This document shows, one piece after another, positions 1 through 64,000 of a stretch of 64,000 nucleotides of DNA (the stretch's first letter is position 1; each line of letters opens with the position of its first letter). The notes below the pieces were generated by a model. That model was given only the letters and a program-made list of their open reading frames with translations. It did no database searches and was not told the origin of the DNA. The DNA comes from Lepidodermella squamata (Eukaryota > Animalia > Gastrotricha), in the NCBI GenBank assembly GCA_047495785.1, contig JBLDXI010000025.1, positions 868,001 to 932,000 on the forward strand. The letters run 5' to 3'. The translations under genes were made by a program, and so were the position numbers.

Positions 1-867
1 TCGATGCTATGCTCCGCTCCGATGAAGCCCTGCACCTGTCAGTCGGGTGTTCAAAAACCAGCCGGGCAGACGGACCCGTCGAACCGTTTCTATTGGTGGT
101 GCAACCAGGGAAATATCGACGGCAAACTGGTGACCGATGCTGATCGGGCTAAATGCAAAACATGCCAGCTGCAAACCTGCGACCAATGGGACCATCCGGT
201 CTGCAACGTTAATTGCGGTAATTATTACATCTATCTAGGCATCAAGTTTTACATTCTCTTTGATAACTTTTAGTTCAAAGCCTGTGTAGTGAAATGTTCC
301 TAGTTAAATATTCCTTTGTTTCCATTAGGCAATCCGATTTGTGTTAGTGGTATCCAAACATATGAAATGGACACGTGCCCGAGTAACCATCAGAAAAACG
401 TTGCGAAATGCTGCATGTGGGGCGATAAGAACCCGAGTTACTGCGCCTGTGTTGCCTCTGGAAACTGGATGGATGTCAACGCTGCGACTATGAATATACT
501 TGGTTGTCAAGGCCTGTGCGGAAACGGCACCTGGAATACAGGCCAGTGTTCCGGGACCTACCCTAAGCCGAACCCTGTTGGTTCATTGGCAACATGCGGC
601 GATTCTTGCACGGATGAAGCACCGCCCGAATCTGGCCAATACTCCTGCGCTCAACAAGCTGGCTGGGGTAAATGCGGTGAGACGTGGATGCAAGGCTTCT
701 GCTGCAAAACATGCGCCAACGCTGCGAAATGCGGGTCACCGTCTGGGTCTTGTGTGGATGTTTTACCTCCTGGTAATTCTTACACCTGCGATCAGCAGAA
801 ACAGTGGGGCAAATGCAATGAATCGTGGATGCAGGGCTACTGTCAGAAAACATGCGGAACTTGTTGA
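1..867 (+). CDS. 3' part of a cysteine-rich (probably extracellular) protein; exons <1..217 and 329..867; ends in two copies of a ~35-aa module C-x-D-x2-PP...Y-x-C-x-QQ-x2-WGKC-x-E-x-WMQG-x-C-x-KTC
   Basis: A GT..AG intron at 218-328 joins ORF 4..273 to ORF 316..867 in frame (G217+GC329-330 = Gly). The repeated Cys module is visible in the translation. The 5' end lies outside the window. Confidence 0.75.
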
Positions 868-1463
868 AAACTCTTACCTAAGAAATATGACAGTTTATTT
901 TGGTCTCCAACAATTTATTCATACGGCCGCTTAGACTGTGTACCGAAATTCCAATTATCATTAAAACCGGTTCGATAGTAGAACAACACTCATCGTATTT
1001 GTGTTCAACCTAAATTATTTAAATAACTTGTGAACAATCGCAGCCAGTTTGCGAAATTCGCCAGCAAGACCTTCAGTAAAATCCGTAATCACCAAATCAA
1101 TGGACGTATTGTCCTGGCAGTTTTTCTGGAGTCTCAGGGTTCTGGATTCAGCAAAAATCGCAAATTTTCGAAGTTGTTCCTGTCCCCAACAGCCAAATGA
1201 AACAAATGTAGCCTTCATCATTAGTCTCATGAATCCGCACCAGTGTTGGGGATTTGATTTGAAATCAAAATCGAACAAAAATTTCTCTCTCTCCCTCTCT
1301 GAAATCTTTTCTTGATCTCAAAAGCACATATCGAAACCCTGAAATAAAATCCAAAAATTATCTAAATCTCCGGAAATCCAGAAAACGCTGGGAAAACATG
1401 TTTAACAACTACCCGAAACTTGGACAATGACTATCAGGTTTTTACTTGGATCATTGATAATTA

Positions 1464-1962
1464 CAGTGCAACTTAGTTATAACGAACCACTACCGTGCCA
1501 GACCAAAAAGTTCGCTATAAGCAAATATCGTAAAAGCAAAGGCTGAAATTCTGAAATTGTCACCACTTAAATCTGATTCATCGATTTCCGAAAAGCCAGA
1601 CTCTGTCGAAGACTCTTCATAGGGCGAGTAGGAAGACTTATTGGGTTCCTCAACCTCTAGTTTTTACTTTTTCATAACAAAACACTGATTTGTTAAAAGA
1701 AAATTTAGGGCTTTTCCATGAAAGTGCCACGTGTGACATGCGAAAAATACTGAGTTCGTTATAGCAAATGTGTCTAAGGGGTGTTTTGCTGCCGCGGCGC
1801 CAGCTCAAAACGTTCGTTATAGACAAAAGTTAGCTATAAATTGTTCGCTATAGCTAAGGTTGATTACATGCATAAGTGCCTATTTTGGAACGAGCCAACC
1901 AAATTCGTTCCTTATAGCAAAAGTTCGCTATAACACCGGTTCGTTATAACTAAGTTGCACTG
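1464..1962. mobile_element. Non-autonomous Tc1/mariner-pogo-type MITE (499 bp)
   Basis: Perfect 25-bp TIR CAGTGCAACTTAGTTATAACGAACC, TA target duplication (1462-63 and 1963-64), and many subterminal TTCGYTATAR repeats. Confidence 0.9.
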
Positions 1963-2483
1963 TACTCACACTGCATCATTCCCCACAAGAGCAAGAACCA
2001 AGTTTGAAGAAATCAGGTCCATTTTGAAGTAAAATCAGAAGTTTGCTGTATCTCATGATTATCTCGGCAGTTTAAGCATACGAATCACAATTTTCCTGCG
2101 ATGTTCATTGCCCTGTCATTCAAAACTTGGCTCGAAAGCGGAATCCTATCTTTTATCAGGGCCTCGCGCACTTTCTTTTGACACCTCCGCACCTCATATT
2201 GCACCTCAAACGACCTATTTACGCCACTGCTGATTCTCAACTTTTTCTGACGTATTCACTTCCAAGCCGTGCAGTGACGATGCTTTACTGAAATCGAATC
2301 AAATTAAAATATAATTCATCTCCATCGAGAATGTACACGAATCAGGAAATGCATTGATTTAGCATGGGAACAAATAAGAAATAACATACCATCTTTCTTC
2401 ACATTCAAAGTGATCACAAGTATTGCCATTCCGTTATCAGAAGCGTTTCACTAAAGTTTAATAAGATTTGACTGAGCAATCGA

Positions 2484-5400
2484 CTAATATTTTGGAGGAG
2501 GAAGTGTTAAATCGACTTCTGCTTTCCGGAAAGGTTTCGATACTAATCGCCAAAACTTGTTCGTCTTTTTGGATTTCTCCTGAACTTCCTTCAATTGCTT
2601 GTCCAATTGCTCCTTGACGAAACGTTCTTTTTCTCGCTCGATCTCAATACGAGCTTTTTCTGCCTCTTTTTGGCAAAGGCGCATCTCAAGCACTTGTTTC
2701 TCTTGCTCACTTTGCAAAGCCTTCAGGCGCGCCTCTGAAAGCTGCCGATCTAAATCCAGCTCCCGGGCGCGAATTTTTGATTCATATGTCTGCTGTGTTT
2801 TCAGAGCTTCTGCCTCGCTTTTCCTTGCTAACAGCTGCAACCTCGCTCTTTCCAGTTCATTCTCAAGTTCTTTCTCTTTGGCATGTACAGACTCTTGCCG
2901 TTGTCTCTCCAACTCCTTCATGGCGGCAACTTGTTGCTGGTAATTTTTCTGGGCCTTTTGAGCCATCAGCGGGACGTATCGGGCTTCCGCTTTCGTATTC
3001 CTTATCATCGTTAAGAGCCTCTCACGGGATACCTCTCTAAATTCCTCGTACTTGGTTTCCAATGTTTCATCCTGGGAATGTGGTGGATTTTCGATGATAA
3101 CCGCTTTGCCGTGGCAGGTTTGAAAAATTTCTTGCAACCTTCTTGACGCCTCAGTTTTTCCGTCCATCTGTTTCATCAACCAGTCATGGCCCGCTTGGTC
3201 ATCCAAGACGTATTCGCTCTTCGCATGAGTGATCGCTAAAACAAGGTAATTACTACATTCAAGTCCAAAGATAGCCCCATGAAGAGCTTCGAACGCGTCG
3301 TACTGTTGCTGGTCTAGTCGACCTGCTTTGATGCAAAACATTATAACATGGACGCCATCCTTCGCTTGCCACAAGGCTTCCGTTATTTTCTCCCGAGTTG
3401 CTTCAACAGTATCATCGGTGTCGCACAGGCCCATAGTATCAATTACGGCAATTTTCAAGCCATTTTCCGCAGTGAAATCTTGAACCTGAAATTGCTTCGT
3501 ATCACTAGCAAATCCATCGCTAGTCTTAAACGCCCCCTCTGCTGTAGAATGCTTTCCAGCCATCAGATTTCCAACACTTGATTTCCCAGCACCCGTCAGA
3601 CCGACTAGCAGTACTACCCTGTCTGCCTGGTTCAGTAATTTCTGAGATGGCGAAGCAGGTTGAGTTTGCAACGGGACTTTCATCAATGCATCGTCATCAG
3701 CGGCATTTGAACCTTTACGGAATTTCACTGGTTCACCTTTTCTTCCAGTTGGTTTGAGTGGTTCCTCCTTTTCGGCCAGGGCAGAAGTGGTTAGAGATGG
3801 TTTCGGCTGGTCTGCCTTTTTCGATCTAAATAAACCTGCAACAACTTGCATGATGGATGGCGATGCAGCAAAAATTGAGCGTTTTCATACCTGTTACGCC
3901 CTGAACTAAGTTGTGAACACCTGGCATCTCGTGTCGATCACTCCGCTTAGCTGTATTAGGTGGTAACTTGGCCGGAGTTTCGAGCTCAGGCGGAACTGCA
4001 TTTTCAGATGGGCTCGGGTTCTTGAGAACTGGCTGAGGCCGGACGGCCACCTGAGCTTTAGATGGCTGAGGTGGACGTGGGGGTTTTTCAGTGGAGCTCG
4101 GGTACTTAGGAATCGGCGGTGGCTTATCCGCCACCAGCGTTTTTAATGGAACGTCATTATTGCTCTGAGCCGTTCCGGGAGGGTGAGAGCTAACCGGATT
4201 TAGGCGGCCTAGTGGGAATTCATTTTTGGTTGAGCTCGAGTTCTTGGGAATCGGCAGCGGCTTATCGGCCATCTGACTTTTTGATAGAACCGCACTTTTG
4301 ACAGGTGTCGTACCAGGAGGTTGAAAGCTAACCGGAATCATGCGCTCTGGCGAAGCTGCATGTTCGGTTGAGCTCAAGTTCTTGGGCATCGGCGGCGGCA
4401 TATCGACAACCTGAGTTTTTGATGGAACCGCACTATTGATAGGCGCCGTTCCGAGACTTTGAAAGTAGACTGAATTCAGGCGCCCCGGCGAAATCGCTTT
4501 TTCGTTCGAGCTCGCGATCTTGGGTATCAGTGGTTGCTTATCGGCCACCTGACTTTTTGGTGGAACACCATTATTGATCTGAGCCGTTTCGGGACGTTGA
4601 ACGCTAACCGGATTCAGCCGCCCCGACGGAACTAAATATGCAGATATGCTCGCATTCTGAGGAACCGGTGGTTGCTCATCCGCCCAGTGAGTTTTCGATG
4701 GAACGTCACTATCGATCGGAGTCGTTTCGGGACGTTGAAAGCTAACCGGATTCAGGCGCCCCGGCGAAATCGCTTTTTCGTTCGAGCTCGCGATCATGGG
4801 TATCGGTGGTTGCTTATCGGCCACCTGACTTTTTGGTGGAACCGCACTTTTGACAGGTGTCGTGCCAGGAGCGTGTAAGCTAATCAGATTCTGGCGCCAT
4901 GGCGAAGTTGCCTGTTCGGTAGGGTTCTTGAGAATCGGTGGTTGCTTATCTGCCACTTGAGTTTTTGGTGGAACCCCACTATTGATCTGAGCCGTTCCGG
5001 GACGTTGAACGCTAACCGGATTCACGCGCCCCGACGGAACTAAATATGCAGATATGCTCGTATTCTTGGGAATCGTTGGTTGCTTATCGGCTATGTGAGT
5101 TTTTGAGGGAGGTTGAAAGCTCACTGGATTTTGACGCCTTGGCTTGGGTGCATTTCCTGCATTTCCAGAGGAGCTCGGGTTCTCTGAGGTTGAATGCGGC
5201 CTGTCGGCAACCTGATGTTTTGAGGACCCGAAGCTCATATTATGAACAGTCTTTGGCGTCACCGCAAATTTATCTTCCGCGGAACTTTCTGAATCGCCAT
5301 CCGATGATGATGATGAAGATGGATTAAGCAAAAATCCGCGTCGGCTGATCGCTTCTTTTATTTGAGACTCAAAACTGGTTGGGACTACTTTAGCAATGGG

Positions 5401-5637
5401 CTGGTTTGATTGCTTCGACATCCCTGCATTCGCTGTGGCTGACTCCGATTTTTTCAGCTTAGATTTGCCCATCATAAGGTCTTTTGAAGTGATTACACTC
5501 GTCAATCTTCCAGTACTTGCATTTTGTGTCGCTTGTGGTGGTAACGGCGTTGCCGGTGGTGGTAATAGTGGCGGCGGCGGTGGTGGTAACGACGTTGCCG
5601 GTGGGGGTAACGGCGGGGGTGGTGGTGGCTGATTCAT
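2484..5637 (-). CDS. Polyproline / Pro-rich repeat protein with C-terminal AIG1/GIMAP-family GTPase and coiled coil, ~1032 aa; exons 5637..3891 and 3835..2484
   Basis: A 55-bp GT..AG intron (3890-3836) joins the two ORFs in frame. Motifs: G1 GLTGAGKSS, G3 DTMG, AIG1-like 'VHVIMFCIKAGR' and 'LAITH'. A Glu/Gln/Lys/Arg-rich coiled coil follows. Confidence 0.85.
4070..5140 (-). repeat. Coding tandem repeat, ~138 bp (46 aa) x 7-8
   Basis: Recurrent unit SPGRLNPVSFQxPxTxxIxSxVPPKxQVADKQPPIPK...; boundaries approximate. Confidence 0.85.
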
Positions 5638-5819
5638 TTTCCGACAACCGTCAGTTGTTCAATTTCACACTAAAATGCGAGGAAATTCGAAGTTCAGAAG
5701 CTCAGAAGACCTCAGAATAAGGTTGTTCGAGAACAAATCAGCTATAAATAGGTTCAAGGGTTCATCTAGCGACCAGCAACTCACCAACAAGTGACATTTA
5801 GAGTTTCGAGAGCGCGCTG

Positions 5820-6646
5820 TAGTGCGGTTCACAAACTCGTGTGTAAAATACACATTCATGATTCATAGTTCTCTTCTTACTTCTTATGCGCAAAATTCAT
5901 CTTTTGCAAAAACCGGTCGCATAGCCATTTGAATTATGAACCATGAACGAACCCCGCTCACAAATTAATTTTCATAATTCATGATTCAAATAGCGATCTT
6001 TTTGTGTGCGCCTTCGCATCGATAAATAAGGAAGCCGCCACCAAGCACTGAACCCAGGATACTGATTTAGCACGGTTGGAGCTAAACCACTATGCTACTA
6101 GCGAGCTTCGGTGGTTGAGTTGAGTTTCTGTCAACATATTTCCATTTTTGCTGTTGACTAGCAGTATCGGAACTGCAAAACTAGTGTAAATTAAATGTTC
6201 GAATTGTTTAGACTACATTGCCCGCTTTATCGCTAGCCATTACACCAAATTTCGGATTCATAGCAATAGCAGATAAATTATCGCCAAAAATGACTGAATC
6301 GAATAGAAGCCCAATGATTTATCGGGCTGAAAAATGTATCGGTTTTGACTAATTAATCGACCCAATCAGAGTGCTCTAGTAACGCTGAAATCAACAAAAG
6401 CTCACTGGTGGCACAGTGGGTTTGACACGAACTATCATGCCCAGTGCAGTGGGTTCCGCGGCCTGCGGGCGCACTTCTTTTTAGATCTAAATCGCGCACA
6501 TAAAAAAAGACTAAACAGCTTCTTGAATCGTGAATTATGAAGAATAATTTGTGAGCGGGGTTCGTTCATCGTTCATGATTCAAGTGAGCCTGCAAAAAAT
6601 CTTTTGCATCATTCATGTGGAAAACACAAGTTTGTGAATCGCCCTA
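5820..6646. mobile_element. Old fold-back non-autonomous DNA transposon (hAT-like termini)
   Basis: Termini TAGTGCGGTTCACAAACTCGTG and the reverse complement of CACAAGTTTGTGAATCGCCCTA. Long internal inverted segments (e.g. ~5931-5989 vs ~6523-6585). Degenerate 8-bp flanks GCGCGCTG/GTGCATTG. Confidence 0.65.
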
Positions 6647-9600
6647 GTGCATTGCTACCATGTGAGTGTGAAGCGAAGTGTTTAGCACATCTCATCGCTT
6701 ATTCACGTAAATTTCGATAAAATTACTACTTCTCTCTTCTCTTTTAAGTATTCATCTTAGAAAGGATTCATCTTTCATTTAGGATACAACTTAGTCGCAC
6801 GATTGCATGATGCAACATTTGCCGCCTTATCGCCGGAAAATATCTTTCCAAGAAGATATTTATTTTTCAAGGAAGAACTTGTGCAACGTTTGCACGAGAC
6901 AAGAGGTAAAAGACGGCCCAGTTAGGTGTTTATTTACACTGTGTGTGGAATAATTTTTAATGGGCGTAGGCATAGTAGTTGTAGATAAATACAAAACAGA
7001 AATCTGACACACTATGGTACGTGTGCCGAAATTCTTCGGCTAGAGTTTTTGCACGACCTGCAAATCACTTGTTAACAGCACTATAAGAAATACAGTATAA
7101 CCGTCGCAAGTGACAAGTGATTTCGTGTGGCGTCTTCACAATCCATCTCAAAACACATCGATTATAGCTTTGTGAACTCTATTCGATTTGCTCTCGAACC
7201 TATAGAGCCTTTTTATTGAGTTCATCCATATTTTCCGGGTGAGAACAGTGTCAATAAACAGGATTCTACTGCTGCTGAAATACGACTAAGTGCGTGACTT
7301 TTCGATGGAAATATATCGCCGACATTACGCTTACTATTTAGTAACAAGCAGCAGGTGCACCTTAACCAAGTTTAACTTAACTTGTTTTTACCTAATTGTT
7401 ATTCATTATTCACTATACAGCTATGCAGGACTAAGGCTACGATGACGAAACTAATTGTTTCTTCCGTCAGTCGTTATCTGAAAAGGGAGAAGGAGAATTT
7501 GAGAGAAATAAAGAATTTCCCTCATTCATATCTGAACTACTCATAGCAGCTCATATGCAAAAAATAGTTTCATGTCATCTGTTTCTATTTTAGCCATGTC
7601 TTTCGGCCGCCCACCCCGCGATATTATCTGACCTCGCCGTATCCGATTCGGCGGTTGTACGCTAAAACGCCAGATAAGGGAGACAAAAACTCTATCAAGA
7701 AGACTGCACACTAACACTGTACTATAAAACCCATCGCCCACTGTGTAAACGAAAGAATTTACTGGGAATGACGGAGGAATATGATTGATTTAACCCTTTC
7801 ATGAGCTCAGAGAAGTTAAATCATTGTCTAACCCGTTCCATATGAATCGTATAACATATTAAACAGAAGAAATTCTTGCGATGAGCGCACAGCTTCAAGT
7901 CGTTCCTGAAGCTCACGGAATAATGCGGACGATTTCCGCCAATTCCAGGATGTTTCATATCGTCGCTGTTATTCCACATAACCGTCAACGCCCTTTTCAT
8001 GCCATAATTGTCTTTTGAAGCTTCAGTTATCTTCAAAATTTATATATTGTTATTGTTATTGTTATTGTGTTATTGTTATATGTGTTGTACGCCTATGAGG
8101 GATTTAAGCCTTTAGGGTATGAGCATTATATTTAACCAAAATAAAGGCCAAACCGTGAGGGTGATTATCGATCATCGCACATTTTCAGGCCCGCCTAAGT
8201 TTCCTCCACACGCGCATTTTCATTGGCCGGCGCTTTCGCCCAATCGTAACGCCGCTTCGCACTGATTATAGGGTGATTACGCGCGCTCGCGTTGCCGACA
8301 AACACAAAGGGTGGCCGTTGAGAACAACTTTATTCAAACAGTGTCGCATTATTTCCATCGGCAAACATAAAAGTCGAACAAACGCAAAAAACACTGAACA
8401 ATTTTTCACCATGAAGACAATCATAAGTATGGCTAGTTGAAAGGCTGAATGGCGATAACAAAACTTCATTTCGACTGACTAATGCCAAAACGTTCGCGAA
8501 AATTTCGGCCGCGAATAGCGTAGTTTTTGGGCGCTAAAAATCCGATAGGTTTTCGGCCGGGCCGTTGAGGTCGAGAACTGCCGACGTTGTACAGACGACG
8601 ACCAGCAGCAGTACTTTGGATATGAATCAAAGCTCCACGATTATGTCCAGTCTGCCTAGACAAGCACTTCGCTAGCCATGACTCAGCGGCCATCACGCCA
8701 TTTTCAGCCACCGTCGCCCAGCGCCTACTGAATCGGTCGACTTGACGCAAAAATGCCTCGTTCGAGCTGTTGCTAGTAATTAGAGTTTCTACTTTCGTGC
8801 ACATGGCCCGGAAACTCGCTAGCGACGAAGAAGCGAGATCGGCTTTTCCCGAATTTTCATCGTTTGAGTCTGTCATCCGGTCGAGTTCGGCGCTATTCAT
8901 TTCGGACTCAGTCTCGCTGCTAGGGGATGAATTGGCTTGGGGCACGGCTGATTGATAAGTGACGAAATCGCTGCGGGTTGTGCCATCATCTGTTGCCATG
9001 GATTCAGTCAGGCCGAGAAAATTTGTATCGTCGAATTCGACGCCGAGGGCAATAAAAGCTAGCAGCTTTTTCACGGCAACTGTGCCGGTAACAATGCGAC
9101 TTGTGGGTAAGCAATGTTTTGCGACTCTGCAACATGAACCTGCGGGAAAAATTTAATTGAAATAAATTGTCTGAATTATTTTAAAATAGTTGACATTAAA
9201 AAAAAAATTTAATTTAAAAAAAAATATTTTTTTAAATTTTAAATTTTAAATTTTAAATTTTGAAATTGACCTATTCCGAAAAATACCGGAAAAATAATTG
9301 AATACTCACCAAATGTTTCCAAAATCGGCCATTTATTCCATACGGGCAGCTGCAACGCCATGCTGATAGATTGACGACGTAGAGGTCGGACTTCTCGTTT
9401 TTGACATCGAAGACAAGGCTATTATCTGGCCTTTGTACTACCTCGACGATGCCAGCGTCCTTATACCGAAGCCACTCTGATTTCAAATCCTTGCGGCCAT
9501 TCGCGATGTTGAGCAATTTTTTCGAGAATAAGCTGTCGAATTTTTCGCTTAGAAATAACGCAAGTGCAGGAGGATTGAAGGCTCGTACGCGACACAAGTC

Positions 9601-10123
9601 CACGTCTTTTAATATACCAACGCACCTAAATAAATAAAATTAATTTCAATTATTCCATTTTCTTATGAAACGTGCCTCTCAACGACGTTATTCGTCATAA
9701 TATGGCCATGCGAATAATGGTTCCGAAATGCCGCGACAAATAGGCGCGCTCGTTGTAGATTGGCAAGCACGTGCTTGCGCCAGTTCACGAATTTCAACGT
9801 GATAGGCGAGTTTAAGAGAGAATGACGAGCCTTTTCGTATCCGTCCTTAGTCTGCGCAAAAACGACTTCTTGAAATACTACGAAAATGAAAAATACACAA
9901 ATTAAAGGGGAAAATTAAGAAAAATGTTTAACTCACGTTGTAGCAAGGCGGGTGCATCTTCGGAAGAAGTATTGTGCTTTTTCTCGATTAGCCAGCGCCA
10001 AATGGCTTGCAGAATGTGAAAGGCGCAAAACAGAACTGTTGCGTTGGGAAAAACAGACTTAAGAGCTTCTTGCTCCGCGTCACTGTCATCGGTCAGGAAT
10101 AATTTTGGGTCGATGCCATTTAA

Positions 10124-13100
10124 CCCTCTAAGTCCGACTATGGGTTTTCGTCAATTGCAACTTCTCGGCGTAGGTGTGGATTGCTTATTAATTTTCGGCA
10201 TAAAATTTTTATACCACGGTTGAGCCCCTTACCTGAGCTTGCAGCACCCAGGCGGGCGCGTCCGCAACGTGCGATTACGCAACACAGTAATTAGGTAAAT
10301 GTCCCTCGACTCTTAAACTCGTCGAAACACATGTGCCATTATGTGTGCACACATGATGAGGGGCAATTTTTTGTCGCTCTGATTGCCATTCGAACACACG
10401 AACGTGTTTTGGAAACCAATTAACATGCGAAAACACATACGATCTTTTAATCACTGTTTTCAAGGCCCTAAATTGAGTTGCGCAGCTGTGCTTATAAAAA
10501 TGTTGTCAGCAACATCTGGTGCTTACGCACTCTAGTGACAGCCATTTATCACTTGACAAGAAGTTATCAAGTGATTTTGTCGGCCCAATTCCGATAAATT
10601 CGATTGCCGCCGATTCGATATCGATTTTCATCGGCTAAAAGCGCGTAGTTAGGGTGCGCGCCGGTAATGCTAGCCGGTTTGTCAAGGTGCCACTGATTTA
10701 TCAACTAATCCTGGCCGAAAAATCGAGGTTTTGTCAACTTGCATCAAAATTTTCAGAGTTTTGTTACAAGTCGAAACACAAGTATGATGTAACAGGACTT
10801 TTCAAGGTGTTTGTTGCAAAACAATGGGTTCGCATGGCATTGCGAAACATGAGAAGACAGCCATATAAAAGACCTGCAATAATCTATTTTATGGTTCCCC
10901 AAAATTGTTAACTTCGTTATCAAATGTCACTTGAAGACGACAGTAGCAGTGAAGAGGACCTGGTGGAGATCGGCGAAACCTCGTCGGAATTGTCGTCTAA
11001 CGATGAAGAGCTTGGCGTCACGCTCGACTCCGTCGTGCCGAAGACGAAATGGCGGAAAATGAACGAGGAGAGACCGTCTCACCAAGTTGAAAAATGCGCG
11101 TTGGTCAGCGGTCCATCGGAACTTTTCATCAAGAACCTCGTCGCAATGGAGCAAGGTAATTAATATTTATCAAATTTGTTGTACCGCTCACAATTTTTTT
11201 GTAGCCATGGAAAAAAACCGCAAAAAACTTGGCGGGAAATCGCGCTCTGATGGCAATGCCGGCCCGGACGGGGGCGAAGAGAATGGTACCGAGGAGCAAG
11301 CTGTTGAAGAACCGAGCGAGGCAGGAAACGTCGTCGAAGAAGTCCAAGAAGCGCATGAGGAGGCCGAAGAAGAATTCCAAGATCTTGACGAAGAAGCCGA
11401 TGATGAAGCGGAAGAAGACGAACAGCAATCATCAGTTTATTCTGACGGCGACTCAAGCGAATCAGAGAGCCGATACAAGTTGGTCAAGAGAAGAAGTCAT
11501 CGGAAAGTGCTTCCTTTCTTCCTCCTCATGTTCCCGATCGTCAGCTTGCTGGTCGCTGAAACGAATAGGTACGCGGCACAGAACTACGATCCATCGAAGC
11601 CGCAATTCATCAACGTCACCGAGGAGGAGTTCTTCGGGTTTCTGGCGTGCGTCATTGGGATGGGTCTTGTCAACTTGCCGGCGCTTCATCAGTACTGGCA
11701 ATCTTCGGATGCTTTGTTCTTTCAGCCGACGATTGCGAACATCATGAGTCGAGATCGGTTCAGAGAAATTCTGACTCACCTACACGCTGCCGACAACTCC
11801 AAAGCCTTGCCTCGAACAGACCCGAAATTCGACAAGATTTTCAAGGTCCGAGAAATGCTACAACAGCTGCAGGACAGCTGGCAAGCTAATTTCACGATAG
11901 GACCCGATGTAAATTGTTGTCTTTTTGTCTTTTTGCTCATCTTTATTGTCCTATTCTTGACAGATTGCTGTGGACGAGCAAATGATCGCCTTCAAAGGGC
12001 GCACCAGCCTCAAACAATTTATGCCAATGAAACCCGTCAAGCGAGGTCTAAAGATTTTCGCCCTGGCGCTATCACCTATCGGTTATATCTTTCGAGCACT
12101 GCTGTACAGCGGGAAAGGAGATGAAAGTACGTGATTTTTTTGTTTTGTTCTCTTGTCTACCCTCAATTTTCAAATAGCTGGTTCGGACGTTGCTGCTCAA
12201 GCAGGTCTCGCTGAGCGGATCGTTTTCAAGCTCTCAACTTCAATCTGGGGCTGCTGGCGCATTATCTTTATGGACAATTGGTTTTCTTCAGTTTCGCTCT
12301 ACAACCGCCTTTTTGCTGAGAAAACTTACGCAGCCGGCACCGTTATCGCCAATCGAACAGGTCTGGATCCGGCCGTTCCGATCAAACCCGCGTCAAAGCT
12401 ACCGCGTGGAAGTTCGCAGTTCAAAGTTCAAGCTGACTTGCTTTATCAGTCGTGGCAAGACTCGAAAGTCGTCAACTTTCTCTCAACTCGACATTGCGGC
12501 ACTGGTAACGACACGGTAAAGCGCAAGCAGAAAAACGGCAAGGTCGCTGAGTACTCTTGTCCCCCCGTTGTCGCTGACTATCAGAAGAACATGCGCGGCG
12601 TAGATGTCGCCGATCGCCTCCGCGAGTCGTACGATTGCACTTTGCCCGGGCGCAAGTGGCACCGCCTCGTGATTTTCTATGGCATCGAAACAGCAATCAA
12701 CAACGCCCTGTTGGCTTTCAAGTCCACGGAAGATGATCCCGACTATCCTAGCTTGCTATTCCGTCGTCGGCTATTCGACGAGTTGATACAAGCCTCTACC
12801 TCCGGCAATGTTACGCGCAAGGTCGGCAGAAAACGCAAGCTTTCTGAACAGCTCGACCCGCTGGTCCCGAGCGACAAATGGCGAGAAGGCGGCCATTTTC
12901 CTGCTCACAATGGCTTCTATGAGTCGGTCGACGCTCGCGGTTACAAACGCGCAAAGCCGCGCGTGTGCGTCTACTGCAAGGTGGCGCCTGGCAGCACACC
13001 GCACATGGCGTCCTGGCACTGCGCTCAATGCGACGTCGGTCTTTGCTGTGAAAATTTCGGGAAATATGGTCCTCATGCCGGGATCTGACAAAATTACCGG

Positions 13101-13435
13101 TCCAAAATGACTGAACTTTTCATCCAAAACCTAAAAAATTTGCGTGCGATTCGCATACATGTGTTTTCGAAAATTGCCAAATAAATAAAAAATTACGTGC
13201 TAAACCACATAGGTGTGTTCCCACAAATAAACATTTTTTACATCGTTTCGCTTGTGTTTCGACATGTAAAAACGACGTTTTTGGTCAAAATGAAAAAAAT
13301 TGGTGAAAATATTTCAAGACTTGTGTTAACGCAAGCATTTTTTAAAGTTACAATAGTAACACACATTTTTGGCATTTTTTTGAAACTTTCCAAAACACCA
13401 AGCGACTTACACATACACCAGCCGGACTTAGAGGG
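10124..13435 (+). mobile_element. Full-length piggyBac transposon (3312 bp)
   Basis: TTAA duplication (10120-23 and 13436-39); 13-bp perfect TIR CCCTCTAAGTCCG. Confidence 0.95.
10924..13088 (+). CDS. piggyBac transposase, apparently intact, 669 aa; exons 10924-11155, 11205-11908, 11964-12126, 12178-13088
   Basis: Three GT..AG introns restore one frame. Acidic N-terminus, 'IMSRDRFREI', catalytic-Asp motifs VDE / MDNWF / GVD, and a C-terminal Cys-rich domain (CVYC...CAQCDVGLC). Confidence 0.9.
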
Positions 13436-14969
13436 TTAAACATCGCTTGAACATGCTAAAAGCCAGCCTAAAAGAAATAAAAAATCATCAAAATCAGTCA
13501 TCAAAATTTATCACAAAAAAGCGCGAAATTTTTTGAATATAAAATTGGATAAAAATTCAAAAATTAAAATTAAAATTACTTGTAACAATCGGTTGTTTGC
13601 GACGAATGAATTGCTGCAGCTACCGGCAAAGCACCGGCCGATGAAGCGCTTACGATGAGTGTCAAAGAGCTGCTGACCAAGTCGCAGCTAGCCGTGGAAT
13701 CGACAAATAATACATGTAAATACATCGACAAATAATGTATATCGCGGGCATCAGATATTTTATCATAGACACGATGCATTAACGCCATTCTGATCAAGAG
13801 GCACCATAATAATTCGCCATCTTTTCCTCGAGATTCTCGAAATGAAAATATTTCTGGACTTTTCTCAGCTAATTCTTTCAGTTTTGACCGCATCGATTCG
13901 CCATGACTGCGAATTTGAACGCTGTTTGCGAAGTGGTACCAGTCTTGTTTGGTTGGGCAAATAGACCGATCCGCCGATAATTCGAGCCAATTCATGTGAG
14001 GATTTTTCTCTTCCAATTCATTGTTGTAAGAAAGAATCGCTGCAGCTGGGCTACCTTCCGCTTCCAGGTGATGAAGCATCGCATCTTTAACACAGGACCA
14101 AAATTTCGCCATCGTATAAAGCGGCTAAAACTCCGATGTTGTGGTTATGCCGCCACTCGATTTTAATTACAGTTGGATGAGAGGATAACAGATTGTCAAC
14201 TTCCAGGTGTTTGCGAGCTGCATTGCGGCTCTTCCTGGTGCCATCGTCGACCAGGGGCGCTTTTTCAGAAAGCGACATTTTACCGCCACAGTAGGTGATC
14301 TTTGTTTTCGGCGGCGCCCCACTGGCAGTGACGAGACGTTTCTGCGCTATTTCGTCGACCGATGCGCACATTTCTTGCGTGAATTATGCTGCCCGCTCTC
14401 GTGATCCGCATGAACACAAACCAAGTCTTCCTTGGCAACCAACTTCGTTCGCCTTCCCGTGCGGCTTAGGCTTGAAGTCGACTCGAGCCCGGCGCTGAAT
14501 TTCATTGACGAAACGGCCCCACTCGTTCGATCGATAAGGCGCGCGTAAAGTTAACGACCAACTCGCCGCGTTTTTCTGCTCAAACTTTTCGACAAAGTAG
14601 AGGAGGCGATATTCTCCTCGGGTAACAGACTCTGCACCTCGGGTGGAAGATCAGCAATACGTCTCAGGATTTAAACAATTTGTTTTATTATTTAGTCATT
14701 TCAATCCCATTATAATCCATTTGGCGCCAAAATTTGAATTTTAGATGGCGCGCAAAATTTCCCGATGCGCCGACCGTAACTGCTCGGCTGTTTCATGCTA
14801 GTAGGTCGCACGAGTCACCCGTCTCGCGCGCGGCGACTGAACATGTAATTACCTGCGGTGGCGACGCGCTCCCTCTCGCGCGGCTTTAATTGTGCGTTAC
14901 GATAGGGCGAAAGCGCCGGCCAATGAAAATGCGCGTGTGGAGGAAACTTAGGCGGGCCTGAAAATGTGC

Positions 14970-15198
14970 ATCGATCATCATATATCAATCGATTGCTGTA
15001 ATCAAGGGCTATCGATTGGTGCCAAATGGAATTACGTGCGGAAATTTGGAAATATGTTTTTTACCTTCAAAGTTAAAAAAATGCGGAAAATTCGTGTTTT
15101 TTGGCCAAAACTTGACCCTGAGTGTGCCGCGTGGACTTCGATTTGGCACCAATCGATAGCCCTTGATTACAGCAATCGATTGATATATGATGATCGAT
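14970..15198. repeat. Hairpin with perfect 58-bp arms inside the right MULE TIR
   Basis: 14970-15027 is the reverse complement of 15141-15198; it is absent from the left TIR. Confidence 0.85.
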
Positions 15199-15334
15199 AA
15201 TCACCCTCACTGTTTGGCCGCTATGACAGTTTAAAATATCGCTTATCCCGTATAGGCTTAAGCCTAAACCGTATAAGCTTAGATCCTCTATAGGCGTACA
15301 ACATATGTACTTATGTATGTAACGTGTTATTGTT

Positions 15335-15543
15335 ACCTGAAGGGCCAGGGACTGACAGTACTTGTTCTTCTCGGTACCATGATGAGGTAAAATTTTTGGA
15401 ATCGAAGCCAAATCGAGGCAACTGGCGCAACTTAGAGCCTATACAACAGACAATAATTTTCCCAAAAAATTATTACAAAAGCAACGAAGCTTACTGCTTA
15501 CTGCGAAGATGGGGCGATTTTCTGGAACTAAAGGTGAAGTCAT
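15335..15543 (-). pseudogene. Remnant of RING exons of a RING-Bbox-CC-ANK gene
   Basis: 'ALSCASCLDLASIPKILPH' fragment; paralogous to 31960-32250. Confidence 0.6.
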
Positions 15544-15714
15544 TTCAGACACTTAGGAGGTCTAATACAAACAGCAATATATTAAATGCAAAGTTTTATA
15601 AGTATTAAAAGACGGTAACAATTGGAATAGCGATTGGAATAAAAATGAGGAAGTGAGAAGTAATCAAAGTGTCAATGGTACTAAATTTGAATTGGTTGAA
15701 ATATTGAAACTAGT

Positions 15715-18343
15715 TTAATCGTCTGTGAGAGAGCGAATTCGATGTCGCATTTCTTCGGGGTACTTTTCATCCATCCTGTCGATCGGTTTTTGCCCTTGGC
15801 AGTTCTTCTGCCGCAACAGGTCGCCAGCCTCGAGGAACCCGAGCAGATACTCGAGAATTTGCAATCTTTCAGCTTCCAACAGTACAAAATGAAACACGTT
15901 GTAACCATCGCAAGTTTTCGCCGTGATATCAGCACCACGATTAATCAGTAACGCGACAGTTTCAGTGGCGTTGCTGACTATAGCCATATGCAACGGCGTG
16001 AAGTTGTCTGAATTCTCGAAATTCACTGAGAGATCGAAATTGTCCAACAAATATTCAACACACTGGGTTCCACGGGGCTCCATACAAGCGGAATGGAGAG
16101 CCGAACTGCCATTGAAATCAACCTTCTTTACGTTATCAGGGCATTTTTCGAGTGCAAATTTCAGCATGTCCAGAGATCCTGATTCCGCGGCAGCACTCAC
16201 TAAGTCTACCTCCTCGACTGTTATTACATTCACATCCAAGCCGCAGTTATTGATCAGGAATTGCGCCGCTACAAGTTGACCCCGCTTGGCAGCTGTTAAA
16301 AGAGCGTTGTCGCCGTATGCCTCATCTTTCAGTACCCTGTCACCGGATATACGGAGCAATAGTTTCATAATTTCGATTTGTCCATTAGCGACTGCTGCAA
16401 GGAACGGTGTCTTTTGGTTTTCAACGGCAACACTAGCTATTTCTTCGGGTTTTTGATTGAGGAGATATTCAACAACTTCCAATCGTCCGTTCGCTGCAGC
16501 TTCGTGGATTGGACCGTAGCTTGCTTTATTCATTTCACTCCTGTCCGCGCCTTTCGATAGCAAGTATTCTGCAACTTTCAAGTGACCCTCTCGACACGCA
16601 ATCAGAAAAGCGGAATCCTTCCCGTCACTCAAACTGGAGATGTTAGCATTGAACTCTTCCACGAGAACCTTCGCGCATTCCAGGGATCCGGACGCTCATC
16701 GTTTTCGTTCTCATCGGCAACACTAGCTACTTCTTCAGGTTTTTGACTGAGGAGATATTCAACAACTTCCAATCGTCCCTTTGCCGCAGCTTCGTGGATT
16801 GGACCGTAGCCTGCTTTATTCTTTTCACTCAAATCAGCGCCTCTCGATATCAAGTATTCCGCAACTTTCAAGTGACCCTCTCGACACGCAATCAGAAAAG
16901 CGGAATCCTTCCCGTCACTCAAACTGGAGATGTTAGCATTGAACTCTTCCACGAGAACCTTCGCGCATTCCAGGGATCCGGACGCAGTAGATTGATGAAG
17001 CAGAGTCTTCCCGCCATCACCCGGATCTTTGTGCTCGACAGCCAATGGGATGCAGATTTCCGGCAGTTTCCTCAACATTGTAGACAGATTGGGGAAATCG
17101 CCATTTCTCGCAGCGGCGTGGAATTGCTCGAAATGATTACTCTGTGATGAAACACCAAAAATTGTGGTTGGTGCAGTAGGCAGCATTCTTACCTTAGCCT
17201 CGTTAAGATCCGGAAGCTTGGCACAGGTCATTCGGAAAGAATCACTCAATTGTCTAGCAATTGTTTCCTTCACCTCCTGGTTGCAATGCAATTCAATGCT
17301 GGGAACATTCGACTTGCTAGCCACTTCAAGCTTAGCAATCTAAAGGCTGGAGTTAAAGACCGCTTTTTAGACTCCTTTCGAAGAACAATACCTGGTGGGC
17401 CTGCTGAGTCACTGCATGGTGAACTTTCACGAAGAGATCCCCCACTTCGCCAATGACAGATTGAGAATTCGCTTTTGCCACAAGATCTTCAATTTCAAAG
17501 TTGGCTTTTGATAAAGCATCAGCATCGATTGATGGCTTCGAAAATTCGAGGTATGCTTTCTTCATTCCGTCCAGCTCTCGATGTAAAGCTTCACGACGCT
17601 GCTCGATCGCAACAATGTAAGATCCAAGTAGATCTGAGAAAAAATGGTCGATTTGGTCCTTAACCACCGAAATTGATTGATCAATTCTTTCTTCTGCAGC
17701 TTCAAAGTTCTTCGCTGCCGATGAAAGAATTTCTTCGGAGCCGTGTTTTACCTGCAAAATTAGATATTTGAAAACGTTTGACGACATGAGTGTACTTACG
17801 AAGAAGTAGTTCAAATTGAACTCTTGGCGGATGCGTTCCATGTGGACGATAAAGCAAACCGAGCAAAATGTCTCTTGGCAATGTTTGCAGATTTGCAGGG
17901 TTTTCTTAGAAACGTTTTTGACGTGAATACAATTTTCTCCAAGTTTTGCCTCTTTTGCCGATTTCCTCTCGTTTTTAATCGCCTCAACAGCTCCTTTCAC
18001 AATGTAGTTGTCTCGAAAACCTAGAAAAGGGCATTACCATTTCAGTGACATCTTGATTATGGTGTTAACTGCAACGAACCAGCCACGCCTGAAGCCGGTA
18101 AGACCTGCTTTGTTCGGCATTCTGGGCAATTGAAATGAGCTCCATGTGGCTGATTTTCAACCTGTAGCAAGCAGCGCATGCAAAACGTGTGCCCACATTG
18201 AGGCAGAATCTTAGGATTTCCAGCCAGATCCAAGCAAATGGAACAGCTAAGAGCCTAGAAAGAAAGGACCACTGCCCAACGTCATTCATGCAATCTGAAA
18301 AACTCACCGCTACGACTGCAGGCGAATCAGCTAATGATGACAT
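15715..18343 (-). pseudogene. RING-Bbox-CC-ankyrin gene, subtype A; frameshifted by a ~280-bp internal tandem duplication in the ankyrin exon
   Basis: Near-identical to 33087-35484. The segment ~16700-16985 duplicates ~16420-16697 with a frameshift at the join. Confidence 0.8.
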
Positions 18344-18379
18344 TGAAATCAGTAAAACAATCCTACAAGAAATTTAAGA

Positions 18380-18956
18380 AATGCGAAATGCATTACATTG
18401 CAATTTGCCACGTTCAAAAAATCTATTTTAGCGCCTTTACGCAACAATAACTTAACTGTAGCAACAGCGCAATTGTCGGCCGCCACATGCAACGGTGCAA
18501 AGCCGTTTTTGCACTTGACGTCATTGTCGAATGGATGGTTTTCGAGCAGATAAGCCACGCATTCACTGCTTTACCCGACAACGCGGAGTGAAGCAGGGCA
18601 CATCGACCATATCTTTTATCTTCGACAACGCTTCTGGAAAATGCAAACAAAGTCTTAGCAGCTTCGATTTGACTGTTTCCAAGTGCAGCCAGAAACGGCG
18701 TCTGATTTTCGTCATCAACAGCTTCAGGGCACGTTAACGCCTTTCGCCTTCGCAACTGTCTTGTGAACATCCTTCAGACATTCCAGGCAGAACGTGTGGC
18801 CACATTGCGGTAAGGTTTAAGGGCTCTTCAATAGATCAAGGCACATTGCACAGCTAAGACCCTTCAATCGGATTATCATTAAAACAGCATCATGAGAGTA
18901 AAAGGGGAACTCACTGCAACAATGTTGCGGTCGTCATTTTTAGAAACCGTTGCCAT
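18380..18956 (-). pseudogene. Heavily deleted subtype-B RING-ANK copy
   Basis: Exon 1 'MATVSKNDDRNIVA', a RING fragment and ankyrin pieces matching 35570-38342. Confidence 0.7.
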
Positions 18957-19189
18957 TCGAACAATACAATACAATACAAATACAATAATACCTAAAATAT
19001 CTAAGTATATTAGGTTTATATTAGGCAGTATGATGCATTTATAGAAGTCAAACTTGTCTGAAAGTCGGACCAAATTAAAACTGTAAAAATTCATGTTGCA
19101 TAAAAAATTGAGAACAATATTCGCAGCGGCCTATTAAAACGACCCTTTAAAACGACGTGAGGTCATTACAAATATTTCAATTCGATAAA

Positions 19190-19390
19190 TTAACCGCTTT
19201 TGTGCAAACGCAATCGATCATGCACTGCTTCGGGATAATTTTCATCAACCAAGTTGGCTTCTCTCTTTGAGATTATTCGCCCGCATCGGTTTTCCTGCTT
19301 GGCAAGTCGTTTCAAGTCACCGTTGTTACCCCCAACATAGCTGCGATATCAGCCCCACGTCCAAGCAACAACGCTGCTCTTTGGCAGCAC
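19190..19390 (-). pseudogene. 3' ankyrin remnant (subtype A)
   Basis: Matches the ends of 22591-22830 and 38541-38790. Confidence 0.55.
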
Positions 19391-21012
19391 GGCAGGGGCT
19401 GTGAACTCACACCGGACAATGCATGGGGATTCAATTACTAAGGATGCTCTTTTGCCGTTTTTCTCTCATATCCGTGCTCTTTCTTTTTCCGTTGCGCAAT
19501 TTTCGTTTGAGCGAATAGCATAGAACTTATTTATTGAGTCCACCCAGATTTCCGGGAGGAAAACAGCTTGATGACGCAGCATTCTGCTGCTGAAAATAAG
19601 ACAGCATGCGTGAACAAAGTGCGTGACTTTTCGATTAAAATATGTTGTCACAAGCAGCAGGTGTCAAGCTGTTTTTTTTACTAACAACTACGATGACTAA
19701 GGCTACGAAGACGAAACTAATTGATGTTTCTCCCGCTAGTCCTTCAGTCAGACTTAAGCTGAAAAAGAGAAGTTGGGTGTGAAATAGTGAATTGCACACA
19801 AAAATATAGGCCAATTCGAAATTTAACGATGCAACACTCATAAATCGTTGATATTCGATTCGGCGGTTGTCAGCTAATACGCCAGATAAGGAAGACAACA
19901 TTTCTGTACAGTAGGCTGTGCACTAACACTATACTATATAACCCATTGCACGCTGTGTCCTGAAAGAATTTACTGGAAATGACCAAGGAATATCAATGAT
20001 TTAATGGTCTTTGTTGAGGGTAATTTTGAGATTCGCGGCGGCAACGTATCAGAAATTTCAAAGGCTTCATGAATAAAATATCCTTCCTTTTCAATAGTGA
20101 GGTTTTTCAAGGAACCTTCTTGGTTTGAAGATAGCCGGGTAGTATTTCGTCTTTCTAATATCTGATGCAACTTGCCTCCGATCTCCGATCATTTATAATC
20201 GTTTTTCTGTTGGTCTTCAGACACTGAGCGAAGTTTGGTAACTTGCATCTATATTATGCAGCAGGGTTCCAATTTCAAGCGGTTTGGTATAGTCTCAGGT
20301 CTCAGATCGACAACAATCGAGACCTTCCGCGATGCGACCACGATTTTCCACACGAGTAACTGGAGCTGATTCGTTTCAACAGTCGCAAGCTTGGAATTAC
20401 ATTTTCCATTTGCGAGTGGCCTGGCTCCACGCAGTTAGGATCGGTGATGTTGAGATTACGCTAACAGACAAAACCGCAAATAAAGCCTTGCTAATCTCAA
20501 TGTATAGAATTTCGTTGTGACATCCAGTTGTGTCGCTCAATTTTCGACTTCGGCAGAAACGGCAGAAACGAGTTGCAGAATCATTAACCAACTTCATCCG
20601 TTCCGCAACCTCCTGACATTTGACATTTGATCATTGTCATTGAATTCATGGCGTTTACTATAATAGATCTATGACCCAGCTCCGGACTTAATACGGCAAC
20701 ACAATGTGCTGTCAGCAACGATTCTGTATTGAATCCAGTGCATAGTTGCCTCCATGATAAAAATGTTTGAAAACCGGTCGAAAAACACCTGCAACACGTG
20801 CCTACAAAATATTATTTAAATGCTTCGTATAAGCTTCTTATAAGCTTCGTATAATCGATCAACCAGCCGTATCTTTGTTCGCAAAAAGCTGCGTCATCAA
20901 GCTGTTATTGTCCCGATGCACTGGAATGATCCCATAAATACTACCGCTAATTCGCCGAATTTCATTATTAACATTTTTCTTCCCAATAACTTGTTTCCTA
21001 TCCACAAGTAAA

Positions 21013-21382
21013 ATGGGCGGATCATTGCTCCCTGTATTGGCGGTTGTTATGGTGATCATCTCAGCTATCGCGGCGTTAAACTCGGGTAAGTTTTCTGATA
21101 CTGTTGTTCTTCAATGCGAAATTGAATCAATTTGTACTTTCAGGTATTGCTGGCTTCAAGAATGCTACAAAACGTTGCGATGCAGCAGACAAATCTAACA
21201 TGCTTGGCGTTGTTACGAGCATGAACGACGCTAAGATGTGCGCTGACAAGTGTAAACAGTTTGCTCCCTGCCGTGCTTTCGTCTATCTCACCAATTCACA
21301 TTATTACTGTGTCTTTTTTTCGAGCTGCGCCAACATGACAAACTTTGTCAAGGATGATGATATGCATTACATCAAGATCTAA
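21013..21382 (+). CDS. Small secreted PAN/apple-like protein, 103 aa; exons 21013-21085 and 21144-21382
   Basis: Hydrophobic signal peptide, phase-1 intron, and the pattern C..CADKC..C-x-AF..C..C typical of PAN modules. Confidence 0.75.
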
Positions 21383-21929
21383 AGTGTTGCGGAGCAGTAT
21401 TTCTGCTGAGAAAAGATGATTCGGATGCCCAAGTTTCTACGGAAGCCGAATCAAAGTTGATCAATTATCTCATCGCTTGATTGTTCTTAACTGCTTTGGA
21501 GAGGGAAATAAAGGAAATCAAGGCTTATAAGTAATAGCACTTCATTTCAGTTTAAACCTAACACAGCAATTCCATTTTCTATTGATATTGATATTGATAT
21601 TGATAAGTGTATCGGAGAATTATGCACGTAAATGCCTATCAGCTGACTTGGCAACTATTTACTATGGTAAGGTTAACTAGGCCTGCTTTGGACCATGGGC
21701 TATCTAAATGGGCCATGGGGTATCATGTTACATCTTGGTTATCAGATCTTTCGTGAGGGGCATAACCAGCCTTTCATGGCTGGGGGCCCGGCTCACATTT
21801 TCAGGGATCGCTCAAGGATCATGGAGCTATCAGGGATGGAAAAAAACTTACTTGCTGTATTGATGAAAATTACTTGTAATTTTAACTAGATTTAGCAACC
21901 TTTTTGGAATTCAAAGAGGGTGCCGAGCC

Positions 21930-22366
21930 GAAAGCCCCCGCCAACTGCTATAATTGACGCTTCCAGAGGTATTTGCGATTGGAATTGAGATCATTAAAAT
22001 GAAAGTTAAATCATCATTTACCTTTAAAAGCTTATCCTGGCCAGAAAATTGCGCAGGAATCTCCAATATTAACTTGCAATATCAACGAGCATGACTGTGA
22101 TCTTCTGCGAAAAAGCGGAGTTCCTAATTGGTGAATTGTCCGGGTTCTTCAACGCCTGAACACAGAATGCATTAAGCCGAGCAACAAGTAACAGGAGAAA
22201 CAACTTTTTCCGACAGGTCCGACAAAGATTTGTGGGTTAGAATGAACAGATGCGATGGATTTTTTGAAAGGGATCTTTTCATCGTCTCGAAATCAATTGG
22301 CGGATTCATGGATTGTCGCAGTAAATGGGGAACTTACTAGTCGTCATTTATGGAAACTGTTACCAT
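21930..22366 (-). pseudogene. Deleted subtype-B remnant
   Basis: Fragments of exons 1, 4 and 5; paralog of 42930-43399. Confidence 0.55.
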
Positions 22367-22590
22367 TCGAACAAAGACAAGAATATCAAAAATATCTAAA
22401 TATATCAAAAAAGGCATTATAATCAGCGTTTTATAGTAAACGTTTTCAACTTCGGACATTTCTAGTTTCGACCAAATAATAGAAAGAATTAATGTTGCAT
22501 GAAAAACTTGAGTGGATTTAAGAACAACATTCGCAGCAGCCGAATAAACTCTAGGAAACGACGTGAGTACAAATATTTCAATTGGATAAA

Positions 22591-25029
22591 TTAACAGCTT
22601 GTGAGCAAACGCAATCGATTATGCACTTCTTCAGGAGAATTTTCATCAACCAAGTCAACTAGCCTCTCCCCTCTGAGATTTTTCGCTCGCAGCAGTTTAC
22701 CAGCTTCAGGTCGCTCGAGCATTTGCTCCAGAACAGGCAAAAATGCAACATCGTGCAAAGCATAATGTAGAACGTTGTAACACCCAAGATTTGTAGCTGT
22801 GATATCAGCCCCACGATCAAGCAACAACGCAGCTGTTTCAATGGCATTGTTAGAGACCGCGATAAGCAACGGCGTGCTTTCTGCAAAGAAGCTCCAAAGA
22901 AAAATCGTAGTTATCCAACAAATATTCAACGCATTTAGTTCCACCGGACTCTTGGCAAGCGGCGTGAAGCAACGTAAACTCATCAGAATCAACATCATAG
23001 ACTGAGTCAGGAAGCTTTGAAATCGCAAATTTCAACATTTCAAGAGATCCAGATCCAGCGGCACAAATGAGGAAACTTTCGTCACGAGCTGTCAGCTCGC
23101 TGGGATTCATGTCACATTCATTAATCAGAAATTTCGCTGCTTCTACTTGGCCATGCTTCGCAGCAGTCATCAATGCATTGTCGCCGCTGTCATTGTCATC
23201 CAACACCTTGTTGCCAGATATTCGAATTAGAAGCTTCATCATTTCAATTTGCCCATTCGCAGAAGCCACTAGAAAAGGCGTCATATCGACATAACTCACG
23301 TTGCTGGAGATTTCTTCCGGATTTTGAGCGAGAATATATTCAGCGATCCCCAAATGTCCATTTGCAGCGGCTTCGTGGATCGGCGCAAATCCATTTATAT
23401 TCTTCAATGTCAAGTCTGAACCTTTTGATAACAAGTATTTTGCAACTTTCAGATGACCTTTCCGGCATGCTAGAAGAAAAGCCGTATCGCCCTCAGCGCT
23501 CGAAGCACAGATGTTGGCGCTGAAATCCTCTACTAGCATCTTGACGCATTTCAAGGATCCAGTTTCGCACGATTGCAGCAGCATAGTCTTCACATCGTCA
23601 TTATAATCTCTATGTTCGACTACTAAGGGTATGCAGATTTCGGGCAGCTTTTTCATAACCACAGACAACTTCGAAACATCGCCGCTTTTAGCAGCAGCAT
23701 GAAACTGATCAAACATATGATACTAAAGACAGTATTTTGAATTAATGATTATTAGGCCGGAAGAAATACCTCAGCAATGGCATCATCCAATTCCGGAGAT
23801 TTGGTTGAAGTTAATCGCAAGGCATTGACTAATTGATCTGCTATGGTTTTCTTAACCTCGAGATTGCAAGAGAAGTCAATTCTAGGAACGTCCAACTTGC
23901 TAGCAAGCACCAGTTTTGCGATCTGAATGTGAAAAATGAGAGAGGTACAGATTTACCATGGCCAGTTGCATAAATTTAAAAAATGAGGAAAGACAGGGAT
24001 TAGAATCATTATATTCATCGACAGCAATATTTTATAAGTAAGACATACTTTTTCAAAGAATGGTTATTTCAAATAGCGATACCTTGTTTGCCTGATTGGA
24101 AACCTTATCATGAACTTTCACAAAGACATCTCCCGTTTCGCCAAGAACTGATTTGGAGTTCGCTTTTGCTACAAGACCAGAGATTTCGGTTTTAGCCTTA
24201 GCGAGGCCTCAGTATCGATTGAAGGCCTTGAAATCTCCAGGTATTCCTTCCTCATAGCGTCAAGCTTTTCATGTAAAGTTTCGCGACGCAGTTCAACCGC
24301 AGCTTTGAATGATTCAACTAGATCCGAGCAACAGTTGTCAATTTGGCCTTTAACGTAAGACATAGTTCTATCAATTTTGTCTTCAGCAGTTTCAGAGTTT
24401 TTGGACGCGGGGGAGACAGCTTGCTCAAAGCAGTCTTCAAACTAGAATTAAAACAGAATAATCGGCTTGATTTCAGATACTGCAGAGGATTGCTTACAAA
24501 GAAATAGCTCAAGTTAAACTCTTGGCGGATTTGTTCCATATGAGCGACAAAGCAGATCGAACAGAATCTGTCTTCACAATGTTTGCAAAGTTTCAGATTT
24601 TTCTTCGGCAGACGCTGAGCGTGAGGACATTTTTCTCCAATGTTCGCTTCCTCGGCTAATTTCCTCTCGCTTTCAATCGCACAGACCGCTCCTTTGACAA
24701 CATAGTTGTCGGGCAAACCTTCAGCGAGAAATTATAACTATTTTTTAGTTTCAATGTTGAACTAACCGGTAATACCGGAGGGCGGTATGATCTGTCTCGC
24801 TCGACATTCTGGGCACTTGAAATGAGACTCGTTATTCTTGTAGACTTGCTCCTAGCATTTCCGGCAGAAGGTGTGCCCACACTGAGGCAACATCTTAGGA
24901 TTTTCTGCCAGATCCAAGCAAATAGAGCAGCTCAGAACCTGCAAATAAAGAACCACTGCTGAACGTCACTCATAGGATCTAACGAAAACTCACTGAAACG
25001 ATTGATGTAACGTCTGCTGATGATGACAT
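22591..25029 (-). pseudogene. RING-Bbox-CC-ankyrin gene, subtype A; premature TAG in the RING exon and a frameshift near 22880
   Basis: Six-exon structure retained. AAA TGC TAG at ~24852, where paralog 43623-47046 has TGC TTG. Confidence 0.8.
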
Positions 25030-25116
25030 TAAAATCAAGTAATAAGTAACTACGAATAAAAACGGATAGTGCAATGATCCACGAATTTAATTTCAGAACA
25101 TGACAAAGGTTTGTAA

Positions 25117-26750
25117 TCAGTTTCGTCCAGCTAATAACAACTGACGTTTCAAATCATCCGGCAAACTTTGGTCCATAACATCGATTGGTGTATTTCCGCT
25201 TGCGTTTTTGGTTTGTAACAAGGCCTTTACGCCAGGATGTCTGAGCAAAACTTGAATAATTTCAGCTCTGTTACCTCTTTCCAGAGCGGAATGCATCACG
25301 TTTTGATGACCTTTGGTGGTCACAATATTAATGTTAGCGCCTTTTCTCAACAACAGTTCAACTGTTGCGAGAGCGTTTGCGTGGACCGCTAAATGTAGAG
25401 CTGTGAAGCCGAATCTGCCCTTTGTGACGTCATTAACTGAAAACGAATGATATTCAAGCAAATAATCCACGCTCTTGCTGCCTTCCGGATTCGTGCAAGC
25501 GTTGTGTATAGCCAAATAACCAAGTTCGTCCGCTTCCATCAGCATATCTGGGCAGCGTTCTATCGCAAATTTCAGCATGGCCAAGTTTCCAGAATATGCG
25601 GCGCAGTGTATCAAATTTTCGTCTTTGTCAGACTTGGATTCGACAACAGCACCACATTCATAGAGCAAAAATTTGACAGCTTCAACCTGACCCTTGTAAG
25701 CGGCGTGGTGCAGCGCACAGCGTCCCTCAGCTTCTTTATCGTTCAAAACTCCCCTCGAGAACTCAAACATGGCCCTTGCAGCTTCAATTTTGCCATTCTC
25801 GACGGCAACAAGGAAAGGCGTCTTAGCATTTTTTCCAGAGATTTAATTGCATCAGGCGCTTTCTCTAGAATGAACTTGACAATGTCGACATGCCCATTCA
25901 GAATCTCCTTCAACATTTGAAGAGAGGACGTTGGAGTTATATTCTTCTATTATCAGTTTGACGCAATCCAGTGATCCAGCTTCAGATGATTGATGCAGCA
26001 TCGTATTTCCAGAATCACTTGAATCTCTATGATCAACAACCAATGGCACGCCAATATCAGGTAGCTTCTTCATAAGCGAGGACAACTTCGCTAAACAGCC
26101 TTCCTTCGCAGCTACGTGGAACTTTTCGAATTGAAACTTCTAGAAAGAGACTTTCGAAGGAATTTTTCTGATTAGGGGTCAAATTCTACCTCGAAACTAG
26201 CTTCACTGAGCTCCGGAGGGTTGATAGAAGTCAGTTCAAAAGCATCACTTAATTGATTCGCGGATGTTTTCTTGACCTCGCCATGGCAAGAAAATTCAAT
26301 TTTAGGATCAATCCGTTTGCTAACCAGCACAAGCTTCGCAATCTGTATTCAATTATTCACCGGAAAATGCATGAGTTTGTAATGAAGAAAACCTGATTTG
26401 CCTGCTTCGAAACCTCATCATGGACCATGGTCTTTCAAACTTAGGTTCATCGAAGGTTTAATTGAATGCCTTCCAAAACAATTCTAACTAACCAGCCACA
26501 CCTGACACCTGAAGCCGGCAACGCCTGATTTGTTCGGCATTCTGGGCACTGAAACGATGTTCCTTGTGGAAGCTTCTCAAACACCAGCTTCAAGCACCCT
26601 AGGCAATAGGTATGCCCGCATTGAGGCAGAATCTTGGGGTTTTCTGTTAGATCCAAGCAAATAGAGCAGGTTTTCCAAACTCGGAAGGATTCAAACTCTT
26701 CACAAAGAGCTCACCGCTACGATTGGAGGCAAATCGGCTGAAGATGACAT
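25117..26750 (-). pseudogene. Chimeric RING-ANK pseudogene: 5' part of subtype A fused out of frame to the 3' ankyrins of subtype B
   Basis: 25900-26750 matches 50830-52308; 25117-25899 matches 47164-47947. Confidence 0.75.
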
Positions 26751-27547
26751 AAACGTAAAGTAAAACCTAAAGCGAGAAATGGCTGGTTTTAGCTAATGTT
26801 AAATCGTTCAAACCAGGTTTAAACCAGTGCAGCTTCCATGCTAAATCAGGTCAAACGAGTTCAATTCTCTGAAGGATATTCCTGGCAAGTTGGCGATTTT
26901 CGAGTTGCGCGAACTCCACTTTTTGGACATTCTGAAACTGGCACTTACAGAATTTCCAAATCGCCAGATGATACTGATATGTTCGCAAAATTGACGTTTT
27001 CACACTTGAAGTTCAAATTTTGACGATTTTTGACGATTCAAGGCTTTCAAATTGGTGAAAAGTGTACACTTGCGAGTCACCGTTATCGTGTTAGCGCAGA
27101 ATTGGGACCTGTGTAAATGTCTTAGAAGTGATTGGATGTATGCATAAAGTGCTCCTACAGTGAAAATGCGCAATTCGTGCACCATTGGGTCCATGTTACG
27201 CTTGAAATCAGCGTTACATTTTTTCATGCTTTTTTTTAGCCAAAATCGGACCTGGTAAAAAACTCTCTAAAGTTCTTCAAAATATCAGGTCTCTTCCAGC
27301 TTCCAGGTCTAAAAACCCAGAATAGGCCTGGACTAGGGTAATAGAAAAGCATCACTGGATCGATGCAGAGCAAATAAGGATCATTATATTTACCGCCCAA
27401 TCAAAACATTGTTAGGTTAAATTTCATGTAGTTGCCATCACGACAGAAAATGCTTTAGCTAATTGAGCACGAATAGTGGATCACGGTGCAGCGCCGTAAG
27501 CGCAATAATAGAAAATAACGCTTTAACTCCCGTTTTAATCTGTAGCG

Positions 27548-29851
27548 ATGATAAACTTATTCCTTATGCTTATAGCCGTACGCGGAGTGACAGCAGGCAA
27601 GCCATTCAAACTCGACGTTTTGCAAATGTCACCAGGCCGCTATGCTACCGCATGCCGAGCTGCTACGCAAATTGTCATCGAGGCGATTAACAATAGATCA
27701 GATATCCTGCCAGATTATGAAATCACAACTCAATGGCGGGAAGAAATAGATCCTTCTATCGGCTACTCGCCGCTTGCCAATTTCTTGGAATACACCCTCA
27801 AGTCACCAGTGAAAAATGGCACTCAAGCGCCGTTTGTTTTTGCGGGATTTTTTTCTTCTGGAGCTATCCCATTAGGACGCGTATTGCATCATTTCGATAC
27901 AGTTGCAATATGTTCTGGATGCGGCTCGTCGCTTCTCGCAAATCACGTGGCAACTCCAAACATGTACACAGTGGTGTTGACGGCGGATGTATCGGCACGC
28001 GCGTTTAACAAATTTATTAAGCAAATCGGATTATGGTCTCGCTATGGCATCCTCACATTAGTAACAAATGCTTACGATTATTCAACAGCTACGCTAACTT
28101 ATCAATATGCGAGTGACTTCAACACAAGTGTTCCCTATTTCAACGCTGTTACTGACGTCAACGACGAGGTAGTGTTTCAGTTGATGGACTACGATCTTCG
28201 AATCATATTCGTTCCGATCAGCATTGCATCAGCAGCATGGGATTTCTTATGCCTAGCTTACAAGCATGGGATGACAGGAGCTCGCTATGTTTTCATTTTA
28301 GATGGATTCAGTGCAACTCCACCCGATCTCATTCCCGATGCTGATTTATTGTATTGCGCGAAAAAGATCATTGCAGAACAATTCAAGAGCGTAATATTTG
28401 CGAGTACAAGTTCCTCAATTTCTGATCGCACAAGAAAGTCCGAGTTAAGCTTGACCATTGATCAGTTCGAAGAATATGTTACCAGAAGGAACGGTTCGAC
28501 TCGTAATCACGTTCCGTACATTTGCCACGATATCGCGATAATTGGGCTACATGCGCTTCATGAGACCGAAGTAAAATTAAAACAGAAGTACAACTTGACC
28601 TTGCGAAATTTCGAAACTCACAGTAAACTCATCGGAAAGCTGATGAACGAATCAGTATTGCACATCAACATATCTGGGCTGAGAAGTCAGCAAGGATTCA
28701 GCAAGGATGGAAATTTCGACCACGATAGGGTCACTTTCATGCGCTGGAATGGAAGCGAATTCGTGACAAACTACTACGCTGAAACAAAAAAAGGTGAAAT
28801 TCACATCGTAAAATATATGCTCGATTGGGAAAATTGGTTCGGACCGAAACCACGAGATCGTGCTCTTACTTTGAGCGTGGTCAACAAAATACCAGCAGCG
28901 ATAGCCATTTCAATCATAGCATCGATTTCGGCTGTTTCGCTATCAGAAATGTTGACAATCATTTGGGCAATTCGAATAGCCGATCAAAATGCATTAGGCC
29001 CCGCTAAGCAACTAAAACTCTTTGGAATCACGTGTTGTCTCGGGTTAAACGTGTTTCCCATCACGTCGTTAATTGAAACCACCCTAGTAGTCCAAGTGGC
29101 TCGAATTCTCATGTTCGGGGGCTTTGTTTCACTTATCAACGGCATAATATGTTTCAGGGCGATTCGATTATTCATAGCTGAGGTGGAGAAACTGCGCTTG
29201 ATTAGGCCTCCTAAGTTGAGAGGACTAAGACAAAACATATCGCGGCTGAAATCACGTGATCAAATTCAAGGCATCAAAAATCAGCTGAGAGACTTGGAGG
29301 ACGGCTGTTTCAGGCCAGTAGCAATACAGAGTCTCGCCTTTTGCGGAATATGCCTGGCAATTGTGATAATTTGGCTAATCACCGATTCGTTCAAATGCGA
29401 CTTCAGGACAGACGCTTATCATCAGAGGTATGACCCAGTTTCTGACACCCGTTACGATGTACGGAGCTTTGAATGCGGAGTAGCTCACGGCGCTGAACTT
29501 TTCCTAGTTTTCCTGGCTTTGCAATTCGCGCTGATCTTTGCTGCTGCGTTCCACGCATGTCGGCTTAAAACAGTGCTCATTCGCTTCCGGGTCCGAGCAA
29601 CGTGCCGAGAGCATTACGCAATTGTGATCGCCCTAATCAACGCACCTACGCTCATGATCTGTACCACCGTCGTTGGCTTCACGTCATCTTCGCCGGTCAT
29701 ACATCATATTGTAGCAGCATACGGCGCCCTCGTTTTCTCAGCGTCAAACTTCGTGATTTGGGTGCTAAGGAATTTGATCAACCGGGTGTCCATAAGAAGG
29801 CGTTCCGATGGAGGGAACCGTCAAATTGCTTTGATTTCTTTCAGGCAATAA
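27548..29851 (+). CDS. Intronless class C GPCR, divergent GABA-B-receptor-like (signal peptide, Venus flytrap domain, 7TM), 767 aa
   Basis: 'IEAINNRSDILPDYEI' and 'FLCLAYKHGMTGARYVFIL' are ANF/VFT motifs. About seven hydrophobic segments follow ~aa 450. No cysteine-rich domain. Confidence 0.85.
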   Translation: MINLFLMLIAVRGVTAGKPFKLDVLQMSPGRYATACRAATQIVIEAINNRSDILPDYEITTQWREEIDPSIGYSPLANFLEYTLKSPVKNGTQAPFVFAGFFSSGAIPLGRVLHHFDTVAICSGCGSSLLANHVATPNMYTVVLTADVSARAFNKFIKQIGLWSRYGILTLVTNAYDYSTATLTYQYASDFNTSVPYFNAVTDVNDEVVFQLMDYDLRIIFVPISIASAAWDFLCLAYKHGMTGARYVFILDGFSATPPDLIPDADLLYCAKKIIAEQFKSVIFASTSSSISDRTRKSELSLTIDQFEEYVTRRNGSTRNHVPYICHDIAIIGLHALHETEVKLKQKYNLTLRNFETHSKLIGKLMNESVLHINISGLRSQQGFSKDGNFDHDRVTFMRWNGSEFVTNYYAETKKGEIHIVKYMLDWENWFGPKPRDRALTLSVVNKIPAAIAISIIASISAVSLSEMLTIIWAIRIADQNALGPAKQLKLFGITCCLGLNVFPITSLIETTLVVQVARILMFGGFVSLINGIICFRAIRLFIAEVEKLRLIRPPKLRGLRQNISRLKSRDQIQGIKNQLRDLEDGCFRPVAIQSLAFCGICLAIVIIWLITDSFKCDFRTDAYHQRYDPVSDTRYDVRSFECGVAHGAELFLVFLALQFALIFAAAFHACRLKTVLIRFRVRATCREHYAIVIALINAPTLMICTTVVGFTSSSPVIHHIVAAYGALVFSASNFVIWVLRNLINRVSIRRRSDGGNRQIALISFRQ

Positions 29852-30344
29852 TTTCATACGCAAAGATGATTATATAATTACACTGATGCCAGAATTACAG
29901 AGGCATCAGTGTTGTAGGAAAACTCTATGCCATTATCCTCCAAAGAAAATTGAGAGCATTAATTGGGTCAAAAATTTATTAAGGGCACCAGGGACTGAAT
30001 TTACTTCCGACAATTCATCCCCGTGTGCCCGTGTGCAGCTTCTGTCTCTCGTGTATCCCGTATCCTGCGCCGCACAGCTGATCAACCCGCCGTCGCCGCT
30101 AGACAGTAACTTTTGTCCGTGTGTCTGTGTGTACTACCATACTGTCTGCAATGCGTGCTGTTTCCATTTTTTCCCTCTCTTTCCCCTGTATAGATAATAT
30201 TGTTGGCGTACGTTTTTACTGTTACTGTTAGACAACTCACTGCTATGTCCCGCTGGTTTAACCTTCGGGTTGCGGCGTTGTGTATTTTTCGTTTTTATGT
30301 CAATAAACAATTCCATTATTGAGAAAATTATATTCTTTAAGAAG

Positions 30345-30524
30345 GGACTCCACCTAGTCTTCATCGATCTCGAAAAAGCCTATGATCTGGTGGACAGAGA
30401 AAATGTATGGGCCGCCTTCCAAAATATGGGAATAGAACCCAGCATTATTGATGATATTCAAAGTTCATATAAACTAAATAAAGTTGCTGTTAGCGTCGAT
30501 TCTGAGCTCTCAGATTTCTGTTAA
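30345..30524 (+). mobile_element. Non-LTR retrotransposon (RTE-like) reverse transcriptase fragment
   Basis: 'LHLVFIDLEKAYDLVDRENVWAAFQNMGI' RT motif. Confidence 0.8.
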
Positions 30525-31959
30525 TTTTGTTGTAAACGAGTTTTTCATTGCGAGAGGAGCTTAAGCATATAAATTTTATTGAAATATTTGAAAATTCGTC
30601 CTATTTCAGCTGTTACATCCGCGGTTTAGGGCACCAGTTGTTTACACATGCAGCGGGCGGTAGCTAAAAGGGCGCACGGTGTAGTCGCCTCGTAATTAGC
30701 TGATTTAGCCATAAGTATGCCGGCGAGTGCGGTTTTCAAATCGGATTAGCACGCGGTGACAAGTGTACTAGTCAAGTGTCAAGGGTCTAGTCAAGGAGCG
30801 CAAGTCATGAGCGCACATGAGTGCACCGTGGCCCCATATAAAATGAGGCCAATAAGGTGGACTACTAGCGCTTTGATAAAAATCTTAATAGCCGTCGCTT
30901 ATCCCGTGTTTGCTAATTTACGGCGTTGTTGGGCCCACCTTTATTGTTTTAATGCGTGTAACTTCGGCTCTTCGGATTCGGACACTTCGGGCGGCCCATC
31001 CGAAGCGCGCCGGTCCGAAGTCTATTGTTCTCGCACTTCGTCCGAAGTTGTGCGCCTTTATAAATGACGATCTCGTTCTTCGGACGCGCGCGCGCCCAAC
31101 TTCGGTGCGTATTACGCAACTTCGGCCGTCCGAAGTAGTTTATAAATCCAGCATAACACTGAGCTATGGTTTGTACGGATTTATATCATAACGCTGAGGA
31201 ATAGCGGAAAAATAAAAACATGGTTAGATAGATATTAAAATTGTAGATATCAGAAAAATAAAAGCTCATCCAATGGCCTCGGTTGGGGTGGAATTTTATG
31301 CAAAAAACACATTTTCCGGAAGCAGTACCGGAAGCACACCAAGTTGCGTAACGCGCGCGCGCGTACAACAAAATTTTGTAGTGCGCGTAAAACTTTTTTA
31401 TTTTGATTTTTTCACGCGAGAAACCCATATTCATTGTCTGAATTGTCTGAAGTTTATTTTGGTATAAAAACCGCCATGAAACTCTAATGTAACCCTTTGA
31501 CATCAGCGCGCGCGGCCAAATTTCGTTAAAAATTTTGATTTTGTGTTTCGCGCACAATATGGAATACTAAGGTAGCGCACGCGCGCGCACACAAAGGACG
31601 AGCAAAAGGCGGCAACTTTCCTCAAATTAAAATCGTTAATGTTGGATATTGGCAACTACGATTTAGCGCAAGGTGTTAAAAAATTCATATATACGCCTCT
31701 TTTTTTTTTTTTTGACGTTGATTTTCAAAAATTTTAAAAGTAGCAATCTGAAATAGATGCATTACACTTTTCCCTCTTCCCGTTGGTGTCCATGAGCAGA
31801 TAGATTTCCTGTTTCTAATTTATTTGCTTTCTTTGCGGTTTTCCTATATTTTGGATGGCCGGCCCCTGCTATTGCTAGTTATCTTCAAAATTTAAATATT
31901 CTTATTGTTACTGTTATTATGTTATTGTTATATGTATGTATGTAACGTGTTATTGTTAC

Positions 31960-32928
31960 CTGAAGGGCCAGGGGCTGACAGTACTTGTTCTTCTCGGTAC
32001 TCCGGACACACCCATGTACCACAGTCTGGTAAAAAAATTTATATGATTTGCAAGCATTCCAGAAAAAACTACTGACCATGTTGAGGTGAAATTTTTGGAA
32101 TCGAAGCCAAATCGAGGCAACTGGCGCAATTTAGAGCCTATACAACAGACAAGAATTTTCCCAAAAAAAATTATCACAACAGCAACGAAGCTTACTGCTT
32201 ACTGCGAAGATGGGGCGATTTTCTGGAACTGGAAAGGTGAAGTCATTTCAGACACTTCGGAGGTCTTAGAGCAAGATATTAAATGGTACTAAATTTGAAT
32301 AGGTTGAAATATTGAAACTAGTTCAATTGTCATTTCAGACACTTAGGAGGTCTAATACAAACAGCAAGATATTAACTGCAAGTTTTATAAGTGTTAACAG
32401 ACGGTAACAACACTTGGTAGTACTTGGATTGGACCGTTGCCTGCTTTATTCTTTTCACTCATGTCTGCGCCTTTCAATAACAAGTATTCTGCAACTTGCA
32501 AGTGACCCTCTCGACACGCAATCAGGTATCCTTTCCGTCACTCAAACTGGCATTGAACTCTTCCACGAGAACCTTCGCGCATTCCAGAGATCCGGAAGCA
32601 GCAGATTGACGAAGAAGAGTCTTCCCGCCATCACCCGAGTCTTTGTGCTCGACTACCAACGGGATGCAGATCTTCTCGTTGTTCTTCTCGGCACTCCGGA
32701 CATGCTAAAGCGCCACCATTTGGCAGTGTTTTGTAAATTCTCTCCAAGCATTCCAAGCAAAACGAGTGACCACATTGAGGTAAAATTTTTGGAATCGAAG
32801 CCAGGTCGAGGCAAATGGCGCAACTTAGAGCCTGTATAACATACACAAATTTGCCTAAAAATTATCAAAAAGACGGCGAAGCTTACTGCAAAAATGGGGC
32901 GATTTTCAGGAACTAAAGGCGAAGTCAT
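31960..32928 (-). pseudogene. Two deleted RING-ANK remnants
   Basis: 'ALSCAICLDLASIPKILPQCGHSFCLECL...CPECR' fused directly to ankyrin fragments; a second partial copy lies at 31960-32250. Confidence 0.7.
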
Positions 32929-33086
32929 TCTAGCCACTTAGGTCTAATCAAAATAGCGAATGTTTAATGCAAGTATTATTAGTGTTATAATACGGTAACA
33001 ATTGGAATATTGATTCGAACAAAAATGATGAAGTAAGAAGTAAGCAAAGTGTCAATGGTACTGTTTGAAATTTGATTGCAACTAGT

Positions 33087-35484
33087 TCAGTTGTCTGTGA
33101 GTGAACGAATTCGATGACGCATTTTTTCGGGGTACTTTTCATCCATTCTATCAATCGGTCTTTGGCCTTCACAGTTCTTCTGCCGCAACAGGTCGCCAGC
33201 CTCAGGGAACCCGAGCAGATACTCCAGAATTTGCAATCTTTCAGCTTCCAACAGTACAAAATGAAACACGTTGTAACCATCGCAAGTTTTCGCCGTGATA
33301 TCAGCACCGCGACTAATCAGTAACGCAACAGTTTCAGCGGCGTTGCTGACTATAGCCATATGCAATGGCCTAAAATTGTCTGAATTCTCGACATTCACTG
33401 ATAAATCGAAATTGTTTAACAAATATTCAACACACTGGGTTCCACGGGGCTCCATGCAAGCGGAATGGAGAGCAGAATTGCCATTGAAATCAACCTTCTT
33501 TACGTTATCAGGGCATTTTTCAAGGGCAAATTTCAGCATGTCCAGAGATCCTGATTCCGCGGCACTGCTAACTAAGTCTATCTCCTCGACTGTTGTTACA
33601 TTCACATCCAAGCCGCAGTTATTGATCAGGAATTGCGCCGCTACAAGTTGACCCCGCTTGGCAGCTGTTAAAAGAGCATTGTCGCCGTATGCCTCGTCTT
33701 TCAGTACCCTGTCACCGGATATACAGAGCAAAAGTTTCATCATTTCGATTTGTCCATTAGCGACAGCTGCAAGGAATGGTGTCTTTTGGTTTTCAACGGC
33801 AACACTAGCTATTTCTTCGGGTTTTTGATTGAGGAGATATTCAACAACTTCCAGTCGTCCCTTTGCCGCAGCTTCGTGGATTGGACCGTAGCCTGCTTTA
33901 TTCTTTTCACTCATATCCGCGCCTTTCGATAGCAAGTATTCCGCAACTTTCAAGTGACCCTCTCGACACGCAATCAGAAAAGCGGTATCTTTCCCGTCAC
34001 TCAAACTGGAGATGTTGGCACTGAACTCTTCCACGAGAACCTTCACGCATTCCAGGGATCCGGACGCAGTAGATTGATGAAGCAGAGTCTTCCCACCATC
34101 GTACGAATCTTTGTGCTCAACGACCAATGAGATGCAGATTTCCGGCAGTTTCCTCAACATTGTAGACAGATTGGGGAAATCGCCATTTCTCGCAGCGGCG
34201 TGGAATTGCTCGAAATGATTACTCTGTGATGAAACATCAAAAATTGTAGTTTTTGCAATCGGCGAAATTCTTACCTTAGCCTCGTTAAGATCCGGAAGCT
34301 TGGCACAGGTCAATCGGAAAGAATCACTCAATTGTCTAGCAATTGTTTCCTTCACCTCCTGGTTGCAATGCAATTCAATGCTGGGAACATTCGACTTGCT
34401 TGCCACTTCAAGCTTAGCAATCTAAATAATGGACGAAAGATACATTATTACACTTTCTAAGGGAGCCATGAACACATAAACAAGAAAACCCAGAGACCAC
34501 TTACCGCTTTTTAATAAATCGTAGAAAAATACCTGGTTGGCCTGCTGAGCCACTGCATGGTGAACTTTCACGAAGATATCCCCCACTTCGCCAATAACGG
34601 ATTGAGAATTCGCTTTTGCCACAAGATCTTCAATTTCAAAGTTGGCTTTTGACAGAGCATCAGCATCGATTGATGGCTTCGAAAATTCGAAGTATGCTTT
34701 CTTCATTCCGTCGAGCTCTCGATGTAAAGCTTCACGACGCTGCTCGATCGCAACTATGTAAGATCCAAGTAGATCTGAGCAAAAATGGTCGATTTGGCCC
34801 TTAACCGCCGAAAGAGATTGATCGATTCTTTCTTCTGCAGCTTCAAAGTTTTTCGCTGCCGATGAAACAATTTCTTCGGAGTTATGCTTTACCTGTAACA
34901 TTTGATATTTGCAAAAGTTTGAGGAGAGGAGTGTACTTACGAAGAAGTAGCTCAAATTAAATTCTTGGCGGATGCGCTCCATGTGGACGATAAAGCAAAC
35001 CGAGCAAAATGTCTCTTGGCAATGTTTGCAGATTTTCAGGTTTTTCTTAGAAACGTGCTTGACGTGAATACAATTTTCTCCGAGTTTAGCCTCTTTTGCT
35101 GATTTCCTCTCGTTTCTAATCGCCTCAACAGCTCCTTTCACAATGTAGTTGTCTCGAAAACCTAGAAAATGGCATTAACACTTCTGTGGCATCTTGATGA
35201 TGGTATTAATTGCAACTAACCAGCCACGCCTGAAGCCGGTAATACCTGCTTTGTTCGGCATTCTGGGCAATTGAAATGAGCTCCATGTGGCTGATTTTCC
35301 ACCTGTAGCAAGCAACGCACGCAAAATGTGTGCCCACATTGAGGCAGAATCTTAGGATCTCCCGCCAGATCCAAGCAGATAGAGCAGCTAAGAGCCTGTA
35401 TAGAAAGCACCACTGCTCAAAGTCATTCATATAATCTTTAAAACTCACCGCTACGATTGCAGGCGAATCAGCTAGTGATGACAT
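33087..35484 (-). CDS. RING-Bbox-like-coiled coil-ankyrin repeat protein, subtype A, apparently intact, 691 aa; exons 35484-35449, 35395-35221, 35161-34941, 34892-34533, 34421-34275, 34223-33087
   Basis: All five GT..AG introns restore one frame. C3HC4 RING CSIC...CGHTFCVRC...CPEC; Zn motif CIH...CKHC-x4-CSVC-x3-H; coiled coil; ~9 ankyrin repeats. Confidence 0.85.
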
Positions 35485-35569
35485 TATAAAAGAAATCTAG
35501 AAGAAATATAAGAGATTTTCAATTTCAAAATTCAACACAGAACAACAAAACACAGAACAACTAATTTAT

Positions 35570-38342
35570 TCAATTCTGTTCAACTAATGACAAAAACTGG
35601 TGCTTCAAGTCATCAGGTAGACCTTGGTTCATGATTTCAATAGGAGTTTCCCCACCAGAATTCTTGACCTGCAAAAAGGCTTTTGCGCCAGGGTATTTGA
35701 GCAAAGCTTGAATCACGCCAACTGTTCCACTTTTACGAAGAGCGAAATGCATTACGTTGCAATTTGCTCCGTTCAAAATATATATTTTAGCGCCTTTACG
35801 CAACAATGACTCAACTGTAGCAACAGCGCAATTGTCGGCCGCCACATGCAACGGTGCAAAGCCATTTTTGCACTTAGTGACGTCATTGACAGCAAAAGGA
35901 TGGTTTTCGAGGAGATAAGCCACGCATTCACTGCCCAATCGGTCAACACAAGCCAAATGAAGTACAGAATAACCAAAAGCATCCGTTTTCATCAACATAT
36001 CTGGGCAGCGCTCGATTGCAAACTTCAGCATTTCCAGATTGCCTGACAATGCGGCGCAATGGATGAAATCTTCTCAATGGTCTGACTTCGCTGCGGTATC
36101 GGCCCCGCATTTTTCGATCAAATATCTGGCTGAGTCAACTTTACCCGACAAAGCGGCGTGAAGCAAAGCACAGCGGCCATATCTTTTATCTTCGACAACA
36201 CTTCTGGAAAATGCAAACAACGTCTTAGCAGCTTTGATTTGACTGTTTCCAAGTGCAGCCAGAAACGGCGTCTGATTTTCGTCATCAACTGCTGTGATCT
36301 CACCAGGCGATTTTTCTAAGATAAATTTAAGAATGTCGATATGACCGTTCCAAGCTGCTACATGAATAGCGCCTTTGCCAATTAACCCTTTTAAAGTCGA
36401 ATACAGAAGCTTTACAATGTTGAGGTGGCCTTGTCTGCAGGCGATCAAGAAAGCTGAATCACCATCGTCCAAAGTGTACTCAGTATCGGCCATTTTCTTC
36501 TCGATCAGGAGTTTCACGGTTTCGTAAGCCCCTTTTTCAGAGGCTAAACAAAGCAGATCGTAGCCACCTTCGGATTTCGCTGTAGCAAGTTCCGGTTCAA
36601 TTTCAAGCAAAAACGATAGAATTTCCGGACGAGAGATGGCGAGATGGCAAGCCGTTTCTTTTTTTGACTCGGTCCACGCTAATAGATTAGGCTTGAACTT
36701 TTTACGTATCAATCGAAGACACTCAATTGATCCAGCCTCAGCCGACTGCAGTAAAAGCGTTTTCCCACCATCTGTACAATCAGGATGATCGGCGACAAGT
36801 TTACGACACAGTGGCGGTAGTTGCGAGATCAAACTCGAGAGTTTCAAAAAGTCACCAGTTTTGGCAGCTTGGTGAAACTCTTGGTACTGGAAATCCTGAT
36901 CGAAATAGAAATTTGCTCTCAACTAGGAAAGCAAATCATTCAAATGGAGAATCTTGCAGTGATATAGGTTAGACCTTCCAAATTTAACCAAGTTAGGGAG
37001 TAAGAGATCAATTTCGCTCATGACATAAAAAGGCAATATCTTCAAGCTGGTACTTCAATCTCCACGGTTCCCAAAGCTATATTTGACGCCTCCAGGAGTA
37101 ATTTGCGAATGGAAATGAGATCATTAAAACTAAAGACAATTCATCATTCACCTTACCCTGTTACCCTGGTCAGAAACTTCTGAAGGAATCTCCAATGTCA
37201 ACTTGCAATTTTCATCGAGCAAGGTTTCGATCTTCTGCGAAACAGAGCAGTCCCAAAGAAGTGAAATTTCGGGGCTCTTCAGGTTGTTACCCGCGCAAAA
37301 TTTCGCCACCTGAAATCAGAATGTACTAAGCCCGGTAAAAGGTAGAAGAAGAAACAACTTTTTCGGACTGGTCCGACAGTGTTCTGTGAGTTCGAATGAA
37401 TAGATGCGATGGATTTTCCAGCAACGATTTTCTATTGGCCTTTGCTAACAAAGCTAAACTCTTCAGAAGGGAACCTTTCATTGCCTCAATATCAACAGTC
37501 GGATTCATGGAGCCAGCCGCTTGTTGTCGCATTTGCTTCAAGGTAGCTCTCAAATTCTTGCAATGATCCGTAATCATGGTCTGGCATTTTTCAATCAGCA
37601 GAGCTCGAAGCTTGGATTTCCCGATCTAACTGCTCAATTGTTTTGTCCAGCTCGTTTGTTCGAGACTGCGCTAGATTAGAGGACTCTTCGACAACCGATT
37701 AAAAACCTTTCTTTCAACTATTCAAGCATTTTTAGAACAATTTAATATAAATAAATAAATAAATAAATAAATTGATATAAATTTAAGGCAATTTCATACC
37801 CTAAAACCAGCCAAGGTGAACTCTTGCCGAATTCTTTCCATGTGAAGGGCAAAGCAGGAATTGCAGAGGGCTTCATTGCAATGGTCACAGTGATTCAAAT
37901 CTTTTGCGACAGTCGAAGAAGCATGAGCACAACTCTCGCCAATTCTTGCCCGCTTAGCGCTGTTATTTTCCCCTTTTATTGCGTCAACAGCTCGCTTGAT
38001 GGCGTAGCTAACGCTCAAGGCTTTTTTGGGAAAAGATAATTAAAATCTGTCGAAACTAATGGAGAAAATACTATTCAATCCATTTGAACCCAGTGCAGGT
38101 ATTGTCTGTTCTTTACGACATTCAGGGCACGTTAACGCGGCGCCTTTCGCAACCTCCTTGTGAACATCCATTAGACATTCCAGGCAGAACGTAGAATTGC
38201 GGTAAGTTTTTAGGGCTCTTCAGTAGATCAAGGCATATTGCACAGCTAAGAGCCTTCAATCGGATTATCATTAAAACAGGATATTATGAGAGGAAAAGGG
38301 AAACTCACTGCAACAATCGTCATTTTTAGAAACCGTTGCCAT
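35570..38342 (-). pseudogene. RING-Bbox-CC-ankyrin gene, subtype B, with frameshifts
   Basis: Small deletions in exons 1, 2 and 4; the ankyrin ORF is broken at ~36074/36049. Confidence 0.8.
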
Positions 38343-38540
38343 TCGAGCAAATACAACAATACCTAAAATATCCAAGTATATTAGGTTTAGATTAGGCAGT
38401 ATGATGGGTTCATGATGGGTTGGACCAAATTAAAACTGAAAAATTTCATGTTGCATGAAATACTCGAGAAGCCGTATTCGCAGCGGCAAAATAAACCCTA
38501 TAAAACGACGCGAGGTCATTACAAATATTTCAGTTCGAAT

Positions 38541-38790
38541 AATTAACAGCCTGTGAGCAAACGCAATCAATCATACACTTCTTCGGGATAATTTTCATCA
38601 ACCAAGTTGGCTTCTCTCCTATGAGATTTTTCGCCCACATCAGTTTTCCTGCTTCAAGTCGCTCAAGCATTGCTCAAGAACATGCAAAAATGCAGCGTCC
38701 AGCGTCCTGCAAAGCATAATGAACGTTGTTATCCCCAACATCTTTAGCTGTGATATCAGCCAAACGTCCAAGCAACAACGCTGCTCTTTG
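38541..38790 (-). pseudogene. 3' ankyrin remnant (subtype A)
   Basis: Degraded match to 43623-43860. Confidence 0.55.
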
Positions 38791-39229
38791 GCAGCATGGC
38801 CGGGGATGTGAACTCACGCCTGACAATGCATGGGGATTTTATTACTTAAAGGATTTTATGTCGTTTTTCTCTCATATCCTTGCTCTTTCTTTTTCCTTTG
38901 TGCAATTTTCGTTTGAGCATATAGCATAGCACCCATTCACTGAGCCCAACCGGATATTCGGGAGGAAAACAGCTTGATGACACATCGTTCTGCTGTTGAA
39001 AATAAGACAGCATGCGTGAACAAAGTGCGTGACTTTTCGATTGAAATATAATGCTGACATTACAATTTAACTATATTGTCACAAGCAGCAGGTGTAAGTT
39101 GTTTTTTACTTATACTTATTCACCACATAACAGCGCAGGGTATATGACTCCATAAGTACTACCGCTATTTCGCAGAATTTCATTATTAACATTTTCTTCT
39201 CAATAACTTGTTTCCTATCCACGATTAAA

Positions 39230-39627
39230 ATGGCTGGATCATTGCTCCCTACTTTGGCGGTTTTCATGGTGATCATTTCAGCGATCGCGGCTTTAAACAC
39301 GGGTAAGCTTTCTGATACTACTGGCTGTTAATCTTCAATGCGGAATTAAATCAATTTGTTCTTTCAGGTATTGCTGGCTTCAGGAATGCTACAAAACGGT
39401 GCGGTGAACCAAACAATTCTAACATGTTTAGCCTTTTTCCGAGCACGCTCGACGCTCAGACTTGCGCTGACAAGTGTAACAAGGTTGCGCGCTGCTTCGC
39501 TTTTGTCTTTTACCGCCAGAAACTTTTTGACTGTGGCTTTTTTTCGAGCTGCGCCAACATTACAAATTTTTCCAAGGGGGATGATATGCAGTACATCAGG
39601 ATCAAAATGTTTTTCCAAGGAGGATGA
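39230..39627 (+). CDS. Secreted PAN/apple-like protein copy 2; exons 39230-39302 and 39368-39627; C-terminus altered by a short tandem duplication
   Basis: Same signal peptide, intron and Cys pattern as 41857-42228. Confidence 0.75.
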
Positions 39628-40051
39628 TATGCAGTACATCAAGATCTAAAGTTCTGCGGAGCAGTATTTCGGCTGAGAAAAGACAACTCGGATGCCTAAG
39701 TAGCAGCGGAGCCGAATCAAAGTTGATCAATGATCAATTATCTCATCGCTTGATTGTTCTTTGGAGAGGGAAATAAAGGAAATAGAGGCTTACAAGTAAT
39801 AGCACTTCAATTCAGTTTAAACTTAGGAGTTTTGACACAGCCAGCTATTCCATTTTCTATTGATATTGTTATTGATAAGTGTATCGGAGAATTGTGCATG
39901 TGAATGCCTATCAGCTGATTTAGCAACTATGTGCGATGGGTAGTTAACTAGGCCTGCTTTGGACCATGGACTATCTAAAAGGTGCTCCTGTTACATCTTG
40001 GTTAGATCTTTCGTTAATGTAAGGTGGATGCTTTGAAGAGCACCGTCTGGA

Positions 40052-40690
40052 CCAGGGCCGGATTAACGCATATGCACAGAGGGCACGTGCCCAGGGGCCG
40101 CCAGAAAGTGGTGAAATGTTCGATTTTATTAAACATTCCCGGAAGATTTTGTGGCCTTTATTAGGTCGTTATGCTTTGCAGCTTTCCAAGCATCCGGATA
40201 AGCCTATTTTGTTGATTTGCGCAAAATTTGCTCGCTTCGCTCGCTAGTCCGTCAACTATTATACAGTCTATTCTATCATTTATACCCCTATTCAATTCAT
40301 GTTGAACAAATGTAAAATCATTTAGGCATTTCAATGAAAAAATGAATGAGAGTTGAATCCTCTTGCCTCAATGTTTTCCGAGTTTACTCTATCAGAATGA
40401 AATGGGAAACGCAAGCATTTTCCTGCATGAGAAAAACGAGTTTCAGGAATATTATTGGAAAGTTCCTCGGTTCGCTCGTGGTAAGGTGACAATATTCCAA
40501 AATCGCGATTATTTTGTTGGAAATGGGAAAGCACTTATTAACGCTTTATTAACGCTATGTAGGTGGCTGGTAGCAACAAAGTAACAAAGCAAAATTAAGT
40601 TATGAAAGGAATTTGTGCTTTAATGAATCTCTCTTCTATCAGGAAATTGAGAAAATTGACTTTGATCTTGATTCCAGGTATGAAAACCTA
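40052..40690 (+). mobile_element. Degenerate hAT-like transposon remnant
   Basis: Terminus CAGGGCCGGATTAA...GGGCACGTGCCCAGGGGCC resembles hAT ends. The segment is absent from the paralogous block. The right end is uncertain. Confidence 0.45.
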
Positions 40691-41856
40691 GTTTCAGCGG
40701 AAAAATAAGAATAATTTATTTTATTTTAAAAATTTATGTTTCTTCCGCTAGTCTTCCGTCAGTCTTAAACTGAAAAAGAGAATTTGTGTGTGAAATATTG
40801 AATTGCACACGAAAATATAGGTCAATTCGAAATTTAACGATGCAACGATGCAGAAATCGTTGATATCTGACCTCGCCCTATTCGATTCGGCGGTTGTACG
40901 CTAAAACGCCAGATAAGGAAGACAACAAATCTATACAGCAGTCTGTGCACTAACACTATAGTATAAAACCCATTGCCCGCTGTGTAAACCAAAGAATTCG
41001 CTGGAGATGACCAAGGAATATCATTGACTTAATTGTCTTTATTGAGGGGAACTTAGAGATTCGTGGCGGCAACGTGCCAGAAAATTCTCTATAAAATATT
41101 CTTCCTATTCAATATTGAGGTTCAATTCGAAACCTTCTTGGTTTGAAGATAGCCGGGTAGTCTTTCGTCTTTCTAATATCTGAAGCAACTTGTCTCCAAT
41201 CTCCGATCATTTAAAATCGCTTTTCTGTTGGTCTTCCAGACTTCGCAAAAGTGCATCTATATTATGCTGCAGGGTTCCACTTTCAAGCGGTTTGGTTTAG
41301 TCTCAGGTCTCAGCTCGACTAAAATCGAGGCCTTCCGCGATGCGGCCACGATTTTCCACACGAGTAGCTGGAGCTGATTCGTTTCAACAGTCGCAAGCTT
41401 GGAATTACATTTTCCATTTGCGAGTGGCCAGGCTCCAAGCAATTAGGATCGGTGATGTTGAGATTACGTTAACAGTAAGACAAAACCGCAAATAAAGCTA
41501 ATCTCAGTGTATACCAGCTAAGATCCAGCTCTGGACTACGGCCACACAATGAGCTGTCAGCAAAAATTCTGCATTGAATCCAGTGCATAGTTGCCTCCAT
41601 GATGAAAAATGTTTGAAAAACGGTCGAAAAACACCTGCAACACGTGACTACAAAATATTATTCAAATGCTTCGTATAATCTTCGTATAAGCTTCGTATAA
41701 TCGATCAACGAGGCGTATCTTTGTTCGCAAAATGCTGCGTCATCAAGCTGTTTTGTGCCGATGCACTGGTATGACTCCATAAGTACTACCGCTATTTCGC
41801 AGAATTTCATTATTAACATTTTCTTCTCAATAACTTGTTTCCTATCCACGATTAAA

Positions 41857-42228
41857 ATGGCTGGATCCTTGCTGCCTACTTTGGCGGTTTTCATGGTGAT
41901 CATTTCAGCTATCGCGGCGTTAAACACGGGTAAGCTTTACTACTGGCTGTTAATCTTCAATGCGAAATTGAATCAATTTGTTCTTTCAGGTATTGCTGGC
42001 TTCAGGAATGCTACAAAACGGTGCGATGCACCAAACAATGCTAACATGATTAGCATTTTTCCGAGCACGCTCGACGCTCAGACTTGCGCTAACAAGTGTA
42101 ACAAGGTTGCGGCCTGCCGCGCTTTCGTCTTTCTCCGCCAGAAACATTATGACTGTGGCTTTTTTTCGAGCTGCGCCAACATTACAAATTTTACCAAGGA
42201 GGATGATATGCAGTACATCAAGATCTAA
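41857..42228 (+). CDS. Secreted PAN/apple-like protein copy 3, 103 aa; exons 41857-41929 and 41990-42228
   Basis: Signal peptide MAGSLLPTLAVFMVIISAIAA, phase-1 intron, six conserved Cys. Confidence 0.75.
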   Translation: MAGSLLPTLAVFMVIISAIAALNTGKLYYWLLIFNAKLNQFVLSGIAGFRNATKRCDAPNNANMISIFPSTLDAQTCANKCNKVAACRAFVFLRQKHYDCGFFSSCANITNFTKEDDMQYIKI

Positions 42229-42422
42229 AGTGCTGCGGATCAGTATTTCTGCAGAGAAAATAAAATTCGGATGCCTAAGTAGCTTCGGAAGCCGAGTCAA
42301 AGTTGATCAATTATCTCATCGCTTGATTGTTCTTAACTGCTTTGGAGAGGGAAATAAAGGAAATAAAAACTTATAAGTAATAGCACTTCATTTCAGTTTA
42401 AACTTAGGAGTTTTGACACAGC

Positions 42423-42790
42423 TTTTTTTTGTTATTTAAGAAAGTTTTCGGGTGCGCACTGTTGGTTATAGCACAAGCCCTAGGGCATGTATCGAAGATT
42501 TAAAAAAATTGATGTCAATGACAGCAGGGAAGCATTCTTTCGGAATTGTATTCCATTTTCTGATGATACCGAGCATTCTTTCAAATGGCTCGATATTCTT
42601 TCTGTCGCCTTTCGGTTGCTTGTTGCTTTGCCAGGCTGATTTGATCGTGGTGTAGTTCGGATGATGATCGGAATCTGCTTCGCCTTTTGAAAATGTGACT
42701 GAACTTCGAGCAAATTTGGGCGGTACCCGGCCGGCTACAACAATCTTATATAAGTAAGTCATCACTCCTACCTATCGCCGATGTCCGAGC
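42423..42790 (-). mobile_element. 3' fragment of a CR1/L2-like LINE with short poly(A) tail
   Basis: 'IIRKWNTIPKECFPAVIDINFFKSSI' resembles the WNxLP...FK C-terminus of LINE ORF2. T-run at 42423-42430. Absent from the paralogous block. Confidence 0.6.
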
Positions 42791-42929
42791 AGTTGCAATT
42801 TCGTTTAATATGTTTAATATTATTTTAAAATTAGTTGGCGCAAATGAATGTGAAACATTTGATATATTAGAAAGTTATTCTTCTGCATCACCATTCATTA
42901 AGAAATTCAGACTTTTTGGAATTCCAAGA

Positions 42930-43399
42930 GGGAGCCGAGCCAAAACTGCTATATAATTGACACCTCCCGGGGTATTCGCGATTAGAATTGAGATCATTAA
43001 AATTAAAGTTAAATATCATTTACCTTTGAAAACTTTTCCTGGTCAGAAAATTGCGAATGAATCTCCAATATCCAATATAAACTTGCAACTTTGATCGAGC
43101 ATGACTTTGATCTTCTGCGAAAAATCATAAAGAGTTCCACATCAGCGAATTTTCCAGGTTCTTCAACGCGGATAGGTTTGCCGCCTGAAAACAGAATTTA
43201 TTAAGCCGAGTAACATGTAAAGGGAGAAACAACTTTTTCCGTCAGGTCCGACCAAGTTTTGTGGGTTCGAATGAACAGATGCGATAGATTTTCCGAAAGG
43301 GGTCTTTTCATCGTCTCGAAATCAATGGCCGGATTAATGGAGCTTAATGGAACTTACTGCAACAATGTCGCAGTCGTCATTTTTAGAAACTGTTGTCAT
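42930..43399 (-). pseudogene. Deleted subtype-B remnant
   Basis: Exon 1 'MTTVSKNDDCDIVA' joined to fragments of exons 4 and 5. Confidence 0.6.
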
Positions 43400-43622
43400 T
43401 CGAACAAAAACAAGAATAACTAAAATATCAAAATATATCAAGTAAGGCATTATGATCACAGTTTTATAGTTAATGTTTTCAACTTCGGAAATTTCTAGAT
43501 TCGACCAAATTAAAAATGAAAGAATTAATGGTGCATGAAAAAACTGAGAGAATTTAAAAACAATATTCGCATCAGCCAAATAAAACGACGTGAGGTCACT
43601 ACTAATATTTCGATTCGATAAG

Positions 43623-46600
43623 TTAACAGCTTGTGAGTAAACGCAATCGACTATGCACTTCTTCAGGATAATTTTCATCAACCAAGTCAATTGGCTTCTC
43701 GCCTTTGAAATTTTTCGCCCGCAGCAGTTTTCCAGCTTCAGGTCGCTCGAGTATTTGCTCAAGAACATGCGAAAATGCAACAACGTGCAAAGCATAATGA
43801 AGAACGTTGTTACCCTCAAGATTTTTAGCTCCGATATCAGACCCACGATCAAGCAACAACGCAGCTGTTTCCATGGCATTGTTAGAGACCGCGATAAGCA
43901 ACGGCGTGCATTTTTCATACGTGAGAAGCTCTAAAGAAAAATCGTAGTTATCCAACAAATATTCAACGCATTTAGCTCCGGAGGTTTCTTGACACGCGGC
44001 GTACTCATCGTGTACTCATCAGAATCAACATCATAGACTGAGTCAGGAAGCTTCGAAATCGCAAATTTCAACATTTCAAGAGATGCAGATCCAGCTGCAC
44101 AAATGACGAAATTTTCGTCACAAGCTGTCAGCTCGCTGAGATCCATGTTACATTGATTGATCAGAAATTTCGCGGCCTCTAGTTGGCCATGCTTCGCGGC
44201 TGTCATCAATGCGTTGTCGCCGCTATCATTATCATCCAGCACCTTGTTGCCAGATACTCAAAGTAGGAGCTTCATCATCTCAATTTGCCCATTAGCAGAA
44301 GCCACTAGAAAAGGCGTCATATCGTCATTACTTTCGTTGCTAGCGATCTCTTCCGGATTTTGAGCTAGAATGTATTCAGCAACTCCCAAACGTCCATTGG
44401 CAGCAGCTTCGTGGATCGGCGCATATCCTTTTTTATTCTTCAAAGTCAGGTCTGAGCCTTTAGATAACAAGTACTTTGCAACTTTCAGATGTCCTTTACG
44501 GCAGGCTAGAAGAAAAGCTGTATCGCCTTCAGCGCTCGAAGCACAGATATCGGCGCTGAAATCCTCTACTAGCATCTTGACGCATTTCAAGGATCCGGTT
44601 TCGGAAGATTGCAGCAGCATAGTCTTCCCAGCGTCATTTGAATCTTTGTGTTCGACTATTAAGGGTAAGCAGATTTCGGGGAGCTTCTTCATAACCATAG
44701 ACAACTTCGAAACATCGCCGCTTTTAGCAGCAGCATGAAACTGATCAAACTTGTGATACTAAAGACAGTATTTTCAACTAAAGATTATCAGTTCGGAAAG
44801 AATACCTCAGCACTGGCATCATCAAGTTCCGGAGATTTGGTTGAAGTCAATCGCAAGGCATTGGATAATTGATCTGCTATGGTTTTCTTAACTTCGAGAT
44901 TGCAAGAGAAGTCAATTCTAGGAACGTCCAACTTGCTCGCATGTACCAGTTTCGCAATCTAAATTTCAAACGTGAACTCAGAATCACCACGGCGTCTATT
45001 TGGAAAATGATAAACGATTTGAACCAGACATATCTATGGACAAACAATTTTATTCCCAATTAAAATAGCTATACCTTCTTCTCCTCTTTGGAGACCTTAT
45101 CATGGACTTTCACGAAGAAATCTCCACTTTCGCCAAGAACGGATTTGGAGTTCGCTTTTGCTACGAGGCCATAGATTTCGGTTTTAGCCTTAGCCAAGGC
45201 CTCAGTATCGATTAGTGATGCGCTTCGATTTTTTGATAATCATGATTAATCGTGATTAAATCGAATCGAATATTAATCGAATTGCCTTGGGGAGAATCGC
45301 GATTATAATCGAATCGAGTCGGACTCGATTAATCGAGAATTTTGTTTCGATTATTTGCCTTTTTCTATCGATTTTACACGTTCCATGGCGATACTTAACT
45401 GGTTTTGGGAGTCTAAGATGCATTTTTTCCACATTATTCCTACTCTTCTTATTTTCCTATTCAGTTTGATTGCTGAACACTTGGAATCCCCTGAAAACTG
45501 TAGTTCATTATTAAAAAAATAAAAAAAATAATAATAGAAATCAATCGATAATTTAAAACCATTATCCATAATCGATGATTAATGAAAATATTTGCGATGA
45601 AACGAATGTTACCATTGTGATCAGCGTAAAATTTCACCCCAGTCCATCAATTTTCTCATGGATATTCGTTATAATAAGAAAGCTATCTCAAGATCAACTT
45701 TTACTTCCTGTTAAATTAATCGGTCCATCTTAATTTCAAAATTTTAAATTGTTGATTCAAATCAAGAAAACCGTTACCTTTGGTGACAAAATCCCCCTTA
45801 GAAACCCCGGAGGGGTAAAGTTAGCACGGGGAATCCGATAGCAATAGCAGAATTTTCGCAGCTATCGCACTTCCGGAGATAATTAGCATTTTTTTATTAT
45901 TTTATGACTTTATTGCTTCATATTTATCTCTCCCAAAATTGAATTTCTTAGCGATGTGTAATATATCAAATTACTCAGCTTTTCACGTAGATTCACGTGG
46001 TGCAATCCAAACTGTCATTGGAGTTACCAATATGCTTTTATAGTATTTTTAATTATATCAATTTTTAGAGAATTTTAACATTTTTAGATTGATCATGACG
46101 ATTAATCATGACGATTAATCGAATCGAATGGGATCCAAATAATCGCGATTATTTCGATTCGATTACGATTAAGTTATTCGATTAATCATTTCCCGAAAAA
46201 ATAATCGTAGCGCATCACTAGTATCGATTGAAGGCCTTGAAATCTCCAGGTATTCCTTCCTCATAGCTTCAAGCTTTTTATGTAAAGTTTCGCGACGCAG
46301 TTCAACCGCAGCTTTGAATGATTCAACTAGATCCGAGCAACAGTTGTCAATTTGGCCTTTAACGTAAGACATAGTTCTATCAATTTTGTCTTCAGCAGTT
46401 TCGGAGTTTTTGGACGCGGGGGAAACAGCTTGCTCAAAGCAGTCTTCAAACTAGAATTAAACAGAAACATCGGTCAAATTTCAGATACTACAGAGCAGGA
46501 TTGCTTACAAAGAAATAGCCCAAGTTGAACTATTGGCGGATTTGTTCCATATGAGCGACAAAGCAGATCGAGCAGAAGCTCTCTTCACAATGTTTGCAAA

Positions 46601-47046
46601 GTTTCAGATTTTTCTCCGGCAGGCGCTGAACGTGAGGACACTTTTCTCCAATTTTCGCTTCCTCGGCTAAATTCCTCTCGCTTTCAATCGCACAAACCGC
46701 TCCTTTGACAACATAGTTATCAGGCAAACCTTTGGCGAGAAAATGTAGTTATCTTTAAGTTTCACTGTTATGATTGATTAAACCTGTAATACCAGAGGGC
46801 GGTATGGTCTGTCTCGTTCGACATTCTGGGCACTTGAAATGAGACTCGTTATTCTTATAAACTTGCTCCAAGCATTCCCGGCAGAAGGTGTGCCCACACT
46901 GAGGCAACATCGTGGGATTTTCTGCCAAATCCAAGCAAATAGAGCAGCTGAGAGCCTGCAAAGAAAGCACCACAGCTATACACCCTTCATAGAATCTTTC
47001 AAAAACTCACCTAAACGATCGATGGCATGTCTGCTGATGATGACAT
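43623..47046 (-). pseudogene. RING-Bbox-CC-ankyrin gene, subtype A, inactivated (stops, frameshifts, hAT insertion)
   Basis: TAG at the end of exon 1 and at 46530; ankyrin ORF split into three; insertion at 45213-46220 in the coiled-coil exon. Confidence 0.85.
45213..46220. mobile_element. Non-autonomous hAT-type element (1008 bp)
   Basis: TIR TAGTGATGCGCT(T/A)CGATT, exact 8-bp TSD GTATCGAT, ATTAATCGA-type subterminal repeats. Empty site in the paralog at ~24212. Confidence 0.92.
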
Positions 47047-47163
47047 TAAACATTAAAATCAAGTACTAAGTAACTAGGAGCAATGAAAGCGGATACTGTA
47101 ATGTTAATGTATTTTAAGCACTGTTCCGCGAGTTTGATTTCATAACATGACAATGGTTTGTAA

Positions 47164-49768
47164 TCAGTTTCGGCCAACTAATAATAACTGACGTTTCAAA
47201 TCATCCGGCAAACTTTGGTCCATAACTTCGATTGGTGTATTTTCACTCAAGTTTTTGGTTTGTAACAAGGCCTTCACGCCGGGATGTCTGAGCAAAACTT
47301 GAATAGTTTCAACTCTGTTACCTCTTTTCAGAGCGAAATGCATCACGTTGTTACGGCCTCTAGTAGTCACAATATTAATGCTAGCGCCTTTTTTCAACAA
47401 CAGTTCAACTGTTGCCAGAGCGTTAGCATGGACCGCTAGATGTAGAGGCATTAAGCCGGATCCGCACCTTGTGACGTCACTAACTGAAAAATGGTGATAT
47501 TCAATCAAATATTCCACGCTCTTGCTGCCCTCCCGATGCATGCAAGCGTTGTGTATAGGCAAATAACCAAGTTCGTCCTCTTCCATCAGCATATTAGGGC
47601 AGCGTTCTATCGCAAATTTCAGCATGGCCAAATTTCCAGAATATGCGGCGCAATGTATCAAATTTTCTTCATTTTCAGACTTGGATTCGGCAACAGCGCC
47701 ACATTCATCGAGCAAAAATTTAACAGCTTCAACCTGACCCGTGTAAGCGGCGTGGTGCAGCGCGCAGCGTCCCTCAGCTTCTTTATCGTTCAAAACTCCC
47801 TTCGAGAACTCAAACATGGCCCTTGCAGCTTCGATTTGGCCATTCTCGACGGCAACAAGAAAAGGCGTCATGGCTTTTTTATTCTCAGATTTAATTTCGT
47901 CCGGCGCTTTTTCTAGAATGAACTTGACAATATCGGCTTGCCCATTCTTCGCGGCGTCATGTATGGCGAATGGACGATTTTTGATCACCTCGTTTGATAT
48001 GGCGTACAGCAGCTTCGCGATACCGAGATGGCCCTTTTTGCAGGCGATTGAGAATGCCGTATCATCGATGTCGGTGAACTTCCCTAAGTCAGCCAGATTC
48101 TTCTCAATCAAGAGCTTAACGGAATCGTAAGCCCCTTCCTCTGAAGCTCGGCAGAGCAAATTCCGGCCACCATTTGATTCAATCTTTGCAAGTTCGGGCT
48201 CAATGTCGAGCAAATAAGCAATAATATCCGGGCATGAGATTGCAAGATGACAGGCCGTCTCTTTGGTTGAATCTGTCTGAGCAAGCAAATTTGCTTTCAG
48301 TTTTTTGGCGATGATGCGGACGCATTCCAGGGATCTGGCCTTAGCGGCCTGGAGAATGAGCGTTTTTTCATCGTCGGAACAGTCAGGATGATCGGCGACC
48401 AGGTTGCGGCATTGAGGCGGAAGTTGAGAAATCAAGTGTGACAGTCTATCGAAGTCGCCAAGTTTCGCTGCTACATGGAATTCTTGATACGGAAAATCCT
48501 GAGTTAATTAAGAAGAAAGAACATATTTGTGACGCTTTCCTTTCAACCTCAAATTACAATAAGAGTGTAAATTATTTCGCAAGGTACCTTCATGCTTGTG
48601 TCATTATCCAAAATTTGTGGAGGAACCTCCAATGCAAGTTTACAGCTTTCGTCCAGCGAGTCTTTGATTTTCAGCGCAACAGCAGGATCCCACAGCAATG
48701 AAATATTGGGATCCTTCAACTTCGTTTCACAGCACACTCTGGCCACCTGAAATGAAAAAAATTAAGCTTGATACTGTTGAAAAAATTGTTTCATAACTCA
48801 CGTTTTTCGACTGTTTTGAGATTGTTTCATGGGTTCGAATGAAAAGGTCAGCTGAATTTTCGAACACCGATCTTTTATTTGCTTTGTCAAGCATAGCCAA
48901 GCTTTCTGTTACAGAATTCCGCATAGCCTCAAAATCTGTTGATGAATACGAGTCCAATGCTTGCAGTCGCATTTGCTTCAGATTTTCGCGAAGAGCTTCG
49001 CAATGCTCGACAACAACGGCTTGAATTGCTTCTATCAACGCGGTACTCGATGCTCGAATTTGCTGATCCAACTGTTTAACCTTTTCATCCATCGCTTTGG
49101 ATCGGAGTTGGGATCGATTCGATAACTCTTCAACAGCCGATTCAAAACGCTCTTTCAGCTGTTGGACCAAACTTTCAGCAGGTAATTATTTAGACCAAAG
49201 TCATACCCTGAAACCCATCATATTGGATTCTTGCCGAAGTTTTTCCATGTGAAGGGTGAAGCAGGCTGGGCAAAATGTTTGCTTGCAGTGGCCACATTGT
49301 TTCAAATGTTCTAGGGCAGTCAATGAAGCATGGGCACAACTTTCACCAATTTTTGCTCTGTTCGAATCGCTCCCCTCGCCTTTGATGACCTCTACTGCAC
49401 GCTTAATAGCAAAATTATCGCTCAATGCTTGGAAAAATTAGAAGAAAAATAATTCGCCAAAGACACGGGAAACAAATTTACATGTCAATCCACTTGAGCC
49501 AGATGCAGATAACTTCTGCTCCTTGCGGCATTCCGGACAAGCAAATGCACCACCTTTAGCTACTTTATTATAGACCTCCTGCAGACAATCCCGGCAAAAC
49601 GTGTGACCACAGTACGGTAACGTTTTCGGGTTCGTGAGCAGATCGAGGCAAACAGCACAGCTAAGAGCCTTAAATTAATGCAAAATTTCAGAAATTGAAA
49701 ATTCAATGATCGGGAGTAACACCCACCGAAACAATGCTTCGGTTATCGTTTTCAGCAACGGATGACAT
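47164..49768 (-). CDS. RING-Bbox-like-coiled coil-ankyrin repeat protein, subtype B, apparently intact (6 exons)
   Basis: MSSVAENDNRSIVS | ALSCAVC...CGHTFCRDC...CPEC | ...CAH...CGHC..FCPAC...H | coiled coil | linker | ~10-11 ankyrins. No stops seen after splicing. Confidence 0.8.
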
Positions 49769-49950
49769 TTTTCCAATTTGAAAAAAGTCTAAAATAAATG
49801 GAAGTCGATTCTCGATTCAGATTGTTTCTTTCTCCTTTCATGGCACTGCACATTCAACGGCGGTAAAACCGGAAATTGGGCGATTATTGGGAAAGGTTTA
49901 ATAATAGAAAAACGGAAGCAAACAATGTTAAACGAACAAAGAAAACAAAT

Positions 49951-52308
49951 TCAAAACGAAAAAGTTATTCTGTCGAAAGCGAACGGATTCGAAAGCGAAC
50001 GGAAAGGCGTTTCTCCTTTTTCATTCTTCGCCCGCAGAAGTTTCCGGACCTCAGGCCGCTCGAGTAGGAACTTCAAAGTTTGCAGTCTATCAGCGGCATG
50101 CAATGCAAAGTGAAGCACATTGTCCCCTGAAGAGTCTTTTGCTATTATATCAGCGCCTCGGTCGACCAACAACGCTGCAGTCTCCGCGGAATCTTTGCAA
50201 ACAGCGACAAGCAACGGCGTTTTGTTATCCAGCATCCGAATATTTATGGAGAAATCAAAGTTGTCCAATAAGTGTTCAACACACTTGGTTCCACGTGGGT
50301 ACAAGCAAGCAGCATGTAGAGGAGAGTAACCATCAACATCGGCATCCATGACAGTGTTAGGGCACTTCGAAATCGCAAATTTTAACATATCTAAATATCC
50401 AGATTCGGCGGCACAATTGACTAAATTTTCGTTGTCGTTAGTCACCTCACTAGGATCCATGCCGCATTGATCGGTCAAGAATTTCGCCGCTTCGAGATGG
50501 CCATACCTTGCAGCTGTTAAAAGTGCAGTTTCACCGGCTGCCTTGTCACTTAGCACTTAGTCCCCGGATAATCGAAGCAGAAGCTTCATCATTTCGATTT
50601 GCCCGTGAGATGTAGCCAGAAGAAAAGGCGTCATAGCATCGGCATCGGTATTGGCAATTTCTTCTGATTTTTCAGCAAGAATAAATTCAGCAACTGCCAA
50701 ATGTCCATTGGCAGCGGACTCATGGGTCGGCGCGTTTCCTTTTTTGTTCTTCAGTGTCAGGTCTGAACCTTTCGATAACAAGTATTTTGCCGGTTCCAAG
50801 TGACCTTTCCGGCACGTCAACAGAAAGGCAGAATCGCCATTAACATTTGTAGAGAGGACGTTGGAGTTGTATTCTTCAATCAGCAGTCTGACGCTTGATT
50901 GATCCAGCTTCAGATACTTGATGTAGCATCGTATTTCCAGAATCACTTGAATCTCTATGATCAACAACCAATGGTGCGCAAATTTCCGGTAGCTTCTACA
51001 TAAGCGAGGACAACTTTGCCAAACTGCCTTCTTTCGCAGCTTCGTGGAACTTTTCGAATTGAAATTTCTAGACAGAGATTTCGCAACAGATTCGCCTCAT
51101 CTGGGGTAAAAATTTACCTCGACACTAGCTTCACTGAGCTCCGGAGGTTTGATAGAAGTCAGTTGCAAGGCATCACTTAATTGATTCGCGGATGTTGTCT
51201 TGACCTCGTCATCGCAAGAAAATTCAATTTTAGGATCAATCTGTTTGCTAACTAGAACCAGCTTCGCAATCTGTATTCAATTATTAAACAGGAATCGCAT
51301 GAGTATGAGAAGAAGAAAACCTGATTTGCCTGCTTCGAAACCTTATCATGAACCTTTGCAAACAAATCTCCAGTTTGGCCAAGAACAGATTTGGAATTCG
51401 CCTTTGCTACAAGACCTTCGATTTCGGTTTTTGCCTCAAAATCCATCGAAGGCCTCGAAATGTCCAGGTACTCATCCCTCATTGTTTCAAGTTTCTGATA
51501 CAAAATTTCTCGATGCAGCTCTACCGCAGCTTTGTAAGATTCGACTAGATCCGAGCAACAGCTGTCAATCTGGCCTTTCACGGCAGAAATGACTTGATCG
51601 ATATTCTCTTCAGCAGCTGCGAAGCTCTTGGTCGCGGAAGATATCATTTCTTCGAATCCATCTTTCAGCTGAAAGTTTCGATTTTAAATGAAAAAAGCAG
51701 CGATTAACAGAAGTGAACTTACGAAAAAGTAGCTAAAATTGAACTCTTGGCGGATGCGTTCCAAATGAGCGACAAAACAAAGCGAACAAAAGTTCTCTTG
51801 ACAGTGGTTGCATAGCTTGAGCGGATGCGTTCCAAATGAGCGACAAAACAAAGCGAACAAAAGTTCTCTTGACAGTGGTTGCATAGATGATGTGAGGACA
51901 ACTTTCTCCAATTTTCGCCTCTTTCGCTAGTTTTCTCTCGCTTCTGATTACATCGACAGCCCCTTTCACGCAATAGTTGTCTTTCAAACCTAGGTAAAAT
52001 CAAATAATAGAATGCCTTCCAAAATTATTACTTGAAACTAACCTGTCACACCTGTAGCCGGCAACGCCTGATTTGTTCGGCATTCTGGGCACTGAAACGA
52101 AGTTCCCTGTGGCAGCTTTTCATACACTAGCTTCAAGCATCCTAGGCAATAGGTATGCCCGCATTGAGGCAGAATCTTGGGGTTTTCTGTTAGATCCAAA
52201 CAAATAGAGCAGGTCAGAGCCTGTAAAAAATCCAAATTCAGAAAGAATTCAAATTTTTCATAAACAGCTCACCGCTACGATTGGAGGCAAATCGGCTGAT
52301 GATGACAT
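49951..52308 (-). pseudogene. RING-Bbox-CC-ankyrin gene, subtype A, pseudogene
   Basis: A ~70-bp tandem duplication in the B-box exon (~51750-51890), frameshifts, and an in-frame stop at 50557. Confidence 0.8.
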
Positions 52309-52398
52309 AAACTTCAAGTAAAACCTGAAGCGAGAAATGGCTGATACAGCAAATGTTAAGATTTTATTGTTATAAAACATGACAAAAAGCTGTTTTAT

Positions 52399-54943
52399 TC
52401 ACTGTTTTCCTGCTAATAACAGGACTTGATGCTTCAAGTCATCCGAAATATCCGTGTCCATAATGTCGATGGGCGTTTTTCCTTCGGAGTTTTTGGCTTG
52501 TAACAAGGCTTTCGCGTCAGGGCATTTGAGCAAGACTTGAATCATGGAATAGCTTTGAACGTTTTGCAAAGCAGAATGCATGACGTTATTACCCTTAGCC
52601 GACAAAATGTTAAATTTCGCTCCTTTTCGCAACAGGAGTTCGACAGTTTCGGCAACACCGTCGGTTGCCGCCACAAGCAATGGGGTTAGAGAGTATTCGT
52701 TTTTGGTCACTTCTTCAACAGAAAACTGATAATTTTCGAGCAAATAAGCTACGCAATCGCTGCCAGTAGGCTCTGAGCAAGCGAAATGAAGAGCCGAGAA
52801 GCCATATCCGTCCCGTTCCTTCAACATATCTGGGCAGCGGTCGATAGCAAATTCCAGCATGGATAGATTTCCAGATGATGCAGCGCAATGTATCAAATTT
52901 TCATGATTGTCCGACTTGGCTCTGACATCTGCGCCGCATTCATCGAGCAGGAATCGAACGGCGTCAACCTGGCCTGAGAAAGCGGCGCGAAGAAGCGCAC
53001 ATCGACCCTTCGCTTTGTCTTTAACGACCTTCTTTGAGAAGTTTAATAAAACCCTGGCGACTTCGATTCGACCATTCTCAACTGCGACAATAAAAGGCGT
53101 TTTATCTTCGACATCACAAAAGTTGATCAAATCAGGCGATTTATCGAGTAAGAATTTAACAACGTCGACATGTCCGTTCTTGGCAGCGCAGTTTATTGCA
53201 ATATTCTCCATCAGCTCATCTGAGGTCGCATATAGCAGTTCCACGATGTTGAGATGGCCTTCTTTGCAGGCGAGTGTGAAAGCTGTATCGTCGTCATCTG
53301 TGGAGTTCTCCAAGTCTGCCAGGTCCCTTTCGAGCAACAGCTTAACAGTATTGTAAGCCCCATCGGCAGAAGCTGAGCAAAGCAGATCGAAACCCTCTTC
53401 CATTTCGATGTCAGCTAGTTCAGGCTCGATTTCTAACAGGAAATTGACGATATCTGGATGTGAGATGGCAAGATGGCAGGCTGTTTCTTCGGTCGAATAA
53501 GCCTGGGCGAGCAAATTTGGTTTCAGTTTTTTGACAATCAACCGGACGCATTCCAGAGATCCAGCCTCAGCCGCCTGGAGCAGAAGCGTCGTTCTATCAT
53601 CAGAACGGTCAGGATGATCGCCGACTAGCTTGCGACACTGTGGAGGTAGCTGAGAGATCAAGCTGGAAAGCCTATCAAAATCACCCATTTTAGCTGCGTC
53701 ATGGAATTCTTGGTACTGGAAATCCTTTTGAAAAAAAACACGCTTAGTATAAGCATAGGATTTTAATAACTCGGCACCTTCATCGTTGCATTGTCATCAG
53801 TAATACCAGGAGGCATTTTGAGAGTAACTTTACAGCTTTCATCTAGCAAGCTCTTGATCTTCTGTGCGACAGCAGGATCCCACAGCAGTGAAATTTCGGG
53901 ATCCTTCAACTTGTTTCTGGCACATACTCTTGCCACCTAAAATGACAAAAATTAAGCTTGATACTGTTGAAAAAATTGCGTCATACATTCATCGATTGAT
54001 CTAAGATTGTTTTATGAGTTCTGATGAATAGATCAGCAGGGTTCTCAAGCAATGATTTTTTATTCGCTTTCGCCAACAAAGCAAGGCTTGCAGACAGCTG
54101 ACCTCGCATGGCCTCAAAGTCAGACAACGGATTCATGGAATCAACTGCTTGTTGCTGCATTTGTTTCAGTGTTGCACGTAGATTCTCACGATGTTCTACC
54201 ACAACGGCTTGAAAATTTTCGATCAAGGCAGAACATGAATCTAGGATTTGCTGATCAAGCCGCTCAACGTTTTCAGCGATCTGCTTCTTTGAAGAGTTGG
54301 CGCGAATAGAACACTCCTCAACAGCTAATTCGAACCGTTCTTTCAGCTGTAATAGTCTAATTTGAAGCGGCGGAAAGAGGAACAAATACATACCCTAAAA
54401 CCAGCCAAATCGAACTCCTGCCGGATTTTTTCCATATGCAAAGCGAAGCAGGATGGACAGAAGGACTGATTGCAATGATCGCAGTGCTTCAAGTCTGCTT
54501 TGACTGTGAATGGGGCATGGGTGCAGTTTTCGCCTATTTTGGCCCGCTTAGCGTTGGTCCCCTCGGTTGTTAAGACTTCAATTGCTCGTTTCACAGCATA
54601 ATTATCGCTTAGTGCTTTGAATTACATAAAATGATTCATCTTCAAACATAAGAAAATACGATGATATTCACCTTTCAGTCCGGCTGTAGGTAAAATTTGC
54701 TCCTGACGGCATTCGGGGCAGATTAGAGGCCCTCCTTTAGCAGCTTTTTTGTAGACGTCCTTCAAGCAATCCAGGCAGAAGGTATGACCGCATTTCGGTA
54801 GAGATTTTGGATGTTTAAGCAGCTCGAGGCAGACAGCGCAGCTAAGGGCCTATCACAAAAGCTCTATCTAAAATGATATTGATGTTCGGGCATAAACTCA
54901 CGGCAACAATGTTGCGGTCATCATTTTTGGATACCGGTTTCAT
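52399..54943 (-). CDS. RING-Bbox-like-coiled coil-ankyrin repeat protein, subtype B, apparently intact (6 exons)
   Basis: Conserved exon structure with frame maintained across all five introns; 429-aa ankyrin ORF. Confidence 0.82.
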
Positions 54944-55132
54944 TCGAGTAAATTAATAGTCTAGCTTTTCAAGAAGCCAAAATATCGGCAGAGATAATTT
55001 TAAATCGATTTCAGAGCTCAATAGGTTCAACAATGGTATAATGAAAAAAGTCCGGTCCACCGTAAATGAGACAATGATCAATTTTCACGGAAAGCTATAT
55101 TTTTAAAGTTAGCAACGGATAACAGTCTCAGA

Positions 55133-57696
55133 TCAATTTTTTCCAGCCAATGAAGTCAATTGACGTTTCAAATCCTCCTGCAGACCTTGGTCCATAACTT
55201 CGATGGGAGTTTTTCCATCCGAGTTCTTGGCTTGCAACAAAGCTTTTACGCCAGGGTGTTTGAGCAAACCTTGAACAACGTCATCGTTTCCAGCTTTTCT
55301 CACAGCCACATGCATCACGTTGTTACAATTAGACGACAAACTATCAATTTTCGCGCCTTTTTGTAGCAACAGTTCAACTGTTGCAGCAGCGCCATTTTCT
55401 GCCGCTATATGCAACGGGGCTTCAGCCGACTCGCACTTGGTCAGGTCATCAACTGTAAACGGATGGTTTTCGAGCAAATAAGCTACGCATTTGCTGCCAT
55501 TACTATCAATGCAACTGAGGTGAAGAGATGAGTAGCCATAGCCATCCGTGTCCATGACCATAGTTGGGTAGCGTTCTACAGCCCATTTCAGCATAGCCAA
55601 ATTACCTGATAAAGCAGCGCAATGAATCAAATTTTCGTTATCGTCAGACTTGGATTCGACATCCGCATTGCACTCATCTATCAAGAATTTAACAGTGTCA
55701 AAGTGTCCCTCGGCGGCAGCGTGAAGCAGTGCACAGCGATGACTCTCGGCTTTATCGTTCAAAACTTCCTTCGAGAACTCAAACATAGCCCTAGCAGCTT
55801 CGATTTTGCCCGTTTCAACTGAGACAAAAAAAGGAGTTTTATCATCGCTATCCCGGGATTTAATTTCATCCGGCGACTTTTCCAGAATGAACTTGATGAT
55901 GTCGACATGCCCATTCCGAGCTGCGCAATGTATCACACAATCCACAATCACCGTCTCCGACTTCGAATATAACAGCTCCACTATGTCGAGGCGGCCATTT
56001 TTGCAGGCGAGAGTGACTGCCGTGTCACCATTGTCTGTAGTGTTATCCAGGTCTACCAGGTTCTTCTCGATCAATAACTTGACAGTATCGCACGCGCCTC
56101 TGTCCGCAGCCAGACATAATAGATCCCAACCACCATCCGACTCGATTTCAGCCAGTTCAGGTTCAATTTCTAATAGAAAATCGACAATGTCTGGATGCGA
56201 GATGGCGAGATGGCAGGCAGTTTCTTCGGTTAAATCAGATTGAGCGAACAAATTCGGCTTCAATTTCTTGACAATCAATCGGACGCATTCGAGAGATCCA
56301 GCCGCAGCCGCCTGGAGGAGAAGTGTTTTTCCGTCATCAGAGCAGTCAGGATGATCAGCAACCAGCCTACGACATTGCGGCGCTAGCTGCGAGATCAAGC
56401 TTGACAGTCTATTGAGGTCACCGGATTTCGCCGCTTCGTGAAACTCCTCATGCTGAAAGTCCTATTCGGCACACATCGGTTTGATATGTAGCAGCATATT
56501 TCTGTGACTGTACCTTCATTGCGTTGTCATCAATGACAGTTGCCGGAGCTTGTTTCAAGTTAACTTGACAGCATTCATCGAGCAAGCGTTTGATCTGTTG
56601 CGCGACAGCAGGTTCCCATCGCAAAGAAATTTCCGGTTCCTCCAACTTACTCATGGCGCAAACTCTTGCCACCTAATATCAAAAATAATAATACACCCGT
56701 AAATAAAACACCTACGTACATTTTTCGACTGATCTAAGATCGTTTTGTGAGCTCGTAGAAAAAGATCGGCGGGATTTTCTAGCAGCGTTTTTTTGTTCGC
56801 TTTCGAAAGCAACGCAATGCCCTTCGATAGCTGACTTTCCATCGCCTCGAACTCCGCCGTCGGATTGATTGAGTTCAAAGCTTCATGTCGCATCTGCTTC
56901 AAAGTACTACGAAGATTAGAGCCAAGTTCGACAACGATTGCTTCCAATGATTCAATCAATGCAGTGCACGATGCTTGAATTTTCTGATCGAGCTGTTCCA
57001 CCTTTTCATTTAATTCTTTTGCTTTCGATTTGGCTCGAAGCGAGCAACCATCAACGGCCGATGCAAATCGTTCTTTCAGCTGCGAGAGAATTGTTCAAAG
57101 ATAGGAAAACCAAAAATATGCGGTGTCATACCCTAAAACCAGCCAAATTGAACTCCTGTCGGATTTTTTCCATGTGAAGAGCAAAGCAGGCCGGACAAAA
57201 TTTTTGGTTGCAATGGTCGCAATGGTTAAGATCCTTTTTCACCGTGAACGGAGCATGGGAACAGCTCTCGCCAATTTTGGTTCGATCGCCGTTGCTCTCC
57301 TCAGTTTTTATTACTTCAATTGCTCGTAAAACTGCATAGTTATTGCTAAGCGCTTTACAGTTTGAGGGAGAGAAAATAAGATCCGAAAAGAATAAAGAAA
57401 TAATAGGCTACCTCTTAGTCCAGTATAACCGGCAGGGGATAAAATCACCTCCTGACGGCATTCAGGGCACGATAATGCAGCCCCTTTGGGAACTTTCTTG
57501 TAGATATCCATTAGACAATCGAGACAGAAGGTGTGACCACATTTTGGTAGAGATTTTGGGTGTCTGAGCAGCTCGAGGCAGACAGCGCAGCTAAGGGCCT
57601 ATCACAAACGCCTAATTTCAAAACTGTTTTTTGCTAATTAGGACATTAACTCACGGAAACAATGCTGCGGTCATCACTCTTGGTAAACGATTTCAT
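55133..57696 (-). CDS. RING-Bbox-like-coiled coil-ankyrin repeat protein, subtype B, apparently intact (6 exons)
   Basis: MKSFTKSDDRSIVS exon 1, then RING, B-box-like, coiled coil and a 421-aa ankyrin ORF. Confidence 0.82.
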
Positions 57697-57792
57697 TCGT
57701 GCAAAATAATAGTCTAGCTTTCCAAACAGCCACGCATTTAGTAGAGATCATTTTACAACAATTTCAGAACTCAACAGGTTCGGCAATGGCAT

Positions 57793-57892
57793 CGTCACTT
57801 TGCGTTTGAAAGAAGCCACTCAATCATTATTATTCATAAGAAATCCATCAAGAGCATTTAAAATAGTGGCTCCTTTCAAACGCAATGCGACG
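57793..57892. mobile_element. 100-bp MITE, same family as 60927-61263
   Basis: TIR CGTC(A/G)C(T/A)TTGCGTTTGAAAG..GCCACT; flanks GCAT/GTAT. The paralogous spacer at ~55035 lacks it. Confidence 0.75.
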
Positions 57893-58075
57893 GTATAAGT
57901 TACATAAAACTTACACAACTCAGACTTGACTTATTATAGGGAGTAAAATCGCAGTTCCCAATCATCACCTCTCCTATAACTGACGCGAAACCGCACATTG
58001 CGCAACAACACCAGAAAAATATGCCACAAGCTTCCGAACCATAAAAACATGAGGATTTAAGCAAAATCGATTATA

Positions 58076-60709
58076 TCATATCGTGTGAACAGGCAATGCA
58101 CGCAAGCATAACTTGTGCGGCTGATTGGACACCGATTCATTTTCAGCCAAGGACAACAGTTTATTTTTCACATCCTCTGGTAATTCCTGGTTCATCGCGT
58201 CGATAGGCGTTTTACCTTTCGAATTTTTGGCTGACAATAACGCTTTCGCATCAGGGTGTTTAAGAAGAAATTCAAGCACACCCTCATCACTGACACAATG
58301 TTTCAGGGCGCAATGCATCAAATTATAACCATCAGACGTTACAACATTAAAATCAGCGCCTCTTTGCAACAAAACTTCGACCGTGTGAACTATTTGATTA
58401 TTGACTGCCAAATACCGCGGTGACTTGCCACGTTCGCATTGAGTAACATCATGAACAGTAAACGGATAGTTATCCATTAGATATAAAACGCAACTAGGGT
58501 CCTCTGCCATACCGTAGCATGCGTTGTGAAGAGCCGAAAAGCCATATCCGTCATGGCTCATCAGCAGGTTGGGGCATCGCTCTATCGCAAATTTGAGCAT
58601 GTCTAAATGTCCGGAAAACGCGGCACAGTGAATCAAATTCTCGCCTTCTGCCGAGGTCGTTCCAGCATCAGCTCCACATTCGTCAATCAAAAACTTCGCA
58701 GACTCAACCTGGCCAGTGCGAGCAGCATATAATAATGCACATCGACCTTCGATCTCATCGCCTAGTACTTTTTCCGAGAAGTCAAAAATGGCCCTCATAA
58801 CTTCGATCTGTCTATTTTCAACTGCGGATAGGAAAAGCGTTCTATCTTGGTCATCACGGTGTTTGATCTCATGCGGTAACTTTTCCAGGAGGAATTTAAC
58901 CACATCGGCATGTCCGTTCAAAGCAGCGCAGTGAATAGGACTTGGCTTTTCAAAGTTGAATATCTGGTCATCAAGGCTAGCAAGCGTGCAACCTGTATTG
59001 CTGCAATCCGAACGGTGCTCCAAGTCGACCATGTTATTTTCGAAAAGCAGCTTCAGAGTCTCTAGTGAGCCCTTCGCAGCAGCGTGGCAAAACAGGTCGA
59101 ACCGATCATATGACTCAATTTTTGCTAGTTTGGGCTCAATTTCCAGGAGGAATTCAACAATCTCTGGATGTGAAACGGCAATATGACAAGCAGATTCCCC
59201 GTTAGCACAGTCTCGTACCAGTAGTTTAGGTTTCAACTTAGTGACGATTAGGCGGATGCATGATAAAGATCCAGCTGCAGCAGCTTGGAGGAACAGGGTG
59301 TTGTAGTCATCCGTGAAGTCTGGATGATCAGCAATCAACTCACGGCATTGTGATGGCAGTTGGGAAATCAACGTGGCAAATTTTTCAAAGTCACCATGTT
59401 TCGCGGCTTCGTGGAATTCTTGATACCGAAAGCCCTGAGCAAATTTACATGAAAATATCAGATCGAAAAAAAGACTAAACAGAAGTTTCAAATCAGAAAC
59501 AAGGCTGCGGAAAAATACCTTAACAGTTTCTTCATCATCCGAAATAACCGGGGGAGGATCTAATACCAATTTACAGCTTCCATTCAACAAGTCGTTGACC
59601 TTCATCAAGAGATCTGGGTCCTGCATCAGTGAAATTGCCGGGCCCTTCGACTTGCTACCAGCATATACCTTGGCAACCTGAATTTGGAAAATACGGAATC
59701 GTCATAAAATGAGGTGATACTAATTATAATACTTTCTTAGACTGATCTGATATTGCTTTATGGGTCCGAAGGATTAAATCGATAGGACCTTTAAGCATCG
59801 ATTTCTTGTTCGCTTTCGCGAGTAACGTCACGCTTTCTGAAATAGAACTGCGCAACGCCTCTAAATCAGCAGTTGGGTGCATGGAATCAACGGCTTGTTG
59901 CCGCATTTGCTTCAGTGTAGCGCGTAGATTCTCGCGATGTTCAACAACAACAGCTTGAAATGATCCCATCAATGCAGCACATGAAGCTTGGATTTGCATA
60001 TCCAGCTGCTCAACGATTTCATCTATTTTCTTAGTTTCGGATTTAGTTCGAATCAGAGACTGCTCCACAGCCGACTCGAACCGTTCTTTAAGCTGAGGGA
60101 ATTCAATCAAAGCAATTCGTTTTCGCGAAATGAAACATACCCTAAAACCGGTCAAGTTAAATTCCTGCCGGATTCTTTCCAAGTGCAGCGCAAAGCAGGA
60201 TGGACATAATACTTGATTACAGTGATCGCAGTGCTTCAAGTCGCTTTTAGAAGTAAACGAGGCGTGAACGCAAGCATCGCCAATTCGGGCTCGTTTTGCG
60301 TTATTGGCTTTCACTTCACTTGTTATAACATCAACCGCTCGTTTTACAGCATAGTTATCTTTCAGTGCTGTGAATTCAGGAGAGAAAACCGTAACCCAGC
60401 AATTTCATGGGGTACAATTTTAACCTTTCAATCCGCCTAAACCGTGCACAGGTAACTTCTGCTCGCTACGGCATTCAGGGCACGACAATGCATCACTTTT
60501 TGCCACTTTTTCGTAGATCTGCTTCAAGCAATTCATGCAGAAAGTATGGCCACATTGAGGTAGGGTTTTCGGATTCTTAAGCAGTCCGAGGCAAACAGAA
60601 CAACTGAGAGCCTTCAAATAGCAAGACGTTTCATCCAAGTCAATTAAAAAAATGAAGGTAAACTCACCGCAAAAATATTCTGCTTTTCGTTCTTGGCGAC
60701 CGATGACAT
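58076..60709 (-). CDS. RING-Bbox-like-coiled coil-ankyrin repeat protein, subtype B, apparently intact, 777 aa; exons 60709-60668, 60611-60425, 60367-60141, 60092-59733, 59677-59519, 59434-58076
   Basis: GT..AG introns give a single frame. RING CSVC...CGHTFCMNC...CPEC; Zn motif CVH...CDHC-x4-CPSC-x3-H. Confidence 0.85.
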
Positions 60710-60926
60710 GACAAACACTCTAACAACCCTAATTCTAATTATTTTCGAAAATATTGCAAATGCCGAGTTATAGCGCAATATACACCAGCAGTTTATTATT
60801 TTAAAAACTTTCAGTCAGACCATAGCTCAGCTTTTCAAAACTAAATTTGTAGAATATAATAAAGGTGACTTTGCCACGCAGGATAGCAAGCAGCAAAGCT
60901 CTCACGACTATATTGGGTGAAGATAG

Positions 60927-61263
60927 CGTCGCGTTGCGTTTGAAAGGGGCCGCTCTCGAAATGATCTATACAATGATCGGCTTAAAAAACGGCACTTTAT
61001 TAGCTGATTCCCATAGCGGGCGCGACGGTTAGCGAGAGTAGCAATAAAAAAATACTGTCACTTGGTGGCGATAATATAAGTGAAACACCATTAGAACAAA
61101 TTCAAGCTTCGAATGACCCCGAAAGTAATCATGTTTTTACCAACTGCGACTTAGGGTAGATCATCTCGAGAGTAACAATGTAAATTTTGGGTCAGATTCG
61201 GTTTTTCTACTATATTGAAACAATAATAAAAACATAGCGGCCCCTTTCAAACGCAACGTGACG
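60927..61263. mobile_element. 337-bp MITE
   Basis: 28-bp near-perfect TIR CGTCGCGTTGCGTTTGAAAGGGGCCGCT; flanks ATAG/AAAG. Confidence 0.8.
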
Positions 61264-61379
61264 AAAGGTATTCTTTGCGAATAATTTCAACATTGTTCCG
61301 AACATCATATTCATAGTTCCAATGTGGCTTCATGTTAAAATTTGACCAGTGTTTCTCCGTGGGTACTCCAATTCAAATA

Positions 61380-63900
61380 GCAATGATACCAACCCAAAAC
61401 GCTCGAAACGTGAATGCAGTTGCCGCACATCTCAGCTTAAATTGATCGCATCCACCGCTCGCTTTATAGCATAGTTGTCGCTCAGGGCTAAAAAATTGAA
61501 AACTGTTAGAAAAATATTGTTATGGATTTAGATTAGAAAAATATTAACTGTTAGAAAATTAGTGATAAACACGTGCTCGTCTGTATTTTTGTGAAGCGTC
61601 GGCCTACGCAAGGCCTGGCAGGCCTAGCGATGGAATTTAGGTCTAGGAGTGTGTGAAGCTCAACCTTCAAGGTGTCTAAGGTGGCCGGTCACAAAGGCGA
61701 TCAACCTGTCGCCCTACTAGTCATTAAAGCTGGTCAAAGTAGCCAAGTCAGTGGGAGCAAGAAAGCGAAGGCTCGAAAGCAACCTGTCACCAGAGAAGGC
61801 GATCAGTTCGATCAAACAGCGGTCCGGAGGAGGTACCACGTAGATTCAGCAGATAACCATTACCTATGAACTTACGTTCGGACGACCAAAGCAACGAAAT
61901 AGACGTCTAACAGGTCGATGATCGTTCAACTGTCGCTGGAAAATCCGGCAAAACTACACGTGCAGCCCGAGAAGCCGAGAAGCATTTCGCGAAGGAGGTC
62001 GAGTCATTTCAGGAAATAACATGGGTGCTACAACTAGGCGACATTTTCCGCAAATCTTCAACCCGGTCTGAGAAATGGCTGTCAGGAAGAAGGGAAAGCT
62101 CACAAATCTTTCGTGTTTGTGGAATGATTCGTTATAATCCAGCTGGAATACCTGACATCGCTTACGCTTCGTCGGATGCACACTGAGCCACGTTCCCTCA
62201 AAATTCGAGAACGATGATGACATTCGTGGCAGAAACTACTACAAGCAATCTCGCTGGAAAATCTCACCGTGGTACAAAGCTTTCAACCGTTTCGTTGCGG
62301 AAGCTGTGGCCAATATTCGGGCGGATGATTTGGCACAGGACGACTCTGTGTCGCCGATCACCCTCCAAAACAGTTGCGACATCCGCTATCTGCTGAAAAA
62401 TTTCATAAAGCACATACTTCCCCTTTTTCCACTGTGTTCGGTGTGTTTTATTTGCGGAGTTGCTGATTTTCGATAGTTTGTTTTGAAAGGAAATTAAATT
62501 ATCGCTAACAAAATTGCAGTGAAACCCAAAAACTCGCCAGCTCATTACACCAATGGTTGCGTTGAAGAGGCAATCAATCTAACGAAAAATGCTGAAATGC
62601 CCAGCGGTGCGTTGCCTTTGGCTCAGGCTATTCGTGTTCTAAGAGCGGCTCAGCGTCGCCGCTTTAAAGCAGCAACGATTCCCAACAAGCCGGAACAACC
62701 TCGAAAAGGGGAACAGGCGACAATACCACTGAAAAATGGCGCCGCAGCGCGAGGATGGGTAATAAGAAGAAAAACTTGCTGACCTATGGCAAAACCCTTT
62801 CGAAGCGACTTTTATCATCTGCAAACAAACTAGGAAATTTTTGCAAAAGCAGCCACTGCATTTGGATTCTATCGCAGATATTGAAGGGTTGCATTCAGAA
62901 GCGCAGGAATTACCTTCTCAATCAATTCCAAATCCATGCAAACCGCCCGCTGCGATGCGATCAATAAATGCAACAGGTTAGTGCAGTAATAAATGCAGAA
63001 ATAAATGTAAAATTTTCATAGCGTCAGTGTCGCCAAGCAGCAACTAGACCTGTCAAAGCGATATCTTCATCCAATTGCTTTCAGTGAACCTGGAATCGAC
63101 TCAGATGATAGTAGCTAGGGCAATGACGATGAGCCGCGCGAAGCGAACGACGAGAGAAGGTCTACGCGTCGCGGCTAAATTCATGACTGCACTTGTTTTA
63201 ATTTATATCTCATACTTATTTCAAGATTTTCGTTGTTTATTACCGATGACATGGTTTAGGGAGAAAACTCGCTGTTTCAATTCATGATAAATTGCTATAA
63301 TATCACCGGTATTCGGGGCAGGTATCCCAAATCGCACTATTTCAATTTTTCGCACGATTTCTCCGCAGCGGTGAGGACTTTTCGACAAATGAGCACGCAA
63401 TATGAAGGTAATTTTGTTAGCTACAAGTGTAAATGCTCGATTAGACGGCGTCGACGGCCTTGATACAGTGCGGCCGAGAGTGAAGTGGTTCAGATACTAT
63501 TCAGAATTAGGAGTTTTCGTCTTACTGAGAAATTCTGAAGTCTTCGCTTAGCTACCGTGGTAATCCCACTGGTAGTCTTCCGAGATATTTCCTTTCATTA
63601 ATAGGTATTTATGCCAAAAGTAAATAAATTATGAAACTAAAGCAAACGGGTCTACCTGTAACCCAGTCGAGCAGGCGGTCAGAAAAGCCTGTTCGACATA
63701 GCAGTGAATTCTCAAGACTCTTTCGCGACGTCGCTGAGTTGGATTGCATGGCAGCATGCAGGTATGGTTTTCGAATTGTTGGATAGCGAGGCACACGGCG
63801 CATCTCAGATCCTTCAGGAAAAAATGAAACACACTTTTATGGGTAAATAGGTAAAAACTCACCGACAACTATCCGATCATCATCTCTTTTAGGCGAAGGC
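61380..63900 (-). pseudogene. Degraded RING-family copy split by ~2 kb of foreign sequence
   Basis: Exon-1-like 'DDRIVV|GTGAG' at ~63862, 'DLRCAVCL' at ~63790-63810, and exon-3-like 'ALSDNYAIKRAVDAI' at ~61440-61487. Confidence 0.55.
62180..62790 (+). mobile_element. Possible degraded MULE-related (NOF/FB-like) transposase fragment
   Basis: Frameshifted motifs 'SPWYKAF...YLLKNFIKHILPFF' followed by 'HYTNGCVEEAINLTK'; similarity recalled from memory, not searched. Confidence 0.35.
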
Positions 63901-64000
63901 AATTTCGAATAAAAATTATCTAAATTGATTAATAAAACAGTATTTTTATACACATATAGCCGGCGAGTTTTTCTTCCATCATTTTCATCGTTTCTGAAAG

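What the first reader, a model, noticed from the sequence alone, without database searches (positions are those of the whole stretch)
15335..63900. Large tandem family of TRIM-like RING-Bbox-coiled coil-ANKYRIN genes (candidate diversified ubiquitin-ligase receptor system)
Seen: about 18 same-strand copies or remnants share one 6-exon plan. Exon 2 is a C3HC4 RING, exon 3 a C-x-H...C-x2-C-x4-C-x2-C-x3-H Zn motif, exon 4 a coiled coil (360 nt in both copies measured), and exon 6 holds 9-11 ankyrin repeats. Five copies are intact; the rest are dead. Established: the standard TRIM subclasses end in PRY-SPRY, COS/FN3, NHL/filamin, PHD-bromo, MATH, ARF or TM domains, not ankyrins. Known RING+ANK proteins (BARD1, Mind bomb, plant XB3/KEG) lack the RBCC tripartite motif. 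Inference: this is a lineage-specific birth-and-death family using ankyrin solenoids as variable substrate or pathogen sensors coupled to an E3 ligase, analogous to fish finTRIM expansions.
Basis: partly seen in the sequence, partly recalled or inferred. Interest (0 to 1): 0.92.

Follow-up and report, generated by a model that had tools for sequence, protein, structure and literature searches.

The report
Tandem RING–zinc–coiled-coil–ankyrin ligase genes
An unidentified eukaryote carries a 46-kb same-strand cluster of about 15 genes and gene wrecks (five intact) for ubiquitin ligases built like TRIM proteins but ending in ankyrin repeats; the architecture is real and almost absent from databases, but nothing shows it is an immune sensor.

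Summary
On the minus strand between about 15.3 and 61.5 kb lie 14 RING exons plus one truncated one. Five copies are complete six-exon genes of 691-777 aa, and all 25 of their introns are GT..AG and 47-111 nt long. Exon 2 is a TRIM-type C3HC4 RING that passes Pfam's cut-off. Exon 6 holds 8-11 ankyrin repeats. Exon 4 is a 357-360 nt helical segment.

Exon 3 is a zinc module with eight invariant ligands (C-x-H-x11-C-x-H-C-x4-C-x2-C-x3-H). Pfam's B-box model does not match it. Its best solved-structure match is PML B-box 1, which is only borderline. A RING+zinc model of a relative best matches the TRIM21 RING-B-box structure and the TRIM28 tripartite motif. I call it B-box-like, not proven.

The only relatives are unannotated metagenome contigs with the same tandem layout, and mollusc 'nhl-1-like' RING-NHL proteins.

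Birth-and-death evolution is shown by a block duplication, a transposon insertion, tandem duplications and stop codons. The pathogen-sensor idea is not supported: omega is about 0.1-0.2 in every domain, the ankyrins included, and the intact paralogs are old (dS > 1).

Verdict: a new variant of a known kind, of moderate interest.

The parts
58076..60709 (-). G1, intact type-A gene, 777 aa. Exons: 60709-60668, 60611-60425 (RING), 60367-60141 (zinc module), 60092-59733 (coiled coil), 59677-59519 (linker), 59434-58076 (ankyrin).
   Evidence: Spliced model with 5 GT..AG introns and no internal stop. Pfam finds the RING and the ankyrin repeats.
55133..57696 (-). G2, intact type-A gene, 765 aa. Exons: 57696-57655, 57598-57412, 57352-57132, 57079-56720, 56672-56514, 56461-55133.
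52399..54943 (-). G3, intact type-A gene, 761 aa. Exons: 54943-54902, 54849-54672, 54614-54394, 54346-53987, 53936-53778, 53724-52399.
   Evidence: Pfam ankyrin hit. AlphaFold model of exon 3.
49951..52308 (-). G4, type-B pseudogene. A 71-bp tandem duplication (51746-51886) shifts the frame in exon 3. Exon 6 has stops and a frame change.
   Evidence: tblastn matches in different frames and with stops. Tandem Repeats Finder.
47164..49768 (-). G5, intact type-A gene, 766 aa. Exons: 49768-49727, 49668-49482, 49427-49207, 49158-48802 (357 nt), 48746-48588, 48498-47164.
43632..47046 (-). G6, type-B pseudogene. Exon 3 has a stop. Exon 4 is split by a 1008-bp insertion with 22-nt terminal inverted repeats (45213-46220). 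Exon 6 has stops.
35576..38253 (-). G7, type-A pseudogene. Exons 2 and 4 have frame changes. Exons 4 and 6 have stops.
33087..35484 (-). G8, intact type-B gene, 691 aa. Exons: 35484-35449, 35395-35221, 35161-34941, 34892-34533, 34421-34275, 34223-33087. It lacks about two ankyrin repeats relative to type A.
31967..32831 (-). G9 and G10, remnants. G9 is a RING exon at 32831-32655 fused to a piece of exon 6 (32674-32424). G10 is a RING exon with stops at 32137-31967.
25120..26750 (-). G11, deletion chimera. It has exons 1, 2 and 5 of a G4-like copy joined to the C-terminal half of a G5-like ankyrin exon. There is no zinc or coiled-coil exon.
22600..24938 (-). G12, type-B pseudogene. Exon 2 has a stop. 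Exons 4 and 6 have frame changes. It is the duplicate counterpart of G6.
18379..18956 (-). G13, remnant. It consists of exon 1, a RING exon with stops, and two pieces of exon 6. It is the counterpart of G7.
15715..18343 (-). G14, a young copy of G8 with 93% nucleotide identity, introns included. A 290-bp tandem duplication in exon 6 (16412-16985) disables it by shifting the frame.
15334..15438 (-). G15, a truncated RING-exon relic at the low-coordinate edge of the array.
   Evidence: E = 1.8e-5.
61175..61485 (-). Fragments resembling exon 3 upstream of G1. They mark the high-coordinate edge of the array.
7809..8015 (-). An isolated relic resembling the zinc exon, with a stop. It lies outside the coordinates given in the finding.

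Best explanation
The region is a tandem array that evolves by birth and death. Its genes encode TRIM-like single-chain RING E3 ubiquitin ligases whose target-binding end is an ankyrin-repeat solenoid.

Each intact gene has six exons and encodes, in order:
- a C3HC4 RING with all eight ligands and the CPxCR motif; the RING would recruit an E2 enzyme charged with ubiquitin;
- a helical linker;
- a two-zinc module with eight invariant Cys/His, sitting where TRIMs carry a B-box and most likely a diverged B-box;
- a helical segment of about 120 aa, compatible with a coiled coil, that would dimerise the protein;
- a linker of about 50 aa;
- 8-11 ankyrin repeats that would hold the substrate.

Shown here: the gene models, the RING and ankyrin identities, the conserved zinc ligands, purifying selection, homology to mollusc nhl-1-like TRIM-like proteins, and the history of duplication and decay.

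Inferred: ligase activity, coiled-coil dimerisation, the ankyrins as the substrate-binding part, and any biological role.

The paralogs most likely bind different targets, because they differ mainly at exposed ankyrin positions. Each is conserved for its own function rather than racing with pathogens.
For: Gene models:
- Five complete coding sequences with 25/25 GT..AG introns and conserved phases.

Domains:
- The RING passes Pfam cut-offs, including the TRIM-type zf-C3HC4_4 model.
- Ankyrin matches are strong, with 8-11 repeats.
- Eight Cys/His are invariant across 18 family and relative sequences.
- Exon 4 shows helical periodicity above shuffles in 4 of 5 copies. AlphaFold places a helix running out of the zinc module.

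TRIM likeness:
- The RING+zinc model of relative P0121 best matches TRIM21 RING-B-box (5olm; E = 0.012, probability 1.0, 107 columns). Next come TRIM RING domains and the TRIM28 tripartite motif (6qaj).
- PML B-box 1 is the best solved-structure sequence hit.
- hhalign gives 94% probability of homology to the Crassostrea nhl-1-like protein across the zinc module and the start of the coiled coil. These proteins were also hits in the search of 1.8 billion representative proteins.

One transcript:
- In metagenome relatives, RING and zinc module lie in one ORF, and coiled coil and ankyrins lie in another.
- In L006, the one junction I examined, the two ORFs are joined by a 52-nt phase-0 GT..AG intron at the position of the window's intron 3.
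- In P0118, RING, zinc module and coiled coil are one ORF.

Selection and history:
- Omega is 0.1-0.2 in all domains.
- A multi-gene block has been duplicated and one copy has decayed. The lesions are catalogued.
Against: - There are no transcript data, so the splicing is predicted, not observed.
- Pfam's B-box model does not match exon 3 even at E <= 10. Weak hits scatter over FYVE, IBR, the Trim66 B-box and the ANCHR-like B-box.
- Foldseek with the zinc module alone gives no hit with E < 1 and no B-box among the top 50 matches listed.
- The Foldseek E-values for the RING+zinc model are marginal (0.01-0.1), are driven largely by the RING, and the RMSD is high when both domains are aligned.
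- Coiled-coil dimerisation was not tested. The periodicity test is weak (p about 0.01-0.03, not significant in G5).
- The source organism is unknown, so no biology can be attached.
Confidence: 0.72

Rival explanations
1. It is a diversified innate-immune receptor repertoire. The ankyrin solenoids would be fast-evolving pathogen sensors coupled to a ligase, as in fish finTRIM or primate TRIM5.
For: - The genes form a tandem array with many pseudogenes and block duplication.
- Differences between paralogs concentrate at ankyrin positions 8, 11, 12, 14 and 17 and in the loop at 31-35. These are the usual ligand-contact faces.
- An AIG1/GIMAP-type GTPase gene lies in the same window.
Against: - Omega is 0.12-0.22 in the ankyrin exon, no higher than in the RING or zinc exons.
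- The young pair G8/G14 has omega 0.21 in the ankyrin half and 0.18 in the N-terminal half.
- The intact paralogs are old, with saturated synonymous sites. Surface positions vary in any ankyrin family.
- There are no expression or infection data.
- Site-wise tests were not possible with five saturated sequences.
Confidence: 0.15
2. The family is TRIM-like only by convergence. Exon 3 would be a separate kind of zinc finger (PHD-, FYVE- or IBR-like) rather than a B-box. The proteins would then be a distinct RING-zinc finger-helical-ankyrin class sharing ancestry only with nhl-1-like RING proteins.
For: - There is no PF00643 match. Sub-threshold hits go to FYVE (4 members), IBR (4+2) and the RIM2a zinc finger.
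- KMT2D PHD fingers score almost as well as PML B-box 1.
- The zinc-only model hits PHD, RING, FYVE and LIM folds at E > 1.
- The ligand pattern departs from both B-box types: C-x-H as the first pair, an invariant His inside C-x-H-C, and no terminal His.
- The mollusc relatives also lack a Pfam B-box hit. Marin 2012 brackets Nhl-1 as TRIM-like only.
Against: - The spacing C-x2-C-x4-C-x2-C-x3-H equals that of B-box 1.
- The module sits exactly between a TRIM-type RING and a long helix.
- The best whole-domain solved-structure alignment is to a B-box.
- The best two-domain structural match is TRIM21 RING-B-box, and the TRIM28 tripartite motif is also matched.
- Two members weakly hit the Trim66 B-box model and one hits the ANCHR-like B-box model.
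Confidence: 0.25
3. The RING/zinc/coiled-coil exons and the ankyrin exon are separate genes or transcripts that merely alternate along the array.
For: - There are no transcript data.
- Prokaryote-style gene callers list them as separate ORFs on the metagenome contigs.
- One relative (L001) has a Neuralized domain instead of ankyrins after the same N-terminal module.
Against: - In all five intact copies the six exons join in frame through canonical short introns with conserved phases.
- The linker exon 5 is under purifying selection, with omega 0.2-0.47.
- Where the ankyrin ORF has an ATG, it falls inside the first ankyrin repeats or the linker, so it would truncate the domain.
- The alternation and the intron position are conserved in relatives that are 30-45% identical.
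- In the relatives, coiled coil and ankyrins share one ORF.
Confidence: 0.05

Closest known systems
TRIM/RBCC ubiquitin ligases, especially subfamily C (the TRIM-NHL group) and the TRIM-like nhl-1 proteins of invertebrates
   Same: - An N-terminal TRIM-type C3HC4 RING, a helical linker, and a two-zinc module in the B-box position.
- A helical segment of about 120 aa and a linker of about 50 aa before the C-terminal binding domain.
- Detectable homology of the zinc and coiled-coil region to Lottia and Crassostrea nhl-1-like proteins.
- TRIM21 and TRIM28 as the best structural matches.
- A modular C-terminus: ankyrins here, Neuralized in L001, NHL in molluscs.
   Different: - The C-terminal domain is ankyrin repeats, which are not among the recognised TRIM classes. 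That is my own knowledge; Marin 2012 and Sardiello 2008 do not mention ankyrin.
- The zinc module is not recognised by Pfam's B-box model and has its own ligand pattern (C-x-H ... C-x-H-C ... C-x2-C-x3-H).
Fish finTRIM and other tandemly expanded B30.2 (PRY-SPRY) TRIMs
   Same: Tandem same-strand clusters, many paralogs and pseudogenes, and a RING, zinc module and coiled-coil scaffold with a variable C-terminal binding domain.
   Different: - There is no B30.2 domain.
- There is no sign of positive selection (omega 0.1-0.2).
- The intact paralogs are ancient, not recent.
ASB proteins (ankyrin repeats plus SOCS box), which are the substrate receptors of Cullin-5 ligases
   Same: Ankyrin repeats used as the substrate-recognition part of a ubiquitin ligase, in a multi-member family.
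   Different: ASB proteins have no RING, zinc module or coiled coil of their own, and they act through a C-terminal SOCS box. Pfam found no SOCS box here.
Known RING+ankyrin ligases: Mind bomb, plant XB3/XBAT and KEG, and BARD1
   Same: RING and ankyrin repeats in one chain. The Pfam model RING_XB3-XBAT31 matches weakly (30 bits against a cut-off of 50).
   Different: - The order is reversed in Mind bomb and XB3, where the ankyrins precede C-terminal RINGs.
- These proteins have no zinc module plus coiled coil between RING and ankyrins.
- None of the extra domains (the Mind bomb-specific N-terminal domains (Mib/Herc2, ZZ, REP), kinase, BRCT) is present here.
P0020, an unannotated 831-aa metagenome protein with a weak RING-like region, SH3, two B-boxes, a coiled coil and ankyrins
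   Same: A B-box, coiled-coil and ankyrin order. This shows that the combination has arisen elsewhere.
   Different: - Its B-box is canonical (Pfam, 41 bits).
- Its RING is sub-threshold, and an SH3 domain is inserted.
- It shows no specific similarity to the window family beyond the generic ankyrin repeats, so it is an independent assembly.

Membership tests
TRIM / RBCC | N-terminal C3HC4 RING finger | tested here: met
   Pfam zf-C3HC4_4 scores 40 bits (cut-off 30), and zf-RING_UBOX and zf-C3HC4 are above cut-off in G1 and G8. All eight ligands are present in the five intact copies. Foldseek hits are TRIM RING domains (on relative P0121).
TRIM / RBCC | A B-box zinc-binding domain (type 1 or 2) directly after the RING | tested here: inconclusive
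   Against: there is no PF00643 match at E <= 10, and the zinc-only model has no B-box hit. For: eight invariant ligands, with the spacing C-x2-C-x4-C-x2-C-x3-H as in B-box 1. PML B-box 1 is the top solved-structure sequence hit, at E = 0.096. TRIM21 RING-B-box is the top structural hit of the two-domain model. There are weak hits to the Trim66 and ANCHR-like B-box models.
TRIM / RBCC | A coiled coil of about 100-130 aa after the B-box that forms an antiparallel dimer | tested here: inconclusive
   The segment is 119-120 aa with few Pro or Gly residues. Helical periodicity exceeds shuffles in 4 of 5 copies. A helix leaves the zinc module in both AlphaFold models. Dimerisation cannot be tested with these tools.
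TRIM / RBCC | Fixed order RING, then B-box, then coiled coil, at the N-terminus, with a variable C-terminal domain | tested here: met
   Spliced models. The same N-terminal module occurs with ankyrins (the window, L002-L006), with Neuralized (L001) and with NHL (molluscs).
finTRIM-like immune TRIM expansion | B30.2 (PRY-SPRY) C-terminal domain with positively selected loops | tested here: not met
   No SPRY domain was found. Omega is 0.12-0.22 in the C-terminal domain. Site-level tests were not possible.
ASB (ankyrin-SOCS box) | C-terminal SOCS box | tested here: not met
   The Pfam scan of the ankyrin exons lists only ankyrin families.
Mind bomb / XB3-type ankyrin-RING ligases | Ankyrin repeats N-terminal to one or more C-terminal RINGs | tested here: not met
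   Here the RING is N-terminal and the ankyrins are C-terminal. RING_XB3-XBAT31 scores 30 bits, below its cut-off of 50.

The most novel reading that the evidence does not exclude
This would be an undescribed TRIM subfamily, present in at least two unsampled eukaryotic lineages, in which an ankyrin solenoid replaces the usual SPRY or NHL domain as a diversifiable recognition module. The classical B-box would be replaced by a new eight-ligand variant (C-H / C-H-C / C-C-H), shared with nhl-1-like proteins. If the array also varies in copy number and responds to infection, it would be a new kind of intracellular immune receptor repertoire.
Probability: 0.15. Interest if true: 0.7.

Novelty: new variant of a known kind. 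Interest (0 to 1): 0.45.

Why it matters
TRIM ligases are a major, modular class of E3 enzymes. Their C-terminal domain decides what they bind.

A TRIM-like scaffold ending in ankyrin repeats adds a binding module that the accepted classification lacks. It shows the same N-terminal module recombining with ankyrin, Neuralized and NHL domains.

The conserved zinc module is invisible to the standard B-box profile. It could therefore explain why relatives such as nhl-1 are scored as 'TRIM-like without a B-box'. It is also a concrete target for a new profile and a solved structure.

The family is almost absent from a library of 1.8 billion representative proteins, so the lineage that carries it is poorly sampled.

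Set against this, domain shuffling and tandem expansion of RING ligases are commonplace in eukaryotes, and nothing here points to an unusual mechanism.

Tried and rejected
Searches for relatives:
- The search for homologous proteins with the ankyrin ORF returned only generic ankyrin proteins of 29% identity or less.
- JGI metagenome and IMG/VR scans found no family member. One JGI contig matched the RING only. Two earlier calls failed because the alignment was too diverse.

Attempts to name the source organism, all unsuccessful:
- The class-C-like GPCR had no homolog and is not on record.
- The best AIG1 hits were 23-32% identical and taxonomically scattered.
- There were no tRNA or Rfam matches.
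- The sample codes are not in the literature library.

B-box tests that did not settle the question:
- Pfam on exon 3 and on 18 members.
- hhalign against the canonical B-boxes of P0020 gave 5% probability.
- Foldseek with the exon-3 model gave nothing below E = 1.

Ideas rejected:
- A viral or prokaryotic origin, because of the spliceosomal introns and the absence of viral relatives.
- Chance ORFs, because of omega well below 1, the Pfam domains and the conservation in relatives.

Not done:
- The spliced full-length proteins could not be submitted to the database, family or structure tools, because they have no reference. All such work was done exon by exon or on naturally contiguous relatives.

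Full report
**What is there.** The window is eukaryotic nuclear DNA with 39-45% GC. Long minus-strand ORFs between 15.7 and 60.3 kb encode ankyrin repeats (Pfam Ank_2, E 1e-44 to 1e-54). Reading the minus strand upstream of one of them gave a six-exon model with canonical splice sites. A second, more diverged copy gave a second model.

tblastn with the exon peptides of both models maps the family:
- 14 RING exons, one truncated RING exon (15438-15334) and several isolated exon relics, all on the minus strand, from 15.3 to 61.5 kb.
- One relic resembling the zinc exon lies outside the stated range, at 8015-7809.
- There are two subtypes. Type A has about 765 aa and 9-11 ankyrin repeats. Type B has 691 aa and lacks about two repeats.

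**Intact genes.** G1, G2, G3, G5 and G8 assemble into stop-free coding sequences of 777, 765, 761, 766 and 691 aa. All 25 introns are GT..AG and 47-111 nt long, and the phases are conserved. Exon 4 is 360 nt in four copies and 357 nt in G5.

**Dead copies.**
- G4 has a 71-bp tandem duplication in exon 3 and stops in exon 6.
- G6 has a stop in exon 3, stops in exon 6, and a 1008-bp insertion with 22-nt terminal inverted repeats in exon 4.
- G7 and G12 have several frame changes and stops.
- G11 is a deletion chimera.
- G9, G10, G13 and G15 are fragments.
- G14 is 93% identical to G8 across exons and introns. A 290-bp tandem duplication in exon 6 is its only large lesion.

Self-alignment shows that the block 15.4-26.8 kb is a decayed duplicate of the block 32.8-52.4 kb, at 78-94% identity. 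The array therefore grew by multi-gene segmental duplication followed by loss. That is birth-and-death evolution.

**Domains.**
- Exon 2 is a RING above Pfam cut-offs, including the TRIM-type zf-C3HC4_4 model. It carries all eight ligands and the CPxCR motif.
- Exon 3 starts with a conserved helix (D-N-Y-x-V-K-x-A). It then carries eight residues that are invariant in 18 sequences from the window and its relatives: C-x-H-x11-C-x-H-C-x4-C-x2-C-x3-H. Pfam's zf-B_box model does not match at E <= 10. Weak hits scatter over FYVE, IBR, the Trim66 B-box and the ANCHR-like B-box.
- A profile of the module finds PML B-box 1 (2mvw) as the best of all solved-structure sequences. The E-value is 0.93, improving to 0.096 with a full-domain alignment once the mollusc relatives are added. 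KMT2D PHD fingers follow closely.
- AlphaFold on G3 exon 3 gives a moderately confident core (pLDDT 84-87). Foldseek finds nothing below E = 1 with it.
- A model of the naturally contiguous RING+zinc protein P0121 has pLDDT 74. Its best match is TRIM21 RING-B-box (5olm; E = 0.012, probability 1.0, 107 aligned columns). Next come the RINGs of TRIM23, 21, 69, 25, 32 and 2, and the TRIM28 tripartite motif (6qaj, 143 columns).
- I conclude that the module is a two-zinc finger in the B-box position, most likely a diverged B-box. Strict membership is unproven.
- Exon 4 has few Pro or Gly residues and shows helical hydrophobic periodicity above shuffles in four of five copies. Dimerisation was not tested.

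**Relatives.** A profile of the zinc module plus coiled coil was scored against 1.84 billion representative proteins. It gave only 16 hits with E <= 1e-3, the best at 2.6e-10.
- Most hits are short ORFs from ENA metagenome assemblies.
- Their contigs (L002-L006, 36-38% GC) show same-strand tandem units every 2-3 kb. Each unit is a RING+zinc ORF followed by an ORF of about 450 aa holding a coiled coil and diverged ankyrins.
- In L006 the two ORFs join through a 52-nt phase-0 GT..AG intron at the position of the window's intron 3.
- P0118 (contig L001, 42% GC) has RING, zinc module and coiled coil in one ORF. It is 28% identical to G2 over 271 aa (E = 2e-27). A Neuralized-domain ORF follows it.
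- The only annotated relatives are Lottia and Crassostrea 'nhl-1-like' RING-NHL proteins. They share the C-x-H-C-x4-C-x2-C-x3-H core and align with 94% hhalign probability.
- Marin 2012 lists Nhl-1 as TRIM-like within the TRIM-NHL subfamily.
- No member was found in IMG/VR or in JGI metagenomes.
- An unrelated metagenome protein, P0020, has a canonical B-box, a coiled coil and ankyrins. Similar combinations have therefore arisen independently.

**Selection.**
- Among the five intact copies, synonymous sites are saturated (dS > 1). Omega is 0.1-0.2 in the RING, zinc and ankyrin exons, 0.15-0.3 in the coiled coil among the type-A copies, and somewhat higher in the linker.
- The young pair G8/G14 gives dN = 0.031 and dS = 0.157. 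Omega is 0.18 in the N-terminal half and 0.21 in the ankyrin half.
- Paralog differences concentrate at ankyrin positions 8, 11, 12, 14 and 17 and in the inter-repeat loop. This fits different binding specificities, but it is expected of exposed positions in any ankyrin family.
- There is thus no evidence for an arms race.

**Literature.** Full-text searches for TRIM or RBCC together with ankyrin found no description of this architecture. The two main TRIM classification papers do not mention ankyrin.

**Limits.**
- The organism could not be identified.
- Spliced proteins could not be submitted to the external tools, so domain and structure work was done exon by exon or on relatives.
- No transcript data exist.

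**Verdict.** I rate the novelty as a new variant of a known kind, and the interest as moderate (0.45).

Noticed in passing
window 2484-5637 (-): There is an AIG1/GIMAP-type GTPase ORF (2484-3851; Pfam AIG1, E = 3e-24). The ORF just upstream overlaps it and holds 7.5 tandem copies of a 138-bp (46-aa) repeat (4085-5110). The two may be one gene. The best database relatives are only 23-32% identical.
   Followed up: partly
window 27548-29851 (+): A single-exon 767-aa ORF has an ANF_receptor ligand-binding domain and a hydrophobic C-terminal part, like a class-C GPCR. It sits inside the array on the opposite strand. It had no homolog at E <= 1e-5 and is not on record.
   Followed up: partly
window 11087-13088 (+): A piggyBac-type transposase (Pfam DDE_Tnp_1_7) is split over two ORFs in different frames. 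It is a decayed transposon just beyond the low-coordinate end of the array.
   Followed up: no
window 45213-46220: A 1008-bp insertion with 22-nt terminal inverted repeats (91% complementary) and no long ORF interrupts exon 4 of pseudogene G6. It is absent from the duplicate copy G12. It is probably a non-autonomous DNA transposon.
   Followed up: partly
window 15383-26802 versus 32776-52359: A large segmental duplication of a multi-gene block: G14 matches G8, G13 matches G7, G12 matches G6, and G11 matches parts of G5 and G4. The spacers are duplicated too. Identity is 78-94%, with deletions in the lower copy.
   Followed up: yes
window 41755-42228 (+), with related DNA at 39143-39841 and 20669-21560: An ORF with a weak PAN/apple-domain match (E = 0.0018) lies in the spacer between family members. 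The spacer sequence is itself repeated two or three times.
   Followed up: no
window, the gaps between consecutive family genes: Stop-to-ATG distances are only about 90-380 nt (for example 52399 to 52308 and 35576 to 35484). In the four upstream regions inspected (G2, G3, G5, G8) a sequence ending in AG lies 15-20 nt before the start codon. This fits a very compact genome, and possibly operon-like transcription with trans-splicing.
   Followed up: no
L001:4464-6499: On a metagenome contig of 42% GC, the same RING-zinc-coiled-coil module (P0118) is followed by a Neuralized (NHR) domain ORF instead of ankyrins. The N-terminal module therefore recombines with different C-terminal domains.
   Followed up: partly
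P0124, P0128, P0130 (mollusc RING-NHL 'nhl-1-like' proteins): These annotated TRIM-NHL-like proteins carry the same C-x-H-C-x4-C-x2-C-x3-H core before their coiled coil, yet get no Pfam B-box hit. The standard B-box profile seems to miss this whole variant.
   Followed up: partly

What the first reader, a model, noticed from the sequence alone, without database searches (positions are those of the whole stretch)
39230..42228. Secreted PAN-like mini-proteins with conserved signal peptide and hypervariable mature domain
Seen by manual codon comparison of copies 39230 and 41857. The signal-peptide exon has 4 differences, all synonymous. The mature region between the first and fifth Cys has 11 amino-acid-changing codons (G/D, E/A, S/A, F/I, L/I, D/N, R/A, F/R, Y/L, L/H, F/Y) and only 1 synonymous change, while all Cys are kept. 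Copy 21013 diverges further at the same positions. Established: this pattern characterises toxins, defensins and recognition proteins under positive selection. Inference: a rapidly evolving secreted recognition or effector family embedded in the E3 array.
Basis: partly seen in the sequence, partly recalled or inferred. Interest (0 to 1): 0.75.

Follow-up and report, generated by a model that had tools for sequence, protein, structure and literature searches.

The report
Fast-evolving secreted PAN mini-protein genes
Three neighbouring two-exon genes of a tiny invertebrate (probably a gastrotrich) belong to a family of about 25 small secreted PAN/apple-fold proteins in which the promoter, signal peptide and intron are conserved while the mature domain changes unusually fast. 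This pattern is familiar from toxin and immune gene families, but it is new on this fold and in this phylum.

Summary
Copies A (39230) and B (41857) differ by 4 synonymous changes in the signal exon. Between Cys1 and Cys5 they differ by 14 nonsynonymous changes in 11 codons and 1 synonymous change, and all six Cys are kept.

The PAN/apple assignment is supported by a family profile against PDB, by an AlphaFold model and by fold search. Single sequences stay below Pfam's cut-offs.

The A/B pair alone does not show positive selection. Exon-wide omega is about 2, with p about 0.1. Most changes lie on the A lineage, which also lost its stop codon through a 43-nt tandem duplication.

Support for positive selection comes from two other tests:
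- **B versus C:** nonsynonymous divergence is 1.7-2.0 times that of about 5 kb of collinear flanking DNA (p about 0.001).
- **Family site models (20 paralogues):** M1a/M2a LRT 59.6, with about a third of sites at omega about 2.5. No such signal appears in the signal exon.

Some sister pairs are under purifying selection, so the genes are functional and selection varies between copies.

Transcription, tissue and ligand could not be tested. This scan has already flagged the same family on other DNA of this genome (s1-394031, s1-404909). I rate it a new member of a known kind.

The parts
20928..20955 (+). Copy C: family-conserved core-promoter motif (GAxxCxATAAATAC...CGC, TATA-like), about 58-85 nt before the ATG
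   Evidence: Seen. The same motif sits at the same distance in nearly all family members.
21013..21085 (+). Copy C exon 1: signal peptide (24 codons plus the first base of a split codon)
21086..21143 (+). Copy C intron (58 nt, phase 1, GTAAGT...TTTCAG)
21144..21382 (+). Copy C exon 2: mature six-Cys PAN-like domain, stop at 21380-21382. An AATAAA follows at 21507-21512.
39146..39173 (+). Copy A core-promoter motif. Homology to B and C starts only at 39143.
   Evidence: The 87 nt before the ATG show 0 differences from copy B.
39230..39302 (+). Copy A exon 1: signal peptide, same residues as B, 4 synonymous differences
39303..39367 (+). Copy A intron (65 nt)
39368..39627 (+). Copy A exon 2: mature PAN-like domain with a seven-residue read-through tail, stop TGA at 39625-39627. 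An AATAAA follows at 39772-39777.
39567..39652 (+). Copy A: 43-nt tandem duplication (39567-39609 and 39610-39652). Unit 1 carries 5 changes, including loss of the ancestral stop. Unit 2 is 1 mismatch from copy B.
41773..41800 (+). Copy B core-promoter motif. Homology to copy C extends upstream to about 40731.
41857..41929 (+). Copy B exon 1: signal peptide
41930..41989 (+). Copy B intron (60 nt, which happens to be open and in frame)
41990..42228 (+). Copy B exon 2: mature PAN-like domain, stop at 42226-42228. An AATAAA follows at 42353-42358.
19719..25899 (.). Segmental duplicate holding copy C and an ankyrin gene. It is collinear with 40731-47947, which holds copy B. Mismatch divergence is 0.09-0.12, and I used it as the local neutral yardstick.

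Best explanation
The three loci are real two-exon genes for secreted proteins of about 100 residues. Each product has a cleavable signal peptide followed by one PAN/apple module held by three disulfides. They are the youngest branch of a lineage-specific family of about 25 genes, most of them on this contig.

In that family the 5' part of the gene (TATA-like promoter, 5'UTR, signal exon, 3' half of the intron) and the poly(A) region are kept. So is the fold scaffold: six Cys, the N-terminal IAG-aromatic motif, C-R-A-F, and the C-terminal Y-x-K. About a third of the mature-domain positions change faster than neutral DNA.

The most likely mechanism is repeated local duplication followed by diversifying selection on the binding surface of a soluble PAN module. 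PAN modules bind glycans or proteins in all characterised relatives. The outcome would be a repertoire of secreted binders with different specificities.

Shown here: the gene anatomy, the fold assignment, the rate contrast and the site-model result. Inferred: secretion, disulfide pairing and ligand binding. My leading guess for function is recognition of microbes or other environmental targets, and it is only a guess.

Copy A is the fast branch and has an altered C-terminus. It may be a new variant or may be starting to decay.
For: Gene model:
- Conserved GT/AG boundaries, with intron lengths of 53-77 nt that are mostly not multiples of three.
- Four intronless paralogues (L020, L021, L037, L038) join exactly at the predicted junction.
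- The TATA-like motif and an AATAAA sit at fixed distances in nearly all members.

Fold:
- Three Pfam PAN families hit at E 5e-4 to 0.1.
- The family profile hits TgMIC4 apple at E 5.7e-6 and the HGF N domain at 5e-5.
- The AlphaFold2 model has pLDDT 79, pTM 0.71 and a beta-beta-alpha-beta-beta-beta order.
- The 14 best structural matches are all PAN/apple, Z 8.3 to 5.9, over the full length.
- The protein-atlas search places it in PAN clusters at 0.95.

Rate contrast across the family:
- Mean pairwise identity is 0.80 in exon 1, 0.72 in the intron, 0.70 in the 60 nt upstream and 0.58 in exon 2. Exon 1 is more conserved than exon 2 in 119 of 120 pairs.

Selection:
- M0 omega is 0.78, and my code reproduces IQ-TREE's lnL of -3559.94.
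- M1a/M2a LRT is 59.6, M7/M8 is 38.3 and M8a/M8 is 35.5.
- The LRT is still 16-45 after dropping the indel-prone loops, and 46 and 9.3 for the two halves on their own trees.
- The signal-exon control gives an LRT of 0.19.
- B versus C: nonsynonymous divergence is 0.181, against 0.091-0.106 in the collinear flanks of the same duplication (p 0.0008-0.002). Synonymous sites run at 0.82 times the background.

Functionality:
- L020/L021 show 0 nonsynonymous and 6 synonymous differences.
- L004/L012 have omega 0.16.
- The signal exon of A/B shows 0 nonsynonymous and 4 synonymous differences.
Against: - There is no transcript, protein or tissue evidence.
- The exon-wide omega of the three copies is not significantly above 1. 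The three-taxon model gives omega 2.1 with p 0.11. The clade branch model gives 2.0 with p 0.11.
- Seven independent sister pairs give pN/pS of about 0.75 in both loops and secondary-structure elements. The fast sites are therefore not simply the loops.
- Site-model tests on paralogues can be inflated by gene conversion and alignment error. The two halves of some pairs have unequal branch lengths, which hints at mosaicism.
- In my site models the branch lengths were fixed up to one scale factor.
- Some members are dead: L005 and L039 carry in-frame stops and L022 lacks the promoter motif. Birth-and-death with relaxed constraint therefore contributes.
- I could not map selected sites onto a surface, because no model coordinates were available.
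Confidence: 0.6

Rival explanations
1. Relaxed constraint rather than adaptation. After each local duplication one copy is redundant and drifts, so the excess of amino-acid changes, above all between A and B, is neutral decay of a copy on its way to becoming a pseudogene.
For: - The A branch is about five times longer than the B branch: 0.20-0.21 against 0.04 substitutions per codon.
- At least 7 of the 14 A/B residue differences are derived in A. One is the loss of the family-conserved Arg of C-R-A-F.
- A lost its stop codon and gained a frameshifted tail.
- A versus B: nonsynonymous divergence is 0.090, against 0.070 at neutral sites, p 0.26.
- L005 and L039 are broken.
- The family-wide M0 omega of 0.78 is below 1.
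Against: - Neutral drift cannot push nonsynonymous divergence to 1.7-2.4 times the divergence of flanking DNA, as seen for B versus C while synonymous sites match the background.
- M8a, which allows a neutral class, is rejected against M8 (LRT 35.5).
- All six Cys and the scaffold residues are intact in A.
- A's signal exon has only synonymous changes, and its 87-nt promoter/5'UTR is identical to B's.
Confidence: 0.2
2. Concerted evolution of the 5' part. Gene conversion keeps homogenising the promoter, signal exon and intron among paralogues. The mature exon would then only look hypervariable because it keeps the true, old divergence.
For: - In distant pairs the synonymous divergence of exon 1 is lower than that of exon 2, for example 0.19 against 0.51 for L007/L015.
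- The intron is more conserved than exon 2 in 87 of 105 pairs.
- On the exon-2 tree, the signal exon evolves at 0.51 times the scale of exon 2.
- Chen et al. 2010 (PMC2955719) proposed homogenisation for the same pattern in Hessian fly salivary genes.
Against: - For B versus C, the flanks and intron diverge as much (about 0.10) as 5 kb of collinear DNA outside the gene (0.09-0.12). No homogenisation is needed there, yet the mature exon is still faster.
- A and B differ at 4 synonymous sites in exon 1, so that exon was not recently converted.
- Promoters carry subfamily-specific signatures that follow the exon-2 clades.
- Conversion does not explain a site class with omega above 1.
Confidence: 0.15
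3. The proteins are structural or adhesive matrix components (cuticle, egg coat or adhesive-gland secretion). Sequence outside the scaffold would then matter little, and the diversity would carry no recognition function.
For: - PAN modules are common in extracellular matrix and cuticle proteins.
- This genome holds at least 96 PAN-like exons in many architectures.
- Fast sites are not concentrated in loops.
Against: - Matrix components normally show omega well below 1.
- Here a third of the sites have omega of about 2.5.
- The closest solved relatives by sequence are soluble or lectin-type PAN modules: TgMIC4, SML-2 and the HGF N domain.
Confidence: 0.1

Closest known systems
PAN/apple modules: HGF N domain, plasminogen PAp, Toxoplasma MIC4 apple domains, Sarcocystis SML-2 lectin, Eimeria MIC5 PAN module
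   Same: - The predicted fold and order of elements are the same.
- The C-x3-C pair sits in the helix, followed by C-x5 and then a Cys in the hairpin.
- Profile E-values run from 6e-6 to 3e-3 and structural Z from 8.3 to 6.2 over the full length.
- These relatives are ligand-binding extracellular modules.
   Different: - Here the module stands alone behind a signal peptide and makes up the whole protein (about 78 mature residues).
- The sixth Cys lies five residues after the fifth, not at the C-terminal end as in apple domains.
- Single sequences miss Pfam's gathering scores.
- No ligand is known.
- No relatives turned up in three word searches of 5.8 billion proteins.
Hessian fly small secreted salivary gland protein genes (SSSGP-1; Chen et al. 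2010, PMC2955719)
   Same: - The genes form a tandem and inverted local cluster.
- Promoter, UTRs, signal-peptide region and intron are conserved, while the mature coding region is highly diversified.
- Positive selection was inferred there too.
   Different: - The fold and the phylum differ.
- The fly proteins are effectors of a plant parasite and are known to be expressed in salivary glands.
- This animal is a free-living microscopic bacterivore, and expression is unknown.
Conotoxin superfamilies and mussel MgCRP-I cysteine-rich peptides (PMC3862624, PMC4558851)
   Same: - The signal (pre) region is conserved.
- The mature peptide is hypervariable with an invariant six-Cys framework.
- They are multigene families.
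- The signal and the mature part lie on separate exons.
   Different: - Those are short knottin-like peptides with a pro-region and long introns.
- Here the product is an 80-residue alpha/beta PAN module with no pro-region and a 60-nt intron.
- There is no evidence of venom or antimicrobial activity.

Membership tests
PAN/apple domain superfamily (Pfam clan: PAN_1, PAN_4, PAN_2) | A single sequence scores above Pfam's gathering cut-off | tested here: not met
   PAN_4 scored 18.0-20.6 bits against a cut-off of 27. PAN_1 scored 17.4-19.2 bits against 21.4. All three copies hit three families of the same clan and nothing else.
PAN/apple domain superfamily (Pfam clan: PAN_1, PAN_4, PAN_2) | Significant profile-level sequence similarity to solved PAN/apple modules | tested here: met
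   The profile of 17 family members hit TgMIC4 at E 5.7e-6, the HGF N domain at 5e-5, the kallikrein and factor XI apple domains at 2e-4 to 2e-3, and EtMIC5 at 3e-3. All 33 hits are PAN-containing chains.
PAN/apple domain superfamily (Pfam clan: PAN_1, PAN_4, PAN_2) | Fold: an antiparallel beta-sheet with one alpha-helix packed on it, with a central hairpin | tested here: met
   This rests on a predicted model only; pLDDT 79, strands at 5-7, 20-24, 45-49, 55-59 and 74-78, helix at 30-39; the top 14 of 48,161 chains are all PAN/apple, Z 8.3-5.9, with 62-74 of 79 residues aligned. Foldseek's top hits are the same proteins, but with E of only 0.02.
PAN/apple domain superfamily (Pfam clan: PAN_1, PAN_4, PAN_2) | Conserved core cysteines: two in the helix (C-x3-C) bonded to the hairpin strands | tested here: inconclusive
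   The pattern C-x20-C-x3-C-x5-C-x12-C-x5-C is invariant in 17 members and fits the family. The disulfide pairing itself cannot be read from sequence.
PAN/apple domain superfamily (Pfam clan: PAN_1, PAN_4, PAN_2) | Binds a protein or carbohydrate ligand | not testable with these tools
   This needs recombinant protein and binding assays.
Hypervariable secreted cysteine-rich families (conotoxin, SSSGP and MgCRP type) | Signal region conserved, mature region hypervariable, cysteine framework invariant | tested here: met
   Exon 1 has 0.80 nucleotide identity against 0.58 for exon 2, and exon 1 is the more conserved in 119 of 120 pairs. All six Cys are invariant.
Hypervariable secreted cysteine-rich families (conotoxin, SSSGP and MgCRP type) | Nonsynonymous rate above the neutral rate at part of the mature sites | tested here: met
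   This is not met by the A/B pair alone.
Hypervariable secreted cysteine-rich families (conotoxin, SSSGP and MgCRP type) | Expressed in a secretory tissue and released | not testable with these tools

The most novel reading that the evidence does not exclude
A gastrotrich-specific repertoire of soluble PAN binders serves as a diversified recognition system, for example against microbes. The mature exon would be diversified by a process that spares the adjacent promoter, signal exon and intron. That would mean exon-targeted accelerated change rather than ordinary selection on random mutations. It would give an immune-type variable family on a scaffold not used for this purpose anywhere else.
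Probability: 0.08. Interest if true: 0.8.

Novelty: new member of a known kind. Interest (0 to 1): 0.42.

Why it matters
Gastrotrichs are almost unexplored at the molecular level. A family of about 25 small secreted binders under diversifying selection would point to how a microscopic freshwater animal deals with microbes, prey or mates.

It would also add the PAN/apple fold to the short list of scaffolds (knottins, defensins, three-finger toxins) that evolution uses for hypervariable secreted repertoires.

The very compact genes, together with several recent duplicates at different stages (conserved, diverging, broken), make this a convenient natural series for studying birth-and-death and exon-specific rate differences.

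The practical value is modest until expression and a ligand are known.

Tried and rejected
**Searches for relatives**
- Three word searches found nothing: exon 2 of B, a profile of 17 members, and the intronless full-length L021.
- I did not run the large HMMER search of 1.84 billion representatives. The operators called it costly, and the main claim does not rest on the absence of relatives.
The full-length queries I did use were natural intronless paralogues.

**Tools and data that were not available**
- A COX1 search of the assembly found no mitochondrial contig.
- The species name rests only on matching assembly statistics in PMC11660948.
- Rfam found nothing at 38000-44000.

**Ideas that failed**
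- The idea that fast sites are simply the loops failed: pN/pS is 0.78 in loops and 0.71 in secondary-structure elements.
- A RING domain in the neighbouring ankyrin genes was not found in the reading frames I scanned. One exon looks B-box-like by eye.

- An analysis with many MAFFT calls timed out, and I redid it with a pairwise aligner.
- The script held a typed 79-residue string (the product of copy B exon 2) to map alignment columns. It should have been read from file. Only the column numbering depends on it.
Full report
**What is there**

The window is contig 25, 868001-932000, of a 121.2-Mb eukaryotic assembly in 151 contigs. It has about 43% G+C and introns of about 60 nt.

These figures match the published assembly of the freshwater gastrotrich Lepidodermella squamata: 122 Mbp, 157 contigs, 43% GC (PMC11660948). 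Earlier notes of this scan made the same guess. I treat the species as probable, not shown. The assembly has no mitochondrial COX1 to check it against.

Three close copies of one small gene lie on the plus strand:
- **C:** 21013-21382
- **A:** 39230-39627
- **B:** 41857-42228

Each copy is built the same way:
- a 73-nt exon 1 encoding a hydrophobic 24-residue leader;
- a phase-1 intron (GTAAG...TTTCAG) of 58-65 nt;
- an exon 2 of 79 codons in B and C (86 in A) with six Cys.

**Check of the observation**

A and B differ by 4 synonymous and 0 nonsynonymous changes in exon 1. Between Cys1 and Cys5 they differ at 11 codons (14 nonsynonymous steps) and have 1 synonymous change.

The difference in N:S between the two exons is significant (0:4 against 17:1, p 0.0007).

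Two points need correction:
- Copy C shows a third residue at only 3 of the 11 A/B positions. Most of its divergence is elsewhere in the same segments.
- Copy A carries a 43-nt tandem duplication (39567-39609 and 39610-39652, 5 differences). Its first unit has AAA where all relatives have the stop. A therefore reads on out of frame through seven extra residues to a TGA at 39625-39627.

**Are these real genes?**

The indirect evidence is good.

- A profile search of the genome finds at least 96 PAN-like exons. Among them is a core family of about 25 genes with the same two-exon plan, most of them on contig 25 between 0.19 and 1.18 Mb.
- Nearly all members share a TATA-like motif (GGACTCAATAAATACC...) about 58-85 nt before the ATG, and an AATAAA 104-161 nt after the stop.
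- Intron lengths vary from 53 to 77 nt and are mostly not multiples of three, so the frame is kept only by splicing.
- Four paralogues (L020, L021, L037, L038) lack the intron and join exactly at the predicted junction. This confirms the splice model and suggests that spliced mRNA existed in the germ line.
- Some sister pairs are under clear purifying selection: L020/L021 show 0 nonsynonymous and 6 synonymous differences, and L004/L012 have omega 0.16.
- A few members are broken: L005 has a stop in the signal exon, L039 has a stop in exon 2, and L022 lacks the promoter motif.

**Fold**

- Single sequences hit PAN_4, PAN_1 and PAN_2, but below Pfam's cut-offs.
- A profile of 17 members hits only PAN/apple chains in the PDB. 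The best are Toxoplasma MIC4 at E 5.7e-6 and the HGF N domain at 5e-5.
- An AlphaFold2 model of copy B exon 2, built with the family alignment, has pLDDT 79 and pTM 0.71. Its order of elements is beta, beta, helix, beta, beta, beta.
- An all-against-representatives structural search puts PAN/apple modules in the first 14 places. The HGF N domain scores Z 8.3, plasminogen PAp 7.8, SML-2 lectin 7.0, MIC4-A5 6.7 and EtMIC5 6.2. Foldseek ranks the same proteins first, with weak E-values.
- The protein-atlas search agrees.
- The six Cys, with the spacing C-x20-C-x3-C-x5-C-x12-C-x5-C, are invariant in the family.

**Rate contrast**

Across 120 family pairs, mean identity is 0.80 in exon 1, 0.72 in the intron, 0.70 in the 60 nt upstream and 0.58 in exon 2. 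Shuffled controls give about 0.54. Exon 1 beats exon 2 in 119 of 120 pairs. 'Conserved signal, hypervariable mature domain' is therefore a property of the whole family.

**Is it positive selection?**

For the three copies the codon-only tests are suggestive but not significant:
- Nei-Gojobori omega is 1.8-4.4.
- The three-taxon ML omega is 2.1, with LRT against 1 of 2.49 and p 0.11.
- The clade branch model gives omega 2.0 against a background of 0.74. Against 1, p is 0.11. Against the one-ratio model the LRT is 5.4.

Nonsynonymous divergence is 0.090 against 0.070 at pooled non-coding and synonymous sites (p 0.26). The A branch is about five times longer than the B branch. At least 7 of the 14 residue differences are derived in A, including loss of the Arg of the family's C-R-A-F motif.

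A better yardstick exists for B versus C:
- Both copies sit in a collinear segmental duplication (19719-25899 and 40731-47947). Its mismatch divergence is 0.09-0.12 over about 5 kb, including 0.091 in 757 nt of intergenic spacer.
- The gene's own flanks and intron show the same value, about 0.10. Its synonymous sites run at 0.82 times the background.
- Its nonsynonymous sites run at 1.7-2.0 times the background (p 0.0008-0.002), and at 2.4 times between Cys1 and Cys5.

At family level I wrote a GY94/F3x4 likelihood code that reproduces IQ-TREE's M0 lnL of -3559.94. The data set has 20 sequences and 74 codons.
- M0 omega is 0.78.
- M2a beats M1a by LRT 59.6, with 33% of sites at omega 2.7. M8 beats M7 by 38.3 and M8a by 35.5.
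- The signal survives removal of the indel-prone loops (LRT 16-45), restriction to gap-free columns, and separate trees for the two halves (LRT 46 and 9.3).
- The signal exon shows nothing (LRT 0.19).

Caveats:
- Branch lengths were fixed up to a scale factor.
- Paralogues may exchange segments.
- Unequal half-gene branch lengths in some pairs hint at mosaicism.

**Where the fast sites lie**

Fifteen columns have posterior above 0.95. In copy B exon-2 numbering they are residues 14, 15, 18, 20, 23, 24, 25, 28, 47, 53, 57, 66, 70, 71 and 74. They fall in these places:
- the Cys1-to-beta2 loop and beta2;
- the loop before the helix;
- the beta3-beta4 hairpin;
- the loop after Cys6.

The helix, the Cys, the N-terminal I-A-G-aromatic motif, A-F after Cys4 and the C-terminal Y-x-K are conserved.

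An a-priori split into loops and secondary-structure elements shows no difference in seven sister pairs (pN/pS 0.78 and 0.71). The fast sites are therefore not simply 'the loops'. Without model coordinates I could not test for a surface patch.

**Surroundings**

- The neighbours on the minus strand are repeated ankyrin-repeat genes in units of about 10.5 kb. They have a B-box-like zinc-finger exon, judged by eye. I found no RING in the frames I scanned.
- An earlier follow-up of this scan (s1-404909) concluded that the PAN genes were pasted into a TRIM-like array and are not a paired system.
- My homology map agrees with pasting. A shares only 87 nt upstream with B and C but keeps C-like downstream DNA that B has lost.
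- Also in the window are an AIG1/GIMAP-type GTPase, a receptor-family ligand-binding domain gene and piggyBac remnants.

**Comparison with what is known, and verdict**

The gene-level pattern matches three described cases:
- Hessian fly salivary SSSGP genes (PMC2955719);
- conotoxins (PMC3862624);
- mussel MgCRP-I peptides (PMC4558851).

I found no paper linking gastrotrichs and PAN domains.

The finding is real. The PAN reading is right. The claim of diversifying selection is supported for the family and for the B/C comparison, but not by the A/B pair alone. Function and expression remain open. I rate it a new member of a known kind, of moderate interest.

Noticed in passing
window 39567-39652: A 43-nt tandem duplication sits at the 3' end of copy A. 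The translated first unit has 5 changes, including loss of the stop. The untranslated second unit is nearly identical to copy B. The assembly came from amplified DNA of one animal, so this should be confirmed with independent reads.
   Followed up: partly
L020/L021 (G000:C25:811433-813466) and L037, L038 (contigs 28 and 20): These family members are intronless and join exactly at the predicted splice junction, yet they keep the upstream promoter motif. That suggests precise intron loss rather than simple retroposition. L020 and L021 form an inverted pair with 0 nonsynonymous and 6 synonymous differences.
   Followed up: partly
G000:C25:1164124-1177307 (L041, L012, L042, L013, L014): This is a very recent local amplification. 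Three copies of one PAN gene have identical exon 2, and so do two copies of another. They are interleaved and one is inverted.
   Followed up: no
window 4084-5110, minus-strand reading frame 3826-5637: Six or seven tandem 138-nt (46-codon) repeats lie inside a long open frame directly upstream of an AIG1/GIMAP-type GTPase frame (2484-3851). This may be a repeat-bearing immune-type GTPase gene.
   Followed up: no
window 11087-13088: Two adjacent frames match the two halves of a piggyBac-type transposase (DDE_Tnp_1_7). This is a broken or intron-bearing copy.
   Followed up: no
window 27548-29851: A single 767-codon open frame with a receptor-family ligand-binding (Venus flytrap) domain lies between two ankyrin units. 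I did not check whether it has a membrane part.
   Followed up: no
window 41930-41989: The intron of copy B is exactly 60 nt and open in frame, so intron retention would add 20 residues without breaking the protein. The introns of A (65 nt) and C (58 nt) do not allow this, so it is probably chance.
   Followed up: no
family-wide, 3' half of the intron (for example window 41955-41989): A stretch of about 30 nt before the acceptor (AATGCGAAATTGAATCAATTTG..CTTTCAG) is conserved among paralogues whose mature domains are only 32-41% identical. It is more conserved than a branch point and polypyrimidine tract would need. This may be a regulatory element or a sign of homogenisation.
   Followed up: partly
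window 37794-38018, minus strand: An exon of the neighbouring ankyrin gene has a C/H pattern like a B-box zinc finger. Pfam gave only a weak FYVE hit. No RING was found in the frames scanned, so the 'E3 ligase' label for the array is unconfirmed here.
   Followed up: partly
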